Position numbers and translations under genes: made by a program. Below the pieces are notes generated by a model. The model made no database searches, had not been told where the DNA came from, and worked only from the letters and a program-made list of their open reading frames with translations. From positions 9,804-73,803 of the forward strand of contig DILW01000171.1 in the NCBI GenBank assembly GCA_002425245.1: a stretch of DNA of 64,000 nucleotides. Reading direction: 5' to 3'. This document shows, one piece after another, positions 1 through 64,000 of this stretch. How positions within the stretch are numbered: the first letter of the stretch is position 1; each line of letters opens with the position of its first letter. The DNA comes from Betaproteobacteria bacterium UBA5582 (GTDB taxonomy: Bacteria > Pseudomonadota > Gammaproteobacteria > Burkholderiales > Rhodocyclaceae).

Positions 1-1
1 C

Positions 2-745
2 GAAGCCCAGGCCCTCGCCGCCCAGGGCGACTACCTGTTCGACCCCGGCATCGGCCGCCTGATCAAGCTGTGGGGTTTCCACGCCGACGAATTCGAAGCC
101 CGCCTGCCCGACCCGGCGGCCATCGAAGCCTTGCGCAGCAAACACCCCTCGCTGGCCGACCTGGTCATAGACGGAACCACGGTATCGAGCCGCAACCCGA
201 CGCTGGCGCTCGATTTCGGTGGTTACCTGAAGGGCGTCGCCCTCGACCGGGCGGCCGCCATCCTGCGCCAGCAAGGCATCCACAATGCGCTGATCAACAT
301 CGGCGGCAACGTCCTGGCCCTAGGCAGCAAGGAAGGCCGCAAATGGCGCATCGGCATCCAGCACCCGCGCCAACCCGGCCCGCTGGCCACGGTGATGCTC
401 GACGACGGCGAAGCCATCGGTACTTCCGGCGATTACCAGCGCTACTTCGAAGTGGACGGCAAGCGATACGCCCACCTGATCGATCCGCGCACCGGCTGGC
501 CGGTCGACCACACTGCCGCCGTCACCGTGCTCGTCCCCGCCGGTCCCAAGGCTGGCACCCTGTCCGACGCCGCTTCCAAGCCGATCTTCATTGCCGGTCC
601 CGACGGCTGGCGCGCGATGGCTGAAAAAATGCAGGCTCCCATGGTCATGCGAGTCGACCGGGACAATCGAATCTTCGTCACCGAAGCCTTGAACAAGCGC
701 CTGGAATACATCGGCCAGAAACCGGAAATCACCGTGCTGCCCTGA
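2..745 (+). CDS. apbE: FAD:protein FMN transferase (ApbE family), 5' end cut by window edge
   Basis: The frame is open from base 2 and runs into ORF 131..745. ApbE-like strings are present: LDFGGYLKGVALDRAA and GDYQRYFEVDGKRYAHLIDPRTGWP. Confidence 0.8.
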   Translation, partial: EAQALAAQGDYLFDPGIGRLIKLWGFHADEFEARLPDPAAIEALRSKHPSLADLVIDGTTVSSRNPTLALDFGGYLKGVALDRAAAILRQQGIHNALINIGGNVLALGSKEGRKWRIGIQHPRQPGPLATVMLDDGEAIGTSGDYQRYFEVDGKRYAHLIDPRTGWPVDHTAAVTVLVPAGPKAGTLSDAASKPIFIAGPDGWRAMAEKMQAPMVMRVDRDNRIFVTEALNKRLEYIGQKPEITVLP

Positions 746-846
746 TCTTTCCTTGAAAGCGAAATGCCGCTCCGTTATGCTGCATCAGCGTCGACGACAA
801 AGATAAGGCCACAGGCAGGTGGCCAAGGCAGCAGGGAGGAAACACC

Positions 847-5153
<4,307 letters not shown>

Positions 5154-5157
<4 letters not shown>

Positions 5158-6290
5158 CACCCTTATTGCCCAAGCAAAGCATCCTCGTTGTCGACGACAC
5201 ACCGGACAACATCACCATCCTCAGTGATGTGCTCGCCGCCGATTACCGCATCCGAGTTGCCACCTCCGGTGAAAAGGCATTGAAGATCGTCTATTCGGAC
5301 GAGCCGCCCGATCTGATCCTGCTCGACATCATGATGCCGGGCCTGTCCGGCCTGGAAATCTGCCGACGGCTCAAGGCCAATCCTGACCGCCGGCGCATCC
5401 CGATCATTTTCGTCACCGCCATGAGCAGCACCGAAGACGAGGAACGCGGCCTCGAACTGGGTGCCGTCGATTACATCACCAAGCCGATCAGCCCGCCCAT
5501 CGTCAAGGCCCGCGTGCGCACCCACCTGGCGCTCTACGACCAGTCGCGCGAACTTGAACGGATGGTCCGCCAGCGCACCCACGAATTGCTCACCACCCGC
5601 CAGCAGATCATTCGCCGGCTTGGCCGGGCCGCCGAATTCAAGGACAACGAGACCGGCAATCATGTGCTGCGCATGAGCCACTACGCCCGGCTGATTGCCG
5701 CTGCCCACGGTCTGGGCGAAGAAACCACCAGCATCATCTTCAACACGGCGCCGATGCACGACATCGGCAAGATCGGCATTCCCGATTCGATCCTGCTCAA
5801 GCCAGGCAAGCTCGACGCCGAGGAATGGAAGATCATGCACCAGCACCCGATCATGGGCGCCGAAATCATCGGCAAGCATGACAACGAACTGCTGGAAACG
5901 GCACGCATCATTGCCCTCACCCATCACGAAAAGTGGGACGGCAGCGGCTACCCGCGCCGCCTCAAGGGCGAGGACATTCCCCTGGAGGGCCGCATCGTCG
6001 CCATCGCTGACGTGTTCGACGCCCTGGTCTCGGTCCGCCCGTACAAGCCCGCTTTCACCCTGGAACAGGCGCTCAACCTGATGGAACAGCAGACCGGTAG
6101 TCATTTCGACCCGCAGCTGATGCAGGCTTTTCACCGCACCCTGCCTGAAATATTGCGCATCCGCGACATCTACGCCGACGAAAATGGCGCCCTCACCGAC
6201 CTCGAATTCCAGATCCGCGAAATCTACGACCACCGCAACGATCCCACCGGTTATCCCGGCGTATTGACCAGCGCCAAGGATAGGGACTGA
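5154..6290 (+). CDS. Response regulator with HD-GYP phosphodiesterase domain (RpfG-like)
   Basis: REC motif ([13 protein letters not shown]) followed by HD-GYP motifs ([21 protein letters not shown]). The ATG overlaps the kinase stop as ATGA. Confidence 0.9.
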
Positions 6291-6371
6291 CGCACCGGTC
6301 TCCTGGCCAGAAAGGAATGCAGAAGCTCATCCATACCCAGGAAAGACAAATGGCATATTTTTGGCTGACTC

Positions 6372-7883
6372 GTGTACAGTATCGACCAGCCCTTTGTCAT
6401 AGCCTGGAGATACACGGTGAGTGGAGCACTGGAATTCGAGTTCCGTTTCGGAAAGAAGGGGAAAAGCGCCTCAAACAACAGGGCCTTCCGTATCCTGGTC
6501 ATGGCCGACCTCGCCGGACAGCAGGAACGCCCGCAAACACTGGCCAGTCGCACGCCGGTCAAGGTCGATATGGACAGCATCGGCAAGCTGATGGCGACCG
6601 TCGCACCGAGCGTTTACCCGCCGCCGGCACCAGGTGACCAAGGGAGCACACCGCAGCCGCTGCGCTTCACCCGACTGGAAAACCTGCATCCGGAAGCCAT
6701 CTACCTTGGCAGCAAGGTCTTCGCCGAGCTGCGGCACCAGCGCGAAGCCTTGCTGGACCCCTTGCGCTTCGAGGAAACGGCCAGTGCGCTCGGTCTGTCA
6801 ACCACACCCGAAGCCGCGCCAGCCGGCACGGAAAGCGATGCCGACACCCTCAGCCGCCTGTTCGGCAAGGTTGCCCGACAAGCGCCATCGGGCGCCGCTG
6901 CCGCCATCAACCAGCTGGTCCGCGATGTCGTTTCTCCCCATGTCGTGAGCGACAACCGTGCCGCCCGCAACCGGGCGCTGGCGCAATTCGACCAGTGCAT
7001 AGGCGAGCGCATGCGGCAACTCCTGCACGATCCAGCCTTCCGGAACCTGGAGTCGGCCTGGCGCGGACTGTGGCAACTGGTCAGCGAACTGGAAGGCAAC
7101 GACGACCTGGAAATCAGCGTGCTCGACCTCTCCCGCGCCGAACTGGAGGCCGACCTGCTCGACAACAACGGCAAAGGCCTGCACGCCGCACTCGCCGAAT
7201 CGACGGGCGAAGACGGGCCATGGTCGCTGCTCACGGCCGATTTCGCCTTCGCTGCCGACGCTACCGATCTGTGCATGCTGGCAGCGCTGGCGTGGCTGGC
7301 GCGTGAACACGATGCCCCCTTGCTGGCAGCGGCCCGGCCGACACTGGTCGGCTGCCCGGGCCCCGAACAATTGCTCCAGCCCGCCCACTGGCAGGCACTG
7401 CCAACGCCGCTGGGTGAGGCCTGGCAGGCACTGCGCCAGCGCCCCGAAGCTGCCTGGCTGGGCCTGGTCATGCCTCGCCTGCTCGGTCGCCTACCCTATG
7501 GCAAGGCGACCGACCCGGTCAGCGCATTCAGTTTCGAGGAATTCGACGGTATCCGGCAGCACGAGGATTTTTCCTGGGACAGCCCGGTGTATTCACTTGC
7601 CCGCCTGGCCGGCGAAGCCTTCGCCGACGAAGGCTGGGAGATGGACACTGCCGGCTACCTGGAAGTCGGCCCACTGCCCAGCTATGTTTTCCGCGACGAG
7701 AACGGCGATTCGAAACAGCAGCCCTGTGCCGAAGTGATGCTCGGCGAGGCTGCCGCCAATGCCCTGCTGGCCCGTGGCATCATGCCCATGCTCAGCTACC
7801 GCAACCGCGACGCGGCGCGCCTGCTGCGCTGGCAGTCGGTCGCCACTCCGGCCCGGCCGCTGGCCGGAGTGTTCAGCCGTTGA
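6372..7883 (+). CDS. T6SS sheath-like protein, apparent TssB-like N-terminus fused to a TssC-like body; orphan
   Basis: The N-terminus resembles TssB/VipA (FRILVMADLAG, PVKVDMDSIGKLM, LRFTRLENLHPEAI). The middle and C-terminus resemble TssC (LLHDPAFRNLESAWRGLWQLV, GLVMPRLLGRLPYG, LLARGIMPMLSYRN). The start codon (GTG 6372) is uncertain. Confidence 0.55.
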   Translation: MYSIDQPFVIAWRYTVSGALEFEFRFGKKGKSASNNRAFRILVMADLAGQQERPQTLASRTPVKVDMDSIGKLMATVAPSVYPPPAPGDQGSTPQPLRFTRLENLHPEAIYLGSKVFAELRHQREALLDPLRFEETASALGLSTTPEAAPAGTESDADTLSRLFGKVARQAPSGAAAAINQLVRDVVSPHVVSDNRAARNRALAQFDQCIGERMRQLLHDPAFRNLESAWRGLWQLVSELEGNDDLEISVLDLSRAELEADLLDNNGKGLHAALAESTGEDGPWSLLTADFAFAADATDLCMLAALAWLAREHDAPLLAAARPTLVGCPGPEQLLQPAHWQALPTPLGEAWQALRQRPEAAWLGLVMPRLLGRLPYGKATDPVSAFSFEEFDGIRQHEDFSWDSPVYSLARLAGEAFADEGWEMDTAGYLEVGPLPSYVFRDENGDSKQQPCAEVMLGEAAANALLARGIMPMLSYRNRDAARLLRWQSVATPARPLAGVFSR

Positions 7884-7901
7884 TCGGCGTTCGCGCCGGC
7901 C

Positions 7902-8354
7902 CTATTCCGGCTGGCGCGAATCGATGCTCAAGGTTACCGGTCCGTCGTTGACCAGGGAAACCTGCATGTCGGCGCCAAACACCCCGGTCGGCACCGGCTT
8001 GCCCAGCGCCGCCGCCAGTTTGTCGACAAAGGTAGCGAACAGCGGCCCGGAGATATCGCCCCTGGCGGCGCGCCCCCACGACGGCCGGTTGCCCTTCTTC
8101 ACCGAGGCATAGAGAGTGAATTGCGACACGGCCAGGATCTCGCCGCCAGCGTCGACGACGCTGCGGTTCATCACCCCGTCGGCGTCGGCAAACAAACGCA
8201 GGCGTACCAACTTACCAGCCATCCAGTCGAGGTCGGCGTCACCGTCGCCTTCCTCGAAACCAGCCAGGACCAACAGGCCCGGCCCGATACGGCCGGTGAC
8301 GGCGCCATCAACGGTCACCTCGGCCGACTTCACGCGTTGCACGACAACCCGCAT
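7902..8354 (-). CDS. dtd: D-aminoacyl-tRNA deacylase
   Basis: The protein begins [17 protein letters not shown] and contains [17 protein letters not shown]. The ATG at 8354 is preceded by AGGAAG. The upstream part of the 215-aa ORF is treated as non-coding. Confidence 0.9.
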
Positions 8355-8382
8355 CGTCTTCTTCCTTTCTTGATCGAATCGA

Positions 8383-9201
8383 TCAGTAACGCGCCCGGAA
8401 ATGCCACTCGCCGGGTGCCATGTCGTTGGTGATCGCCCGCCGCGTCGCCTCGTCGATGCGTGGATCGTCGATGGCGTACAGGCCGCACAGGCGCAAGGCG
8501 CGACGCACGCTGACCTGGGTGCCGAGGTATTCGTAAACGACGCGGGCACAGCAGGGCATCCGCTCCTCGCTGCCGGACACCCCGAGCTTGAGGCCGCTGA
8601 GCCGCGAAACCCGGTTCTTGAACGAGGGAAACAGGATGGTCTGGGTCATTTCCAGCCCGGTCAGCGTTTCATAGTCGTTGAGGAAGATGCGGTCGGTGAG
8701 CAGGTGTACCAGGCCGAGGTAGACCCCGTGGTAGGTCTTGCCCTGGGTGTCGTCGTTGAGCCGTTCGGTGCGCTGGTAATGGACGCTGTCGCCATCGCGG
8801 CGCAGGGTCACCAGGGTACGCAGGATCTTGCCGGGGCAGGCCATCGACAGGTAGGTCTCGAAATAGCTGCCGAGAAAGCGGTCGAGTCCGGCGCTGCCGA
8901 TCGCCCGCAGGTGCGCCAGATGGCCGGCCTCCGGGCCATTGTCGGCGGGCGGTGGTGCATCCGATGGCAAAGGGCGCAACTGCACCAGACGCTCGAACTG
9001 TGCGCTGGGTAGCAGGATTTCGTGTTCCTCGACGCCGAAGAAGGCGCATAGGCGGCGCAGGGTATGGCCGCCCGGACGATAGCGCCCGGACAGGTAACGA
9101 TTGAACTGCGGCCGGTTGATCCCGAGCCGCCGGCACACCTCGGCAATCGACTTGTAGAAGCTGCACAGCAGGCGCAGGTTGCGCGCGAAGTCCTCGTTCA
9201 T
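8383..9201 (-). CDS. XRE-family HTH transcriptional regulator with C-terminal domain of unknown function
   Basis: N-terminal HTH ([32 protein letters not shown]). The start is taken at MNEDF (9201). It is divergent from the symporter-aspA-ansA cluster. Confidence 0.7.
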
Positions 9202-9407
9202 CGTCTTCCCCCGGCAAGAGACTGGCGCAGTATGGCGCAGTTCTCGCGCCAATTGGCGACTATCTGCACCAGATCGGCAAATCCCCTTGTGCTGTCACAT
9301 TTGGTCAAATGACATCGCAGACTGTCACAAGACAGCGCCGCGGCGACGACCGCAATGTTGAGAGAGCCAGCACCACCCCGTCCTCACCAATCCAGGAGAT
9401 AACCACC

Positions 9408-10865
9408 ATGCTTGACCTGTTGAACGACCTGCTCTGGAGCAAGGTCCTGATCGTTGTCCTGATCGGCCTTGGCCTCTGGTTCACCATCGGTTCGCGCTTT
9501 GTCCAGTTCCGCTATTTCGGCCGCATGTTCCGCATCCTCGGCGCCAACCAGGCCTTTGCCCGCGACAAGTACGGCCACCTGTCGTCGTTCCAGGCCCTGA
9601 TGCTTTCGGTTGCCGGCCGCGTCGGCGGCGGCAACATCGCCGGCGTCGCCGTCGCCATCACCCTGGGTGGCCCCGGCGCCATCTTCTGGATGTGGGTGAT
9701 CGGCCTGATCGGCATGGCCACCAGCTACTTCGAGTGCACCCTGGCCCAGGCCTACAAGCAGGCCGAAGCCGACGGCACCTACCGTGGCGGCCCGGCGCAT
9801 TACATCGCCCGTGGCATGGGCGCCAAGTGGAAATGGCTGGCGGCCGTCTATTCGGTGCTGCTGCTGGTCACCTTTGGCTTCGGTTTCAACGCGCTGCAGT
9901 CCTACTCGGTTGCCACCTCGGTCAATGACGCCTTCGGCATTCCCGTGCTGGCGTCCGGCATTGCCCTCGCGGTCATCGTTGCCGGCATTGTCTTTGGCGG
10001 CGTGCGCCGCATCGCCAGCGTCGCCGAATTTCTGGTGCCGATCATGGCGGTCGGCTACATCGCCATCGCCGTCATCGTCATCGGCATGAACCTTGAAGCC
10101 GTGCCCGCCGTCCTCGCCCTCATCGTCAAGAGCGCTTTCGGTCTGGAGCCGGCCATCGGTGGCGGCATTGGCGCTGCCATCCTGATGGGCGTCAAGCGCG
10201 GCCTGTTCTCCAATGAAGCCGGTCTCGGCAGCGCGCCCAATGTCGCCGCCGTCGCCTATGTGCCGCACCCGGCCAGCCAGGGCATCGTCCAGGCCTTCTC
10301 GGTCTTCATCGATACCCTGATCATCTGTTCCTGCACCGCCTTCATCGTCCTCCTCGGCAACGTCTACCAGCCGGGCATGGCCACCGAAATGGGCGGCGTT
10401 GCGCTGACCCAGGCTTCGCTCGCCGGCATTGTCGGCGAATGGGGTCGCGTCTTCGTCAGCGTCGCGCTGATGCTGTTCGGCTTCACCACCATGGTCTACA
10501 ACTACTACCTCGGTGAAAACAGCCTGAGCTATTTCACTGGCGACAACCGCGGCGTACTCGTGATCTACCGCGTTCTGGTCATCGCCCTGTGCGGCTGGGG
10601 CGCGACCACCGACCTCGGCACCGCCTTCGCCTTCGCCGACGTGACCATGGGCCTGCTCGCCCTGGCCAACCTGTTCGCCCTGGTGATGCTGTTCAAGACC
10701 GGCCTGCGCCTGATGAACGACTACGACCGCCAGATCGATGCCGGCATCACCGAACCCGTCTTCGACGCCAGCCGCTTCGCCGATCTCGACATCGACAGCA
10801 AGGCCTGGAAGCTGGAACCGGCCGACGCCGAACAGGCTAGCAAGCTGCGCAACGCCTCCTCCTGA
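9408..10865 (+). CDS. Alanine/glycine:cation symporter (AGCS family)
   Basis: Polytopic membrane protein with AGCS-like strings (GGNIAGVAVAITLGGPGAIFWMW, RGLFSNEAGLGSAPN). The ATG at 9408 follows CAGGAG. Confidence 0.9.
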   Translation: MLDLLNDLLWSKVLIVVLIGLGLWFTIGSRFVQFRYFGRMFRILGANQAFARDKYGHLSSFQALMLSVAGRVGGGNIAGVAVAITLGGPGAIFWMWVIGLIGMATSYFECTLAQAYKQAEADGTYRGGPAHYIARGMGAKWKWLAAVYSVLLLVTFGFGFNALQSYSVATSVNDAFGIPVLASGIALAVIVAGIVFGGVRRIASVAEFLVPIMAVGYIAIAVIVIGMNLEAVPAVLALIVKSAFGLEPAIGGGIGAAILMGVKRGLFSNEAGLGSAPNVAAVAYVPHPASQGIVQAFSVFIDTLIICSCTAFIVLLGNVYQPGMATEMGGVALTQASLAGIVGEWGRVFVSVALMLFGFTTMVYNYYLGENSLSYFTGDNRGVLVIYRVLVIALCGWGATTDLGTAFAFADVTMGLLALANLFALVMLFKTGLRLMNDYDRQIDAGITEPVFDASRFADLDIDSKAWKLEPADAEQASKLRNASS

Positions 10866-10948
10866 GTCTGCCAGAACCTGCAGACACGCCGGTCCGGGGC
10901 TACTGCCCCGGCCGGCACCCACCAACAACGACAGGACATCCCCACACC

Positions 10949-12348
<1,400 letters not shown>

Positions 12349-12352
<4 letters not shown>

Positions 12353-13353
12353 GCCGCGTCCTCATCCTGCACACCGGCGGCACCATCGGCATGGCCGCCG
12401 CCCCCGGCGGCTACCGGCCGATGGCCGGTTTCCCCGCCCGCCTGCGCGAGCAGCTCGGTGCCCACGCCGGCAGCCGCCTGCCCGACTACGACATCGTCGA
12501 GCTGCCGCCGATCGACAGCGCCGACCTGCGTCCCGGTCACTGGGCGGTGATCGCCCGGTCCCTGCTTGAGCGCTGGGACGACTACGACGGTTTCGTCGTC
12601 CTGCACGGCACCGATACCATGGCCTGGAGCGCCTCGGCGCTCTCCTTCATGCTGCGCGGCACCGACCGCCCGGTGATCTTCACCGGTTCCCAGATTCCCC
12701 TCGTCGAACCGCGCAGCGACGCCCTCGACAATGTCGAGGCGGCACTGCTGTTCGCCGCCACCGAGCCGGTACGCGAGGTCGGCCTCTACTTCGGCCACCG
12801 GCTGCTGCGCGGCAACCGCAGCCGCAAGCTGGCCACCGCCCAGTTCGATGCCTTCGACTCGCCCAACTGCCCACCGCTGGCCGAAGTCGGCATCGACATC
12901 ACGCTGCACCGCGAACGCATCGTCAGCCCCGGCGACAGGTGCTTTCTCGTTCCCGAGTTCGACGACCCGGCTGTCGCCATCCTCACCGTCCACCCCGGCA
13001 TTGCCGGGAGCACGGTCGACGCCCTGACAGCCAACCCGCGCATCCGCGGCCTGATCCTGCAAACCTATGGCGTCGGCAATGCGCCGCAGGGCGACCGCGA
13101 ACTGATTGCCGCCCTGGAACGCGCCGCCGCCCGCGGCCTGGTTCTGCTCAACACCACGCAATGCCTGGTCGGCAGCGTGATCCAGGAAACCTATGCCACC
13201 GGCGCCGCCCTCGCCCGCATCGGCGTCGTCCCGGCCGGCGACATGACGCTGGAAGCCGCTTTTGCCAAGCTGCACTTCCTGCTCGCCAGCGAGCAGGACC
13301 CCGACCGCATCCGCGACGCCCTGCGCCAGAACTGGTGCGGGGAAAGGAGCTGA
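12349..13353 (+). CDS. ansA: L-asparaginase, type I (cytoplasmic type)
   Basis: Starts MSRVLILHTGGTIGM and contains VVLHGTDTMAWSA. The ATG overlaps the aspA stop. The longer 404-aa ORF prefix is Arg/Pro-rich noise. Confidence 0.85.
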
Positions 13354-13357
13354 AGGC

Positions 13358-13379
13358 GGCGGTTTCACGTGAAACCGCC
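13358..13379 (+). terminator. Perfect 22-bp palindrome (GGCGGTTTCACGTGAAACCGCC) after ansA; probable terminator
   Basis: It lies 5 bp after the ansA stop and is followed by the T-containing tract GTTCGTCTTGT. Confidence 0.5.
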
Positions 13380-13507
13380 GTTCGTCTTGTGCCTCCCTCC
13401 GTACGTTCAACTAGCGAATCATCAAGCACCGATATTGGACTAAACTCCGGTTCAGGTGAGCTTGTCCGGGATTCGCGTCCAACAGCGTCCGGCAGGGGGG
13501 AAAACAC

Positions 13508-14650
13508 ATGCAACTTGAAACGTTCCGCTATACGTCGCGCAAGGGCTGGGATCGCCAGCCGGACCAGCAGCTGGATTCGCCCGACACCCTGGTGCTGGTG
13601 TTTGGCCCGGCCGACCTGAACGAGCTGCAGGCGCCCCTGTCCGCGCTGCGCGCCTGCTACCCCCAGGCCGTCTGGGCGGGTGCCTCGACCGCCGGAGAGA
13701 TCCTTGATCGCAGCATCGACGACGACACGCTGACCGTCGCTGTCGCCCGTTTCGCCCACACCGGCTTGCGTGCGGTAACGCACAGCCTGGCCGGTGCCGG
13801 CGATTCCTACGACGCCGCCAGCACCATCGCCCGCCAGCTCGATGCCGGCGATCTACGCGGTATCCTGGTCTTCGCCGATGGTCTGCACGTCAATGGTTCC
13901 GAGCTGGCCCGCGGCTTTGCTTCGGCCCTGCCCTCGGGCATCGTGGTCACTGGTGGTCTGGCAGGTGACGGCAGCCGCTTTGCCCATACCTGGGTACTTG
14001 GCCAGGCAGCGCCGACCAGCGGTGCCATCGTCGCCATCGGTTTCTACGGTAAACACATCAAGCTGGATCACGGCAGCGCGGGCGGCTGGGATGTCCTCGG
14101 CATCGAGCGCAAGGTGACCCGGGCCAGCAGCAATGTCCTCTTCGAACTCGACGGCCAGCCGGCCCTGCCGCTCTACCGCAAGTACCTCGGCGAGCGCGCC
14201 GACGACCTGCCGGCCAGCGGGCTGCTCTTCCCGCTCGCCATCCACAGCGGCAACGATCACGACGAGGTGACGGTACGCACTATCCTCGGCATCGACGAAG
14301 CGCAGCAATCGATCACCTTCGCCGGCGACATTCCCGAAGGCGCCACGGTACAACTGATGCGCGCCAATTTCGAACGGCTGATCGACGGTGCCGCCCGCGC
14401 CGCCGAACACTGTCACGCCGGCCACACCGACGATCCGGTACTGGCGCTGGCGATCAGTTGTGTGGGCCGTCGTGAGGTGCTCAAGGAACGCTGTGAAGAA
14501 GAGCTCGAAGCGGTGCTCGATACCCTGCCGCCGAGTACCCGCATGGTCGGCTTTTACGCCTACGGCGAGCTTTCGCCCCTGCGTGGCAATTGCTGCGACC
14601 TGCACAACCAGACCATGACACTCACCCTGATCCGGGAAGACCTGGCATGA
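13508..14650 (+). CDS. FIST-domain signal transduction protein
   Basis: The 380-aa size and layout are typical of FIST_N/FIST_C proteins. Its stop overlaps the start of the downstream kinase. Confidence 0.75.
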   Translation: MQLETFRYTSRKGWDRQPDQQLDSPDTLVLVFGPADLNELQAPLSALRACYPQAVWAGASTAGEILDRSIDDDTLTVAVARFAHTGLRAVTHSLAGAGDSYDAASTIARQLDAGDLRGILVFADGLHVNGSELARGFASALPSGIVVTGGLAGDGSRFAHTWVLGQAAPTSGAIVAIGFYGKHIKLDHGSAGGWDVLGIERKVTRASSNVLFELDGQPALPLYRKYLGERADDLPASGLLFPLAIHSGNDHDEVTVRTILGIDEAQQSITFAGDIPEGATVQLMRANFERLIDGAARAAEHCHAGHTDDPVLALAISCVGRREVLKERCEEELEAVLDTLPPSTRMVGFYAYGELSPLRGNCCDLHNQTMTLTLIREDLA

Positions 14651-16809
14651 GCCAGCACCGGCTGCTCGACCGGCAACTGCGCAAACTCGGCCTGAGCAGC
14701 GAAACCCCACCCGCTGCGGACGACTGGCAGGCCTTGCTGGCGGTGCTGGAACGGACCTATCACGACTTCGACCAGGACCGCTACACACTCGAACGCTCGC
14801 TCGACCTGACTTCGGAGGAAATGCGTGCCCTCCACCAGCGCGAGCGCACCGCCTACGACGCACGCCTGAAATCCATATTCCGCTCGCTGCACGAACCGAT
14901 CTGGCTGAAAGACCCGCAAGGCGTCTATCTGGCCTGCAACCCGGTTTTCGAAGCCTTTTTCGGCGTTCTGGAAAGTGAAGTCATCGGTCGCACCGACCAC
15001 GACATCATCCCCACCGACGACGCCGATATCTTCCGCCAGCACGACCTGGAGGCCATCAAGCAAGGCAGACCGGTGGTTTTCGAAGAACAGGCAACACGGG
15101 TAGCCGACGGCCAGCGGGTGCTGCTGTCCACCGTCAAGACCCCCATCTTCGACGGCGACGGGCAACTGATCGGCGTACTCGGCACCGCCAGCGACATCAC
15201 CGCCAGCCGGGCGGCAGAGCAGAGCCTGCAGGAAGCCGCCAGCGTTTTCCACCACGCCAACGAAGCCATCCTGATTACCGACCCCGCCGGCGACATCCTC
15301 GACGTCAACCCGGCGTTCACCGAAATCACCGGCTACCGGCGTGACGAAGTGCTCGGCGACAATCCGCGACTGCTCCAGTCCGGACTCCACGACCGCAGTT
15401 TCTACGGTGCGCTGTGGCAAGCGATCATCAATGAAGGTCGCTGGAGCGGCGAGATCTGGAACCGGCGCAAGGACGGCAGCATCTTCGTCGCCCGCCAGAC
15501 GATCAGCAGCATCCGCGACGAGGCCGGCAATGTACGGCGTTACGTCGGCCTCTTCTCCGACTACACCGCACTCAAGGAACAGCAACTGGAGCTGGAACGC
15601 CTGGTCGAATCGCGCACCCAGGACCTGCAAATCGCCAAGGAAGCCGCCGAAGCTGCCAACCGCGCCAAGAGCACCTTCCTGGCCAACATGAGCCACGAAC
15701 TGCGGACCCCGATCAGCGGCATCATCGGCATGATCAGCCTTGCCCGCCGACACATCGGCGACCCCGAAAATCTCGATCGTCTCGAAAAGGCCGAACGTTC
15801 CGCCCAGCATCTGCTGGCCCTGCTCAACGACATCCTCGACCTGTCCAAGATCGAAGCCGAACACCTCAAGCTCGAAACCCTGCCGCTGACGCTGTCCATG
15901 CTCGCCGCCAATCTTCCGGTCCTGTTCGGCGAACGCACCAGCAGCAAGGGACTGGAACTCGACATCCAGCAAGACCCGCTGCTGGCCGAACGTCGTTACC
16001 TTGGCGACCCGCTGCGCCTTGGACAAGTGCTGATCAACCTGGTCGGCAACGCCATCAAGTTCAGCGAGCACGGCCAGATCACCGTCACCAGCCAACTGCT
16101 GGAGGAAGGGAGCAACGACGACCTGATCCGCTTCGCAGTCAGGGACCAGGGTATCGGCATCCCGGCCGAGACCCTGCCCAGGTTGTTCACCGCCTTCGAG
16201 CAGGCCGACGGCTCAATGACCCGGAAGTACGGCGGCACCGGGCTTGGCCTGGCGATCAGCAAGCGCCTAGTGGAAATGATGGGCGGCCGGATCGGCGTCC
16301 AGAGCCAACCCGGGATCGGCAGCGAATTCTGGTTCACCGTCCGCCTGCGGCACGACGCGGCACCCATCGACACCGGCACCACCGGCGCAGACGCCGACGC
16401 AGCCGAAAATGAATTGCGCCGCAACCACACCGGCGCCCGCATCCTGCTCGCCGAAGACGAAGCCATCTGCCGCGAGGTCATGCTCGAACTGCTTGGCGAA
16501 ATCGGCCTGAACATCGACAGCGCCAGCGACGGCGACCAGGCCGTGAAGCTGGCCGCAGAAAACCGCTACGACCTGATCCTGATGGACATGCAGATGCCTC
16601 ACCGCAACGGCCTCGACGCCACGCGGGCCATCCGCGCCGCCCCGACCAACCGCGACACCCCGATCCTGGCCATGACCGCCAACGTCTTCGAACAAGACCG
16701 CCAGGCCTGCCTGGACGCCGGCATGAACGAACACTTGGCCAAGCCGGTCGTCCCCGAAGTCCTGTACGCGAGCCTGCTCAAGTGGCTGGAAAACGGGCGC
16801 AGCGGCTGA
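14647..16809 (+). CDS. PAS-containing hybrid sensor histidine kinase with C-terminal receiver
   Basis: H-box [20 protein letters not shown]-box GTGLGLAISKRLV and REC motif LILMDMQMPHRNG. The start is taken at MSQHRLL (14647). Confidence 0.9.
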   Translation: MSQHRLLDRQLRKLGLSSETPPAADDWQALLAVLERTYHDFDQDRYTLERSLDLTSEEMRALHQRERTAYDARLKSIFRSLHEPIWLKDPQGVYLACNPVFEAFFGVLESEVIGRTDHDIIPTDDADIFRQHDLEAIKQGRPVVFEEQATRVADGQRVLLSTVKTPIFDGDGQLIGVLGTASDITASRAAEQSLQEAASVFHHANEAILITDPAGDILDVNPAFTEITGYRRDEVLGDNPRLLQSGLHDRSFYGALWQAIINEGRWSGEIWNRRKDGSIFVARQTISSIRDEAGNVRRYVGLFSDYTALKEQQLELERLVESRTQDLQIAKEAAEAANRAKSTFLANMSHELRTPISGIIGMISLARRHIGDPENLDRLEKAERSAQHLLALLNDILDLSKIEAEHLKLETLPLTLSMLAANLPVLFGERTSSKGLELDIQQDPLLAERRYLGDPLRLGQVLINLVGNAIKFSEHGQITVTSQLLEEGSNDDLIRFAVRDQGIGIPAETLPRLFTAFEQADGSMTRKYGGTGLGLAISKRLVEMMGGRIGVQSQPGIGSEFWFTVRLRHDAAPIDTGTTGADADAAENELRRNHTGARILLAEDEAICREVMLELLGEIGLNIDSASDGDQAVKLAAENRYDLILMDMQMPHRNGLDATRAIRAAPTNRDTPILAMTANVFEQDRQACLDAGMNEHLAKPVVPEVLYASLLKWLENGRSG

Positions 16810-16830
16810 CAGTCCACCAATGTCTACTAA

Positions 16831-16992
16831 TCTGTTTATGAATCAGTAGACATCTGTCGGCAGACCGCCCGCAGCGACCTGCTGAGCCTCCACGAACCGG
16901 GGCTGCTGATCAAGACGAAACAGGGGAACGCTTACGTTTTCCCTGCGCCGGAAAACCTGCGGGAATTGTTGGCAATGCTGGCAAAGGAATAG
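16831..16992 (+). pseudogene. Start-less 3' gene remnant (…LLSLHEPGLLIKTKQGNAYVFPAPENLRELLAMLAKE*)
   Basis: A coding-looking open frame with no start codon, at the left edge of the lower-GC islet. Confidence 0.25.
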
Positions 16993-17000
16993 CTGTCGCG

Positions 17001-17594
17001 TCAAACATCAAGTAGTCTTGCCTTGGCATGCTGCGGGCAGGTGACAAGGTGGTCATTGACCATTCCGGACGCCTGCATGAACGCATAGCAGATTGTCGAG
17101 CCGACAAACTTGAAGCCGGCTCGTGACAGAGCCTTGCTCATGGCGTCCGATTGAGCGGTCTTTGCGGGAACCTCGGATAGCGAGCCCCAAGCGTTCTGGA
17201 TCGGGCGTCCCCCGACAAATCCCCAAAGGAATTCGCTGAAGGTTCGGCCGGTTTGGGTCAATGCCAGGTACGACCTGGCGTTTTGAATGGTGGCTGCCAC
17301 CTTGGCCCGGTTACGAATGATGCCCGGGTCAGCCAGTAACTCGGCAACCTTGGCAGCATCGTATGCAGCAATGATTTCCGGCCGAAATCCATCGAAGACC
17401 TTGCGGTAATGCTCCCGCTTCTTGAGTACGGTTGCCCATGAAAGGCCAGCCTGAGCACCCTCAAGAATGAGAAGCTCGAACAGGGCACGGTCGTCATGAA
17501 GTGGCTTTCCCCATTCGTTGTCGTGGTACTCGCGATACAGGTCAAAACCCACGCACCAAGGGCAGGGTTGGTTGCCAGATTGGTCAGGTTGCAT
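17001..17594 (-). CDS. tag: DNA-3-methyladenine glycosylase I
   Basis: CPWCVGFDLYREYHDNEWGKP and FELLILEGAQAGLSWATVLKKRE are classic Tag motifs. Confidence 0.9.
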   Translation of the reverse strand: MQPDQSGNQPCPWCVGFDLYREYHDNEWGKPLHDDRALFELLILEGAQAGLSWATVLKKREHYRKVFDGFRPEIIAAYDAAKVAELLADPGIIRNRAKVAATIQNARSYLALTQTGRTFSEFLWGFVGGRPIQNAWGSLSEVPAKTAQSDAMSKALSRAGFKFVGSTICYAFMQASGMVNDHLVTCPQHAKARLLDV

Positions 17595-17866
17595 CGTTGC
17601 AGGGTCTGATTCTGTGGGAACTGATGGGATTTTAGGGCAGGTGGAGGCGGTGTTGTCGGCGCCAATAGAACTAAAGATCAGCTACAGTCGGCCGGAAATC
17701 GGCCTGAACGGACGTTGGCTTGGTGTTCGGCATCGGGCGGCAACTCTCCGAAAGGGGCCACTCGGCCACCTACTCTGGGTATCCGCCCAATCAGCTACAA
17801 AAGTCCGATTCCTTTTCGTCACTCCCTAAAAGAGAACCCCGTGCCGACATACTGACCCGCTCTGCT

Positions 17867-18309
17867 TCAGGCTGTTTCCCCAATGTCCTCTTGCCAGAGT
17901 GCAGGATGTTGCGAGATGAATTCGCGCATCAGGGCAATGAAGTGCCATTCTGAAGCAGTTCGATCTCCACACCGCGCGAACGTAAAAGGTCCTCGTCCCC
18001 TGTGAAGGTAAGGTTCTCGCCGATGACGATTCTGGGAATGCCCTAGAGCAGAATCGCACCGGAACACATCGCGCAAGGCGATAAGGTGGTGTATGGCACC
18101 GACTCGCGATAGACCTGTGCTGACTGTCGGCCGACGTTTTCCAAAGCATCCATTTCGCCATGCAGGATGGCGCTACCCTGCTGGACGCGATGGTTATGGC
18201 CGCGGCCAATTATCACGCCGCGATAAACCAGCACCGAGCCGATCGGAATGCCGCCCTCGGCCAAGCCGGCTTGGGCTTCCGCTATCGCGGCTTGCATGAA
18301 ATCGTTCAT
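17867..18309 (-). pseudogene. Cytidine/deoxycytidylate (cytosine/guanine)-type nucleoside deaminase, disrupted
   Basis: The HGEMDAL...PCAMCSGAILL zinc motifs are followed by an in-frame TAG at 18043. The expected continuation GIPRIVIGENLTFTGDEDLLRSRGVEIELLQ follows, and a frameshift then leads into ...FIALMREFISQHPALWQEDIGE. Confidence 0.7.
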
Positions 18310-18365
18310 TCTGACGACTTCCTGTTTGTGATTGATTGGGGAAACCAACTCCGGTTTCGGCCGGA

Positions 18366-18860
18366 TTATGGCTGCTTCTCCAGCGTTGCGTTGGCCGAAC
18401 CTTCGGCTCCGACATACACAGCCAGAAGCTTGACGACACCACTGCCCAGATTCATGCCGCGATGTGGCGCATTCATCGCCTCGACGACTGCATCGCCCTG
18501 GCGGAAGGTTTTCACCCCTTTCTCACCGTAATCGACGGTGAGTTCCCCTTCGAGAACGTAGGCGACCAGCGGTACCGGGTGGCGATGAAAGCCGGCTTGG
18601 GTGTTGGGAGCAACCGTCACCACGGCCACGGTAATTCTGGGGGCACCGGTGGTGGGGTATTGAATTTTTTCGCCGACAACGGTCTCACCGGTGACCAGCA
18701 ATTCCTGCACAGGATAGTAGCCTTCATCGCGCGCCAGAGCAGCGGTGATCGTCGAAGCAAAGAGCAAGATGCCGACCGTCAGGCGCCGAGTGAAATAGCG
18801 GACTTTCTTGCCGCTTCGGCCGGTTACTGTGTTCATATGCATGCACGGCTCCTCTGGCAA
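18366..18860 (-). CDS. Secreted cupin-domain protein
   Basis: Signal-peptide-like N-terminus (LTVGILLFASTITAALA) and a cupin core (GFHRHPVPLVAYVLEGELTV...NAPHRGMN). The exact start is uncertain. Confidence 0.65.
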   Translation of the reverse strand: MPEEPCMHMNTVTGRSGKKVRYFTRRLTVGILLFASTITAALARDEGYYPVQELLVTGETVVGEKIQYPTTGAPRITVAVVTVAPNTQAGFHRHPVPLVAYVLEGELTVDYGEKGVKTFRQGDAVVEAMNAPHRGMNLGSGVVKLLAVYVGAEGSANATLEKQP

Positions 18861-18912
18861 ATCGGGAATGTCGCAAGGGTATCACGGCGCGAAACCGGTG
18901 ATCGAAGTCGCT

Positions 18913-21828
18913 TCAGAACGCCCTCTTGACCGATAGTGTGAGCGAAGAGGCGTTCCAATTGCTCGCCGACTCGTTACCGACGTCTAGTGCAATATGCGTC
19001 AATCTGCCGATCTGTCCAACCAGACTTGCGCCCAAGCTCAGTCGATTGCGGCCGATGGCGGAGCTCTTCACTTCAATCGGTTTCCCGAGAAAGCTGGCGT
19101 CCAGCCGAGTTCGGCTATCGGCAAACTCGTGACTCAATCCCGCCCGCCCCGAGATCCGCCAATCGATTCCATAGGCCATGAACGGCATGCTGACCGATCC
19201 GCCAATTGCTGCCGCCAGGGACGTGTTCGTGGTCGGCCCGCCACGCAGGGCGCCAACCGGCTGATTGCCGGTATCCGAAAACCCAAAACTGCGCATGGAC
19301 AGATAACCCACTCCGAGCGAGATCTCATAGCTCGGAGCATCACTCGCCACCATTCCCCAACCCGTCAATACCGATGCGGCGACGTTAGCCGTGTCGATCG
19401 TGGCCTGGTACTGCGTATCCAGCATGCCGACACGACGGGTCGCATCAATTCTCCCGGCACCGCCACCGGCCGCTCCTTCCAGGAAATAGCCATCACCAAA
19501 CCTGTGGCTGGCATAGCCCATCAGTTGAAAGCTTTGCTGCGGGCCGCGCCCCACGCCATGAGCCAACGCCGGATTGCTTTCCGCATAGGCCATAGAAATC
19601 CCTGCCAGCGTTTGTGCATCCAGCTTCTTGTGGAAACCGCCCATGAGACCAAGCAGCGTGTCATTCATGCCGTAGCCAAGATCATCGCCATGCCATCTCG
19701 TCGTCCGACCGATCGCCTCTCCCCACGCTTCTTCTGTCAGTTCGCCGGGCATATCGGAATCATTCCGGTCAGACCACGGATGGCTCTCGCCACGGCGCTG
19801 CCTGGCGACCTTCTGCAGGGTCTGTTTCACGAGAAATTTGCTGTTCTCCAAATTCATGCCGATCAACTGGGCATAGCCGACGCCGCCGAGCTGATCGATG
19901 CCAAGAGTCAAGCCAGGGGCCGATTGCGCCGCCAGGGCGTCGAACAGCCGCTTGATGTTGGGATCGCCCTCACGCCGTCCGGCTCCCGGCCGCCGGCCTT
20001 CCAGAATGGCGCCGACCTGTTGGCGATTGCGGTTATTGACCACCCCGGCCGCACCGATGTCGGCATAGGAGGACGGTGTGGCATAGAGCGCCAAGCCAGT
20101 AGCTCCATAGACAAGATCGAAACGTGTGCCAGGCAGCAAGCCGGCTGGCGGCTGAAGCAAGGTGTCAAAACTGCCCAGCAGCCCACCTGGTGCGCTAACA
20201 ACCTGGAAACCCTGCCCCAGTGGCGGACTGTAGGTGTTGCTGGCAGATCCGCCGATGCCGCGCAGCAGCGCGTTGAAACTGCCGCCGGCGGTGTAGGTGC
20301 TGCCAACACCGGTCAAGACGAGACGATCATAGTTGCCGGCACCATTGCCGGTGCCCGTGCCGTCAATTTCGATGGCGAGATTGCTCCCCGCCTCCTGAAC
20401 CACGGAGCCACTGGCAAGCAGGGTTCCGGGAGAGTTTCCAGGCGCTAGCGTGCCACCACTTTTGACAAGGACGCGGCCAACCTGTCCGGTTCCCCCCAGC
20501 GTGCCGTCTCTCATGACCGTGCTATCCGAGATGATGGAACCATTGACCAGCAAACGCCCGCCACTGATGAGCGTGGGGCCGACATAGGTGTTGGCCCCGG
20601 TAAGCGTCAGCGTTCCGCCCCCCGTTTTCGTCAGACCACCCGTACCAGAGATGTCATTGCGCCAGGTGGACGACAAGCCTTGGGTATCGACTTGCCACGT
20701 GAAGGTCAGTTGGCCGGGTCCGTCGACCGCTTTGCCGAGGTTCAGCAAACCCCATCCAAAAACGTCATCCACCCCCGGTGCGCCGATATCCGTGGCCGTC
20801 GTGAACATGACCATCTTGATCTGTTCAGCAGTCAAATAGGGGAAGGCCTGGATCAGCACAGCGAGTGCGCCAGAGACATGCGGTGTGGCCATTGATGTAC
20901 CGGACATGCGCACGTAATTTCCTTCCACTGCCGGAGACATCCCAGGGTAATACTGATGCAAGACGGCGATGGCCTGATCAAGAAATGAACCGGGCACATT
21001 GACCGAGAACACCCCTTCTAGAGCGCTATCGCCGCCGGGAGCAGAAATGCACCATCCTGCCGCGACACCACAATTGTTGCCGTAATTGGTTTTTTCACCG
21101 TTGAGTGTCAGTGCGTTGACCGCCACCCAAGTCGCCGCGAGATCCGGAAAGAGATAGGGAATGCCAGCTTGAAAACTAGGCTGGTTCTTTGAAGAATTTC
21201 CGGTGGCCCAGACCATCAGGGTGCCAGCCGCGACCGCTTCGCGTACAACACCAAGCAGCGGCTCGTTGATGGCTTCTTCCCGCGTAGCGTCCGTTATTAC
21301 TGCCGAAGAACCCCAACTATTGTTGATGACTTTTGCACCGGATTGCACCAAATAGCGGAGCCCTTCATCGGCGCGGTCGATTCGTCCTTGTGCATCTCCG
21401 ATACCCGCCACCACGAGTCTTGCATCGTAGGCGACGCCATGCATGCCGATTGCGTCCCGGCGCGCGGCAATGATCCCGGAAACATGTGATCCATGACCCT
21501 GGGAATCGTCGACCGGAAATTTGTCGGGATTAATCCAAGGTTTCCAATCGTCATCCAGAGCAGGGGCGTTATAAATGGTTTTGAGAACGAAATCGCGCCC
21601 CGCAAATTCCGGATGATTGAGCGAGATACCGCTATCCGCTACGCCAACCAAAATACCGGCACCCGTCAGGCCTTTGTCATAGGCGCGTTGGGCATTGATC
21701 AGCGCCAGTCCAGCCTGAGCGTCATATTCGCTATCCGCATTCGCCGTCTCCATATGGCCGACAAGTAGTGCTAGGGTAAAAATACAGGATGTGGCTCGGC
21801 CTAACCGGTTGCCGTTGTGGCGTTTCAT
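18913..21828 (-). CDS. S8 (subtilisin-like) serine protease autotransporter
   Basis: Asp/His/Ser triad contexts (VGVADSGI, GHGSHVSGI, SGTSMATPHVSG). An autotransporter-associated repeat follows (TGGLTKTGGGTLTLTGANTYVGPT). The C-terminal beta-barrel region ends in ...LSVKRAF. Confidence 0.9.
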   Translation of the reverse strand: MKRHNGNRLGRATSCIFTLALLVGHMETANADSEYDAQAGLALINAQRAYDKGLTGAGILVGVADSGISLNHPEFAGRDFVLKTIYNAPALDDDWKPWINPDKFPVDDSQGHGSHVSGIIAARRDAIGMHGVAYDARLVVAGIGDAQGRIDRADEGLRYLVQSGAKVINNSWGSSAVITDATREEAINEPLLGVVREAVAAGTLMVWATGNSSKNQPSFQAGIPYLFPDLAATWVAVNALTLNGEKTNYGNNCGVAAGWCISAPGGDSALEGVFSVNVPGSFLDQAIAVLHQYYPGMSPAVEGNYVRMSGTSMATPHVSGALAVLIQAFPYLTAEQIKMVMFTTATDIGAPGVDDVFGWGLLNLGKAVDGPGQLTFTWQVDTQGLSSTWRNDISGTGGLTKTGGGTLTLTGANTYVGPTLISGGRLLVNGSIISDSTVMRDGTLGGTGQVGRVLVKSGGTLAPGNSPGTLLASGSVVQEAGSNLAIEIDGTGTGNGAGNYDRLVLTGVGSTYTAGGSFNALLRGIGGSASNTYSPPLGQGFQVVSAPGGLLGSFDTLLQPPAGLLPGTRFDLVYGATGLALYATPSSYADIGAAGVVNNRNRQQVGAILEGRRPGAGRREGDPNIKRLFDALAAQSAPGLTLGIDQLGGVGYAQLIGMNLENSKFLVKQTLQKVARQRRGESHPWSDRNDSDMPGELTEEAWGEAIGRTTRWHGDDLGYGMNDTLLGLMGGFHKKLDAQTLAGISMAYAESNPALAHGVGRGPQQSFQLMGYASHRFGDGYFLEGAAGGGAGRIDATRRVGMLDTQYQATIDTANVAASVLTGWGMVASDAPSYEISLGVGYLSMRSFGFSDTGNQPVGALRGGPTTNTSLAAAIGGSVSMPFMAYGIDWRISGRAGLSHEFADSRTRLDASFLGKPIEVKSSAIGRNRLSLGASLVGQIGRLTHIALDVGNESASNWNASSLTLSVKRAF

Positions 21829-22291
21829 AGCTGACTATTCTGGGCAAAGTGCGTCGATGCGTGCTCTGTCTCGATCCGTGTGTGAGTTCACATTGCCATC
21901 GGCTTGAGTAAAAACATACTACTTGGTAAGAGGAATGCTGCAACCCAGAGGGATGCGGAGCGGAAGGCTTTCCTAATGTTCATCCTACGCCTCAACTTGC
22001 CGCGAGCATGTGAGATTCATCAATCTCGACGAGTATTTTCAGTGGTCTTCATCACCTTTTGTGCTGGCCGCTTCACTACGATGACGTAGTGGCGTTTGTG
22101 ACTGCTTCTCTCAGTTACCTGCCGATAGACTTCTTACGACTCGAGTGGCGGCTTAGGGCACGGAGCACGTATTCGCCGAACGAGAAAGCTGCCGGTCACC
22201 GTGATGTGGGCCTAGCGGCAGCTTACTGACAGTCAGCCGACCCACATTGGTCGATCAGCCAACGGCAGCAAAGGCCGAGAAGCAGAAAGTC

Positions 22292-22320
22292 AAAAAGCCA
22301 ACCTAGGTGGTCGGCTTTTT
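22292..22320. terminator. A5-stem-loop-T5 hairpin (AAAAAGCCAACC tagg(t) GGTCGGCTTTTT), bidirectional-terminator-like
   Basis: A 7-bp stem with one mismatch, flanked by A5 and T5 runs. It sits immediately inside the putative old end at 22321-22355. Confidence 0.4.
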
Positions 22321-22355
22321 AAATCCAGCAAAATCCAGAAAAACTGGATACTACA
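22321..22355. repeat. Either a remnant right end of an older related Tn7-like element (W) or the native gyrB terminator/att region
   Basis: AAATCCAGCAAAATCCAGAAAAACTGGATACTACA resembles the X/Y right ends (AAAATCTAGACAA...GATCCTACA). The similarities are two AAATCYAG copies and the same ...GAT(A/C)CTACA terminus. ATCCAG-N5-CTGGAT could equally be a gyrB terminator hairpin. Confidence 0.4.
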
Positions 22356-22357
22356 AG
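22353..22357. repeat. Left copy of the 5-bp target-site duplication ACAAG of element X
   Basis: Identical to 43941-43945, which lies immediately outside the other terminus of X. Confidence 0.8.
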
Positions 22358-22405
22358 TGTAGGTTCTCATTCAGACTGAGATATCCCTACTGAAATATCT
22401 TGAGG
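22358..22405. repeat. Distal (left-type) end of element X
   Basis: TGTAGGTTCTCATTCAGACTGAGAT shares its first 13 bp with the Y distal end. It contains an AGACTGAGAT motif that resembles the AGTCTAGAT of the right-end repeats. The tniQ stop is only 48 bp inside. Confidence 0.65.
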
Positions 22406-24385
22406 TTAGCTGTTCCCGTTTGAGAGGGATCCTGCCAAATTTCCCAACAGATGAGATGATCCTACGGAAACAACGCACTTGCTGTCGGCGTTTACCTTGA
22501 TCCTCGATTCTACCTCCGAAGGCGCAACGCCCATCAAGTCTGCCAAAAATCGCCTGAGCTCATCCGTCGCAGGATAGATTGCCAGACGTGGTGGCATCAC
22601 CGTGTGCCCTCGAATTGGAAAAATCCCCGCCTCCGCAAGAAGATTCCCCATTTTCTTGGAACTGGTCCGCAAACTTGCTGCGATATCACGCCGATACACA
22701 TGAGCCTGCCGAAATCGCTCGACGTCCTCTATCCGCACGCGAGAGCCCAACTCCTTGTTGGTTCCTAGCTTTTCTGCAGAAACATAGCCATTCTGGCAAA
22801 GCCAGTAGGCCATCTGGTCCTTTATGGCGAGATATCTAGCCATTTCCGGGATGCTCATCCAAGTCAGCTTTCCACTGTTCAGACCAGACCACCAATTTTT
22901 CAGCTGCGCGCGGTCGAATACCCAACTGGATAAACCCACCGCTCCCACCAAAACAGATTGTGGTTTGATTTGTCCAGCCTTCACCGCGTCCACCAAGGTA
23001 GCCACCTGTTCAGTAGTCCAGGTCCAGTAGCGCAAGACGTGACCGAAGGCGACTTGTTCTTCCTCGGGGATCGTCACCACTGGCAAGCCGTCCGTCAAAG
23101 AAAGAATTTCATCCACCTCGTTCCTGGGCACACACCACGGCATCGGTCCTAGTCGAGCCACCCTCCGTGCAGTTGGAAACAAGAGTTTCAGCATGCGACG
23201 CATGCGCATCTTCCCTAGGCCCAGCATCTCCATCGCCTTGCCCATTGTGATCTCGTTGTCGAGTTGAGTAAGGACCCAGTCCAACTGATCACGACGCACC
23301 ACCATGAACCGCCGTCCAGTACTGCTGAACGACTCCTGCCCGTCCAAAAGACCATCCTGCACCATTGCGCGCAGCTTTTTAGGTGACACGCCGATTTCCC
23401 GAGCTGCAGCCTGTGCCGGAATCCACTGAGCATTGGCGAGCAGTTGTTCAGCAAGACGATTGCGTTTGCTCAGCCCCCCTTTCCAATGCTGGCTCAGCCA
23501 CTGCTCAAAGGCATCCCGAACAGGAATGAAAGCACTCTCCGAAAGCCCCTTGTATAGATAGGTATGGGCCTGTTTGAAAACCCCCTTCAGACCGCTCTTC
23601 TGCCCTTCACCCAGTCCTTGCATCCTCGCCCACCCGTCCTGAAAGGCCAGAGGCCACTGGGCCAAGATTTCCGCAGCAAGCGAGGACACAGGCCAAGAGG
23701 CCTGCATCGAGAAAGCCTGCCGAAGTTTCAAGGGCTTCGGCCCAGAGATCGGGTCCATATAGCCACCCAAGAAACGGATCAAACGTTGCACCTGCTCGAT
23801 GGTCATTCCTGCCAGGATGGGAAAATCGTCACCGCCCTCCCGACCCAGTAACCGCATCTCCAGATATCCGGCCAAGCGTCGCACATTGTCTGGAGCGGCT
23901 TGAGGATATTCATGTCGGAGATCGGCGCCACAGGGGCACCGCAAGAGATGTTCCCTCCGCCAAGGAACTGCTTGTCCGCACGAGCTGCATTGGTCTACCA
24001 GCCAGACACCGTGTTGGGGGCAAGCATCATGAAACATCAGCTCCCAGCCGGCCTTCCAAACAGGCTCCTCCATCAGGCAGAGGGGACAAAACCTCGCCTG
24101 GCGCTGATTCCAAACCCGCCCCTTGTCTTGAACCAGTTCTGCCATACGGTTGATATGAGCGTGAAGGTCTGGATCCAAGGTATGACTGGGCAACAAATGG
24201 TTCTGCCGCAGCCAACCCGGGTCATAGCGAGCCCCCAGTTGCTTCAACTCATACAAACTCAGGCAATTGGCTTCGGCCAATCGCAGCATGTAGCCTTGGG
24301 GCCCTTCAGTACGGCTCGGCGCAGGCCGTACCAGGAGATGAGGGATCGAGAATGGGTCTGCAAAAGGGATTCTGTTCTTCGTCAT
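22406..24385 (-). CDS. tniQ: TniQ/TnsD-like target-selection protein
   Basis: 659 aa. The N-terminal TniQ zinc-ribbon pattern is present (CPLCL...CPQHG...CSSCG...CPCG). It is the last gene of the tns operon and is homologous to 44758..46677. Confidence 0.85.
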   Translation of the reverse strand: MTKNRIPFADPFSIPHLLVRPAPSRTEGPQGYMLRLAEANCLSLYELKQLGARYDPGWLRQNHLLPSHTLDPDLHAHINRMAELVQDKGRVWNQRQARFCPLCLMEEPVWKAGWELMFHDACPQHGVWLVDQCSSCGQAVPWRREHLLRCPCGADLRHEYPQAAPDNVRRLAGYLEMRLLGREGGDDFPILAGMTIEQVQRLIRFLGGYMDPISGPKPLKLRQAFSMQASWPVSSLAAEILAQWPLAFQDGWARMQGLGEGQKSGLKGVFKQAHTYLYKGLSESAFIPVRDAFEQWLSQHWKGGLSKRNRLAEQLLANAQWIPAQAAAREIGVSPKKLRAMVQDGLLDGQESFSSTGRRFMVVRRDQLDWVLTQLDNEITMGKAMEMLGLGKMRMRRMLKLLFPTARRVARLGPMPWCVPRNEVDEILSLTDGLPVVTIPEEEQVAFGHVLRYWTWTTEQVATLVDAVKAGQIKPQSVLVGAVGLSSWVFDRAQLKNWWSGLNSGKLTWMSIPEMARYLAIKDQMAYWLCQNGYVSAEKLGTNKELGSRVRIEDVERFRQAHVYRRDIAASLRTSSKKMGNLLAEAGIFPIRGHTVMPPRLAIYPATDELRRFLADLMGVAPSEVESRIKVNADSKCVVSVGSSHLLGNLAGSLSNGNS

Positions 24386-25432
24386 TTAAGTACTTCCTTT
24401 GGCGAGATTCATGCCGAGCTTTCTGGCCACGGGGGAGCCGACGAGCTCTTGGCGGGTGTGTAGCTGAAATACCTCACCAGAACGGTCAAGGGGACGCAGC
24501 ACCGACTCAGGATGGAAAGGATTGAGACGGTCAGGCACGTCCCGCCAGACCCGATTGCGAAATCCCGCCGCCAAAGCCGACAGATCAACCTTTTCCAACC
24601 CTTCGGCTGTAGCAACAGAAACAGCTCCTTCCAGAATCTTGATCACGTAGTCCATGAGGCCATAACTGCCCACATGGAAGCGTCGAGCCTGATTGCTTTC
24701 GTGCAGGGGTGTTTCCATAGGGATGGGCAGATAGGTCTCAAGCGCCTTGAGAACCCCGCGGAATTCCTGGAAATCATCCGCTTGGTCGAAGGCAAATGGG
24801 GCCACCCGTATCCGGGCAGAAAACCGCCTTGCCAGCTGCTCGTTACTGTTGACCACTGACTCAGCCGCCGGCAACCCACAAGCCACCATGCCCACCTGGG
24901 TGGCTTCCAGTAGATTCTTCAACCAGTCGGTAATGTCTCGGAACGCGTTAAGGCTGGGGGCATAGAAGAGATGCTGGAACTCATCGAGCAGCACGATTTC
25001 CACACCACACCGCCTAAACAGGTCATGGATTCGCGCTGTCATTTCCGGCGCAGTACCACGGTGAGCCTTGGGGTACCCCATAGCTTCCAGAATGGCACTA
25101 GCCAAGCTACGGCTAGTCGGTGACGAGGGTACCGAGACCAGAAGTACGGGAATGTGCGTGCGCTCAGTCTCGTAAACCCTAGGGAAGCTCTCCAGATACG
25201 CCTCTACCATCGTGCTCTTTCCAGCCCCTGAGGGGCCAGAAAGTAACAGTCCGCCGCCAGCGTCGTACTTGCGACGGCGCACGTGCAACTCAGCCATAGC
25301 GTGCATCGCTTCACGGTAGCGCCGATGTGGCAGGGGATCCAGGACCAACTTGAATCCTTGGACAGGAAGATGAGTAGGAATCTGGCCGTTTGGTGCCGAT
25401 ATATATCGCGCAAGGATGGTGACCGGATCCAT
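24386..25432 (-). CDS. tnsC: TnsC/TniB-like AAA+ transposition ATPase
   Basis: Walker A LSGPSGAGKST and Walker B IVLLDEFQH. It lies between tnsB and tniQ. Confidence 0.85.
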   Translation of the reverse strand: MDPVTILARYISAPNGQIPTHLPVQGFKLVLDPLPHRRYREAMHAMAELHVRRRKYDAGGGLLLSGPSGAGKSTMVEAYLESFPRVYETERTHIPVLLVSVPSSPTSRSLASAILEAMGYPKAHRGTAPEMTARIHDLFRRCGVEIVLLDEFQHLFYAPSLNAFRDITDWLKNLLEATQVGMVACGLPAAESVVNSNEQLARRFSARIRVAPFAFDQADDFQEFRGVLKALETYLPIPMETPLHESNQARRFHVGSYGLMDYVIKILEGAVSVATAEGLEKVDLSALAAGFRNRVWRDVPDRLNPFHPESVLRPLDRSGEVFQLHTRQELVGSPVARKLGMNLAKGST

Positions 25433-25434
25433 CG

Positions 25435-27399
25435 TTAGGCCACCTTTCTGACAACAGAAAAATCAGGCAATTCGTCATCGAGGCCCGATGGAAGCACCTC
25501 GGGTGGCTCTGATTTGCCCCTCTTAACTGGCTTACGCGCCTCAGCCAACGGATCTTGACTGTGCAATACGGCCTCAGAGTCATGCATGGCAACTCTTGCG
25601 CCGATCTTCCGGTGCCCCATTTTCTTAGCCTTCAAGGCCTCCTGAATCAGGTCCTCAATTTCCGCCTTGGCCTGCAGCAACTGCTCCGATAAAACGTGAT
25701 CGCCAAAGCGCTTACGGGCTTTCTCCCGCACAAGACGATGTATTTCCCGGGGCAAATCTTGAGCGTATGCCGCCAGCTTCGCCGGCACCTTCAAATATTC
25801 CTTAGTGACCGAATCGAAGACATGGATGTGCGCGACCGTGTCCTCGTAGTATTTGAGCTGCACAGGAAGATTCTCACCTGTGCGCCGGCGCAAAACCTGC
25901 AGTTGCTCGGAGTTGTACTGGAGGCCATCAAGCTCGATTCCGTAGTGGAACAAGGTGCGCTTCGCTGGGATGCCGGTGATTACCTCCAATTGCTGAGGAT
26001 GAACCGGCAACTCGATGATGCGACGATCAGCAGAGAGTATCCATTGGTCGATGGGACGAGCACCGATGCCACGGTGAGTCGTGACGTTGTAGACCTCAAC
26101 TACCCATTTGGTCAGAAGATGCACCAACGACTGCATGTCGATGACAGCCTTGTCTTCGGCAGGATAGTCTCCCCGCTCATCTACGGAACTGAATACAGTT
26201 CCAGGCAAGCGATGGATCAAGCCCATATTCATGGTCCGGAAAAATCGCTCAATGGCACCCTTGTGCTGCGGCGTCTTTGAACCACAGAACAGCATTTGAA
26301 TACCCATCTCCATGCACGAGGATTCCAAGGCCTCAGAGTGGAGGTCGGTGCCGTTATCCACGGCAATTAGTTCGGGGATGCCATGGGCAGGCCAGGATCC
26401 CTTGATATCTGGGAAGCGAGCTAACCACTCATCTTTGGGCAGAATGGCCCGACGGAGGCACTGCAGAACGCCATGACTGGAAGGCGCGTTGAAGGAGATG
26501 TAAAACCCAACCACCATGCGCGAATAGTGATCGATGGCCATGGTCAGCCAAGGCCGCCCCAATGGCAGCATCGTCAGACTATCAATGACAATCAGATCAA
26601 GGGGCGTGTGATCGATCTCAATGCGTTCGAGCACGCTGCCAACTTTCACATTCCCTAGCGCCGCCCGGTACTTTACGCGTGCCGCCTCGGCGCCTTCCCG
26701 TGCCTTGTCGACGAGATCTTGCTGAAGGTTGTCCAGCCAGCGGTAGATTGTGGCTCGAGCTGGCTTCCTGATCCGCTCATCGGCCGGCAAGCCATTGTTC
26801 ACGCCATCGACACGCCGGAACACCTCTTCAACCACTTTGAGCTTCGGCAACTTCTGGTTGGTGAGATATACCGAAGCGATGACCTCCTCAAATATCTGAT
26901 AGCGACGCTTGGCCCTCGGACCGGAAGAGGGTTTGTTCCGTGGGATGAGGCAAGTGACGCTCTTGGTCAGCCGGTATCGGCGCCACCAAGCCTGGACGGT
27001 TGAAGGTGCTGGGGGATAGTGATCCTCCAGCTCTCTGGCCGCGCCCTCAATAAGGGAGCGCCACCGACTCGAATGGTAGGGGTTAGCGTCGGGATTTAGT
27101 TTGTCCAAATAATGCTTGCGACGCTTGGCTTCCCGCTGCTGACTCTCGGGGTAAGTCCCCAGGTCACGGGGCACCGTGATGTAGATGGCGTCCTTACTAG
27201 ATCCGATGGATGCCACGTCGATTTCCCATTCGTGCGACAACCACTTTTGGTGGAGTTCGGAATCGGTCAAGTTGAGAATTTCCCCCTTGTCCGATATCAG
27301 TTGGAGTTTGCCCGTTGCGAGACGGCGGGAAATCTCGTAGCCGATCTGCGTTACAACCTCCACCAAGCGCATGCCATGCTTAAAAGAGCAGCGTTGCAT
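25435..27399 (-). CDS. tnsB: TnsB-like DDE (Mu/rve-type) transposase
   Basis: Core strings IEIDHTPLDLIVID, IAVDNGTDLHSEALE and HKGAIERFFRTMN. The start is taken at MQRCSFKHG by analogy with the Y copy, giving a 20-bp overlap with tnsA. Confidence 0.9.
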   Translation of the reverse strand: MQRCSFKHGMRLVEVVTQIGYEISRRLATGKLQLISDKGEILNLTDSELHQKWLSHEWEIDVASIGSSKDAIYITVPRDLGTYPESQQREAKRRKHYLDKLNPDANPYHSSRWRSLIEGAARELEDHYPPAPSTVQAWWRRYRLTKSVTCLIPRNKPSSGPRAKRRYQIFEEVIASVYLTNQKLPKLKVVEEVFRRVDGVNNGLPADERIRKPARATIYRWLDNLQQDLVDKAREGAEAARVKYRAALGNVKVGSVLERIEIDHTPLDLIVIDSLTMLPLGRPWLTMAIDHYSRMVVGFYISFNAPSSHGVLQCLRRAILPKDEWLARFPDIKGSWPAHGIPELIAVDNGTDLHSEALESSCMEMGIQMLFCGSKTPQHKGAIERFFRTMNMGLIHRLPGTVFSSVDERGDYPAEDKAVIDMQSLVHLLTKWVVEVYNVTTHRGIGARPIDQWILSADRRIIELPVHPQQLEVITGIPAKRTLFHYGIELDGLQYNSEQLQVLRRRTGENLPVQLKYYEDTVAHIHVFDSVTKEYLKVPAKLAAYAQDLPREIHRLVREKARKRFGDHVLSEQLLQAKAEIEDLIQEALKAKKMGHRKIGARVAMHDSEAVLHSQDPLAEARKPVKRGKSEPPEVLPSGLDDELPDFSVVRKVA

Positions 27400-28021
27400 G
27401 GCGATCTCCTTCCGTAACAGAAACAAGCGTGTTGGGCGTGATCTCAGCAGCGAGATCACAGTAGAGATAACCTTGAGCCAAAAGCCGCTGCGTAACCTCA
27501 GCCCCGAGGATCATTTCCGAGGTGGCCAGAGTGATCGGCATTTGTCCAAGCAGGCGGACAAGTTCGGCTCGCATCGGCAATACCTCCGCCGTCAGCTTTG
27601 TTCGCACATAACTGAGCCGCCGTAAATTGCTGCGCAGCGGCTCACGCTGGCATTCCAGCTCCGTAACGATGCGAAACTGGGTAGGTGTCTGCTTGTAGTG
27701 GCTAGCAATAGCTCGGTACTTCTCTGCAATCTTGGGTTTGCTGAGCTTCTTGGAGGGCTTAATTTCAAGATGGACGCGAGATCCATTAGATAGCAGAGCT
27801 TCAAAGTCCGGAAAGTAGGCTCGCATCCGTTCCCCATCCCAGTAATGGATCAGAGCCGGTTGTTCTTGGTAGGACAAAACTCCTGGGGAGTATTCCAACA
27901 GAAGGACAACGTCCCCCTCCAAAATCGATTCGCACTCGACCATCCGGCCGAGCTTCATGGACGGTATCCGCATCCGGAATCCCCGCCCGCTGCGGGTTAG
28001 CGCCTTTCGTGACAGCATCAT
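27380..28021 (-). CDS. tnsA: TnsA-like endonuclease subunit
   Basis: Restriction-endonuclease-like motifs (ECESILEGD, YFPDFEAL, HLEIKPS). The ATGATG start at 28021 follows GAGGAG. Confidence 0.8.
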   Translation of the reverse strand: MMLSRKALTRSGRGFRMRIPSMKLGRMVECESILEGDVVLLLEYSPGVLSYQEQPALIHYWDGERMRAYFPDFEALLSNGSRVHLEIKPSKKLSKPKIAEKYRAIASHYKQTPTQFRIVTELECQREPLRSNLRRLSYVRTKLTAEVLPMRAELVRLLGQMPITLATSEMILGAEVTQRLLAQGYLYCDLAAEITPNTLVSVTEGDRHATLLF

Positions 28022-28146
28022 GCTTCTCCTCACGACCGGCGTAGAATCTCCCTGCGCCAGCCGCATGTCGTCAATAATCGAGACAAAAAAGGACTCTCGA
28101 TCAGTGCAAAACTGACCGTTGTCTCGTGTAATCAGTGGGATAAGGC

Positions 28147-28242
28147 TTGACGCCCGAGATGGGGGAGGACGATACTTGGCTTGTCGATAGCGGTAGCGTC
28201 AGCTGCCCATCAAGGGGGCAAGCCTTTGTGCTTGCCCTTTTT
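28147..28242 (+). promoter_or_regulatory. Conserved intergenic module: TTGACG-N18-GATACT, 8-bp palindrome, GC hairpin plus T5 (candidate ~60-nt sRNA or xre/tnsA operator-attenuator)
   Basis: TTGACG at 28147-52, GATACT at 28171-76, and GACGATAC-N16-GTAGCGTC. The hairpin is GGGCAAGC-ctttgt-GCTTGCCC (28216-37) followed by TTTTT. The same layout and spacing occur in element Y (50436-50527). Confidence 0.35.
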
Positions 28243-28672
28243 ACATTTCAGGGGCCTCCTTTCTTTCGGAACAGAAGGCCCTAGCCTGCGCGGAGAGCTC
28301 GATTCCCGCTGTACAAAGCGACGCAGGCAAACGCAACGCGAGCCGGATGAGATATATCTGTTCAACGCGGAGTTGCCCTAGTTGTGCCTCTAACTCATGG
28401 AGCAAGCTGTATTCCTCTTCGCTCGCATGAAGCGGTAGCGTGATCTGGCGGCGCGACTCTGCCAGGGCAATTGTCAGTTCAACCCGTTCATCCTCATCCA
28501 AATCGAGGCCTCGAATCAGGCGCTCAACGAACGCGCGCCGAGGGGGACCCTTTTCGCCCCGCTCCAACGCAGACACATAGCTGGGCTCGTAGCCGAGACG
28601 ATCAGCAACCTCCTTCTGCTTCAGGCCGCGCCGTTGCCGAAGCCGCCGAAGGCATAGAGAAAATGGGCTCAT
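28241..28672 (-). CDS. XRE-family HTH regulator (transposon-associated, conserved in X and Y)
   Basis: HTH RGLKQKEVADRLGYEPSYVSALERGEKGPPRRAFVERLIRGL. It is a clear homolog of 50524..50955. Confidence 0.8.
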   Translation of the reverse strand: MSPFSLCLRRLRQRRGLKQKEVADRLGYEPSYVSALERGEKGPPRRAFVERLIRGLDLDEDERVELTIALAESRRQITLPLHASEEEYSLLHELEAQLGQLRVEQIYLIRLALRLPASLCTAGIELSAQARAFCSERKEAPEM

Positions 28673-28679
28673 TGGTTTC

Positions 28680-29063
28680 TTACAAGGCCACTTCTCGGAG
28701 CTTGGCGCACATCCCCTTCAGAAAACGGGGTGGCACTGCATTTGCGTACCGGCGAATATCAGCAATGAGCACCTGAGCCTCTTCGGGAAGTTGCCCATCT
28801 TCTGGCGACATTCCTCGCTCAACAGCCGACTGGCGCTCAATCGCTACAACCTCGGGTTCGCTGACCTTCAACGCGTCGAGTAAGCGTCGAAGGGTCCCTT
28901 TTCGGGGAGGAGGACACTTGCTGTTCTCGATACTGCAGTAATAGCCCGCGGAAACACCGGCCTGAACAGCGACCATCGCCTGGGTGAGGTTCAATAGTTC
29001 GCGTTGCCGACGCAAGCGGGCGCCAACGGTATCCACGAATGCGTTTGATTCTGACATATCCAT
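28680..29063 (-). CDS. Second XRE-family HTH protein (paralog of 28241..28672)
   Basis: HTH LLNLTQAMVAVQAGVSAGYYCSIENSKCPPPRKGTLRRLLDAL. The start is taken at MDMSES (29063). Confidence 0.7.
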   Translation of the reverse strand: MDMSESNAFVDTVGARLRRQRELLNLTQAMVAVQAGVSAGYYCSIENSKCPPPRKGTLRRLLDALKVSEPEVVAIERQSAVERGMSPEDGQLPEEAQVLIADIRRYANAVPPRFLKGMCAKLREVAL

Positions 29064-29198
29064 TTGCCTCACCACCCTCACGAAATTGCAGTCGCAAAAA
29101 AGCGTAGCGAGAGCAGGTTTGTTATGGAAGGCAAAATCTTGGCAAACTGAACGGCACTTTTTGCTGGGCTCATTTAACTCTCGATTCATCAGGTCGAC

Positions 29199-30356
29199 GT
29201 GAAAGCATCCAGAAGCCCCTTGCCTTCCATCTCTTCGTTGCGCCTGAAGGTCGCCACGAACTGCTTCAAGCTCCAGTTGCTTGGAGAAGACCTTCACATC
29301 CCTGGAAACCCGCAAGTTTCAGCGGTTTTCGATGCACTGATGACTGCCGGATGCCAGCAGCTTCTTTCGGAGACGACCTGGAACAATTGGTTTTCTGACA
29401 CTGACGTCGTACCGAAAATCGCCAAGCTCAAGGCATTGGACAAGTTCGCAGCAATTGCCATCCGTGAGCCAGAGCACCAAGGAGCCTCAACAGCCTCGTT
29501 CCGGGGAGAACCGTTCAGCACTTTGGTTCACGGCGGGTTGGTCAAGCATCTAACCGCACGAAGCTCAGCGAAGAAACTGCTGCCGGTTTTGCAGGCAAGA
29601 GCAATCGAATACGAACCCTTATCTCCCTTGCATCTTCACCTAGATGCAATGGAAATCGGGGGGCTCGCAGACAACTTTGGAGATATTCCCTGGACGACGG
29701 TGAAAGCGATCGGGGCCAAACGAATCATGGACATCCTGACCGCCCGCTGGAGTCCCCGGCATGGAACGGTCTACGCCACCCTCTCGTCGGATATGCGGCT
29801 CAAATGGCAGGATGCCGGTGATGCAGAGCGCCAAACGATCCGGGCAAGTTTTGCCAAGATCAAGCCTGATTTGCTCCCATCTTTGATGGTGCAGGCGCCA
29901 AAACCAAACTGGGAGAAGGTCGGTATCAGCGCAGACGTTAGCTCAACACATATCCACAAAGCGCTATTCTCTCTGGCGGCGGATTCCGAGTTTCTTGTTG
30001 CCGACCGCTTGGCTACTTGGTCGCTGGATTTAGCCACTGCGGCGCTCGCGATGCATGCGTACGCTTGGACGGATCGCTATACAACATTTGGCCACAGGAT
30101 CACAGAAGAATTGATCTACTGGATGGCGTTCGATTCGCTTCTATTTGCGAACGACGCGCCAAGCTTTGACCAATTTGATGTAGGCCCTGCGATGGCTGCC
30201 AGCAACGCTGAATGGAGCAATGAATCGGTTAAAACACTGCTTCTAGGCCGTGATACCTATCGCTCACTGCTTGAGTCGCTGGCAGTTTCTGCCGCTGAAA
30301 TTCAATTGATTGCAATGCTGGGCGCAAAGGCGCATCCGCTCGTGTATTACCCCTAG
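29199..30356 (+). CDS. Hypothetical protein, no recognisable motif (cargo of element X)
   Basis: 385-aa ORF divergent from the XRE pair. It is Trp-rich and looks helical. The GTG start is uncertain, and an internal Met at about 29340 is possible. Confidence 0.5.
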   Translation: MKASRSPLPSISSLRLKVATNCFKLQLLGEDLHIPGNPQVSAVFDALMTAGCQQLLSETTWNNWFSDTDVVPKIAKLKALDKFAAIAIREPEHQGASTASFRGEPFSTLVHGGLVKHLTARSSAKKLLPVLQARAIEYEPLSPLHLHLDAMEIGGLADNFGDIPWTTVKAIGAKRIMDILTARWSPRHGTVYATLSSDMRLKWQDAGDAERQTIRASFAKIKPDLLPSLMVQAPKPNWEKVGISADVSSTHIHKALFSLAADSEFLVADRLATWSLDLATAALAMHAYAWTDRYTTFGHRITEELIYWMAFDSLLFANDAPSFDQFDVGPAMAASNAEWSNESVKTLLLGRDTYRSLLESLAVSAAEIQLIAMLGAKAHPLVYYP

Positions 30357-30379
30357 CAAGGAAGCTTGGAGAAGATAAT

Positions 30380-31099
30380 CTACGTCCGAGTCCAAGGCTG
30401 AGCGGCTAGTGGCAGCTCATTCAACTCCGCCCGAGCCTCCCGCCAGCTCGGGTAATGCTTGTCCAGCAGATCGATGAACCGCTGGCTATGGGTGGGCTCG
30501 ATCAGGTGCAGCATTTCATGCACCACCACGTACTCCAACAGGTCCTTCGGTTTCTTGACCAGTTCCGTGTTCAGACGGATCGTGCCGGCCCGGTGATTGC
30601 AACCACCCCACTTGGTCTTCATCCGCTGCAGGAAGTAGGCGCTGACGGCAACGCCCAGCAGCGGCTGCCACTTTTGGATCAACGCAGGTATCGTCTGGTG
30701 CAGCAGCGAACGATGCCAGTCATGCATGACCTCCTCGCGCTTTTCCGGTGAGCTACCGGGACGGATCGTCAGCGTGATGCGCCGGTGATCCAGCTTCACG
30801 CCTGGCTTGGCATCCTGCTCAACCACAGAGAGCAGATAGCGCCGGCCCCACAGGTAATGACTTTCCCGCTCGACGAATTGGCGCGGCGTTTCCCGGGCCT
30901 GGGCTTGTAGCTTTTCCTGCTGGTCGCGTATCCAGCCGAGTTTGGAGATGGCGTAGGCGCGAGCAACTTCCAGGCGGGTGCTGGTCGGCGCAACCAGGGT
31001 GACGTGCCCGGCCGGCGGATGTACCGACAGGTGGACATTCTTGACCGCCTTGCGGGTGACCTCGATGGTCAGCTCGCCTAGCTGGATGCTTTCCGTCAC
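30380..31099 (-). CDS. YgjP-like (DUF45/M48-type) zinc metallopeptidase linked to the type I R-M operon
   Basis: HExxH motif ([14 protein letters not shown]). The start overlaps the hsdR stop. Confidence 0.8.
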
Positions 31100-34000
31100 A
31101 GATAACCCTGCTGGCTCTTGGCAATCTCGAACATGGCCATTGTTGCAGCCCTGTCCCGGTTGAACAGCGGGAAGAGCGCGTTCAAGACCTGGGCGCCACG
31201 GGGGCCGTCGGCATCTTCCTGCCAGCCGGCCGGCGCTTGTTCGCGAATGGCACGGTCGATCTGCAAAGCCAGTTCCGCCTTGTCGTCATCGTCGGTCGGA
31301 CACTGGAACTGCACACAAGGCATGGAGGCCAGATTGTTGAACAGCACCGAGGCCTCCCGGTTTCCATGCAGCACGGCGGGCACACCAGCCTGGGGCTGTT
31401 TCGAGGCCAGCTTGCGCACCAGCTCCTCGGCCTTCTTCAGGAATTCCTCATAGGCCGCCGCATCGTCCCGGCTCTGCTTGATCAGATCGTCCAGCAGCTT
31501 CGACATTTGATCGTAAAACTTCGGGTCGGTCAGCTGGTCGCGGATGATGGTCTTGCGGACGTTGTTGATGATGCCTTCGGCGATGGCGTTCTTGGTCAGC
31601 TTGCCCTTCTCGTTGAGCTTGCGGGCGATTGCGTCGTGGATGCCGGTTTCGATGATCAACTCGGTCAGAGACAATTCGCCCAGCTCACCCAGTTCTTCGG
31701 CGGTATCGGCCTGGATATAGGTGTTGATGAGGTGGCGCATGTCCGCCTCGTAGGGCTTGATGTCCAGTTCCTCGCCGGAATGCTTTTTGATGGCGGCGCG
31801 GATTTCGGCGTAGAACTCCACTTCACGTTGCAGCTTCTCCGCCTCGGCGTCGGTATAACCGGCTTCGCTCAGGTTCTGGGCCAGATCGGCATAGGCCCGG
31901 GTGAACAGCGCCACGGCCTTGTAGAACGATACGCGTAGCGGCTCGGTTTCGTTCAGCGCATTGGGGTTGGCCGCATTGCCGCAGAAGTAGTGCAGGTACT
32001 GCTCCACCTCCCGGGGTTGCGACACCGGCTCGCACAGGTAATGCAGTGCCTGCCGGGCGTCGTCCAGCTGTTTCTTGCCTTCTAGCAGCCAGTTCTTGAG
32101 CTGGACGTTGTTCTCGCCACCGTTGCCGGCGTCGATGTCCAGCTCGTCGGAGCTATACACGGCGATAGCCTGCTGCACGTCCCCGAAAAGCTCCTTGTAA
32201 TCAACGATGTGACCGTAATCCTTGTCGTCGCCGTCCAGCCGGTTGGTGCGGCAGATAGCCTGGAACAAGTTGTGGTCGCGCAGCTCGTTGTCCAGATAGA
32301 TGTAGGTGCAGCTGGGCGCATCGAAGCCGGTTAGCAACTTGCTGACCACGATCAACAGCTTCAGGTTGGCCGGTTCGTCCTTGAAGCGGCGCTTGACCTC
32401 GTCCTCGTACTGCTTGGTGGTCTGGCCCTGGGCCAGCACATGCTGGGTGTAGGTGTCGAACTTGTAACGCTCATCGCTGTTGGCAGGCTCGCGGGAAATG
32501 GCGTTGTGGTTGGGCTCGAAGGAGGTGACGAGGCCGCAATACTGGCCGAAGGTCTTGGTCTGAAAGATGCGGTAGTAATGGCAGGCGTCGTAGATGCTGG
32601 CCGCTACTAGAATGGCCGTGCCCCGGTCGTTATTGAGCCGGGGCTTCAGGGCAAAGTCCTGGATGATGTCGGCGACGATGCGCGCCTTGCGCTCTTCCGC
32701 GCTCATCAGTTCTTCCATCGTCGCCCAGCGCTTGCGCAGGATCGATTTTTGGAAGTTGTTGAGGTTCTTCGTCTTCTGTTCGAACCACTGGTCGATGGCC
32801 TTGCGTGAGCCGAGGCGCTGGGGCACGTCCCGAGCCTCGTACTTCAGGTCTAGCACCACCTTGTCGGCCACGGCCTGATGGAACTTGTAGGTGTGGATGT
32901 AGGTGCCGAACACGTCCCGCGTCATCTGCTTGTCTTTGCGCAGCAATGGCGTGCCGGTGAAGCCGATGAAGATCGCCCCTTCCAGCCAGCGCTTCATCTG
33001 CTTATTCATGTCGCCGCCCTGGGTGCGGTGGCATTCATCAACGAAGATGTAGAAACGGCCATGGACCCGGGGCGGCTCGCCCTTGAGGTCGGTGGTGTCG
33101 AACTTGTGGATCAGCGCGCAGAGCAGGCGCGGCGTGGTGGCACCGAGCTTGTCGATCAGTTCGGCGCGGGAGGTGATGCGCGGTGAAGCGGCATCCTCGC
33201 CGATCACCCCGGCGTTGCGCATGACGCCGACGATCTGCTTGTCCAGTTCGTCCCGGTCGGTGATGACCAGGATGCGGGCCTCTGGATCGTGTTCCAGCAG
33301 CCACTTGGCGATCAACACCATCAGGATGCTCTTGCCACTGCCCTGGGTGTGCCAGATCACCCCGCCTTCCTGCTTGGCGACGCGCTCCTGGGCTGCCTTG
33401 ACGCCCTGGAACTGATGCTGGCGCGGCACCTTCTTCTGGCCGGCGTCGAAGATGATGAAGTTGCGGATCAGATCGAGCAGCTTGATCTTGTCACACAGCT
33501 GCGCCAGCGGCCGGTCGAGCAGGCTGCCGGCTTCCGGCGTGACACCGACAGCGGGGGGCGCTTCGTCCTTCCATTCGACAAAGAACTGCTCCGGCGTACC
33601 GGTGGTGCCATAACGCAAGCCTTGCGAGTCGCTACCCGCCATCACCAACTGCACTGTGCTGAAGAAGCCCTTGTTGAAGATTTCTTCCTGATTGGTAATC
33701 AGCTGGCGCACCCCGTCGGCCACTTCCACCGAGCTGCGCTTGAGTTCCAGCACGGCGATGGCGATGCCGTTGATGTAGAGCACGATATCCGGCCGCCGCT
33801 GGTAGCCGCCCTTGAGCGTCACCTCCTCGGCCAGAGCGAAGTGGTTGTTGCCCGGCGTAGCCCAGTCGATCAGGTGCACCTTGTCGTGGGGCTGGCCGGC
33901 GGCTACCTGCACATCAACACCGTAGCGCAGCAACTGGTAGGTGCGCAGGTTGGCCTGGTAGAGGGTGATGCCGGTGCTGTCGGCCGCCGTAAGCAGTTTC

Positions 34001-34206
34001 TGCAGGGCGGCGGCGATGTGGGCATCGGAATAACCACGCTGTTGCAGGTTGGCGCGCAGCAGTTCGGTTTCGATGGGGCGGTTATTTTCCCGCTTGTTCC
34101 ACTCACCTAGGTAGTCATAGCCGAGACAGTCCGAGCGCGAAGTATCCGTAAAGAGCGCAATGACGCGATTTTGGGTTTTACGTTCGGAGCGCGGCTGTTC
34201 AAGCAT
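31096..34206 (-). CDS. hsdR: Type I restriction enzyme R subunit
   Basis: 1036 aa with SF2 helicase motifs (HTQGSGKS; [11 protein letters not shown]). The N-terminal region is typical of HsdR ([13 protein letters not shown]...GYDYLG). Confidence 0.9.
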
Positions 34207-34216
34207 GGGCGGCCTA

Positions 34217-35494
34217 TCAGGTTGGTAGTCGGGTCTTCCCGGTTAGCAATTCCGACATCATAGCCTGCTTCAGGGCGCGGGTTTTGGTGAGGCGGGCGTC
34301 GAGGACTGCCAGTTCGGCGTCCATGTCGGCGAGGACGGCGGCGATGGCGGTTTGTTCATGCACGTCCGGTAACGCCATCTCAGCACTTGCGATATGTGCC
34401 CTGTTGGTTGCATAAACTTTGGTTCCGGCAACGAGTCGGCGCAAATGCTGGCGAAACACGGGGATGAACTGGAGATACGCTTTGAAGCCATCAGCCAACA
34501 CTTGCTTGTCGAATCGGACAGCGATGGTATGCAAGCCGGAAACGACCTCGAACTGACCTACATTTTTTAGCTCTACCGACTTACCCACACCGTCCAAGTC
34601 CTCTGAAGCATCGGCGAAGACCAAGTCACCGTCTGACAAGCGATCCAGTTGTCCAGCTTTACCAACAGGCAGGTGGGGCATCAACGTCACGCCAGGCTTC
34701 AGAAGCAAACCCGTCGCTCCGTGAATGTCACCGTAATGCAGATACTTCACCTTGCCGGCGGCTGTTAGTTCAGCACGTGAATTCACGCCGTTCTTGAGGA
34801 AAGTAAGGTGATCCCCCAGTCGCTTCACCTCCCACCCCCCGCTAAACCCCGGCAGGCGGGTTTGGCCGGTAAGGAGTTGCTGCATGGTGGCCTGTTTGAG
34901 GTCGCGCTTCTTGGCAATCAGCCGGGTCAGGCTGTCGAGCAGCGCGTCCATATCCGACAGGGCGGTGGCGATAGCGCGTTGTTCTTTGATCGGAGGAAGA
35001 GAAATAGGGAATTTTCGAACATCGTTGCCAGTGATGTTCGGATCTTTTCGACTGCTGCTCGCAACAGATTTCCAGTAGCCAACGTGATAATTGAGGAAGT
35101 AGATGAGGTATTTAGAATCTAGCTTACGGCCCTCGGGGCAAATCGCCGTGAGCGCTTGATTTATTGTGGCAGGAAATGGCAAGTACCCAGTTCGACCAAT
35201 CTGGGCAAATCCACCATACATTGCAACCAACACAGAACCGGCAGGGTAGAGCTTTAGCGATGTTTCGCGTAATGCGGTTTCGGTGACGCACTCATCTGTC
35301 TCTTTGATTACAGAATTATTGAGATCAAGCGTCTTAACCCAAGGAATCGTACCATCATGGAAATATCGCTCTGCCGCAGCCCTGGCAGGGGTTGTGCCTG
35401 AAGCAGATTCGGCACAGGCAGCGATGTCTTCCACAGCCCAATCCTCTGGAATCACCCCTAATTCGGTCTGCTTATAACCGGGCCTCACTTCCAT
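34217..35494 (-). CDS. hsdS: Type I R-M specificity subunit
   Basis: Two variable halves are each followed by the conserved helical spacer ([23 protein letters not shown] and [21 protein letters not shown]). Confidence 0.85.
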
Positions 35495-38211
35495 GCTGCC
35501 CCCATCCGCTTGAGGTGCTCCTCCACCTTGGCCGACAGTAGCGCCACCTCATCCACTAGCTGCGGCAATGGCGTCGTGTAGCGTTCGGCCAGTTCGCGGA
35601 TGCGGGCGGTCAGAGTCTGCCCGACGCGGTCAAGTTCGCCTTGCAGGTCAGCAGCCATCCGGGCCAGCCATTTGTCGTCCACCACCAGGGTCTTGATCTC
35701 ATCCACGCTGAGCTGGGCGTACTTCTCATAGGCCAACAGATCCAGAGCAGTATCCGCCTCTTTCACTCGCCCCTTGAGGGTGGCTTGTTGCTCCAGCAAC
35801 TCGAGACAGCGGACGGTGACTTGAAAATCAGCGAAGCTGACCGGCAGCGGCTCGCTTTCAAGTTGGGCTTTATAAAGGGTCTCGATCTCGGCGAACTGCT
35901 CAGCGGCCTGTTTGCTTTTGGTCTTCAGCGCAGCGACTGCTTCCGTGTAAGTGTTGAGTACGGCTCTTTCTGCCAGGTCTCCTGTAGCCGCAAGGCGGTC
36001 CTTCACCACCTTCAAAGTGAGCTTACCCTTGGGATTCTTGAGCACGGAGAAATAGCTGAATTCGGTGAGTTCACGAAGCTTGGCAGCGTGTTCATTCGCC
36101 TGCTCCATAAGGGTGTGGTAGCCCATGCAGGCCACCTTGTCGTTCTCTTTCCACAGCGCCAGCAATGCCTGGGTGTAAGCCTCCTGAGCATCGCCCTTCG
36201 TGGAGACATCCTTGAGCACCCCCTCCTCACCACCGTGCTCCTCTTTCAGTTCATCCAGGCTGGCAGTGATGGCTTCGAGCTCAGCCTGCAAGACATCCAG
36301 CGCCGCCTGCTCTTCAACGAAGTAGCGGGCCACCATCAACGGCTTGGGAATCAGGTCGCAGGCCCAGCCCTTGTCCTTCGATTTGCCTTTCTTGTCGACC
36401 TCGATGATGCGCGCCGGTTTGGCTACCCAGCCATCGGCGGCGATCAGGTAGGCGTCGTCCTGCATGGTTTCAGCCCAGTAGTCCATCAGATGCTGATAAA
36501 CGTCGTAGGGATCGAGCAGGGGCGCGGCCTGGAAGGCGGCGAGCAGGGTTTCGGAGACGGTGGCGATCAGGGCTTTGGGGTGATCGTTCTGAGCGAAGCC
36601 GGTGAGGCGCGGTGTGATGGCTTCGCGCCATTTGCCGAACAGGTTGTTCACCTTGCCGGTGAAGGCGATGAATTCGCCGTGGCCGAGGATGGCGGCCTTG
36701 ATCTCACCCATCGGCAGCTTGAGGCGGGCGTACCCGGGGCGGCCGGCCGATTCAAACAGCGTGGCGCGTAGGCCGGGCATCTGCTGCCAGTCGGCGGCGA
36801 AGGCGTCGATGTCCCGCTCCGGGATGCCACCGTTGAGGTGGGCGTCGATGTCCTGCAGGTCTTCCGGCTCGCTGCTGTCGATGTAGCGCGGCAGGTTAAG
36901 GTTGAAATCGTTCTTGGCGTCGGCGATCTCGGCGAAGGGCACCATGCGGGCGTAACGCGGGCTGTCGATCTGCCGGGTGAAGGTATCGACGATCTTGTGG
37001 ATGTCCTGCTCGCGCAGGCGGTTCTTGTTGCCGTCCTTGATGTAGCCCTTGGCAGCGTCGATCATGAACACGCCTTTGCGAGCGGCGGCGTTTTCCTTGT
37101 CCAGCACTAGGATGCAGGCGGGGATGCCCGTGCCGTAGAATAAGTTGGCTGGCAGGCCGATGATGCCCTTGAGGATGCCGGAGCGCACCAACTGCTGGCG
37201 GATGACCGCCTCGGCATTGCCGCGGAACAGCACGCCGTGGGGCAGGATGCAAGCGGCTTTGCCGTTGGCCTTCATGCTGCGGATGATGTGCAGCAGATAG
37301 GCGTAGTCGCCCTGCTTGGCCGGCGGCACGCCCCAGCCGAAGCGCTGGTAGAGGTCGTCTTCCGGGGTAAGGCCGGTGCTCCAGGTCTTGTCGGAAAAGG
37401 GTGGATTGGCGACCACGTAGTCGTAGGTGCGCAATCCCTCGCCATCCTTGAATTTGGGCGCCGCCAGGGTGTTGCCGGAGAGAATGTTGGCGGTGGGGAA
37501 GTCATGCAGGATCATGTTCATCCGCGCCAGACCGGCGGTGGTGACGTCTTTCTCCTGTCCTTCCAAAGTGATCTTGTTTCCAGCTTCGGCAGCGACCTTG
37601 AGCAGCAGCGAACCCGAGCCGCAGGTCGGGTCGTAGGCAGTGGTGGCGGCCTTGGTGTTTTCGGGTGAGATGCCGATCACCTTGGCGATGACCCGGCTGA
37701 CTTCGGACGGCGTGTAGAACTGCCCCTTGCTCTTGCCGGAATCCTGAGCGAAGTGGCGCATCAGGTACTCGTAGGCGTCACCGAGGATGTCGTCGTGCTC
37801 GGCGCGATTCTGGGAGAAGTCCAGCTCCGGCTTCTGGAAGATGCTGACCAGATTGGAGAGCCGTTCCACCATGGCCGAGCCTTCGCCCAGCTTGTTGGGA
37901 TCGTTGAAGTCCGGGAAGTCGCTGCGCGCCAGCCGGGCATTGGCATCGATCAGGGGCTGGATGATCTGGGTGTTGATCTTGTCGCCGATGTCGCTCTTGC
38001 CCTTGAGCGCGATCATGTCCTTGAAGCTGGCGCCCTTGGGAATGACCACGGGCGGGGCGAAGTCGTCGCTGTCGGCGTATTTGTCGCTGATGTACTTGAT
38101 GAACAGCATGAACAGGACGTAGTCCTTGTACTGGCTGGCATCCATGCCGCCACGCAGTTCATCGCAGGAGGCCCAGAGGGAGGAGTAGAGATCGGATTTC
38201 TTGATGGCCAT
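35485..38211 (-). CDS. hsdM: Type I R-M N6-adenine methyltransferase subunit with ~400-aa C-terminal extension
   Basis: HsdM N-terminus (DLYSSLWASCDELRGGMDASQYKDYVLFMLFIKYISDKY), SAM motif YDPTCGSGSLLL and catalytic VVANPPFS. The C-terminal half is coiled-coil-rich. Confidence 0.9.
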   Translation of the reverse strand: MAIKKSDLYSSLWASCDELRGGMDASQYKDYVLFMLFIKYISDKYADSDDFAPPVVIPKGASFKDMIALKGKSDIGDKINTQIIQPLIDANARLARSDFPDFNDPNKLGEGSAMVERLSNLVSIFQKPELDFSQNRAEHDDILGDAYEYLMRHFAQDSGKSKGQFYTPSEVSRVIAKVIGISPENTKAATTAYDPTCGSGSLLLKVAAEAGNKITLEGQEKDVTTAGLARMNMILHDFPTANILSGNTLAAPKFKDGEGLRTYDYVVANPPFSDKTWSTGLTPEDDLYQRFGWGVPPAKQGDYAYLLHIIRSMKANGKAACILPHGVLFRGNAEAVIRQQLVRSGILKGIIGLPANLFYGTGIPACILVLDKENAAARKGVFMIDAAKGYIKDGNKNRLREQDIHKIVDTFTRQIDSPRYARMVPFAEIADAKNDFNLNLPRYIDSSEPEDLQDIDAHLNGGIPERDIDAFAADWQQMPGLRATLFESAGRPGYARLKLPMGEIKAAILGHGEFIAFTGKVNNLFGKWREAITPRLTGFAQNDHPKALIATVSETLLAAFQAAPLLDPYDVYQHLMDYWAETMQDDAYLIAADGWVAKPARIIEVDKKGKSKDKGWACDLIPKPLMVARYFVEEQAALDVLQAELEAITASLDELKEEHGGEEGVLKDVSTKGDAQEAYTQALLALWKENDKVACMGYHTLMEQANEHAAKLRELTEFSYFSVLKNPKGKLTLKVVKDRLAATGDLAERAVLNTYTEAVAALKTKSKQAAEQFAEIETLYKAQLESEPLPVSFADFQVTVRCLELLEQQATLKGRVKEADTALDLLAYEKYAQLSVDEIKTLVVDDKWLARMAADLQGELDRVGQTLTARIRELAERYTTPLPQLVDEVALLSAKVEEHLKRMGAAWK

Positions 38212-38423
38212 GGGGTGTTGCTTGGGTCATTGGGCGAAAGGCGAAACTTTAACGCATGACCCTACGCATCGAGCCGCTCAATTACCGACTATCAGCCTTT
38301 GCGGACATACACCTTCTAAAAGCAATTGGCCTAATCTGCTCAGGGAGCAGCCATTTTGCCTTTGGAGCCTTGGAATGAAGGCTTTTTTGCTAGCTAGCTG
38401 CCTTCCTTGGCTTCACTTTCGTC

Positions 38424-39278
38424 CTAGTATTTCCACGGGGCCCATACCTTTTCGGAACGGGGTAGTTTAAGGATCGAAAAGACACAGTCGTATTGCTCAG
38501 AGACGATCTTCATTTCCTTGATAATGCTGTTCTTGTCAGCATGAGGAAACCAGACCTGCGCAGCCATCTCGACCCCGTGGCGATCATGGGTCACTGTCGC
38601 ATTTGCCGCCAATGAGGCACTTGGAATTTCGATGGCGCTTTGACTGGTCTTGAAAAAGGCGCCAGCATTGAAGGCTCTATTGCTTGACCAGGCCCAGTCC
38701 ATATAGCCGTCTTTCGAGACGACAAGCACCGCACTGTCGTCTGTATGCTCAAGCCATCTCAAAGTCGCGGCTGTCAAAGAGACACCATAGCGATCTGCGC
38801 AGTGCCCAAGCAGGTCAAAATCGACTTCGGCATTTAGTTGCTTCCGATAGTCGTTCAGCGGCATTAGTAAGTTAGATGCAAACAGGTCGGCTTGAGCTTC
38901 GATATTGGTTGAGTCTGCAGACCAATTACGCATGTCCTCCTCGGTGCACATGAATTCATTTTGCATTGTTCTGTGCAGGATGTAGTGACCTAGCTCGTGA
39001 GCTTGAGTGAAGCGAGTACGGCCTTCCGAAGTGACTTTCGAGTTGTACAGTAGCTTCCAGGCTGTCTTGTTTTCATTCGGAAACAGCATGCCTTCAAAAT
39101 TCTTGATGGCGACCCCCTCTACTTCCGTGATCGGGTCCGACCATTTGAAGATATTGGCCGTTTCCTTAGCCATCAACGGCACATCAACTGGAAACCGTTT
39201 TTGGAATTCTGCTGGAATGGCATCCAATATTTTGCAGAGGCGGTTGGCTGCCTTCTGAGGCGTCTGTTTGTCGCCCAT
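38424..39278 (-). CDS. capP: ImmA/IrrE-type metallopeptidase (CapP-like CBASS regulator)
   Basis: HExxH motif (AHELGHYILH). It is translationally coupled downstream of the XRE gene and divergent from the CBASS operon. Confidence 0.8.
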   Translation of the reverse strand: MGDKQTPQKAANRLCKILDAIPAEFQKRFPVDVPLMAKETANIFKWSDPITEVEGVAIKNFEGMLFPNENKTAWKLLYNSKVTSEGRTRFTQAHELGHYILHRTMQNEFMCTEEDMRNWSADSTNIEAQADLFASNLLMPLNDYRKQLNAEVDFDLLGHCADRYGVSLTAATLRWLEHTDDSAVLVVSKDGYMDWAWSSNRAFNAGAFFKTSQSAIEIPSASLAANATVTHDRHGVEMAAQVWFPHADKNSIIKEMKIVSEQYDCVFSILKLPRSEKVWAPWKY

Positions 39279-39598
39279 TAGCTCTTCTTGAAGGTTTCCA
39301 TAATCTTGCGCAAACGTTCCTTGTCTTCGGCTTCCAGATCTTGGTAGTCACGATAGAACGCTGCATCGAGATGTCTTTGCTCTGGCGCGCGAATGTCATC
39401 CTCAATGAAGAAAACTGAGTCAACGCCGAGGACTTTCCCTAGTGCATTTAGCTTCTCGGCCGATGGTCGCTGCGACTCACGATTCTCAAGTTCCCAAATA
39501 TAGCTTTTGCTGAGCCCCGAGAGTTCGGCGAGCTTCTCCAGGGTCAGTTCTTTCTCTTTGCGAAGTGATTTCAGCTTATCGCCGAGTCGAGTTGCCAC
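39278..39598 (-). CDS. capH: XRE-family HTH repressor (CapH-like CBASS regulator)
   Basis: 106 aa with HTH LTLEKLAELSGLSKSYIWELENRESQRPSAEKL. It is divergent from the CD-NTase gene. Confidence 0.8.
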   Translation of the reverse strand: MATRLGDKLKSLRKEKELTLEKLAELSGLSKSYIWELENRESQRPSAEKLNALGKVLGVDSVFFIEDDIRAPEQRHLDAAFYRDYQDLEAEDKERLRKIMETFKKS

Positions 39599-39786
39599 TT
39601 TTTTCTCCGTGTTTACAATAACTTATTAAATAATAGCACGATTCCGAACTTTTTCTATGGCTTTTACAATTCGAGAGGTGTAGCATCTGGAAAAAGTTCG
39701 CTATTCCGAACATTTAGTTAGCTTACATTGGTACTCATGTAAGCCCGGTCGCTCAGTCTGAAGCAATAAAAAAGAAAGGAATATGG
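39599..39786. promoter_or_regulatory. Divergent capH/cdn promoter-operator region with repeats
   Basis: CGAACTTTTTC (39646-56) pairs with GAAAAAGTTCG (39690-700) as an inverted repeat. ATTCCGAAC occurs as a direct repeat at 39641 and 39703. A palindrome GCTTACAT-N8-ATGTAAGC lies at 39721-44. Confidence 0.5.
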
Positions 39787-40755
39787 ATGTCGAAGGTGCA
39801 TGTTGGGCACGCGGAGTTGGCCAGCTTCGCTGAAGAAAGGGTCAATCTACCCAAAGACAAGGCCGATGAATATCGCGATCAAGCCCAGCGCCTTCAGGAC
39901 AAGCTGGAGCGCTATCTGGACGAGCACCCCGACTTTACGCTGAAGCGCATGCTTCTGTCGGGCAGCCTGGCCAAAGGCACTGCGCTGCGTTCGCTGAACG
40001 ATATCGATGTAGCAGTGTACATCCAGGGCGCCGATGCACCGCATGACGTGAGAGCCTTGCTGGGCTACCTGACAGAGCGGTTGCGCAAAGCGTTCCCGAA
40101 CTTTAGTCCGGATCAGGTGAAGCCGCAGACCTATTCGGTTACGGTCTCGTTCAAAGGTAGCGGCCTTGATGTGGACGTAGTGCCAATATTGTATTCAGGC
40201 AAGCCGCAGTGGCGCGGCAACCTGGTTAGCCAGGACGATGGTTCCTTCCTGGAAACCAGCATCCCGTTGCACCTCGAGTTCGCACGCAAGCGGAAACGGG
40301 CGCAGACGCCGCACTTCGCCCAGGTTGTTCGGCTGGTGAAGTATTGGGCTTCCCTGCAGAAGGTGGCAAACCCGGAAAATTTCCGCTTCAAGTCCTTCAT
40401 GATCGAGATGATCCTCGCGAAGCTTTCGGATAAGGGCGTGGACTTCTCGGATTATCCCGAGGCGCTACAGTCGTTTTTTACCTTCATCGCAAACAAGGGC
40501 TTGCAAAAGCGCATTGTATTCGAGGACAACTACCTCGCCTCGGATGTGCCTGCGTCGAACGACCTGATCCAGATCATCGATCCAGTCAACGTCACGAACA
40601 ATGTTGCACGCCTGTATACCCAAACCAATCTGGATGCCATTGTCGATTCGGCGCTCGAGGCCGGCGAGGCAATCGATGCCGCGCTTACCGCCCCTACCAA
40701 ACAATTGACCGTCTACTACTGGCAGAAGGTCTTCGGCTCGTCTTTCCAAGTTTGA
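39787..40755 (+). CDS. cdnC: CD-NTase (cGAS/DncV-like nucleotidyltransferase), CdnC-like
   Basis: Active-site context SGSLAKGTALRSLNDIDVAVYI. From memory it strongly resembles the E. coli MS115-1 type III CBASS cyclase. A good RBS is present. Confidence 0.85.
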   Translation: MSKVHVGHAELASFAEERVNLPKDKADEYRDQAQRLQDKLERYLDEHPDFTLKRMLLSGSLAKGTALRSLNDIDVAVYIQGADAPHDVRALLGYLTERLRKAFPNFSPDQVKPQTYSVTVSFKGSGLDVDVVPILYSGKPQWRGNLVSQDDGSFLETSIPLHLEFARKRKRAQTPHFAQVVRLVKYWASLQKVANPENFRFKSFMIEMILAKLSDKGVDFSDYPEALQSFFTFIANKGLQKRIVFEDNYLASDVPASNDLIQIIDPVNVTNNVARLYTQTNLDAIVDSALEAGEAIDAALTAPTKQLTVYYWQKVFGSSFQV

Positions 40756-40762
40756 GGTACCT

Positions 40763-41275
40763 ATGTCTTCCTTCACCATTACTGACTCGGCTACCTTTAC
40801 GATCACCCATGCTCGCCACATGGGCGCCAAAGTAGCCGCAGATTTGAAGCGTATCCAACGCTTGTACGGTGGCATTAGCGACGAATGGATCGCTCAATAT
40901 GAGGCTGAACTCATCGAATACATTAAAGCCGGCTACGTCGATACCGTGACATATGGGTACCAAATCGACGATCAGTGGATTGAACCCACGCTGCGCTACA
41001 CGGCACGCGAACTGAATGGGTACGATTTCAGTGACGATGATCCTGGCAAGGTACGGCCTGGTGCAGATGTCACCGGCGCTCGCTTCACCAGTTATCTCAC
41101 CTATAGCAGCAAGTGGAGCAATGCGAGCCAGGCCGAAAAAGATTCATTCAAGGGACGGCTTCCGTTTAGCCGGGGTACTGGTTCCGAACCAACGATCAGG
41201 GGCTACTTGCTCAACGACAAGACTTATTCGGCGGGCGGGCGGTCCCTTGCCCGTTCCAGCGTAAGGAGCTTTTGA
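40763..41275 (+). CDS. cap7: Bacterial HORMA-domain protein (Cap7-like)
   Basis: 170 aa. The strings TFTITHARHMGAKVAADLKRIQRLYG and NDKTYSAGGRSLARSSVRSF match my recollection of CBASS HORMA proteins. It sits between the cyclase and the AAA+ gene. Confidence 0.8.
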   Translation: MSSFTITDSATFTITHARHMGAKVAADLKRIQRLYGGISDEWIAQYEAELIEYIKAGYVDTVTYGYQIDDQWIEPTLRYTARELNGYDFSDDDPGKVRPGADVTGARFTSYLTYSSKWSNASQAEKDSFKGRLPFSRGTGSEPTIRGYLLNDKTYSAGGRSLARSSVRSF

Positions 41276-42222
41276 TGATGAACAAACCCACAATTGACGA
41301 ACTATTCGAGCGTCGCATCACCTATCCCGATTTTGAGCCACAGGAGCGACTGGCAAAGCTAGTTGGTTTGGATGACCAAAAGGCCCGGCTGGCCAAGATA
41401 CTAGGCTTACTGGTGAATCCGGTGGCTCTGGAGATGTGGGCCAAGGAGCATCATCCCGGTCAAGCGGCGAAAGCGCTGCTCGATACAGTGCTGCGCCGTC
41501 CGCCGCTGGTCGTCCTTGCCGGCGACGTTGGTTCTGGTAAGACTGAACTGGCCGAGACTATCGGCGATGCCGTTGCACGCGCACAGCGCATCAACATCAC
41601 TCTGTTCCCCTTGAGCCTGGCGACACGCGGCCAGGGGCGTGTTGGTGAAATGACACAACTCGTTTCCGCTGCGTTCGACCATACCGTGGTTGAGGCGAAG
41701 AAACTTAAGGGCGCAGGAAACGGTCCTTCGCGTGGCGCGGTCATTCTGTTGGTCGACGAAGCGGATGCTCTGGCCCAATCGCGCGAGAACGCGCAGATGC
41801 ACCACGAGGATCGTGCCGGGGTGAACGCCTTCATCCGCGGGATTGACCGGATTGCCAACGCCCGCCTGCCAGCGGCGGTCATCATGTGCACCAACCGCTT
41901 GAGTGCCCTGGACCCGGCAGTACGCCGCCGTGCTGCCGAAGTGTTGAGTTTTTCCCGTCCGAACGACGAACAGCGCCGCCATGTCTTCCACCATCGCCTG
42001 GCTCCGTTAGGCCTAGGTACGCAGCATATCGACGCGCTGGTTCGTGCGACGGGTGCCAAGAATGGACATGATATCGGCTTCACTTTTTCCGATCTGACGC
42101 AACGCTTGATTCCGACGATCGTGCTTGACGCCTACCCGTCGAATCCAGTTGAAGGCACGCGGGCGATTGCGATTGCTCGCGATATGCAACCCACGCCGCC
42201 TTTCCGCGACGGCGTGAATTAA
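41275..42222 (+). CDS. cap6: TRIP13/Pch2-like AAA+ ATPase (Cap6-like)
   Basis: Walker A AGDVGSGKT and Walker B VILLVDEAD. The ATG overlaps the HORMA stop (ATGA) and follows AAGGAG. Confidence 0.8.
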   Translation: MMNKPTIDELFERRITYPDFEPQERLAKLVGLDDQKARLAKILGLLVNPVALEMWAKEHHPGQAAKALLDTVLRRPPLVVLAGDVGSGKTELAETIGDAVARAQRINITLFPLSLATRGQGRVGEMTQLVSAAFDHTVVEAKKLKGAGNGPSRGAVILLVDEADALAQSRENAQMHHEDRAGVNAFIRGIDRIANARLPAAVIMCTNRLSALDPAVRRRAAEVLSFSRPNDEQRRHVFHHRLAPLGLGTQHIDALVRATGAKNGHDIGFTFSDLTQRLIPTIVLDAYPSNPVEGTRAIAIARDMQPTPPFRDGVN

Positions 42223-42231
42223 GCAGGTGAG

Positions 42232-43749
42232 ATGATGACTCAAGCTGTTTCGGTAAGGCGCGAAGGCGATGTTTTTCAGGCTAGGATGTTCTGGAAGAAG
42301 GCAGCCAGCCTACTAGATCCGGACTGCCCTATCATTAAGGTCGGGTTCGAGTGCGGACCGAAGAGCTTCGACGACCTCTGGGTCGAATATGATCCGGCGC
42401 GCTGTCTTCAAGATCAGCACGGGCATCCTTTGCGGCGTGAGCACATCCAGTGCAAATGGCATGTGAGGCCGGATACCTACGGCCACATGCATCTGATCGA
42501 TCCCGAGTTCATCAATGCCGAAAGGCATTCGCTGCTGCAGAAGGCCCGCCAAGCGCAGTTGGTGCATGCGCCCGAAGGCGTTGGCTCGCGCTTTCGGCTG
42601 CTGACGAACTGGCGCGTCGCTGACCCTCTGCGCAAACTTGTGATCCAGCGCTCCAGCACGCTGCGACTCGACGACTTGTTTGCTACCAAAACTGACCGCA
42701 GCGAAACGGGGCAGATACGCAAGGCGTGGTGTGATCACCTAGGGATTGATGAAGACGAACTGCGTATATTTTTGCGTACGCTGGCACTGAGCGAGTCGGT
42801 CGACTCTCTCGATGCGATGCAGGAGAGCCTGAACGATCTATTCCGGGGGGTTGGCTTGCGTTGCGTGTATGGCGATCAAGTCGCGTTTCCATACGATGAG
42901 ATTGTCTTCAACTGGATGGCGCAAGGCCGGCAGGAATTTGACCGTGCCTCGTTCCGTGACGCCTGCGCGCAGGAGGACCTGCTGCAATCAGGGCAAGGTC
43001 GGGCGATCGTATACGGTGTTAGATCCTTTGAGCATCCGATCGATCAGCTCAGCGATCGCTGTGTCGAAGTCCTCGATTTCGTACCCAATTTTAATGAGCG
43101 CTTGATACACGATGGCGCCTCTTGGTCTAAAACGCTCTATCCGGCTTTGCGGAGCTTTCTGCTGTCCGCAGCAAAGAAAAGCAACAAACTACGACTCGCT
43201 CTGGATGCGCATATCACCTTGGCTTTTGCCGCCGGTTCGGTGCTCAACGTCAAATCGGGCTGCGAGATCGAACTGGAACAACGTTCTGGTGGCCGGAATA
43301 TCTGGAAAGCCGGCGACAGCAACCCGGAGCCGTCATGGGCCAACTGGTTTTTTGAACGAGAGGAACTACGTACGGATGGCGTAGGGCAAGTGGTCGTCGT
43401 GGCATTGACCCATGACATAGAGGCCGACGTGAAGCGCTATCTGGCCCAGGCCTTGCCCAATGCGGCGCGGATACTCGTCGCGCGTCCTTCGATGGGCATC
43501 GGCCGTTGGTCCATTGCCAGCGGGCAGCACGCGATGATTTTGGCCGAGACACTCGCCCAGCGAATTGCAGCTGAGCAAGTGGTGAATCGCCAGCCAATCC
43601 ATCTTTTTATAGCTGGGCCGAATGCCTTTACGTTCTTTCTAGGACAGTATCAGCCCGGACTTGGCAAAACTACCCTCTATGAATTCGATTTCGAAGGCTT
43701 CAATGGTAGCGGCTACACGCCATCGTTGATCTTGCCAGTTGCCCAATGA
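42232..43749 (+). CDS. cap4: Cap4-like effector: N-terminal PD-(D/E)xK-type nuclease domain plus C-terminal SAVED domain
   Basis: N-terminal strings GDVFQARMFW...FDDLWVEYDP...IQCKWH. The C-terminus is SAVED-like (LALDAHITLAFAAGSVL, IHLFIAGPNAFTFFLGQY). It is the last gene of the CBASS operon. Confidence 0.7.
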   Translation: MMTQAVSVRREGDVFQARMFWKKAASLLDPDCPIIKVGFECGPKSFDDLWVEYDPARCLQDQHGHPLRREHIQCKWHVRPDTYGHMHLIDPEFINAERHSLLQKARQAQLVHAPEGVGSRFRLLTNWRVADPLRKLVIQRSSTLRLDDLFATKTDRSETGQIRKAWCDHLGIDEDELRIFLRTLALSESVDSLDAMQESLNDLFRGVGLRCVYGDQVAFPYDEIVFNWMAQGRQEFDRASFRDACAQEDLLQSGQGRAIVYGVRSFEHPIDQLSDRCVEVLDFVPNFNERLIHDGASWSKTLYPALRSFLLSAAKKSNKLRLALDAHITLAFAAGSVLNVKSGCEIELEQRSGGRNIWKAGDSNPEPSWANWFFEREELRTDGVGQVVVVALTHDIEADVKRYLAQALPNAARILVARPSMGIGRWSIASGQHAMILAETLAQRIAAEQVVNRQPIHLFIAGPNAFTFFLGQYQPGLGKTTLYEFDFEGFNGSGYTPSLILPVAQ

Positions 43750-43845
43750 AATAGCCGGTCTGCCATAAGAACCAGCTATTTGTGGTTAGAAGGCCGCTGA
43801 CCGCGAAGGCCGAACATCTGCCATTGAATCTTGACGCTCGAATAC

Positions 43846-43880
43846 AAAGAGGCCACTCTGTGCAAGTGGCCTCTTTGTTT
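43846..43880 (+). terminator. Rho-independent terminator of the CBASS operon
   Basis: AAAGAGGCCACT-ctgtgca-AGTGGCCTCTTT followed by GTTT. Confidence 0.7.
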
Positions 43881-43885
43881 AGGTA

Positions 43886-43940
43886 ATTCCCACGAAATCT
43901 AGACTTTTGGGAAAAATCTAGACAATCGTGAGATCCTACA
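43886..43940. repeat. gyrB-proximal (right-type) end of element X
   Basis: 55 bp, of which 52 are identical to 56237-56291. It has two AAATCTAGAC copies 19 bp apart and ends ...GATCCTACA. Confidence 0.8.
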
Positions 43941-43947
43941 ACAAGCC
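43941..43947. repeat. 7-bp junction ACAAGCC holding the right TSD of X (ACAAG) overlapped with the left TSD of Y (AAGCC)
   Basis: 43941-45 equals 22353-57, and 43943-47 equals 56292-96. Confidence 0.8.
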
Positions 43948-44273
43948 TGTAGGTTCCCATCTGGGTTGTTAGGAGCGAGTTGGATAGTTCAGCAGGTTAC
44001 ACAACGCGAATCGGATCAACAGCGGCCTCATTCCCAATCAACACGATAATCCTAGGGATTCTCTGAACAACCCCCAGCGGCTGATCTCGAACGCACCTTC
44101 CACCAGCGCAATAGGCTTAACCGTTCCCTCCCTGGCCAACTGGATCAGTGGGAAGCGAAATCCTACATCACGTGACTAGTACAAGACCGCCGAGCAGCCT
44201 GGAAATAGTCGGTGGCGAGCTAGCGACCGTAGCGAAGACGCAGATACAGTTTCATTGCGAAAGCTGTTCGACA

Positions 44274-44591
44274 TTATTTCCCATTCTTCCGATTCTTGTC
44301 GCTCGTGAGTAGCTGCGTTATGCGCCCGGGGGTCACATCCAGCAATTGGGCAACGCGCGACTGCGCTCCTCGTGGATCTATTGCCTTTTCGATATTCACC
44401 AGTTCGCCAACATAGCGCGATTTCCCGCATCCGGTCATGCCGTGGTACGCAGCCCGCGCTTGTAGTTTCTGTCTTTCTTCGAGCTCGTCTTGCTTTTCAC
44501 GGAGCTCTTGAATCGCTGCTGTGGTGTGCTTAAAGCCTTCAATAACAGCAGCCATAGCCAACTGCAACGGATCATTATCAGGGATTGCCAT
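44274..44591 (-). CDS. Small coiled-coil protein with C-terminal HTH-like segment
   Basis: 105 aa. It has a coiled-coil stretch (IQELREKQDELEERQKLQ) and an HTH-like stretch (SRVAQLLDVTPGRITQLL). It lies between tniQ and the distal end of Y and has no counterpart in X. Confidence 0.45.
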   Translation of the reverse strand: MAIPDNDPLQLAMAAVIEGFKHTTAAIQELREKQDELEERQKLQARAAYHGMTGCGKSRYVGELVNIEKAIDPRGAQSRVAQLLDVTPGRITQLLTSDKNRKNGK

Positions 44592-44646
44592 GTTGAAAAC
44601 TCACAAATATTAGACGCCTTCAATGCTACAAACTCCAGAAACGAAT

Positions 44647-44687
44647 GTAAACAACATTGTTTAGAAAATCTAAATAATGTTGTTTAC
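44647..44687 (-). terminator. 41-bp near-perfect palindrome downstream of tniQ(Y): probable tns-operon terminator and/or protein-binding site
   Basis: GTAAACAACATTGTTTAGA-aaa-TCTAAATAATGTTGTTTAC has 18/19 arm matches. On the minus strand it is followed by ATTCGTTTC. The core AAAATCTAAA resembles the end repeat AAAATCTAGA. Confidence 0.45.
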
Positions 44688-44757
44688 GTCGCCGTAAACT
44701 ATGGCAGGCTTGACACTTCACGGTCTACCAAATGTACACATCACTTGCTGCACATTT

Positions 44758-46677
44758 TCATTGTTTTGATGGGTTTCGCAGGCAAAATTCCTCGGCTCGC
44801 CCATCTAGACTCCCGAAGCCACTGCTCGAAGATATCTTGCTTGTCTCGGTAAGGAAGTCACCTAACGGCTGATCCAGTCGATAGATCGCTTGACGGCAAG
44901 CTTCGGTACCTTCGACCCCAAGCGGATGAATCTCCCGCTCTGCGAGTAGCAGTACCGACTTTTTAGGAGATACGCCAAGGAGCGCAGCGATATCTCGCCC
45001 AAATACATGTTGCGCTCGAAAGCCCTCGATGTCCTCACGTCGTACCCTTGCGTTCGAAAAGCGTCCAGCCTTCTCGCTGCGAATGAACTCGTGGCGCACA
45101 AGCCAATACGCCACCTCCTGCTTGATGCCGAGCATCTGCGCCATTTCCGGAACACTGAGCGAATCGGCTTGCGATACGCCACAGTTCTCCTGAAATGCCT
45201 TGAGGTCGGATGCTTCAAATACCCAGCGGCTGATCCCCACTGCGTCAGCCGCCAAACTCACTGGCAGAAGCGTTCCCGACCGAACTGACTGTATTAGCAA
45301 GACAACTTCAGCGCTACTCCAGCACCAGTATTTGAAGAGGTGACCCAACGAAACTCGGTCCTCGCCGAGGTCGGAACACACCGGCAACTCGTCTCCCAAT
45401 TTCAGCAAGGCTTCGATCTCACCCCGAGGCACACACCAGGGCATGTAGATCTTGTCGTTGATGCGCCGTGCAAACGGAAACATCAGACGCAATACCTGTC
45501 TCGTTCGATCCCGACTCATGCCAAGCAGGCCGGCCGCCTCCTTCATTGGCATCTCGTCCGCCAGTCGAGCCTTGATTTCGAATAGCTGATCGCGGCGGAC
45601 GACCATGAAGCTGCGCCCGGTACTGCTTACCGACTCCTGACCATCCAACATCCCTTCTTTCACCAGGAACTTCAACCTGGCCGCAGAAACACCCAATTCG
45701 GCAGCGGCCACATTGCCAGGCACCCAGCGCACCGATTGCAGCAGTTCATCGTTCAACCGACGGTTTCGGCGGGCCAGTCCGCCTTTCCAATGTTCCGCCA
45801 GCCAGGATTCGAATGCCTCGCGCACCGGGGCAAAGTTGCTCTCTGCAAATCCCTTGTAGATATAGGTGTAGGCGTGGCGGAACATGCCCATGAGACCGAC
45901 CTTCTGGCCAGCGGATAACGTCTGAAGCTGGCTGAGTGCCGCATGGAAAACCCGAGGCCAGTCGAAGATGATTTCGGCCGCCAGCGAGGTCAGTTGCCAG
46001 GAAACATCCAGTTCATTGGCGCAACGCAGCTTCATCGGTCGAGCGCCGGCTCTAGACCCCATATACGCGCCCAGGTAACGAATCAGGCGCTGCGTCTGAT
46101 CGACATCCAGCGCATGAAAAGGGGACGCGGGCTCGACCTCTTCCTGGCCCAGCAATTTGCGCTCAAGCATTGCAGACAAGCGGCAAACACAGGCTGGCGC
46201 CTCCCTCGTCTCCAGTTGGCGAAGATCGATCCCTGACGTGCTATGCAGCAAGCTGCTTCGACTCCAGTTCAAGGGCTCGTGGACACACCGGTCAACCAGC
46301 CAATTGCCGTGGCGCGGGCAAGCATCAAAGAAGTATAGCTCCCAGGCTGCGCGCCAGCTTGGCGACTCTTCCAGGCAACGCGGACAGAAGCGACTCGAAC
46401 GAAGATTCCAGATTCGCTGCTTGTCCTTGAGCAGCCCAGCCATACGAACCATGTGCTGATGAACAGCAGGGTCGACTGTTTCTGAGGGCAACAGGCGTTG
46501 CCGTTGCAGACTGCCAATCTCGTAGTGAATGCCCATGCGCGACAGGTCATACACCGACAGCAGATTGGCTTCCGCCAGGCGCAGAAAATAGCCGTGAGGC
46601 CCTTCGTTGACCGTCGATAGGGGCCGAACCAGAAGATCCGGCACATCAAGTACCGAGAGCGCTTTCTCCTGCGTCAT
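44758..46677 (-). CDS. tniQ: TniQ/TnsD-like target-selection protein
   Basis: Homolog of 22406..24385 (LLVRP...EGPHGYFLRLAEANLLSVYDL; CPRCL...CPRHG). The start is taken at MTQEKAL (46677). Confidence 0.85.
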   Translation of the reverse strand: MTQEKALSVLDVPDLLVRPLSTVNEGPHGYFLRLAEANLLSVYDLSRMGIHYEIGSLQRQRLLPSETVDPAVHQHMVRMAGLLKDKQRIWNLRSSRFCPRCLEESPSWRAAWELYFFDACPRHGNWLVDRCVHEPLNWSRSSLLHSTSGIDLRQLETREAPACVCRLSAMLERKLLGQEEVEPASPFHALDVDQTQRLIRYLGAYMGSRAGARPMKLRCANELDVSWQLTSLAAEIIFDWPRVFHAALSQLQTLSAGQKVGLMGMFRHAYTYIYKGFAESNFAPVREAFESWLAEHWKGGLARRNRRLNDELLQSVRWVPGNVAAAELGVSAARLKFLVKEGMLDGQESVSSTGRSFMVVRRDQLFEIKARLADEMPMKEAAGLLGMSRDRTRQVLRLMFPFARRINDKIYMPWCVPRGEIEALLKLGDELPVCSDLGEDRVSLGHLFKYWCWSSAEVVLLIQSVRSGTLLPVSLAADAVGISRWVFEASDLKAFQENCGVSQADSLSVPEMAQMLGIKQEVAYWLVRHEFIRSEKAGRFSNARVRREDIEGFRAQHVFGRDIAALLGVSPKKSVLLLAEREIHPLGVEGTEACRQAIYRLDQPLGDFLTETSKISSSSGFGSLDGRAEEFCLRNPSKQ

Positions 46678-46678
46678 C

Positions 46679-47725
46679 TCACTGCCCTCCCCGAGCAAGG
46701 TTCAGCCCCAGCTTGCGGGCGACCGGGGAACCCACCGGATCAAGCATCAAATGCTTGTGGAAGCATTCACCGGATCGGTCCAGCGGACGCAACGGTGACT
46801 CCGGAAAGAACGGATTCAGGCGTTCCGGCACGTTTTCCCATACGCGCTGGCGGTATCCCTGGGCGAGCGCGGCCAGGTCAATGCACTCTTTCCGATCCAG
46901 CGTTGCCGAAAACACGGCCCCTTCCAGCGTCTTGACCACGTAATCGAGGATTCCATAGCTCGCCACATGCATGCGCCTCGCCATGTTGGCTTCGTATAGC
47001 GGGGTCTCCAGAGGAAGCGGCAGCCGGGTCTCGAAGGCTTTCAAAATTCCGCGAAACTCCCGGAAGTCTTCTTCATCGCTCATGGAAAATGGCGAGAGCG
47101 ATATCCGCTCGGAGAAGCGCCGATGCAATTGCTCGTTGCTGTCGATCACCAGCTCGGCCGCCGGCAGTCCGCAGGCAACGATGCAGACGCCGGATGCCTC
47201 CATGAGATTTTTCAGCCAGTCGGTGAGATCCCGGAAAGCGACGACCGTCGGCGGATAGAAAAGGTGCTGCGCCTCATTGAGAATCAGCTTCTCGACCCCG
47301 CATTTACGTACCAGATCGATGATGGCCGCAGTCTTCTCCGAAGAACTGCCCCGCTGCAAGCGATGTGCACCCAGCTTTTCCAGGATCGCACCGGCCAGGC
47401 TACGGGATGTTGGCGATGGCGGCACAGAGACCAGCAGCACGGGGATATAGGTTCGTTCAGCCTGGTGTTGTCTCGGAAAACTCGCCTCATAGGTCTCAAC
47501 CAAGGTGCTTTTTCCGGCCCCGGATGGCGCCATGATGAGTAGCCCGGCACTGGTTCCATGGCGTCGCCGTCGCAGATGCAGTTCCGCCATGCGGAATATG
47601 GCCTCCCGATAGCGACGATGGGGAATCGGTTCGATCTTCAGGCTAAAGCCCAGATTGCCGTCACCGGCCAACTTTTCCCTATCGGGCGCGAACCGGCTCA
47701 TCAACTGCAAGGGATCCATGCTCAA
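46679..47725 (-). CDS. tnsC: TnsC/TniB-like AAA+ transposition ATPase
   Basis: Walker A MAPSGAGKST and Walker B LILNEAQH. It is collinear with the X copy. Confidence 0.85.
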   Translation of the reverse strand: MSMDPLQLMSRFAPDREKLAGDGNLGFSLKIEPIPHRRYREAIFRMAELHLRRRRHGTSAGLLIMAPSGAGKSTLVETYEASFPRQHQAERTYIPVLLVSVPPSPTSRSLAGAILEKLGAHRLQRGSSSEKTAAIIDLVRKCGVEKLILNEAQHLFYPPTVVAFRDLTDWLKNLMEASGVCIVACGLPAAELVIDSNEQLHRRFSERISLSPFSMSDEEDFREFRGILKAFETRLPLPLETPLYEANMARRMHVASYGILDYVVKTLEGAVFSATLDRKECIDLAALAQGYRQRVWENVPERLNPFFPESPLRPLDRSGECFHKHLMLDPVGSPVARKLGLNLARGGQ

Positions 47726-49680
47726 TCTCCCTCCGCTGCCAGGCCAAAATCGGGCAAGTCGTCATCCAGACCGGGGGCTAGTTCCGACGGTGGTGCGCTT
47801 TTCCGCTCGCGAATGGGGCGCCTCGCCGCCTTCAATGGATCCTCGCCTTTCAGTACCGACTCGCTGTCATGCAGCAGGAAGCCGGCACCCGTTTTCCGTG
47901 ATCCCATTCGCTTGTCTCGTAAGGCCTGCTGAATCATTGCCTCGATCTCGGCACGCGCCTCCAGAAGCTGGGATGAGAGGCATTGGTCGCCGAATCGTTT
48001 GCGGGCACGCTCCCGAATCAGGCGATGAATGTCCCGAGGCAGCTCCTCCGCATACTCTGCAAGCTTGGCCGGAACCAGGATGTACTCCTTGGCATAGGGA
48101 TCGAAGACATGGATATGCGCAACGCTGTCCTCGTAGTACTTGAGCTTCACCGGCCGATTTTCACCCGACCGGCGCCGGATCGACTGGAGCAGGTCCGAGT
48201 TGTAGTGCAGCCCTTCCAGTTCGATCCCGTAATGGAACAAGGTCCGCTTGGAAGGAATGCCGGTCATCACTTCCAGTTGTTGGGGATAGACCGGCAACTC
48301 GATGATTCGGCGCTCGGCAGATTCCAGCCAGCGATCCAGCGGTCGACCGCCGATGCCGCGATGGGGACTGACGTTGTATATATCAACAACCCACTTCGTG
48401 AGCAAATGGACCAAGGTCACCATGTCGATGACCGCCTTGTCTTCAGCCGGATAGTCGCCACGCGCATCAACGTTGGAGAAGACGGTGCCCGGCAAGCGAT
48501 GGATCAGTCCCATGTTCATGGTCCGGAAGAACCGCTCAATAGCGCCCTTGTGCTGCGGCGTTTTGGAACCACAGAACAGAATCTGGATGCCCATCTCCAG
48601 ACAGGCTGCCTCCAGGGCGTCGGAATGGAGATCCGTACCATTGTCGACCGCAATCAACTCTGGGATTCCATAGGCTGGCCACTGTCCCTTGATATCCGGA
48701 AAGCGCGCCAGCCATTCCTCCTTGGGGAGCATGGCACGGCGCAGGCACTGCAAGACGCCGTGGCTGGAGGGGGCATTGAAGCTGATATAGAAGCCGACGA
48801 CCATGCGGGAATAGGCGTCAATCGCCATCGTCAGCCATGGCCTGCCCAAGGGGAGCTTGGTCAGATTGTCGATAACGATGAGATCAAGCGGCGTGTGGTC
48901 AATCTCGATCCGTTCCAGAACGCTACCGACTTTGACGCTGCCGATGGCGGCCCGGTATTTCACGCGGGCAGACTCGGCGCCGTCCCGTGACGCATCGACC
49001 AGGTTTTGTTGAAGATCATCCAGCCAGCGATAAATCGTTGAACGCGACGGCCGCTTGAGGGGCGGTTCGCCCGGTTGTCCCTGATTGATGGCCTCAATCC
49101 GTCGATAAACCTGTTCGACGACTGCCAGCTTGGGCAATTTCTGGTTGGTGAGATAGACGCTGGCGATCACGTCCTCGAAGATCCCGTAGCGCTTTTTCGC
49201 CTTTGGGCCGCAGGACGGCTTATTGTGAGGAATCAGGCTGTGGATGCTTTTCGTGTTCCGATAGCGCCGCCACCAGGCTTGTACAGTAGCGGGACAAGGC
49301 GGATTCCGGTCATCCATGGTCGCAGCCGCTTTTTCGATGGCTGCCCGCCAGCTTGCCGGGTTGTAGGGTGTGCCCTCCGGATTGATCGCCTGAAGATAGC
49401 GCTGTCGCCGCTGAGCTTCTTTCTGGTGTCGTTCCGGATAGGTACCCAGGTCACGCGGGACAGCCAGATAGAGGGCATCGCTGACTGACCCCAAGGTTGA
49501 TTCATCAATCACCCATTCCCCGGAAAACCAACGCTGGCGCAATTCCCCATCGGTGAGATTCATAAGTTCGCCGTTGTCGGCTTCGAGCTGAATCTTGCCG
49601 GTCGGCAGCCGGCGCCGAATCTGTCGGCGGGTTTGCCCATCGATGAAGGTGAGCCCGATCTTAAAGGAGGTACGTAACAT
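47722..49680 (-). CDS. tnsB: TnsB-like DDE transposase
   Basis: It shares long identical blocks with the X copy (LERIEIDHTPLDLIVID, GRPWLTMAID.YSRMVVGFYISFNAPSSHGVLQCLRRA). Confidence 0.9.
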   Translation of the reverse strand: MLRTSFKIGLTFIDGQTRRQIRRRLPTGKIQLEADNGELMNLTDGELRQRWFSGEWVIDESTLGSVSDALYLAVPRDLGTYPERHQKEAQRRQRYLQAINPEGTPYNPASWRAAIEKAAATMDDRNPPCPATVQAWWRRYRNTKSIHSLIPHNKPSCGPKAKKRYGIFEDVIASVYLTNQKLPKLAVVEQVYRRIEAINQGQPGEPPLKRPSRSTIYRWLDDLQQNLVDASRDGAESARVKYRAAIGSVKVGSVLERIEIDHTPLDLIVIDNLTKLPLGRPWLTMAIDAYSRMVVGFYISFNAPSSHGVLQCLRRAMLPKEEWLARFPDIKGQWPAYGIPELIAVDNGTDLHSDALEAACLEMGIQILFCGSKTPQHKGAIERFFRTMNMGLIHRLPGTVFSNVDARGDYPAEDKAVIDMVTLVHLLTKWVVDIYNVSPHRGIGGRPLDRWLESAERRIIELPVYPQQLEVMTGIPSKRTLFHYGIELEGLHYNSDLLQSIRRRSGENRPVKLKYYEDSVAHIHVFDPYAKEYILVPAKLAEYAEELPRDIHRLIRERARKRFGDQCLSSQLLEARAEIEAMIQQALRDKRMGSRKTGAGFLLHDSESVLKGEDPLKAARRPIRERKSAPPSELAPGLDDDLPDFGLAAEGD

Positions 49681-50299
49681 CGCAGCCTCCTTCCTGGATC
49701 AAACGAACCGGCGTCTCGCCCGCCAGAGGCTCACGTAGATCACAGTGAGCGACACCGACCGCGAGCAGCGCCAGCACTTTTGCCCGACCAAGGCAGGCCT
49801 CAGCATCGGCAAACTGTACCTGTTCGCGGGTGAAATGACCTTCCCATAAGCGTTTGAGCTCGGTCGTCCGCCCGGCCATCCGTTGAACCGATGCCAGCAA
49901 CTGGAGGTTGCGCAACAAGGAGCCAATACGCAGATCGTGATCGGACACGATCCGGAACCCCTGCTGTCGCCGGATGTAGTCAGCGGCGATGGTTCGATAC
50001 TTGTCCTGCATGACTGGCTTGGCGAGATCCTGGGCAGTTTTGACCTCGATATGGATGGCCTCCCCATCCAGAAACACGACTTCGAAGTCCGGGTAGTAGG
50101 CCCTCATGTCCTGGCCATCGTGGTACTGCACGAGAGCAGGTTGCTCCTGGTAGGACAAAACCCCTGGAGAGAATTCCAAGAGAAGGATGACATCCCGCTC
50201 GGTCAGAGACTCCCAAGCCACCATGCGGCCCAGCTTCCTTGATGGAAAATAGCCGCGAAACCGCCGTCCACGGCGGGTGATAACTTTTCTTGCCAGCAT
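49661..50299 (-). CDS. tnsA: TnsA-like endonuclease subunit
   Basis: The start is taken at MLARKVITRRGRRF (50299, after CAGGAG) by homology to the X copy. Motifs are AWESLTERD, YYPDFEVV and HIEVKTA. Confidence 0.8.
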   Translation of the reverse strand: MLARKVITRRGRRFRGYFPSRKLGRMVAWESLTERDVILLLEFSPGVLSYQEQPALVQYHDGQDMRAYYPDFEVVFLDGEAIHIEVKTAQDLAKPVMQDKYRTIAADYIRRQQGFRIVSDHDLRIGSLLRNLQLLASVQRMAGRTTELKRLWEGHFTREQVQFADAEACLGRAKVLALLAVGVAHCDLREPLAGETPVRLIQEGGCDVTYLL

Positions 50300-50435
50300 C
50301 GTTTGCTCCTGTTTGCGGGCAACAGCGCTCCCTGCGCCCACAGCGCATTTCGAAAAACACCGGAAATTTGGGCAAAAACCACCCATCGGCCGGTTCAAAA
50401 ACGACCGTTTTCTCGGTGAATCAGGGGGATATGGC

Positions 50436-50527
50436 TTGACGCCCTGGAGGGCGGGAGACGATACTGAGGTTGTCAGGCCGGTATCGTCAGATCCGCCGTA
50501 GGGGGCAAGCGAAAGCTTGCCCTTTAC
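50436..50527 (+). promoter_or_regulatory. Y copy of the conserved xre-tnsA intergenic module
   Basis: TTGACG at 50436-41, GATACT at 50460-65 (N18 spacer), and a perfect palindrome GACGATAC-N15-GTATCGTC. The hairpin is GGGCAAGC-gaaa-GCTTGCCC (50503-22) followed by TTTACATTTT. Confidence 0.35.
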
Positions 50528-50955
50528 ATTTTGGGTGCCTCCGTTCGTGTCGGTTGATGCATGGAACACGAGGAGTACACAACCTGGCTGACGCCCTCGA
50601 GTTTCTCGGGAATGCTCAGGACGAGTTTGATCAACTCGATTTGCAGGGGATGCAGGCGCCCAAGCTGAGGCTCCAACTGGTGGAGCAGCGCATATTCCTG
50701 TTCGTCGGCATGGGCAGGCAAGGAAATCTGGCGGCGCGAGGCTTCAAGTGCCTGGCTGAGTGCGGCCTGCTCGGCCGCATCCAATTTCAATCCCCGAATC
50801 AGCCGCCCGATGAATTCCTTGCGTGGGGGACCTTTTTGGCTGCGCTCCAGTGCCGAGAGGTAGCTAGCCTCATAGCCCAGCATATGGGCGAGCTCGATCT
50901 GCCGCAGCCCACGGGCGCGTCGAAGCGTTCGCAAATAGGTCGAAAACGGGCTCAT
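50524..50955 (-). CDS. XRE-family HTH regulator (transposon-associated)
   Basis: MSPFSTYLRTLRRARGLRQIELAHMLGYEASYLSALERSQKGPPRKEFIGRLIRGL. It is homologous to 28241..28672. Confidence 0.8.
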   Translation of the reverse strand: MSPFSTYLRTLRRARGLRQIELAHMLGYEASYLSALERSQKGPPRKEFIGRLIRGLKLDAAEQAALSQALEASRRQISLPAHADEQEYALLHQLEPQLGRLHPLQIELIKLVLSIPEKLEGVSQVVYSSCSMHQPTRTEAPKM

Positions 50956-51294
50956 TGTTAATGGATGGGCATGACATTTTGGCTCAAGGATAGAGCCAAG
51001 TGCGCCTGGTATCAACAACGAAAAACACAATTAATCACATTGGATCAACAACTTAGTATGTATTGGTATGCCAAGATATACCAAATTGCAAAAATTGCTG
51101 TGAATTACTTGGGATCACCTAAAGATGTCATTGAGTAGCTGAGACAGCAGCAGCAATTACCATTGCATAATATGAGCCATAGATTCACAATCCGTCTCAC
51201 TCTAGTCACCAGTACTTCTAGAAAATTGAAAATGTCTTATAGGTGAACTAGGTGCATTTCTAAAGTACAACCATTTGCGTGTGAGACTCGACCA

Positions 51295-53223
51295 ATGATC
51301 GTCGCCGATAATGAGACAGCTGTCGACCTCCTATATTACGAGGCGATTGCACGTACTGTTGTCCGCCTAATCAATGAAAAATCGGACGAGCCTCTTAGCG
51401 TAGGTATTCACGGTGATTGGGGCGCTGGAAAGTCTAGCGTCCTGATGATGGTAGAAGAATCATTCTCCGATGATGAACGCGTACTTTGTGTGCGTTTCAA
51501 CGGCTGGCTATTCCAGGGCTTCGAGGACGCAAAAGCAGTCCTGATTGAAATGATCGTCGAGGAGCTACGCCGAAAACGTCCTACATCTCAGAAGGTAGCT
51601 GAGCGGATAAAAAAGGTTTTAAGGCGAGTCGACTGGATGAAGCTCGCACGCAAGGCAGGAGCATATGGCATAACATTAGCCACCGGAATCCCGCAGCCTG
51701 AGACTGTAAAAGATTTGTGCGCGGCCGCGCGAAGTCTCATCAATAAAGGCGCTGAGGATGTGTCGCCAGAAACCCTAGCAGCGCTAGTAGAGGGTTCGAA
51801 TGAATTTTTGCACGAAGTTAGCGAAAGCAACGCACCTGAGCAGATGCATGCGTTTCGGAAAGAGTTTGCTGAACTCTTAGCGGATGCCGAGATTGATCGC
51901 CTAATCGTCCTTGTTGATGATCTTGATCGGTGCCTTCCGGATACTGCAATCGAGACATTGGAAGCAATAAGGCTCTTCCTGTTCGTGCCGCATGCGGCTT
52001 TTGTGATCGCAGCGGATGAGGGAATGATCGAATATGCTGTGCGGCAACATTTTCCGGATCTGCCAGTAGCTACTGGGCCAGCCACCTATGCCCGGAACTA
52101 TCTAGAAAAACTAATTCAGGTTCCATTTCGTTTGCCCTCGCTCGGATATGCCGAGACACGAATCTACGTGACTTTGCTTCTAGTGCTAAACGCCTCTGGA
52201 GAGAAATCGGAAACGTTCCAGGAGCTAGCCAAGATGGGGCGTGAGGTACTGCGCCGCCCTTGGAAGGGTCCCGGCCTTGATCGGAGAGCAATCGAGGAAA
52301 CTTTAGGCAGCGTTCCGCTTGAGGTCGAGCGGGCGATGGAACTTGCTGGACGGATTGCTCCGATACTAGCCGACGGAGCAAGAGGTAACCCAAGGCAGAT
52401 AAAGCGCTTTATCAACACGATGATGTTGCGTCTGGCTATAGCAGAGGAGCGCGGCTTCCGCGATGAGTTGAATATCTCGGTACTTGCCAAGATCATGTTA
52501 GCGGAACGTTTCGCCCCCGAACTCTACGACGCGATAGCGCGTGGCTCTGCAAATACTGGTGCGTCGGAGGAACTCGCCGCACTTGAAGCCGTGGTCACGA
52601 CCCCGCCTACCGACTTGGAAGCAAAATCAACGAACGGACAGGAGAAGACTCTGGCTGCTGGGGTATCCCTCCCCGATTGGCCGAATCTTGAATGGGCAAA
52701 ACAGTGGGCTGCGATTGACCCACCGCTCGCTGAAAATGATCTCAGGCCATACGTCTTCGTAACCCGAGACCGGCGAAGCGTGTTTGGTGCAGTAACATCA
52801 TTGGGAGAACTAGACGAACTTATCGCGAAACTCCAGGGCTCTCCACTCCAGGTAAAGCAAGCCGCTACGGAAATCGCTCGCCTTCAATCACTCGAAGCCG
52901 AACAAGTCTTTGACGCCCTTCGAGCAAAAGTCCGAGACACAGACGATCTGACCCAAGAACCTGTGGGCGTAAAAGGCTTAGCCGAGATGGCGCGCCAGCA
53001 TAAATTCCTGCAGCGACCATTACTCTCCTTTCTACAGGATCTGCCAATCTCCAAGCTTGGCCCGTGGGTGGTCAGTGGCTGGGCGTCGGTTTTCAGTGAA
53101 ACTAATGTTGAGGCAGAGTTTACAGCAACGCTCAAAGGCTGGGCCGAACAAGATGACAACAAAAAATTGAAGGCAGCATCTGAGGCTGTCATCAAACTTG
53201 TAGGGAAAAGGAAGCGCTCCTAA
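51295..53223 (+). CDS. qatA: KAP-family P-loop NTPase (QatA-like)
   Basis: Walker A GDWGAGKSS and Walker B LIVLVDDLDRC. It is the first gene of a four-gene coupled operon. Confidence 0.8.
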   Translation: MIVADNETAVDLLYYEAIARTVVRLINEKSDEPLSVGIHGDWGAGKSSVLMMVEESFSDDERVLCVRFNGWLFQGFEDAKAVLIEMIVEELRRKRPTSQKVAERIKKVLRRVDWMKLARKAGAYGITLATGIPQPETVKDLCAAARSLINKGAEDVSPETLAALVEGSNEFLHEVSESNAPEQMHAFRKEFAELLADAEIDRLIVLVDDLDRCLPDTAIETLEAIRLFLFVPHAAFVIAADEGMIEYAVRQHFPDLPVATGPATYARNYLEKLIQVPFRLPSLGYAETRIYVTLLLVLNASGEKSETFQELAKMGREVLRRPWKGPGLDRRAIEETLGSVPLEVERAMELAGRIAPILADGARGNPRQIKRFINTMMLRLAIAEERGFRDELNISVLAKIMLAERFAPELYDAIARGSANTGASEELAALEAVVTTPPTDLEAKSTNGQEKTLAAGVSLPDWPNLEWAKQWAAIDPPLAENDLRPYVFVTRDRRSVFGAVTSLGELDELIAKLQGSPLQVKQAATEIARLQSLEAEQVFDALRAKVRDTDDLTQEPVGVKGLAEMARQHKFLQRPLLSFLQDLPISKLGPWVVSGWASVFSETNVEAEFTATLKGWAEQDDNKKLKAASEAVIKLVGKRKRS

Positions 53224-54089
53224 TGGGAACCTCGGGAACATTCAAAGGCTCGAAAAACGGACTGGTTCCGAGTTGGGTTGATGAACCAGCCTCACCGCCC
53301 GCAGCTATACCCAGCAACGCGGGGTCGGACTCAACAGATGGTGCCGGAACAAACACCGGAGATCCACCCAACGGGACATCAGCACAGCCATACCCACCCA
53401 TACCTCGAATCCCTGCTAGCTCAGGTCTTGGCGGAGCACGCGGAAACATAACGAGAGGCGCACGAACGTCCGATGAACGAGCTCTGCGGCGAGGCGCCGG
53501 TCGATACGTACGGGCAAGCGGTGGAGGGAGGGCAGCGGCGAGCCGTATGCCTAATTCCCGCGCCGTAGCAAGCGGTATAGCTAGCCTCGCGAGAAGCTTA
53601 GCTAACCAAGGACCGATAGAAGCTCTAAGGCAGTTTAATCTTGAGACTATGGCGGGTGCCCCCGCCGAGGATGTATTCGTCGCCTTAACAAATATGCTTT
53701 GCCCTGCAGGGGGAACCATTGATGAGGCAATTGCCAGAGACGCGATGCTTGAGACAGTCGCTGACTTGGCAGCCTCTGGTGTAGGTAATTTTAATGAACT
53801 CTCTACAGACGATCTGCGTGAGTTCTTCATTGGCGTAGTGAGCAGATCGATCGAAGGTAAGATTCTGAATGAGGTTGGAACTAACGCTATCGCGGTGCCT
53901 TCGGATATCGCCGGAGTAGAGCGCACGCAAGCCATGCTCCATGATTTCATTGAGGGCTGTGTACGCGACGAGTTCGACGCACGTCAAACCAATTTCAGCG
54001 ATCTTGATGTAGCTGCTGTCGATAGCTTTGTCGACGATCTGTATGGTGCCGCACTCAGTTTAGTTGAGGCTTTGGGAGACGACAGATGA
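53223..54089 (+). CDS. qatB: QatB-like protein
   Basis: It starts MGTSGTFKGSKNGLVPSWV and has a low-complexity linker. The call rests mainly on its position between the KAP NTPase and the QueC-like gene. Confidence 0.6.
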   Translation: MGTSGTFKGSKNGLVPSWVDEPASPPAAIPSNAGSDSTDGAGTNTGDPPNGTSAQPYPPIPRIPASSGLGGARGNITRGARTSDERALRRGAGRYVRASGGGRAAASRMPNSRAVASGIASLARSLANQGPIEALRQFNLETMAGAPAEDVFVALTNMLCPAGGTIDEAIARDAMLETVADLAASGVGNFNELSTDDLREFFIGVVSRSIEGKILNEVGTNAIAVPSDIAGVERTQAMLHDFIEGCVRDEFDARQTNFSDLDVAAVDSFVDDLYGAALSLVEALGDDR

Positions 54090-55456
54090 GAAGGTTTAAT
54101 CTGATCGGCCGACTCGGCCCCGACGACACAAGTAGCGTCGAAACGGTCCAGTCCGATGCATGCACGTTTGAAATTGATTTTCTGGATGGTAACCGGCGGA
54201 TGGGTTTTGGCATTGGTGACGCGCTGGATCAACTTGCTTCCTTCGGGCTACGACCTTCTGAAAGGGGTATTGATCTTGTCGTCCTCGCGGCCCTCGTCAA
54301 CGCCGGTGATACGAGAGTCTCGCGAAAATTAAACGCGCAGGATGGCTGGACACGTGAGATCGATCTCTATGTTCCAGTGTCTGCCCCGGCGGTTTGGACC
54401 GCGAACACAAAATTGATCGAAGCGATGTTGCGCTTCTTATCAGGTGATCGGTGGCGCGTATTTTTCCGCGACCGAACAAAGAGAACTAACATCCTCGCTG
54501 TGACTCCTAAAGGCTTGGCGATCGATGGACTAACGAAGGTAAGCCTGCTGTCTGGCGGTTTGGATAGTCTCATTGGTGCTATCAATCTTTTGAGTAATCA
54601 AAACCAGCGTCCACTGTTTGTCAGCCACTATTGGGACAGCGAGACAGCTAAAGCTCAGACCTACATTCTTGATCGCCTGGAAACCAAGTTTGGCAAAGGT
54701 ACTTTCAAAAACCTTCGGGTGCGGCTTGGTTTCGATAGGCACCATCTCACTACCGGCGAAACCGAAAATACTCAGCGGGGACGGTCTTTCCTCTTCTATT
54801 CACTGGCGACACTTGCTGCGTCAGCAATCGACGGCCGAAGCACCGTCGATATTCCAGAGAATGGCCTCATCGCGCTCAACGTACCCCTTGATCCATTACG
54901 GTTTGGGGCACTTAGCACACGAACAGCACATCCGCACTTTATTGCAAGCATGCAGCGGTTAATCAATGCCCTTGCACTTGATGTCATATTGGACAACCCA
55001 TACAAGCACATGACGAAGGGAGAGATGGTCGCTAAATGCGCGGACAGAGCTTTCCTTAAAAAAATAGTTGCGAATTCAATGTCCTGCTCTTCGCCAGCAA
55101 AAGCACGTTATAAAAAACTCTCTCCTCGGCATTGTGGCTACTGTGTTCCATGCTTAATCCGCAGAGCTTCGCTTGAGTTTGGTCTTGATGGTAACGATGA
55201 AACGCTCTATACCATTGAAAATCTGAAAGCGCATATCTTGGCTTCCGATCAGCCAGAGGGGGAACACGTCCGATCCTTCCAACTAATGGCCAAGAGAATT
55301 AAAGCAAAACCTGTTCTTGCGAATATCCTTGTTCACAAACCTGGTCCACTTCATGAGGAACCAGCAGCGATAGAGGGTTACGCAGATGTGTTTCGACGCG
55401 GCGTCCTTGAAGTCGCTAAGCTCCTCGATAGTGTTCGGGCACGACCAGGCGGTTGA
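54086..55456 (+). CDS. qatC: QueC-like PP-loop ATPase (QatC-like)
   Basis: PP-loop LLSGGLDSLIGA and a Cys cluster CSSPA...HCGYCVPCLIRR. Confidence 0.8.
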   Translation: MRRFNLIGRLGPDDTSSVETVQSDACTFEIDFLDGNRRMGFGIGDALDQLASFGLRPSERGIDLVVLAALVNAGDTRVSRKLNAQDGWTREIDLYVPVSAPAVWTANTKLIEAMLRFLSGDRWRVFFRDRTKRTNILAVTPKGLAIDGLTKVSLLSGGLDSLIGAINLLSNQNQRPLFVSHYWDSETAKAQTYILDRLETKFGKGTFKNLRVRLGFDRHHLTTGETENTQRGRSFLFYSLATLAASAIDGRSTVDIPENGLIALNVPLDPLRFGALSTRTAHPHFIASMQRLINALALDVILDNPYKHMTKGEMVAKCADRAFLKKIVANSMSCSSPAKARYKKLSPRHCGYCVPCLIRRASLEFGLDGNDETLYTIENLKAHILASDQPEGEHVRSFQLMAKRIKAKPVLANILVHKPGPLHEEPAAIEGYADVFRRGVLEVAKLLDSVRARPGG

Positions 55457-56208
55457 CGATGCGGCCAGAATACGTCGACTTCCATACACATCTCGACCTC
55501 TATCCTAACCTTGCTCAAGCAATTGAAATCTGTAATCGCAAGCATGTAGCTACGTTAGCAGTCACGACAACCCCGAAAGCGTTCGAAAAAAACGTTGAGC
55601 TGTCTGCGAATAGCGAATTTGTAAGGGTTGGGCTCGGTCTACATCCTCAGCTCGTCGCCGACCGGCACTTAGAGATAGAGTTGTTTGAGAAACTCTTAGA
55701 ACGTACGCGTTATGTTGGTGAAATTGGACTTGATCGCAGCCCCGCTCATTACCATTCCTTTGATCTACAAAAGTCTGTCTTTGGCAGAATTCTTAGTGCC
55801 TGTTCGAAACATGGCGATAAGGTTTTGAGCATACACAGCGCCAGAGCAACAAAGCCAGTGTTAGATATGCTTGATGAGCACTTGCCGCCACATCGAGGGC
55901 GCATCGTCCTGCATTGGTTTTGCGGTAGTAAGTCCGATTTACGTAGGGCTGTTGATCGCGGCTGCTATTTTTCAGTAAACGAGGGTATGCTCGCTTCCGA
56001 TGCAGGCAAGCGTGTAATGCACGAAGTACCGATTGATCGGATACTGACAGAGACAGACGGTCCTTTCATCGTACGCGGTGAAAATCCCATTGAACCCGGC
56101 GATGTTGGCCGTGCTATCGAAATGATTGCTTCTTCCGTGGGCTTACAGCTCACGGAAACTCGCTACAAAATCCTTTCAAATCTCAAAAGACTCTTGCAGA
56201 GCGATTAG
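55453..56208 (+). CDS. qatD: TatD-family metal-dependent hydrolase/DNase (QatD-like)
   Basis: VDFHTHLD, SIHS, VLHWF and LTETDGPF motifs. Confidence 0.8.
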   Translation: MTMRPEYVDFHTHLDLYPNLAQAIEICNRKHVATLAVTTTPKAFEKNVELSANSEFVRVGLGLHPQLVADRHLEIELFEKLLERTRYVGEIGLDRSPAHYHSFDLQKSVFGRILSACSKHGDKVLSIHSARATKPVLDMLDEHLPPHRGRIVLHWFCGSKSDLRRAVDRGCYFSVNEGMLASDAGKRVMHEVPIDRILTETDGPFIVRGENPIEPGDVGRAIEMIASSVGLQLTETRYKILSNLKRLLQSD

Positions 56209-56236
56209 TGAGCCTTCCTCGATTTTATCGAGTCTG

Positions 56237-56291
56237 ATTCCCACGAAATCTAGACTTTTGGGAAAAATCTAGATGATCGTGGGATCCTACA
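56237..56291. repeat. gyrB-proximal (right-type) end of element Y
   Basis: 52/55 identical to 43886-43940. It contains the inverted repeat CCCACGA...TCGTGGG and two AAATCTAGA copies. Confidence 0.8.
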
Positions 56292-56296
56292 AAGCC
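56292..56296. repeat. Right copy of the 5-bp TSD AAGCC of element Y
   Basis: Identical to 43943-47. It is followed by GG and then TCA, the gyrB stop. Confidence 0.8.
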
Positions 56297-56298
56297 GG

Positions 56299-59953
<3,655 letters not shown>

Positions 59954-60162
59954 AAATTAAATTCCTTAATAGACTATATCGGGAACAGTTCTGTGGATAA
60001 CTAAATATTTTTTATTTATTTCAACAACTTGAAGCAGTTTTTCTGGTCCGGCAAAGTCTCTGAATTGGCTGTGGATGAAAACTGGACAATTTTCCCACAA
60101 AGCGGAAAAGCACAGCATGTCCACATTCGCCCGACAGTTTATGCACAGACTTGTCTACAGCA
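59954..60162. promoter_or_regulatory. dnaA-dnaN intergenic DnaA-box cluster with AT-rich tract (candidate oriC/DUE or dnaN control region)
   Basis: One perfect box, TGTGGATAA (59992-60000). One-mismatch boxes are TGTGGATGA (60070-78) and TTATGCACA (60139-47), plus two weaker boxes. The AT-rich tract CTAAATATTTTTTATTTATTTCAA lies at 60001-24. Confidence 0.5.
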
Positions 60163-61551
60163 TCACCCTTTCAACACCTGAAGCAGCACGTGGAGATCGT
60201 GGTTCAGCTCGTTTTCCTTGGTGCGCAGCGAATCGATGGTCTTGACCGCATGGATCACCGTGGTGTGGTCACGACCCCCGAAGGCATCGCCGATTTCCGG
60301 GAAACTGTGCGAGGTCACTTCACGACACAGCCACATCGCCACCTGGCGCGGTCGGGCAATGGCTCGCGTGCGCTTCTTGGAGAAGAATTCGGCAACCTTG
60401 ATCTTGTAGTAGTCGGCAACGGTTTTCTGGATGTTGTCGATACCGACGTTGCGTACCGAACCGATCAGGTCCTTGAGCGCTTCCTTGGCCAGGTCGAGGG
60501 CGATGGCGCGGCCATGGAAGGAGGAATAGGCGAGCACCTTCTTCAGCGCGCCTTCGAGTTCGCGGACGTTGGAGCGCAAGTGCTTGGCAATGAAGAAGGC
60601 GACTTCGTCATCAAGGCGGATGCCTTCGGCTTCGGCCTTCTTCTGCAGGATGGCAACGCGCATTTCCAGCTCGGGCGGCTCGATCTGCACCGTCAGACCC
60701 CAGTCGAAGCGGGTCACCAGCCGGTCGTCGAGGCCGTTGATGTCCTTCGGGTAGGTATCGCAGGTGATGATGATCTGCTTGCGCGCTTCGATCAGCGCAT
60801 TGAACAGGAAGAAGAACTCTTCCTGCGAACGGTTCTTGCCATTGAAGAACTGGACATCGTCGAGCAGCAGCACGTCGAGCGAGCGATAGGTGCGCTTGAA
60901 GGTGTCGAAGGATTTCTGCTGGTAGGCGCGGACGACGTCGGAGTAGTAGTCCTCGGCATGGACGTAGCGGACGATCTTGTCCGGGTTGTCCTTGACGATG
61001 TGGTTGCCGATGGCGTGAATCAGGTGGGTCTTGCCCAGACCGGCGCCGCCGTAGATGAACAGCGGGTTATAGGCACCGCCCGGATTGCTGCCAACCTGCA
61101 GCGCGGCGGCGCGAGCCAGGTCGTTGGCCTTGCCGACGACGAGGTTGTCAAAAGTGAAATTGGAGAAAAGGCGCGACTTTTCATAGACCGACGCTGTCTT
61201 GGCCCGGGGTTTTTCCTGAGCCGGCGCGGGCGCCGGCTTGTTGTCCGGCCTGGCTTCCTCGGTGGCCGGCTTGGCGGCTTCGCTGCGCGGCGCACTCGTC
61301 TTGCCACTACCAATGACCAGAGCAATGCTGACCGGCGACGAATAAAAGGTGTTGCCGTAATCCTCTATGCGCGCCAGGTAACGGTCGCGTACCCACTTGA
61401 GAATGAAGCCGTTCGGTGCGATCAGTCGCAGGCCTTCTTCCAGCGCCTTGCTTTCGCCTTCCATGCGCAGGGGCTTGATCCAGGTGTTGAACTGCTGCGC
61501 GGGCAGCTCCTGTTCGAACCTTTGCAAACAGGATTCCCAAAAACCGCTCAT
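60163..61551 (-). CDS. dnaA: Chromosomal replication initiator protein DnaA
   Basis: Starts MSGFWESCLQRFEQELPAQQFNTWIKPL. It has AAA+ Walker A GGAGLGKTHL and the C-terminal DNA-binding motif DHTTVIHA. Confidence 0.95.
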   Translation of the reverse strand: MSGFWESCLQRFEQELPAQQFNTWIKPLRMEGESKALEEGLRLIAPNGFILKWVRDRYLARIEDYGNTFYSSPVSIALVIGSGKTSAPRSEAAKPATEEARPDNKPAPAPAQEKPRAKTASVYEKSRLFSNFTFDNLVVGKANDLARAAALQVGSNPGGAYNPLFIYGGAGLGKTHLIHAIGNHIVKDNPDKIVRYVHAEDYYSDVVRAYQQKSFDTFKRTYRSLDVLLLDDVQFFNGKNRSQEEFFFLFNALIEARKQIIITCDTYPKDINGLDDRLVTRFDWGLTVQIEPPELEMRVAILQKKAEAEGIRLDDEVAFFIAKHLRSNVRELEGALKKVLAYSSFHGRAIALDLAKEALKDLIGSVRNVGIDNIQKTVADYYKIKVAEFFSKKRTRAIARPRQVAMWLCREVTSHSFPEIGDAFGGRDHTTVIHAVKTIDSLRTKENELNHDLHVLLQVLKG

Positions 61552-61690
61552 TGAAACTTTGGCTCCATACCGTACCATCCCAACGGTGATGGCGAATTTA
61601 TTATTTCTCTGATTCGAAAACGAATTTTCAATGAAATCGTCGCCCTGCCGGCGACCGACCAAGGCGCAATTCTACCCCGCGACGCACAGG

Positions 61691-61749
61691 TTATCCACAG
61701 CTTGTGGAAATAATACCGGTTGACAGCACTGGGTGAAACAGGGTGTAAT
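61691..61749 (+). promoter_or_regulatory. Perfect DnaA box TTATCCACA plus rpmH promoter (TTGACA-N18-TGTAAT)
   Basis: TTATCCACA at 61691-99 with a degenerate inverted box at 61703-11. TTGACA lies at 61720-25 and TGTAAT at 61744-49. Confidence 0.55.
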
Positions 61750-61785
61750 CACGCGTTTTTCTCCGCTCACTCAAGGAATTACGAC

Positions 61786-61920
61786 ATGAAACGCACGTAT
61801 CAACCGTCGGTCGTGCGCCGCAAGCGCACCCATGGCTTCCTGGTTCGTTCGCGCACCAAGGGTGGCCGTGCCGTCCTCGCTGCTCGCCGCGCCAAGGGTC
61901 GCAAGCGTCTGGCCGTTTAA
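61786..61920 (+). CDS. rpmH: 50S ribosomal protein L34
   Basis: [44 protein letters not shown]. Confidence 0.95.
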
Positions 61921-61937
61921 GCCGGACGCCTGGCGAA

Positions 61938-62309
61938 GTGGATGCAAGCTTCGCCCGACGCTATCGCCTGACCAAAACGGATGAGTTTTCATCCGTTTTT
62001 GGTTTCCGGAAGGCCATTCGCGGCACCTGGCTGATGCTGCACTACCAGCCTCGTGCCGAAGGTCATACCGATGCCAGGCTGGGCTTGGTCGTCGGGAAAA
62101 AACTGCTCAAGCGCGCCGTTGATCGCAACCGGCTCAAACGCATCGTACGCGAAGCTTTTCGCCTGCGCCGCAGCGCCTTGCCGGCCTGTGACCTGATCGT
62201 TCGTCTGGCCGTGAAGCCGCGTCCGTTCGACGGCAAATCGATCGCCGAGGACTTTGCCGCTTTGCTGGACCGTTTGTCACGCCCTCGTCACAGCGGGCGG
62301 TCAACATGA
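61938..62309 (+). CDS. rnpA: Ribonuclease P protein component
   Basis: 123 aa, basic, with KAIRGTW...[24 protein letters not shown]. It sits in the canonical position after rpmH. The start is GTG. Confidence 0.9.
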
Positions 62310-62515
62310 AACATTTCCTGATCGCACTGGTCCGCTTCTACCAGTACGCCATCAGTCCCATGCTCGGGCGGCGTTGCCGGTATTTTCCGACCTGTTCGGA
62401 ATATACGGTGGATGCCATCCACAAACATGGTGCCGTCAAGGGTGGCTGGCTAGGCATAAAACGCATCTGCCGCTGTCACCCATGGCACCCTGGCGGGTAT
62501 GATCCCGTACCCTGA
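62306..62515 (+). CDS. yidD: Membrane protein insertion efficiency factor YidD
   Basis: 69 aa: [29 protein letters not shown]...[13 protein letters not shown]. Confidence 0.9.
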
Positions 62516-62541
62516 ACACCAATCAACTACGTAGGCAATTC

Positions 62542-64000
62542 ATGGATACCCGTCGCCTGATTCTGGTCATGATTTTCGCTTTCTCCAGCTTCATGCTGTG
62601 GGAAAAATGGCAGGAGTACAACCGTCCCAAGCCGGCTGCGGAAGCTGTCGAGGCGGTTGCCAATGCTGCCGTGGCTGCAGCCAACAACGCTACACCGACG
62701 CCCTCGGTCACCCTGCAGGCAGCAGGCAGCAACATTGCCACCGCTGTCGAGGCACCGGCCAGCACGGCTGAAACCTTCACCGTCCAGACCGACCTGATGA
62801 AGATCACGATTTCCACCCAGGGTGGCGATCTGGTCGGGTTGGAGTTGCTGAACTACAAGGAAAGCGACGACAAGGAACACAACTTCCAGTTGTTCGACGC
62901 CAAGCATCAATACTTTGCCCAGAGCGGCCTGATTGGCGAAGGTCTGCCGACCCACCGTACGCTCTTCCGTCGGGTCGATGGCCCGCTGCAATTGCAGGAA
63001 GGCAGCGATGAACTGAAGGTTCGCTTGGAAGCCGATGGTCCGGCCGGAGTGCGTATTGCCCGCATCCTGACCTTCAAGCGTTCTTCCTACGTGGTCGATG
63101 TGGCCTGGGAAATCGTCAACGGTTCCGACAAGCCGCTGGCTCCGCATGCCTACTTCCAGATTCAGCGTGACGATGGCGAACCGGCTGGCGGCAACTTCAT
63201 GATGCACACCTTCACCGGTCCGGCCGTCTATACCGAAGCCGAGAAGTACCAGAAGATGGCCTTCAAGGACATCGCCGAAAACAGCGCCAAGTTTGCCAAG
63301 ACTGCCGACAACGGCTGGCTGGCCATGGTCCAGCACTATTTCGTTGCGGCCTGGGTGCCGCAGCAGGGCGTTCAGCGCGAGTACTACATGCGCAAGCTGG
63401 ACAACAGCAAGCTCTTCCAGATGGGTGTGATCGTGCCGGTGGCCGAAGTTGGTCCGGGTACCAGCGCGCTGACTTCGGTTTCGCTGTTTGCCGGCCCGCA
63501 GGAACAGGCTGCCCTCAAGGCCCTGGCCCCTGGGCTTGACCTGGTCGTCGATTACGGCTGGCTGACGGTGATTGCGGCGCCGATTTTCTGGGCGTTGCAG
63601 TTCATTCACGGCATCGTCGGCAACTGGGGCTGGGCCATCGTCGTACTCACCGTGCTGATCAAGCTCGCTTTCTTCCCGCTGTCGGCGGCTTCGTACAAGT
63701 CGATGGCCAAGATGCGTCTGGTCACGCCGCGCCTGGTGCAGTTGAAGGAGCGCTACGGTGACGACAAGGCGCGTCTGAACCAGGAGATGATGAAGCTCTA
63801 TCAGACCGAGAAGATCAACCCGCTCGGCGGCTGCCTGCCCATCCTGATCCAGATTCCGGTGTTCATTGCCCTTTACTGGGTGCTGCTCGGTGCCGTCGAA
63901 ATGCGCGACGCACCGTGGATCCTGTGGATCACCGACCTGGCCGCACCCGATCCCTGGTACATCCTGCCGGTGATCATGGTGGCGTCAATGTTCATCCAGA
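62542..64000 (+). CDS. yidC: Membrane protein insertase YidC, 3' end beyond window
   Basis: The ATG at 62542 opens a frame that stays open to the window end. It starts MDTRRLILVMIFAFSSFMLWEKWQ and contains ...NWGWAIVVLTVLIKLAFFPLS...GCLPILIQIPVFIALYW. Confidence 0.9.
   Translation, partial: MDTRRLILVMIFAFSSFMLWEKWQEYNRPKPAAEAVEAVANAAVAAANNATPTPSVTLQAAGSNIATAVEAPASTAETFTVQTDLMKITISTQGGDLVGLELLNYKESDDKEHNFQLFDAKHQYFAQSGLIGEGLPTHRTLFRRVDGPLQLQEGSDELKVRLEADGPAGVRIARILTFKRSSYVVDVAWEIVNGSDKPLAPHAYFQIQRDDGEPAGGNFMMHTFTGPAVYTEAEKYQKMAFKDIAENSAKFAKTADNGWLAMVQHYFVAAWVPQQGVQREYYMRKLDNSKLFQMGVIVPVAEVGPGTSALTSVSLFAGPQEQAALKALAPGLDLVVDYGWLTVIAAPIFWALQFIHGIVGNWGWAIVVLTVLIKLAFFPLSAASYKSMAKMRLVTPRLVQLKERYGDDKARLNQEMMKLYQTEKINPLGGCLPILIQIPVFIALYWVLLGAVEMRDAPWILWITDLAAPDPWYILPVIMVASMFIQ

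Follow-up and report, generated by a model that had tools for sequence, protein, structure and literature searches.

Prototypic Tn7 is inserted at attTn7, downstream of glmS, by a heteromeric TnsA/TnsB transposase, an AAA+ adaptor and a TniQ-domain selector. Its ends are TGT…ACA and 5 bp of target are duplicated. The oriented insertion is fixed ~25 bp downstream of a conserved 3′ coding stretch, the essential gene is left intact and the tns genes are transcribed away from it. The same traits were found at the locus described here, where the target is gyrB instead of glmS.

parE is a paralogue of gyrB. In the parE-targeting Tn7-like elements (Tn7017/EasCAST and those of Acinetobacter ursingii and A. 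baumannii), as proposed here, insertion is guided by a TniQ protein to a point shortly past the gene for a type II topoisomerase B subunit (PMC11014353, PMC11406308), but the target gene here is gyrB. Type I-F3 CAST share with the present elements a short TniB-type TnsC and the gene order tnsA-tnsB-tnsC-tniQ, but their att sites are guaC, yciA, rsmJ, ffs and yhiN. Defence-island-forming Tn7-like elements are also similar: in the parts of Benler 2021 searched, restriction-modification (RM), CBASS, ImmA-type and other defence cargo dominates and islands are formed at a safe site.

The window (the whole stretch of 64,000 nucleotides that was analysed) contains two elements, X and Y, behind gyrB. 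They are considered, with a probability of about 0.88, to be distinct, apparently intact Tn7-like cut-and-paste transposons of one family that uses the 3′ end of gyrB as its dedicated chromosomal att site.

Two elements stacked downstream of gyrB

about 22290-22320: native gyrB-downstream sequence with hairpin/terminator, beyond the distal ACAAG of X
22358..43940, minus strand: element X, 21,583 bp (proximal end 43940, distal end 22358)
43941..43947, no strand: X/Y junction ACAAGCC, 7 bp, in which ACAAG (gyrB side of X) overlaps AAGCC (distal to Y)
43948..56291, minus: element Y, 12,344 bp (gyrB-proximal or 'right' end 56291, distal or 'left' end 43948)
56292..56298, no strand: gyrB-side AAGCC (56292-56296) and 2 bp, GG, before the gyrB stop
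56299..58773, minus: gyrB, target gene, 824 aa (Pfam)
56299-56301: gyrB stop, TCA on the plus strand
58847-59953: dnaN, directly upstream of gyrB
60163-61662: dnaA-sized ORF, putative dnaA from size and from synteny with contig L083

The target gene is beyond doubt gyrB and not parE. The ORF contains every GyrB domain of Pfam (HATPase_c, DNA_gyraseB, Toprim, GyrB_hook, DNA_gyraseB_C and also GyrB_insert), and dnaA-dnaN-gyrB synteny was found on the same-species contig L083.

X begins with TGTAGGTTCT at 22358 and finishes with GAGATCCTACA at 43940; Y begins with TGTAGGTTCC at 43948 and finishes with GGGATCCTACA at 56291. Both have the terminal repeat TGTAGG…CCTACA, a 12-bp inverted repeat with one mismatch per element, and the last 56 nt of their gyrB-side ends are 95% identical. 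X is flanked by ACAAG (22353-22357, distal; 43941-43945, gyrB side) and Y by AAGCC (43943-43947, distal; 56292-56296, gyrB side), the chance of each 5-bp match being ~1/1024. Both are inserted downstream of the gyrB stop in one orientation, at distances of 7 and 9 bp. The preliminary description of two stacked Tn7-like elements with these ends and duplications was correct to the base. It had placed the insertion 1-7 bp after the stop; the position just past the stop holds, but the duplicated targets really lie at +3 to +7 (Y) and +5 to +9 (X).

Removal of Y and then X in silico had been said to regenerate the empty site. A matching uninterrupted site was found in L020 (129-aa GyrB fragment, 99.2% identical), where TGA-CCGGCTTTGTAGGATCCAGTTTTTC follows the stop. 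This is the sequence of the two outer flanks of the window joined, save for one indel and one mismatch, and by this comparison the outer flank of X is continuous with the gyrB side.

Genes, cargo and the TniQ selector

The genes xre, tnsA, tnsB (DDE), tnsC (TniB-type) and tniQ are present in each element, the last encoding a long protein with an HTH_17 domain. The tns genes occupy the gyrB-distal end, and the stretch from tnsA to the right end holds the cargo.

Element X:
22406..28066, minus: transposition operon (Pfam)
22406-24385, minus: tniQ
24386-25432, minus: tnsC/tniB
25435-27459, minus: tnsB
27380-28066, minus: tnsA
28241-28672 and 28680-29315, minus: two XRE-type HTH genes upstream of tnsA (Pfam HTH_31)
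30380..38211, minus: cargo, type I RM and YgjP-like metallopeptidase (Pfam)
30380-31099, minus: YgjP-like metallopeptidase (Pfam YgjP-like)
31096-34206, minus: hsdR (Pfam HSDR_N/SWI2_SNF2)
34217-35494, minus: hsdS (Pfam Methylase_S)
35485-38211, minus: hsdM (Pfam N6_Mtase/HsdM_N)
38424-39598, minus: CapP/CapH-like regulators
39787..43749, plus: cargo, type III CBASS with CD-NTase, HORMA, TRIP13 and SAVED-endonuclease (PADLOC, Pfam)
43849..43873, minus: GC-rich hairpin and T-run GAGGCCACTTGCACAGAGTGGCCTCTTTGTATT, just inside the proximal end

Element Y:
44758..50569, minus: transposition operon
44758-46698, minus: tniQ (Pfam TniQ and HTH_17)
46679-47725, minus: tnsC/tniB (Pfam TniB)
47722-49680, minus: tnsB (Pfam rve)
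49661-50569, minus: tnsA (Pfam Tn7_TnsA-like_N), true start probably internal
50524..51030, minus: XRE-type HTH gene directly upstream of tnsA (Pfam HTH_31)
51295..56208, plus: cargo, QatABCD anti-phage system (PADLOC, Pfam)
56237..56291, minus: proximal end, conserved block of ~55 bp (TGTAGGATCCCACGA..TCTAGATTTTTCCCAAAAGTCTAGATTTCGTGGGAAT; consensus of 61 unique ends)

Protein identities between X and Y of 71% (TnsB), 61% (TnsC), 46% (TniQ) and 41% (TnsA) make them two different elements. The TnsB residues D283/D368/E404 are invariant between them and the TnsC Walker A motif is GPSGAGKST. A 659-aa database protein has the same sequence as TniQ of X, and the tns protein lengths of Y agree with those of family members. 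The XRE protein of Y is 55% identical to the X copy. The XRE gene is conserved in the family, with one at the equivalent position at L002, L084-L086, L093 and L094, and its product may regulate the tns operon. The proximal block of Y contains two inverted copies of the motif YCCCACGA-N2-3-TCTAGA, presumed to be TnsB sites.

PADLOC scores were 2.5e-142 (Cyclase), 9e-82 (HORMA), 2e-135 (TRIP13), 1e-201 (Effector) and 1e-77 (capP) for the CBASS of X, and 4.8e-275 (QatA), 4e-90 (QatB), 3e-181 (QatC) and 7e-108 (QatD) for the Qat system of Y, which also matched KAP_NTPase, QueC and TatD in Pfam. As RM, CBASS and Qat cargo is typical of many island kinds, the locus could be taken for an integrase-type genomic island or a prophage remnant with coincidental TGT…ACA ends. 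This is barely credible: no integrase or recombinase ORF was found in the X/Y island, a complete tnsABC-tniQ set is present twice, each element is flanked by a 5-bp duplication, and 60+ unrelated loci share the conserved terminal repeats.

TniQ was modelled with a pLDDT of 80. The best matches of the fold search were I-F3 CAST TniQ (E 3e-7; 9gs9, 6v9q and 6v9p for the core) and the TnsD-TnsC-DNA complex of Tn7 (E 1e-4); Xis/RdfS-type wHTH modules were also matched, and Pfam placed HTH_17 in two stretches. As modelled, the selector is a TniQ of ~650 aa with a predicted type I-F3-like core and extra excisionase-type winged HTH modules. By sequence, phmmer matched no TnsD to it, and no plasmid copy above 27% identity was found.

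Tn7 differs from X and Y in several respects: here TnsC is of the short TniB type (348 aa), TniQ has the excisionase-type modules, no TnsE-like protein or second pathway is encoded, cargo is not placed beyond the tns genes, tnsA has an XRE gene ahead of it, and the right end, with its two inverted copies of the motif, is compact (55 bp). The selector of the parE-targeting elements, compared by its description, has ~486 aa and is often accompanied by a second small TniQ or Cas genes (PMC11014353, PMC11406308), whereas X and Y each have a single TniQ. In contrast to type I-F3 CAST, neither cas genes nor a CRISPR array were found in X or Y, and targeting by protein instead of guide RNA is proposed.

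Linkage of the family to gyrB

Metagenomes were scanned with a pattern of the gyrB-side transposon end only, which contains no gyrB information. In 63 of the 69 loci returned, a gyrB stop codon lay 3-25 bp (in one case 73 bp) upstream of the end, always in equal orientation. Three others were directly behind another family element, and three (L035, L050, L076) had unexplained non-gyrB flanks. Full-length gyrB was present in 29 loci and a dnaN match in 29. Complete elements with matching duplications were found next to gyrB at L084 (11.9 kb, ATGTT; a TniQ-anchored locus, TniQ 53% identical to that of X) and L011 (7.9 kb, AACCA), and tnsABC-tniQ sets with TniQ ~45% identical adjoin gyrB in the low-GC hosts L031 and L056. 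Most of the TniQ-anchored loci L001-L007 and L086-L094 fell outside the linkage check, their cargo exceeding the 10-kb flank; that of Aquitalea sp. USM4 is at 1.47 Mb of its record. The expectation that relatives are systematically adjacent to gyrB was thus borne out. As relatives in dozens of other bacteria occupy the same spot, gyrB is a dedicated landing site, and homing of the family to it is strongly supported.

In 53 of the 63 loci, 26-30 bp (mode 27, n=31) separated the NAL codons of gyrB from the end, with either 6 or 7 codons trailing; the two insertions of the window, at 28 and 30 bp, are within this range. In the remaining 10 the distance was 32-94 bp, several having short end-like fragments in between. 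The coding block TTLMGxxVEPRRxFIExNAL is conserved across hosts, and the last 6-7 codons (…NARIDI in the window) differ in sequence and number. Since spacing is fixed with either 6 or 7 trailing codons, the conserved coding stretch up to …FIExNAL is the likely determinant. The preliminary description had pointed to the last codons of the 3′ coding end; these vary, and insertion tracks the upstream …PRRxFIExNAL instead.

56320..56358, minus: predicted TniQ recognition stretch within gyrB (from spacing and conservation across hosts)

Clustering after gyrB could also reflect a regional preference, for origin-proximal DNA or terminator structure, or vertical inheritance of one ancient insertion. 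gyrB adjoins oriC, native terminators lie just downstream, and related hosts with identical flanks are among the matches (L066/L067, L016/L037). We consider this very unlikely, because the insertion point is precise to the base pair with respect to a coding motif, in hosts that span 49-99% GyrB identity with the window (median 70%) and 38-65% gyrB GC. Also, the ends of the family come in 61 different sequences and its cargo is highly varied, the resident element is not the same among closely related strains (offsets +6, +7, +9 and +25), insertion is upstream of the native terminator and not inside it, and TnsE-like proteins are lacking in the elements.

The att sites listed in 2024 are only glmS, ffs, parE, guaC, rsmJ, tRNA, comM, yhiN and nrdB (PMC11014353, PMC11406308), and 'gyr' does not occur in the searched portions of Benler 2021 and Faure 2023, main text and supplements alike. 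Nor is gyrB named as a Tn7-like att site in the searchable full-text literature, to which subscription papers do not belong, and family TniQs are called only 'TniQ family protein' or 'hypothetical' in databases. The earlier suggestion of an undescribed att specificity is not contradicted by these sources. We regard the specificity for gyrB as a real new variant among Tn7-like elements that are otherwise of a known class. It is possible, though doubtful in view of the lists, texts and generic names above, that the site has already been described for the same element class in subscription literature, the Tn registry or a survey table, its paralogue parE being a known att site. Genes B479_00025-B479_00140 of P. 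putida HB3267 are presumably located directly after gyrB, as we assume from the usual dnaA-dnaN-recF-gyrB order. A 2016 paper placed a 'Tn7-like transposon' at these genes (genes 5-28).

Proposed targeting and order of arrival

By analogy with TnsD/attTn7, we infer which bases of gyrB would be read, and that the elements may be active. TniQ would read the coding DNA for …PRRxFIExNAL with its I-F3-like core and, C-terminally, a series of winged HTH modules of the excisionase/MerR type, and TnsC would bridge it to the heteromeric TnsA+TnsB transposase. The element would be joined ~27 bp downstream of the determinant, just past the stop, with a 5-bp duplication and its 'right' end towards gyrB, an essential gene that would be left intact. 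Because the determinant survives insertion, a second family member could hit the same 5 bp (±2) between gyrB and the resident, which would be pushed outward. X would be the earlier arrival and Y the later one, and an origin-proximal island of defence cargo would result. Most family members would supply their own terminator: such a structure was found just inside 55/65 unique gyrB-side ends of the family, against 4/65 shuffled controls. The hairpin of X would act in this way against read-through from the gyrB side; unlike most family members, Y has no terminator just inside this end.

The preliminary description had the newer copy nearest gyrB. The common orientation stands, but the order follows from the fixed-distance model and cannot be read from the duplications alone, since either order reproduces the ACAAGCC junction. 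The overlapping ACAAG and AAGCC would fit equally well if Y had been inserted first next to gyrB and X then on its far side, or if the pair had moved together as a composite. This is improbable. Nothing is known that would send X to a site 12.3 kb away from the determinant in gyrB and 2 bp from the target of Y, whereas fixed-distance targeting puts both insertions inside the 26-30 bp range. At L084 a decayed right-end relic lies beyond the intact element, which makes the outer copy the older one. In the same species (GyrB 99.9%), a contig has an X-type right end alone directly at gyrB (+6), without Y. The separate duplications of the two elements exclude a composite move.

Prototypic Tn7 has target immunity, but the gyrB family stacks frequently in tandem, so that no immunity between its members is evident. 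Stacks with 4-7 bp spacers were found in the window and at L004, L005, L009, L010/L069 and L086-90, and near-identical right ends of resident copies did not prevent a second insertion.

Elements X and Y at the gyrB stop codon

Features of the window are listed by position.
18913-21828: subtilase-autotransporter gene
22340-22357: native post-stop sequence, distal part, resembling the element end
22358-43940: element X, Tn7-like
28241-28672: XRE/HTH_31 gene directly 5' of tnsA in X
43849-43873: hairpin and T-run of X
43948-56291: element Y, Tn7-like
44274-44591 (-): 105-aa ORF between the Y tniQ gene and the distal end
50524-51030: XRE/HTH_31 gene directly 5' of tnsA in Y
56292-56298: native post-stop sequence, gyrB-side part
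56299-58773 (-): gyrB

X starts with TGTAGGTTCT at 22358, ends with …GAGATCCTACA at 43940 and has ACAAG on either flank; Y starts with TGTAGGTTCC at 43948, ends with …GGGATCCTACA at 56291 and has AAGCC on either flank. The 7-bp X/Y junction, ACAAGCC, is the overlap of both target duplications. The coordinates, ends, flanking duplications and overlapping junction of the preliminary description were all reproduced in the window sequence. The terminal inverted repeat is 12 bp long with one mismatch in both elements, and the gyrB-side ends of X and Y are 95% identical across their last 56 nt. The stop codon of a minus-strand ORF of 824 aa lies 7 bp past Y. This ORF is gyrB: it contains all GyrB Pfam domains, including GyrB_insert, and dnaN is immediately upstream. 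The gene order dnaA-dnaN-gyrB was found in a contig of the same species (locus L083). In the gyrB orientation, the duplicated targets are at +3 to +7 (Y) and +5 to +9 (X) after the stop. The empty site that had been reconstructed by removing both elements agrees with uninterrupted native sequence in L020, a locus of closely related strains, save one indel and one mismatch.

Both elements carry an xre-tnsA-tnsB-tnsC-tniQ operon on the gyrB strand, at the gyrB-distal end. The TnsA-type endonuclease genes matched PF08722 (35.3 and 29.3 bits, cut-off 26.5) and an NCBIfam TnsA-like subfamily. The X/Y alignment shows an E…PD…K motif, its residue roles being assigned by analogy. TnsB gave a weak match to the rve domain (26 bits, under the Pfam gathering score of 32.6; E 1e-5); its predicted DDE triad (D283/D368/E404) is spaced as DD(35)E, and neither these residues nor the TnsC Walker A motif (GPSGAGKST) differ between X and Y. 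TnsC matched PF05621 TniB at 109 and 99 bits. TniQ matched PF06527 at 40 and 36 bits (cut-off 27), and HTH_17 was additionally found by Pfam. The ORF lengths of the tns genes agree with those of relatives and no sign of decay was seen. Judged by protein identity (TnsB 71%, TnsC 61%, XRE 55%, TniQ 46%, TnsA 41%), X and Y are different elements. All family members examined (also L002, L084-L086, L093 and L094) have the XRE/HTH_31 gene immediately ahead of tnsA. It is the fifth gene of the conserved core and may repress the transposition operon.

The cargo lies between the xre gene and the gyrB-side end. X contains a type I restriction-modification system, a YgjP-like peptidase, CapH/CapP-like regulators and a type III CBASS; Y contains QatABCD. 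The large ORFs of X and Y all fall into tns, defence or regulator families and include no Cas gene. Within X or Y, no cas genes, CRISPR array, integrase or TnsE-like gene were found; the gap between tniQ and the element end, devoid of a TnsE-like ORF, is only 48 bp in X and 810 bp in Y. The 105-aa ORF is the sole ORF in this tail of Y and weakly matches MvaT/H-NS-type silencers (NCBIfam, E 2.5e-4, far under the cut-off).

The gyrB-side end is a conserved block of ~55 bp, TGTAGGaTCcCAc….TcTAGATTTTTCcCAAAagtcTAGATTTcgtgggaat. The block contains two presumed TnsB sites, inverted copies of YCCCACGA-N2-3-TCTAGA that co-vary between elements. The distal end has its terminal ~13 bp in common with the gyrB-side end, and its GAGA/TTCCC motifs are dispersed over ~90 bp. 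By its position and the orientation of the tns genes, the gyrB-side end corresponds to the right end of Tn7. The tnsA start is ~850-920 bp from this end in loci L056 and L036. A GC-rich hairpin followed by a T-run was detected just inside the 55-bp block in 55 of 65 distinct ends, versus 4 of 65 shuffled ends (+56 to +106 from the gyrB-side end in loci L008-L076). From this pattern, transcription leaving gyrB would seem to meet a terminator carried by the element itself. The hairpin and T-run are present in X and absent in Y, so that gyrB read-through would enter the convergent qatD gene of Y.

Linkage of the family to gyrB and probable position of the determinant

A scan of genome contigs with the TnsB alignment (patterns: two N-terminal peptides) gave four loci. 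In none of these was gyrB reached within the 10-kb flank, the cargo being longer than the flank. Look-ups anchored on individual TniQ proteins (P0150, P0047, P0114, P0160, P0134, P0170, P0190 and P0254) mostly did not extend far enough for the same reason, and P0108 was the only TniQ anchor whose locus extended to gyrB. The TniQ-anchored search fell short because tniQ sits at the far end of the element. Metagenomes were therefore scanned with a pattern of the gyrB-side end instead. Only four gyrB-side ends, those of X and Y and the stacked ones in loci L004 and L005, went into this degenerate pattern, which contained no gyrB sequence and was applied to a metagenome collection.

The scan yielded 69 loci with 61 distinct end sequences. 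In 63 of the 69, a gyrB stop was found 3-25 bp (73 bp in one case) upstream of TGTAGG, with gyrB always reading towards the element. These ends adjoin gyrB rather than unrelated loci, and the gyrB-homing interpretation proposed from the window is thus supported, with a refined determinant. Three other ends lie 5 bp behind the …CCTACA end of another element. The last three (L035, L050 and L076) adjoin neither gyrB nor the end of another element; off-target insertion, rearrangement or a second class of target may account for them. A pseudo-gyrB motif at the L050 flank was rejected (similarity partial, spacing wrong). Compared with the GyrB of the window, those flanking the ends show 49-99% identity (median 70%), and the GC content of their genes is 38-65%. 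Full-length gyrB was present in 29 metagenome loci, a dnaN match in the same locus in 29, and the GyrB_insert domain was covered in 42.

The linkage was borne out independently, by complete elements among others. L084, found via a TniQ 53% identical to that of X, contains an 11.9-kb element bounded by gyrB-TGA-TGTT and a matching ATGTT duplication. L011 contains a 7.9-kb element beside gyrB, with the family ends and a 5-bp duplication (AACCA). It carries an IS21-type istA/istB pair and no tnsABC-tniQ; it is probably a non-autonomous derivative, which could be mobilised in trans. TGT…ACA-type ends and a 5-bp duplication are thus present in X, Y, L084 and L011. In L031 and L056, tnsABC-tniQ (TniQ ~45% identical) adjoins gyrB in low-GC hosts. 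A family element of Aquitalea sp. USM4 (L001, CP029539.1 1,472,965-1,494,941; TniQ 47% identical to that of X) maps to 1.47 Mb in a complete chromosome record, with an efflux OEP gene upstream. Its right end was not found within 10 kb; a candidate proximal end at 1398 was put down to chance. No TniQ more than 27% identical was found among PLSDB plasmids, and no relative of tnsB in E. coli genomes.

The gyrB ends share an upstream block, TTLMGxxVEPRRxFIExNAL, in which variation occurs chiefly at wobble positions. The codons after NAL differ in sequence and number (6 or 7) between hosts. The distance from the NAL codons to the element end was 26 bp (n = 5), 27 bp (n = 31), 28 bp (n = 5), 29 bp (n = 11) or 30 bp (n = 1); in the window, it is 28 bp for Y and 30 bp for X. 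Because this distance is kept at 26-30 bp in 53 of the 63 gyrB-linked loci despite 6 or 7 trailing codons, the insertion point follows the coding motif and not the stop codon. The proposal of a determinant in the 3' coding end of gyrB is supported; its assignment to the last codons (…NARIDI) is not, these being variable between hosts. The 10 outliers are 32-94 bp from NAL. Since short TGTAGG-end-like pieces mostly lie between gyrB and the element in these loci, their arrangement suggests that the present element inserted next to, or within, what was left of an older one.

The native post-stop sequence of the window species, CCGGCTT(T)GTAG(G/T)ATCCAG, itself resembles the element end TGTAGGATCC (10/10 in L020). 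In the window, this native sequence is divided between 56292-56298 and 22340-22357. Among loci such as L024, L049, L071 and L063, several have end-like fragments of 5-10 bp between gyrB and the present element. Earlier insertions or excisions may have left these sequences behind.

Stacking, order of arrival and variation between strains

Tandem arrangements of elements recur across loci.

Spacers between stacked elements
Window: 7 bp
L004: 5 bp
L005: 4-5 bp
L009: 5 bp
L010/L069: 5 bp
L086/88/90: 6 bp

Stacks with spacers of 4-7 bp offer a readable record of successive arrivals, and raise the question of why target immunity fails between family members. The preliminary description placed the newer copy nearest gyrB. 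The duplications of the window alone do not establish this, being compatible with X-first and Y-first alike. Under fixed-distance targeting, the later arrival of Y, the gyrB-proximal element, is supported because the X and Y insertions both fall within the 26-30 bp window. That the proximal element is the newer one is also indicated by L084, in which a decayed right-end relic lies beyond the intact element. Arrival of X before Y is indicated by L083 (GyrB 99.9% identical), which has an X-type right end at +6 without Y. The cargo of the L083 element is unlike that of X.

Closely related strains have insertions at +6, +7, +9 and +25 (L020). These are separate events. Contigs L077-L082 have a 99.4% identical subtilase-autotransporter gene. 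Their similarity to the window stops short of the X end, exactly at 22158 or 22278, and the sequences upstream of these points are of at least four kinds. Apart from X and Y themselves, the entire interval from gyrB to the autotransporter gene is hypervariable in the population. In practice, the stretch following gyrB is a hotspot of assembly breaks and strain differences.

The TniQ selector and comparison with known systems

An AlphaFold model of TniQ was built on 30 homologues (mean pLDDT 80). The best PDB folds matched by the model were type I-F3 CAST TniQ proteins (E 3e-7 to 1e-4), and the Tn7 TnsD-TnsC-DNA complex was also matched (E 1e-4). The modelled C-terminal modules gave local matches to excisionase wHTH domains of the Xis/RdfS/BldC type. 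Pfam found HTH_17 in two stretches and weak MerR/wHTH matches at ~aa 320-400. By sequence, only the zinc-ribbon region matched solved TniQs, and a phmmer search of TniQ against the PDB gave no TnsD match. We infer that the TniQ core would contact TnsC and that the C-terminal wHTH array would read gyrB DNA.

By gene content and ends, X and Y are Tn7-like, and their target use is like that of Tn7 at attTn7. There, TnsD binds conserved glmS coding DNA and insertion occurs ~25 bp away, a geometry that the gyrB spacing resembles. The prototypic clade has a glmS target, a TnsD-type selector and TnsE, whereas X and Y have a gyrB target, no TnsE-like ORF and a selector with no sequence match to TnsD. 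Type I-F3 CASTs contain cas8/5-cas7-cas6 and a CRISPR array; X and Y have neither, although the TniQ fold matches. The parE-homing Tn7-like group, with a TniQ of ~486 aa as its selector, targets the gene of topoisomerase IV subunit B, whereas the GyrB_insert domain and dnaA-dnaN identify the target here as gyrB. X and Y are outside these three groups. The parE-homing group is the nearest parallel, since parE is a paralogue of gyrB.

A gyrB att site might have been described already, which we consider rather unlikely. In P. putida HB3267, a Tn7-like transposon spanning genes 5-28 probably occupies the same site; the 2016 paper reporting that transposon and its location leaves gyrB unmentioned. 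Lists of att sites of 2024 comprise glmS, ffs, parE, guaC, rsmJ, tRNA, comM, yhiN and nrdB (PMC11014353, PMC11406308). Neither the searchable full-text literature nor the main text and supplements of two large surveys, as far as these are searchable, were found to name gyrB as an att site. By the searchable literature, the gyrB att specificity and the selector architecture are new within the Tn7-like class.

A farther-reaching reading, given a probability of about 0.6, is that X and Y belong to a large unnamed clade of Tn7-like elements of Proteobacteria. Their TniQ would read the wobble-tolerant coding sequence of …PRRxFIExNAL, making the 3' end of gyrB the equivalent of attTn7. Because immunity between family members appears weak, elements would stack outwards at the same 5 bp like tree rings, producing origin-proximal defence islands with element-borne terminators. 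The selector could serve as a guide-free 'safe harbour' integrase.

The gyrB gene is universal, essential and single-copy, lies beside the replication origin and is a common phylogenetic marker. It is an added entry on the short list of Tn7-type attachment sites and, with the known parE site, makes a pair for asking how TniQ selectors retarget between paralogues. Variable defence islands (RM, CBASS, Qat) are here placed at the highest-copy region of the chromosome. A protein that finds gyrB to the base pair across hosts of 38-65% GC is a natural candidate for broad-host, guide-free site-specific integration.

The TniQ family comprises 184 clusters at 90% identity, from Rhodocyclaceae and genera such as Aquitalea, Silvimonas and Formivibrio. 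With relatives at E ≤ 1e-30, 881 clusters at 50% identity were obtained; the family is large. P0190 (loci L096-L100) is a distant TniQ of ~650 aa with the same architecture, followed by a 254-aa TniQ-domain ORF. Its loci encode a TniB of 389 aa and have lspA (Peptidase_A8), not gyrB, in reach upstream. Because of this second small TniQ and different neighbourhood, distant members probably use other att sites. P0190 itself is likely to use another att site and to mark where the gyrB-homing clade ends.

Follow-up and report, generated by a model that had tools for sequence, protein, structure and literature searches.

The tnsABCDE genes of Tn7 are co-directional with glmS and read away from the attachment site. 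Among other described systems, many I-F3 CAST elements also possess an Xre-family regulator, and Tn402 carries 19-mer subterminal repeats. The convention is to name as right end whichever end lies upstream of the tns genes; prototypic Tn7 has its att sequence outside this end and, among Tn7 end pairings, only R-R works (PMC11406308).

The two elements described here, X and Y, lie in tandem at the 3' end of gyrB in a stretch of 64,000 nucleotides of DNA from Betaproteobacteria bacterium UBA5582, referred to as the window. They resemble Tn7 in several respects. Their heteromeric TnsA+TnsB transposase is accompanied by an AAA+ TnsC and by a TniQ-domain selector whose C-terminal part is a DNA-binding region, and they have TGT...ACA termini and 5-bp target site duplications (TSDs). 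They insert in one orientation only, a few bases past an essential, conserved gene that their right end adjoins; their tns genes are co-directional with this target gene, and diverged elements stack at the site. They differ from Tn7 by their target, gyrB instead of glmS (attTn7 lies downstream of glmS and is used by the TnsD pathway), by a short TniB-like TnsC (348 aa), the absence of TnsE and an xre gene ahead of tnsA, by a right end of three sites in 55 bp compared with the four overlapping 22-mers of Tn7, by 5-16 kb of cargo separating the tns operon from the right end and, for the X type, by having almost nothing from tniQ to the left end.

The TnsB and TnsC of the I-F3 CASTs (Tn6677, PseCAST) are the nearest homologues with a solved structure, and their TnsC is of similar length. 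However, no Cas match was obtained among the X and Y cargo proteins scanned against PADLOC, every large ORF being accounted for, and no tniQ-cas8/5-cas7-cas6 operon was found. Moreover, the TniQ of X and Y is long, TnsD-like and bears an HTH whereas I-F3 TniQ pairs with Cascade, their xre precedes tnsA and not tniQ-cas, and their cargo is ahead of tnsA. With Tn5053/Tn402, X and Y share a TniB-type ATPase, a TniQ protein and subterminal repeats about 19 bp apart, but that family is devoid of TnsA and has a TniR resolvase with a res site, whereas X and Y have TnsA and no resolvase was found among their ORFs with Pfam and PADLOC. A Tn5053/Tn402 copy used as comparator (L073) displays tniA-tniB-tniQ-tniR followed by mer cargo. 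Compared with the Tn7, Tn5053 and I-F3 CAST layouts, the X/Y lineage differs in where the cargo is kept. No published account of cargo ahead of tnsA, and no described subfamily with the same gene order, was found in the literature searched, nor was any description of gyrB as a Tn7-like attachment site found in the literature searched for gyrB and Tn7-like elements.

Results

X and Y are complete elements inserted at the 3' end of gyrB

The exact 12-mer TGTAGGWTCYCA occurs four times in the whole 64 kb, at 22358(+), 43940(-), 43948(+) and 56291(-), and delimits two complete Tn7-like elements, X (22358-43940, TSD ACAAG) and Y (43948-56291, TSD AAGCC). These four occurrences and the two TSD pairs confirm the boundaries proposed in the preliminary description of this DNA. 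The flanking features are as follows.

22353-22357, left copy of the X TSD (ACAAG), same as 43941-43945
43941-43945, right copy of the X TSD (ACAAG), overlapping the left TSD copy of Y
43943-43947 and 56292-56296, Y TSD (AAGCC), flanking Y on both sides
56299-58773, minus strand, gyrB (Pfam), whose 3' end is the attachment site

The gyrB stop codon (56299-56301) is 7 nt from the Y terminus, and the insertion points of X and Y are located 2-9 nt past it. In the window and in genomes G001-G004, G027, G152, G290, G104 and G360, the right end lies 3-14 nt past the gyrB stop, always in the same orientation. Among five same-genus genomes checked, only G395 displays an empty gyrB site, in which a GC-rich palindrome directly 3' of the gyrB stop resembles, by eye, a native terminator. 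A search for the left end of a putative older layer, W, near 16.8 kb found none.

Transposition genes of X and Y

Both elements encode a full set of transposition proteins on the minus strand.

22406-24385, minus strand, X tniQ, 659 aa, with an N-terminal TniQ domain (PF06527) and a C-terminal HTH_17 (PF12728)
24386-25432, minus strand, X tnsC, 348 aa, TniB-type AAA+ (PF05621 at 2e-31; VchTnsC at 6e-24)
25435-27459, minus strand, X tnsB, DDE transposase with an rve domain (Tn6677 TnsB at 6e-49)
27380-28066, minus strand, X tnsA (PF08722)
28241-28672, minus strand, X xre (HTH_31/HTH_3, Pfam), directly upstream of tnsA
44758-51030, minus strand, Y xre-tnsA-tnsB-tnsC-tniQ operon (Pfam)
44758-46698, minus strand, Y tniQ
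46679-47725, minus strand, Y tnsC
47722-49680, minus strand, Y tnsB
within 49661-50569, minus strand, Y tnsA
within 50524-51030, minus strand, Y xre

In X and Y alike, TnsA (PF08722) adjoins an rve TnsB (PF00665), and the TnsC/TniB AAA+ protein (PF05621) and the TniQ-domain protein (PF06527) are encoded in one operon. The TnsB proteins of the two elements are 71% identical, and TnsB matches the structures of its counterparts in Tn6677, PseCAST, ShCAST and Tn7. The real start of X tnsB is probably near 27399, as the alignment with Y TnsB begins at M21. The TniQ proteins are 646-659 aa long with an HTH, and that of X matches I-F3 CAST TniQ chains in the PDB. The transposase of the lineage is a TnsA+TnsB heteromer; its TnsC is TniB-like, and its TniQ, a long protein with an HTH, is TnsD-like. 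In every relative examined for synteny, xre holds the same place ahead of tnsA.

Position and content of the cargo

The order in both elements is gyrB-proximal end, defence cargo, xre-tnsA-tnsB-tnsC-tniQ and distal end; the canonical layout, in which tnsA begins immediately within the right end and the cargo occupies the stretch from target selector to left end, is found in neither of them. From the right end to xre there are about 15.2-15.3 kb of cargo in X and 5.3 kb in Y, while 48 nt in X versus 810 nt in Y separate tniQ from the distal terminus.

28673-43843, X cargo bay (PADLOC and Pfam)
51295-56208, plus strand, Y cargo QatABCD, reading toward gyrB (PADLOC QatA-D, E 1e-90 to 1e-275)
44274-44591, minus strand, Y-specific small ORF of 105 aa between tniQ and the left end (ORF call)

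The X cargo comprises a second HTH gene, a 385-aa unknown, YgjP, type I hsdR/S/M and capP/capH (PADLOC, Pfam), together with a type III CBASS operon (CD-NTase, HORMA, TRIP13 and nuclease-SAVED) that reads on the plus strand toward gyrB. The 105-aa ORF of Y had no match in Pfam or PADLOC, and a palindrome (44647-44687) lies upstream of it. The cargo sizes of about 15.2 and 5.3 kb, the cargo gene orientations, with CBASS and Qat directed at gyrB and the R-M and capH/capP genes of X running in the opposite sense, and a tns operon reading out toward the distal end in both elements were all correctly given in the preliminary description; its statement that the whole cargo lies between the gyrB-proximal end and xre-tnsA is true of all the cargo of X and of nearly all that of Y.

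Two other ways of assembling the locus were considered and discarded. For a canonical element made of the Y tns genes and the X cargo, with its right end at about 51 kb and its left end at about 29 kb, no ends are present at these places and the TSD pairs contradict it. For growth of X by fusion of stacked elements, the search for relic end junctions within its cargo returned only chance-level matches with two mismatches, at 32898 and 39289, and no GTCTAGATTT.

Right and left ends

The ends of X and Y were delineated as follows, the left end of X being drawn from an alignment of nine left ends.

43886-43940, minus strand, X right end, 55 bp, three sites with 19-bp spacing: TGTAGGATCTCAC, TCTAGATTTTTCCCA and TCTAGATTTCGTGGGA
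56237-56291, minus strand, Y right end, 94.5% identical to the X right end over 55 bp
43844-43878, X hairpin on the inner side of the right end, candidate two-way terminator (-23.9 and -29 kcal/mol, z -4.9 and -6.3)
22358-22465, plus strand, X left end, terminus TGTAGGTTCTCAT with the exact terminal 12-mer
43948-44273, plus strand, Y left-end region, terminus TGTAGGTTCCCAT, with AGGTTAC and GATAATCCTAG blocks in common

The right end is a compact array of three closely packed sites, whereas the blocks of the distal end are more spread out. Palindromes resembling a hairpin were seen by eye at the position of the X hairpin in 9 of the 10 aligned right ends, three of which were folded; folding gave no strong hairpin beside the right end of Y.

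In the X left end, the nine aligned sequences share conserved blocks at about 22-26, at 45-52 (AGGTTAG, which includes the tniQ TAA stop) and at 96-108 (GATGATCCTAC, an inverted copy of the terminus located inside tniQ). The X tniQ stop codon (22406-22408) is, as had been proposed, 48 nt from the terminus at 22358. The related claim that any multi-site array at this end must overlap tniQ is borne out in part: the conserved block at 96-108 is within the gene, and those of the first 55 bp or so just reach its stop codon. A position weight matrix (PWM) of the right-end sites applied to the left ends gave no convincing internal sites beyond the termini and, because of this poor match, binding of TnsB to the internal left-end blocks is conjectural. 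The Y left-end region contains an inverted terminus-like motif (44156-44167), and its DNA likeness to the 3' end of an X-type tniQ is confined to short blocks. At the protein level the sole signal, in which 42 aa match a segment from within TniQ (E = 1e-4, about 800 nt searched), is suggestive rather than conclusive of the Y left end being a weak TniQ-fragment relic of the X-type tniQ 3' end.

These ends bear on the possibility of a true reversal, in which the gyrB-proximal end would be functionally a left end and the insertion polarity opposite to that of Tn7. The tns genes do abut the distal end, which would mark it as the right end in Tn7 if gene direction were ignored, and naming varies between families, the target-proximal end of V-K CASTs being called LE. 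Such a reversal is nevertheless extremely improbable, since the operon is directed at the distal end rather than inward from there, and since the gyrB-proximal end possesses the compact three-site array typical of right ends. The "reversed internal geometry" put forward previously is not supported: the operon points the same way as gyrB, away from the attachment site, like tnsABCDE relative to glmS. As convention places the right end upstream of the tns genes (PMC11406308), the gyrB-proximal end is an ordinary right end in ordinary orientation, and the position of the cargo alone has moved.

The layout recurs in relatives

Relatives were surveyed in one bacterial family (Rhodocyclaceae) and in one Ralstonia record. 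Cargo precedes xre-tns in seven further Rhodocyclaceae elements whose TnsB is at least 71% identical; gyrB directly adjoins the cargo-side end in five of these seven close-clade elements and four have matching TSDs. This recurrence supports the layout as a trait of the lineage and not a local rearrangement, in agreement with the preliminary description. The elements of G003 (TSD AACTA; right end L008:849, left end L005:15070) and G004 (TSD ATTAA; right end L007:1023, left end L006:15102) are solitary and, like those of G027 and G152 (TSD GATGT in both), have the order of X and Y. With X and Y, this brings to six the elements having TGT...ACA termini and a 5-bp TSD (ACAAG, AAGCC, AACTA, ATTAA and twice GATGT). 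In the close-clade elements whose right end was captured (G002, G003, G004, G027 and G152), the cargo from right end to xre measures 7.7-16.4 kb and tniQ stops 48 or about 103 nt short of the left terminus.

A distant clade (TnsB 32-35% identical) likewise occupies gyrB and has 5-10 kb before xre; in a Ralstonia megaplasmid element, the cargo also precedes xre, in the same order as in X and Y. The space beyond tniQ is variable: G261, a 76%-identical close relative, has 9.5 kb past tniQ, and G360 and G375, of the distant clade, have 10-12 kb. Therefore, the argument that there is no room at the left end covers only the X-type subclade and, as Y itself has 0.8 kb there, the earlier view that tniQ abuts the distal end in both elements is not upheld. 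The G360 and G375 ends, located by the terminus search, came up again in a search for TSDs combined with inverted repeats. Further end candidates in L054, in G362 and at a second location in G360 were rejected, being without subterminal repeats and fitting chance expectation, and a generic inverted-repeat search at the more distant TnsB loci L056, L057 and L059 gave only noise.

The breadth of this distribution raises the question of whether cargo ahead of tnsA is simply widespread in Tn7-like elements and implicit in published catalogues. The trait reaches elements with a TnsB identity of only 32-35%, as well as Ralstonia, and Benler et al. delimited 6,549 elements, with ends allowed up to 20 kb from tnsB, in a catalogue that includes betaproteobacterial "clade 4" elements from Azonexus and Thauera. 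On the other hand, such a layout is neither stated nor discussed in the literature searched, the review convention has the tns genes after the right end (PMC11406308), and in the Tn5053-type comparator L073, for which gene order only was compared, tniA is near one end of the tni-mer block with the cargo after tniR. An ordinary layout is considered unlikely.

Comparison of X with the element of G004 reveals cargo turnover. The two share 92% identity between tnsA and the left end (TnsB 95% identical) and 84% in the first 96 bp at the right end, with unrelated cargo and xre. This joint exchange of xre and cargo would be expected if each element were in fact a composite of two units, with a cargo element lacking a transposase beside gyrB and a minimal xre-tnsABC-tniQ element that has a cryptic right end just upstream of xre, and stacking is indeed rife, tandem junctions being present in the window, G001, G002, G027 and G152. 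However, GTCTAGATTT is absent near 28.07-28.24 kb and 50.3-50.5 kb, the tnsA/xre regions of X and Y where additional ends had been envisaged, a PWM trained on the right ends of relatives detected nothing there, and in four relatives the 8-17 kb preceding xre contained no end motif, terminus-like or right-end-site-like. Moreover, the 5-bp duplications pair the gyrB-proximal end with the tniQ-adjacent end in six elements and therefore both ends moved in one event, while the G003 and G004 elements stand alone. The two-unit composition is thus very unlikely.

Discussion

Taken together, X and Y are very probably two complete, serially inserted members of a gyrB-targeting Tn7-like lineage with canonical polarity, in which the site of the cargo has been shifted. 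According to the mechanism proposed for this lineage, TniQ would read the conserved gyrB 3' end and recruit TnsC, and TnsA/TnsB would cut and paste the element 2-9 nt past the gyrB stop, in one orientation, with the right end beside gyrB and a 5-bp duplication left behind. X would have arrived first, Y landing later between gyrB and X, and both may still be mobile at the present day. The right end is cut down to a 55-bp three-site array, usually with a strong two-way hairpin next to it that is predicted to act as a terminator. The tns operon is detached from the right end and is preceded by a dedicated Xre gene, its presumed regulator. It ends, in the X-type clade, 48-103 nt from the left terminus, so that the conserved left-end blocks, putative TnsB sites, reach and once enter the 3' end of tniQ. 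The interval from the right-end hairpin to tnsA, xre included, behaves as a swappable bay.

A tentative extension, regarded as possible but doubtful, is that the att-proximal side is a dedicated, exchangeable cargo bay. In such a bay, the minimal right end and the two-way terminator would insulate the element against gyrB read-through and against the outward-reading tns operon of any element stacked upstream, an Xre-controlled promoter would free the tns operon from the right end, the left-end cis sites would be fused to the tniQ 3' end, and stacked elements at gyrB would exchange right end, cargo and xre together, as a single module. If true, the gyrB stack would be a recombination workshop for defence islands beside the dnaA-dnaN-gyrB cluster. 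The 55-bp right end, the left-end blocks running into the tniQ frame and the Xre gene replacing right-end autoregulation offer testable handles.

For transposon biology the point is incremental and involves no new mechanism. Nonetheless, the X/Y lineage breaks the usual rules for delimiting elements, by which tnsA marks the right end and cargo lies beyond tniQ, and a search downstream of the transposition genes alone would mis-assign or miss defence cargo of the X/Y type. The layout and the gyrB landing site together explain the presence of a stack of at least 34 kb, with CBASS, Qat and restriction systems, beside the dnaA-dnaN-gyrB cluster.

Two stacked elements after gyrB

Directly after gyrB lie two Tn7-like elements, X and Y, for which the coordinates, sizes and transcription directions in the preliminary description proved correct. 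The terminal 12-mer TGTAGGWTCYCA has exact matches at 22358(+), 43940(-), 43948(+) and 56291(-), with no others in the 64 kb.

Features of the window
60163-61662, minus strand: dnaA
58847-59953, minus strand: dnaN
56299-58773, minus strand: gyrB
43948-56291: element Y, target-site duplication (TSD) AAGCC on both sides; cargo QatABCD
22358-43940: element X, TSD ACAAG on both sides; cargo of a second HTH gene, a 385-aa unknown, YgjP, type I restriction-modification, capP/capH and a type III CBASS operon

The two TSDs overlap (..CCTACA-ACAAGCC-TGTAGG..) and rebuild one original site a few bases past the gyrB stop, indicating that X inserted first and Y later between gyrB and X. In both elements xre, tnsA, tnsB, tnsC and tniQ are on the minus strand, co-directional with gyrB. 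As had been described, the interval from the gyrB-proximal end to xre-tnsA holds the cargo, all of it in X and nearly all in Y, and only 48 nt separate the X terminus from the tniQ stop; the Y counterparts lie 810 nt apart with a small ORF in between. The Y left-end region (43948-44170) also carries a weak match to an internal TniQ segment, suggestive of a relic (42 aa, frame -1, 40% identity to Y TniQ 468-509), and an inverted terminus-like motif (44156-44167, TGTAGGATTTCG, two mismatches). The stretch 44623-44687 contains a 41-bp palindrome with TTTAGAAAATCTAAA at its centre. The palindrome overlaps a promoter-like site for the small ORF (105 aa) and, at 13.6 bits, is the best match to the right-end site matrix outside the true ends.

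The ends of each element delimit one unit

Ends beside tnsA, which the preliminary description had named as evidence against its layout, were not found: the terminal motif (in X or Y), the right-end repeat GTCTAGATTT and a weight matrix trained on relatives' right ends only all gave no match near tnsA or xre. Relatives were drawn from a contig scan and a sample of 401 Rhodocyclaceae genomes, 9 of which encode a TnsB at least 71% identical to that of X (close clade).

Layout of X, Y and relatives (element; TnsB identity to X; right end to xre; tniQ stop to left terminus; TSD)
X; 100%; 15.3 kb; 48 nt; ACAAG
Y; 71%; 5.3 kb; 810 nt; AAGCC
G004; 95%; 16.2 kb; 48 nt; ATTAA
G003; 86%; 15.3 kb; 48 nt; AACTA
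G002; 85%; 16.4 kb; 48 nt; AACTT, junction ambiguous by 1 nt
G027; 72%; 7.7 kb; ~103 nt; GATGT
G152; 71%; 8.5 kb; ~103 nt; GATGT
G261; 76%; at least 6.8 kb (contig edge); 9.5 kb
G360 (distant clade); ~32%; 5.1 kb; 10.2 kb; AAGGG
G375 (distant clade); ~32%; 10 kb; 12.1 kb; ATTGT

The gyrB-proximal and tniQ-adjacent ends are paired by a 5-bp TSD in six close-clade elements; G003 and G004 are solitary elements. The xre-to-tniQ order is also present in G039 and G111, in captured sequence that does not take in their right ends (nor, in G039, the left end). Separate units for cargo and tns module are excluded by the layout of the relatives and the six end-pairing TSDs; both ends of X, and of Y, are the ends of one unit. 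The layout had been proposed as a family trait, and its recurrence in relatives with end-pairing TSDs establishes it as real and heritable.

Canonical polarity with a shifted cargo bay

By convention, the right end is the end upstream of the transposition genes, and the att sequence of prototypic Tn7 is found outside it (PMC11406308). In X and Y the gyrB-proximal end lies on the upstream side of the tns genes, adjoins the att gene and carries a compact array of the kind that a right end should have. The elements thus have canonical polarity, and the reversed geometry claimed earlier does not hold under this convention (PMC11406308): the one change is that the cargo bay lies to the right of the tns operon and no longer to its left. 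A Tn5053-type comparator, considered for gene order only with its ends not located, has the usual order tniA-tniB-tniQ-tniR followed by mer cargo. The observation itself is confirmed and its earlier interpretation partly supported.

The nearest transposition proteins by sequence are those of I-F3 CAST (Tn6677 TnsB, 6e-49; VchTnsC, 6e-24), from which X and Y differ in having no Cas genes among the cargo proteins scanned against PADLOC and a long, TnsD-like TniQ with an HTH. Every testable defining feature of Tn7-like elements is present in X and Y, and only the customary layout is not. A literature search of incomplete coverage found no paper on gyrB as attachment site and none that places cargo ahead of tnsA; unremarked examples probably exist in published catalogues.

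Right end and putative gyrB terminator

The right end is 55 bp long, with three sites at 19-bp spacing, and nearly palindromic around TTTTTCCCAAAAG. Over these 55 bp X and Y are 94.5% identical, against only 71% for their TnsB proteins. Read by eye, 9 of 10 aligned right ends have a hairpin-like palindrome within the next 20 bp or so. Folding gave -24 and -29 kcal/mol for the two strands of the X hairpin, and -20 and -26 kcal/mol for those of G004 and G027 (one strand folded); Y has no strong hairpin beside its right end. In G395, the only empty site among five same-genus genomes, a GC-rich palindrome seen by eye directly past the gyrB stop looks like the native terminator. An insertion here would part gyrB from the presumed terminator, and a replacement seems to come with the element.

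Of these five genomes (L061-L065: G163, G099, G395, G011, G293), the four other than G395 carry foreign DNA directly after gyrB. A TnsB search gave no match in four of the five and only a 29% match, elsewhere, in G099; distant-clade right ends (TGTCGGATGACAG..GTGAAA) follow gyrB in G099, G011 and G293. In G001, the gyrB 3' end (L011:992-1030) runs ..GACGTGTAGGTTTGTAGGTTTGTAGGTTCTCAC; the terminal octamer TGTAGGTT is there in three tandem copies, and the element's terminus appears to provide the gyrB stop codon (TAG).

Cargo turnover and Xre

In the stretch between roughly codon 16 of tnsA and the left terminus, X and the G004 element (TnsB 95% identical) share 92% identity; the outermost 96 bp of their right ends are 84% identical. 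Between the breakpoints (window 28019 and 43845, against L006/L007) no cargo similarity is detectable, and the xre proteins are only ~55% identical. Because the flanks are alike, the cargo unrelated and the X and Y right ends near-identical, the region from hairpin to tnsA behaves as a swappable module; as both cargo and xre differ, xre travels with the cargo and not with the transposase genes. Relic junctions revealing the swap route were not found.

In every member xre is directly upstream of tnsA. The tnsAB promoter of Tn7 lies inside the right end and is repressed by TnsB; an operon detached from that end needs its own control, which Xre may provide.

Left ends and a possible older layer

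Nine left ends share conserved blocks at 1-13, ~22-26 and 45-52 (AGGTTAC, where TTA forms the X-type tniQ stop codon), and an inverted copy of the terminus, GAT(A/G)ATCCTAC, at 96-108. The blocks are retained whether coding (X type) or non-coding (G027 type, Y), and a 41%-identical relative keeps the spacing of terminus and inverted copy; scoring poorly against the right-end matrix, they are candidate TnsB sites only. In G362 (TnsB 41% identical), a 110-bp unit between TGTAGGTTTC and GGGAACCTACA (L072:15638-15747), ~5.7 kb past tniQ, could be either an X-type-like left end with an inverted internal terminus copy or a miniature end-to-end element.

A third right-end-like array with its own hairpin (AAAAAGCCAACC..GGTCGGCTTTTT) abuts the X left end at 22293-22355 (reverse complement TGTAGTATCCAG..TCTGGATTTTGC..TGGATTT), and the X TSD takes in the ACA at its terminus. 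The array has the appearance of a right end left by an older, decayed layer, W; a search near 16.8 kb turned up no left end to pair with it. A homologue of 7893-8355 sits 1.6-2.4 kb from gyrB in two same-genus genomes (L062, L063), so that, relative to these, up to ~48 kb (8.4-56.3 kb), beyond X and Y, may be inserted or rearranged.

Reach of the layout

Distant-clade elements (TnsB 32-35% identical) have different end repeats (TGTCG...GTGAAA) and an extra gene between tnsC and tniQ, and are inserted after gyrB with 5-10 kb ahead of xre. The left side, which tniQ nearly reaches in X, is not sealed in every case: 810 nt follow tniQ in Y, 9.5 kb in the close relative G261, and 10-12 kb in the two distant-clade elements that have both ends and a matching TSD pair. 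The order in a Ralstonia megaplasmid element (CP022787) is regulator, tnsA, tnsB, tnsC, orf, tniQ; methylase and helicase genes take up ~12.5 kb before the regulator, and on their far side lies a TGTAGGTTCTCAG terminus with a hairpin. The extra gene spans ~1.0-1.4 kb in the distant clade and the Ralstonia element (L047-L054; L066:23024-24022) and its product in CP022787 is annotated as a hypothetical protein of 333 aa. Two overlapping LexA-box-like palindromes, one being CTGTATATATTTACAG, lie immediately beyond the TGTAGGTTCTCAG terminus of this Ralstonia solanacearum element, on its outer side (L066:4795-4845), so its attachment site may adjoin an SOS-regulated promoter.

Taken together, the layouts of the distant clade, G261 and Ralstonia indicate that carrying cargo on the right is an old trait found broadly across this branch, and that a tns operon extending into the left end is restricted more narrowly, to the X type.
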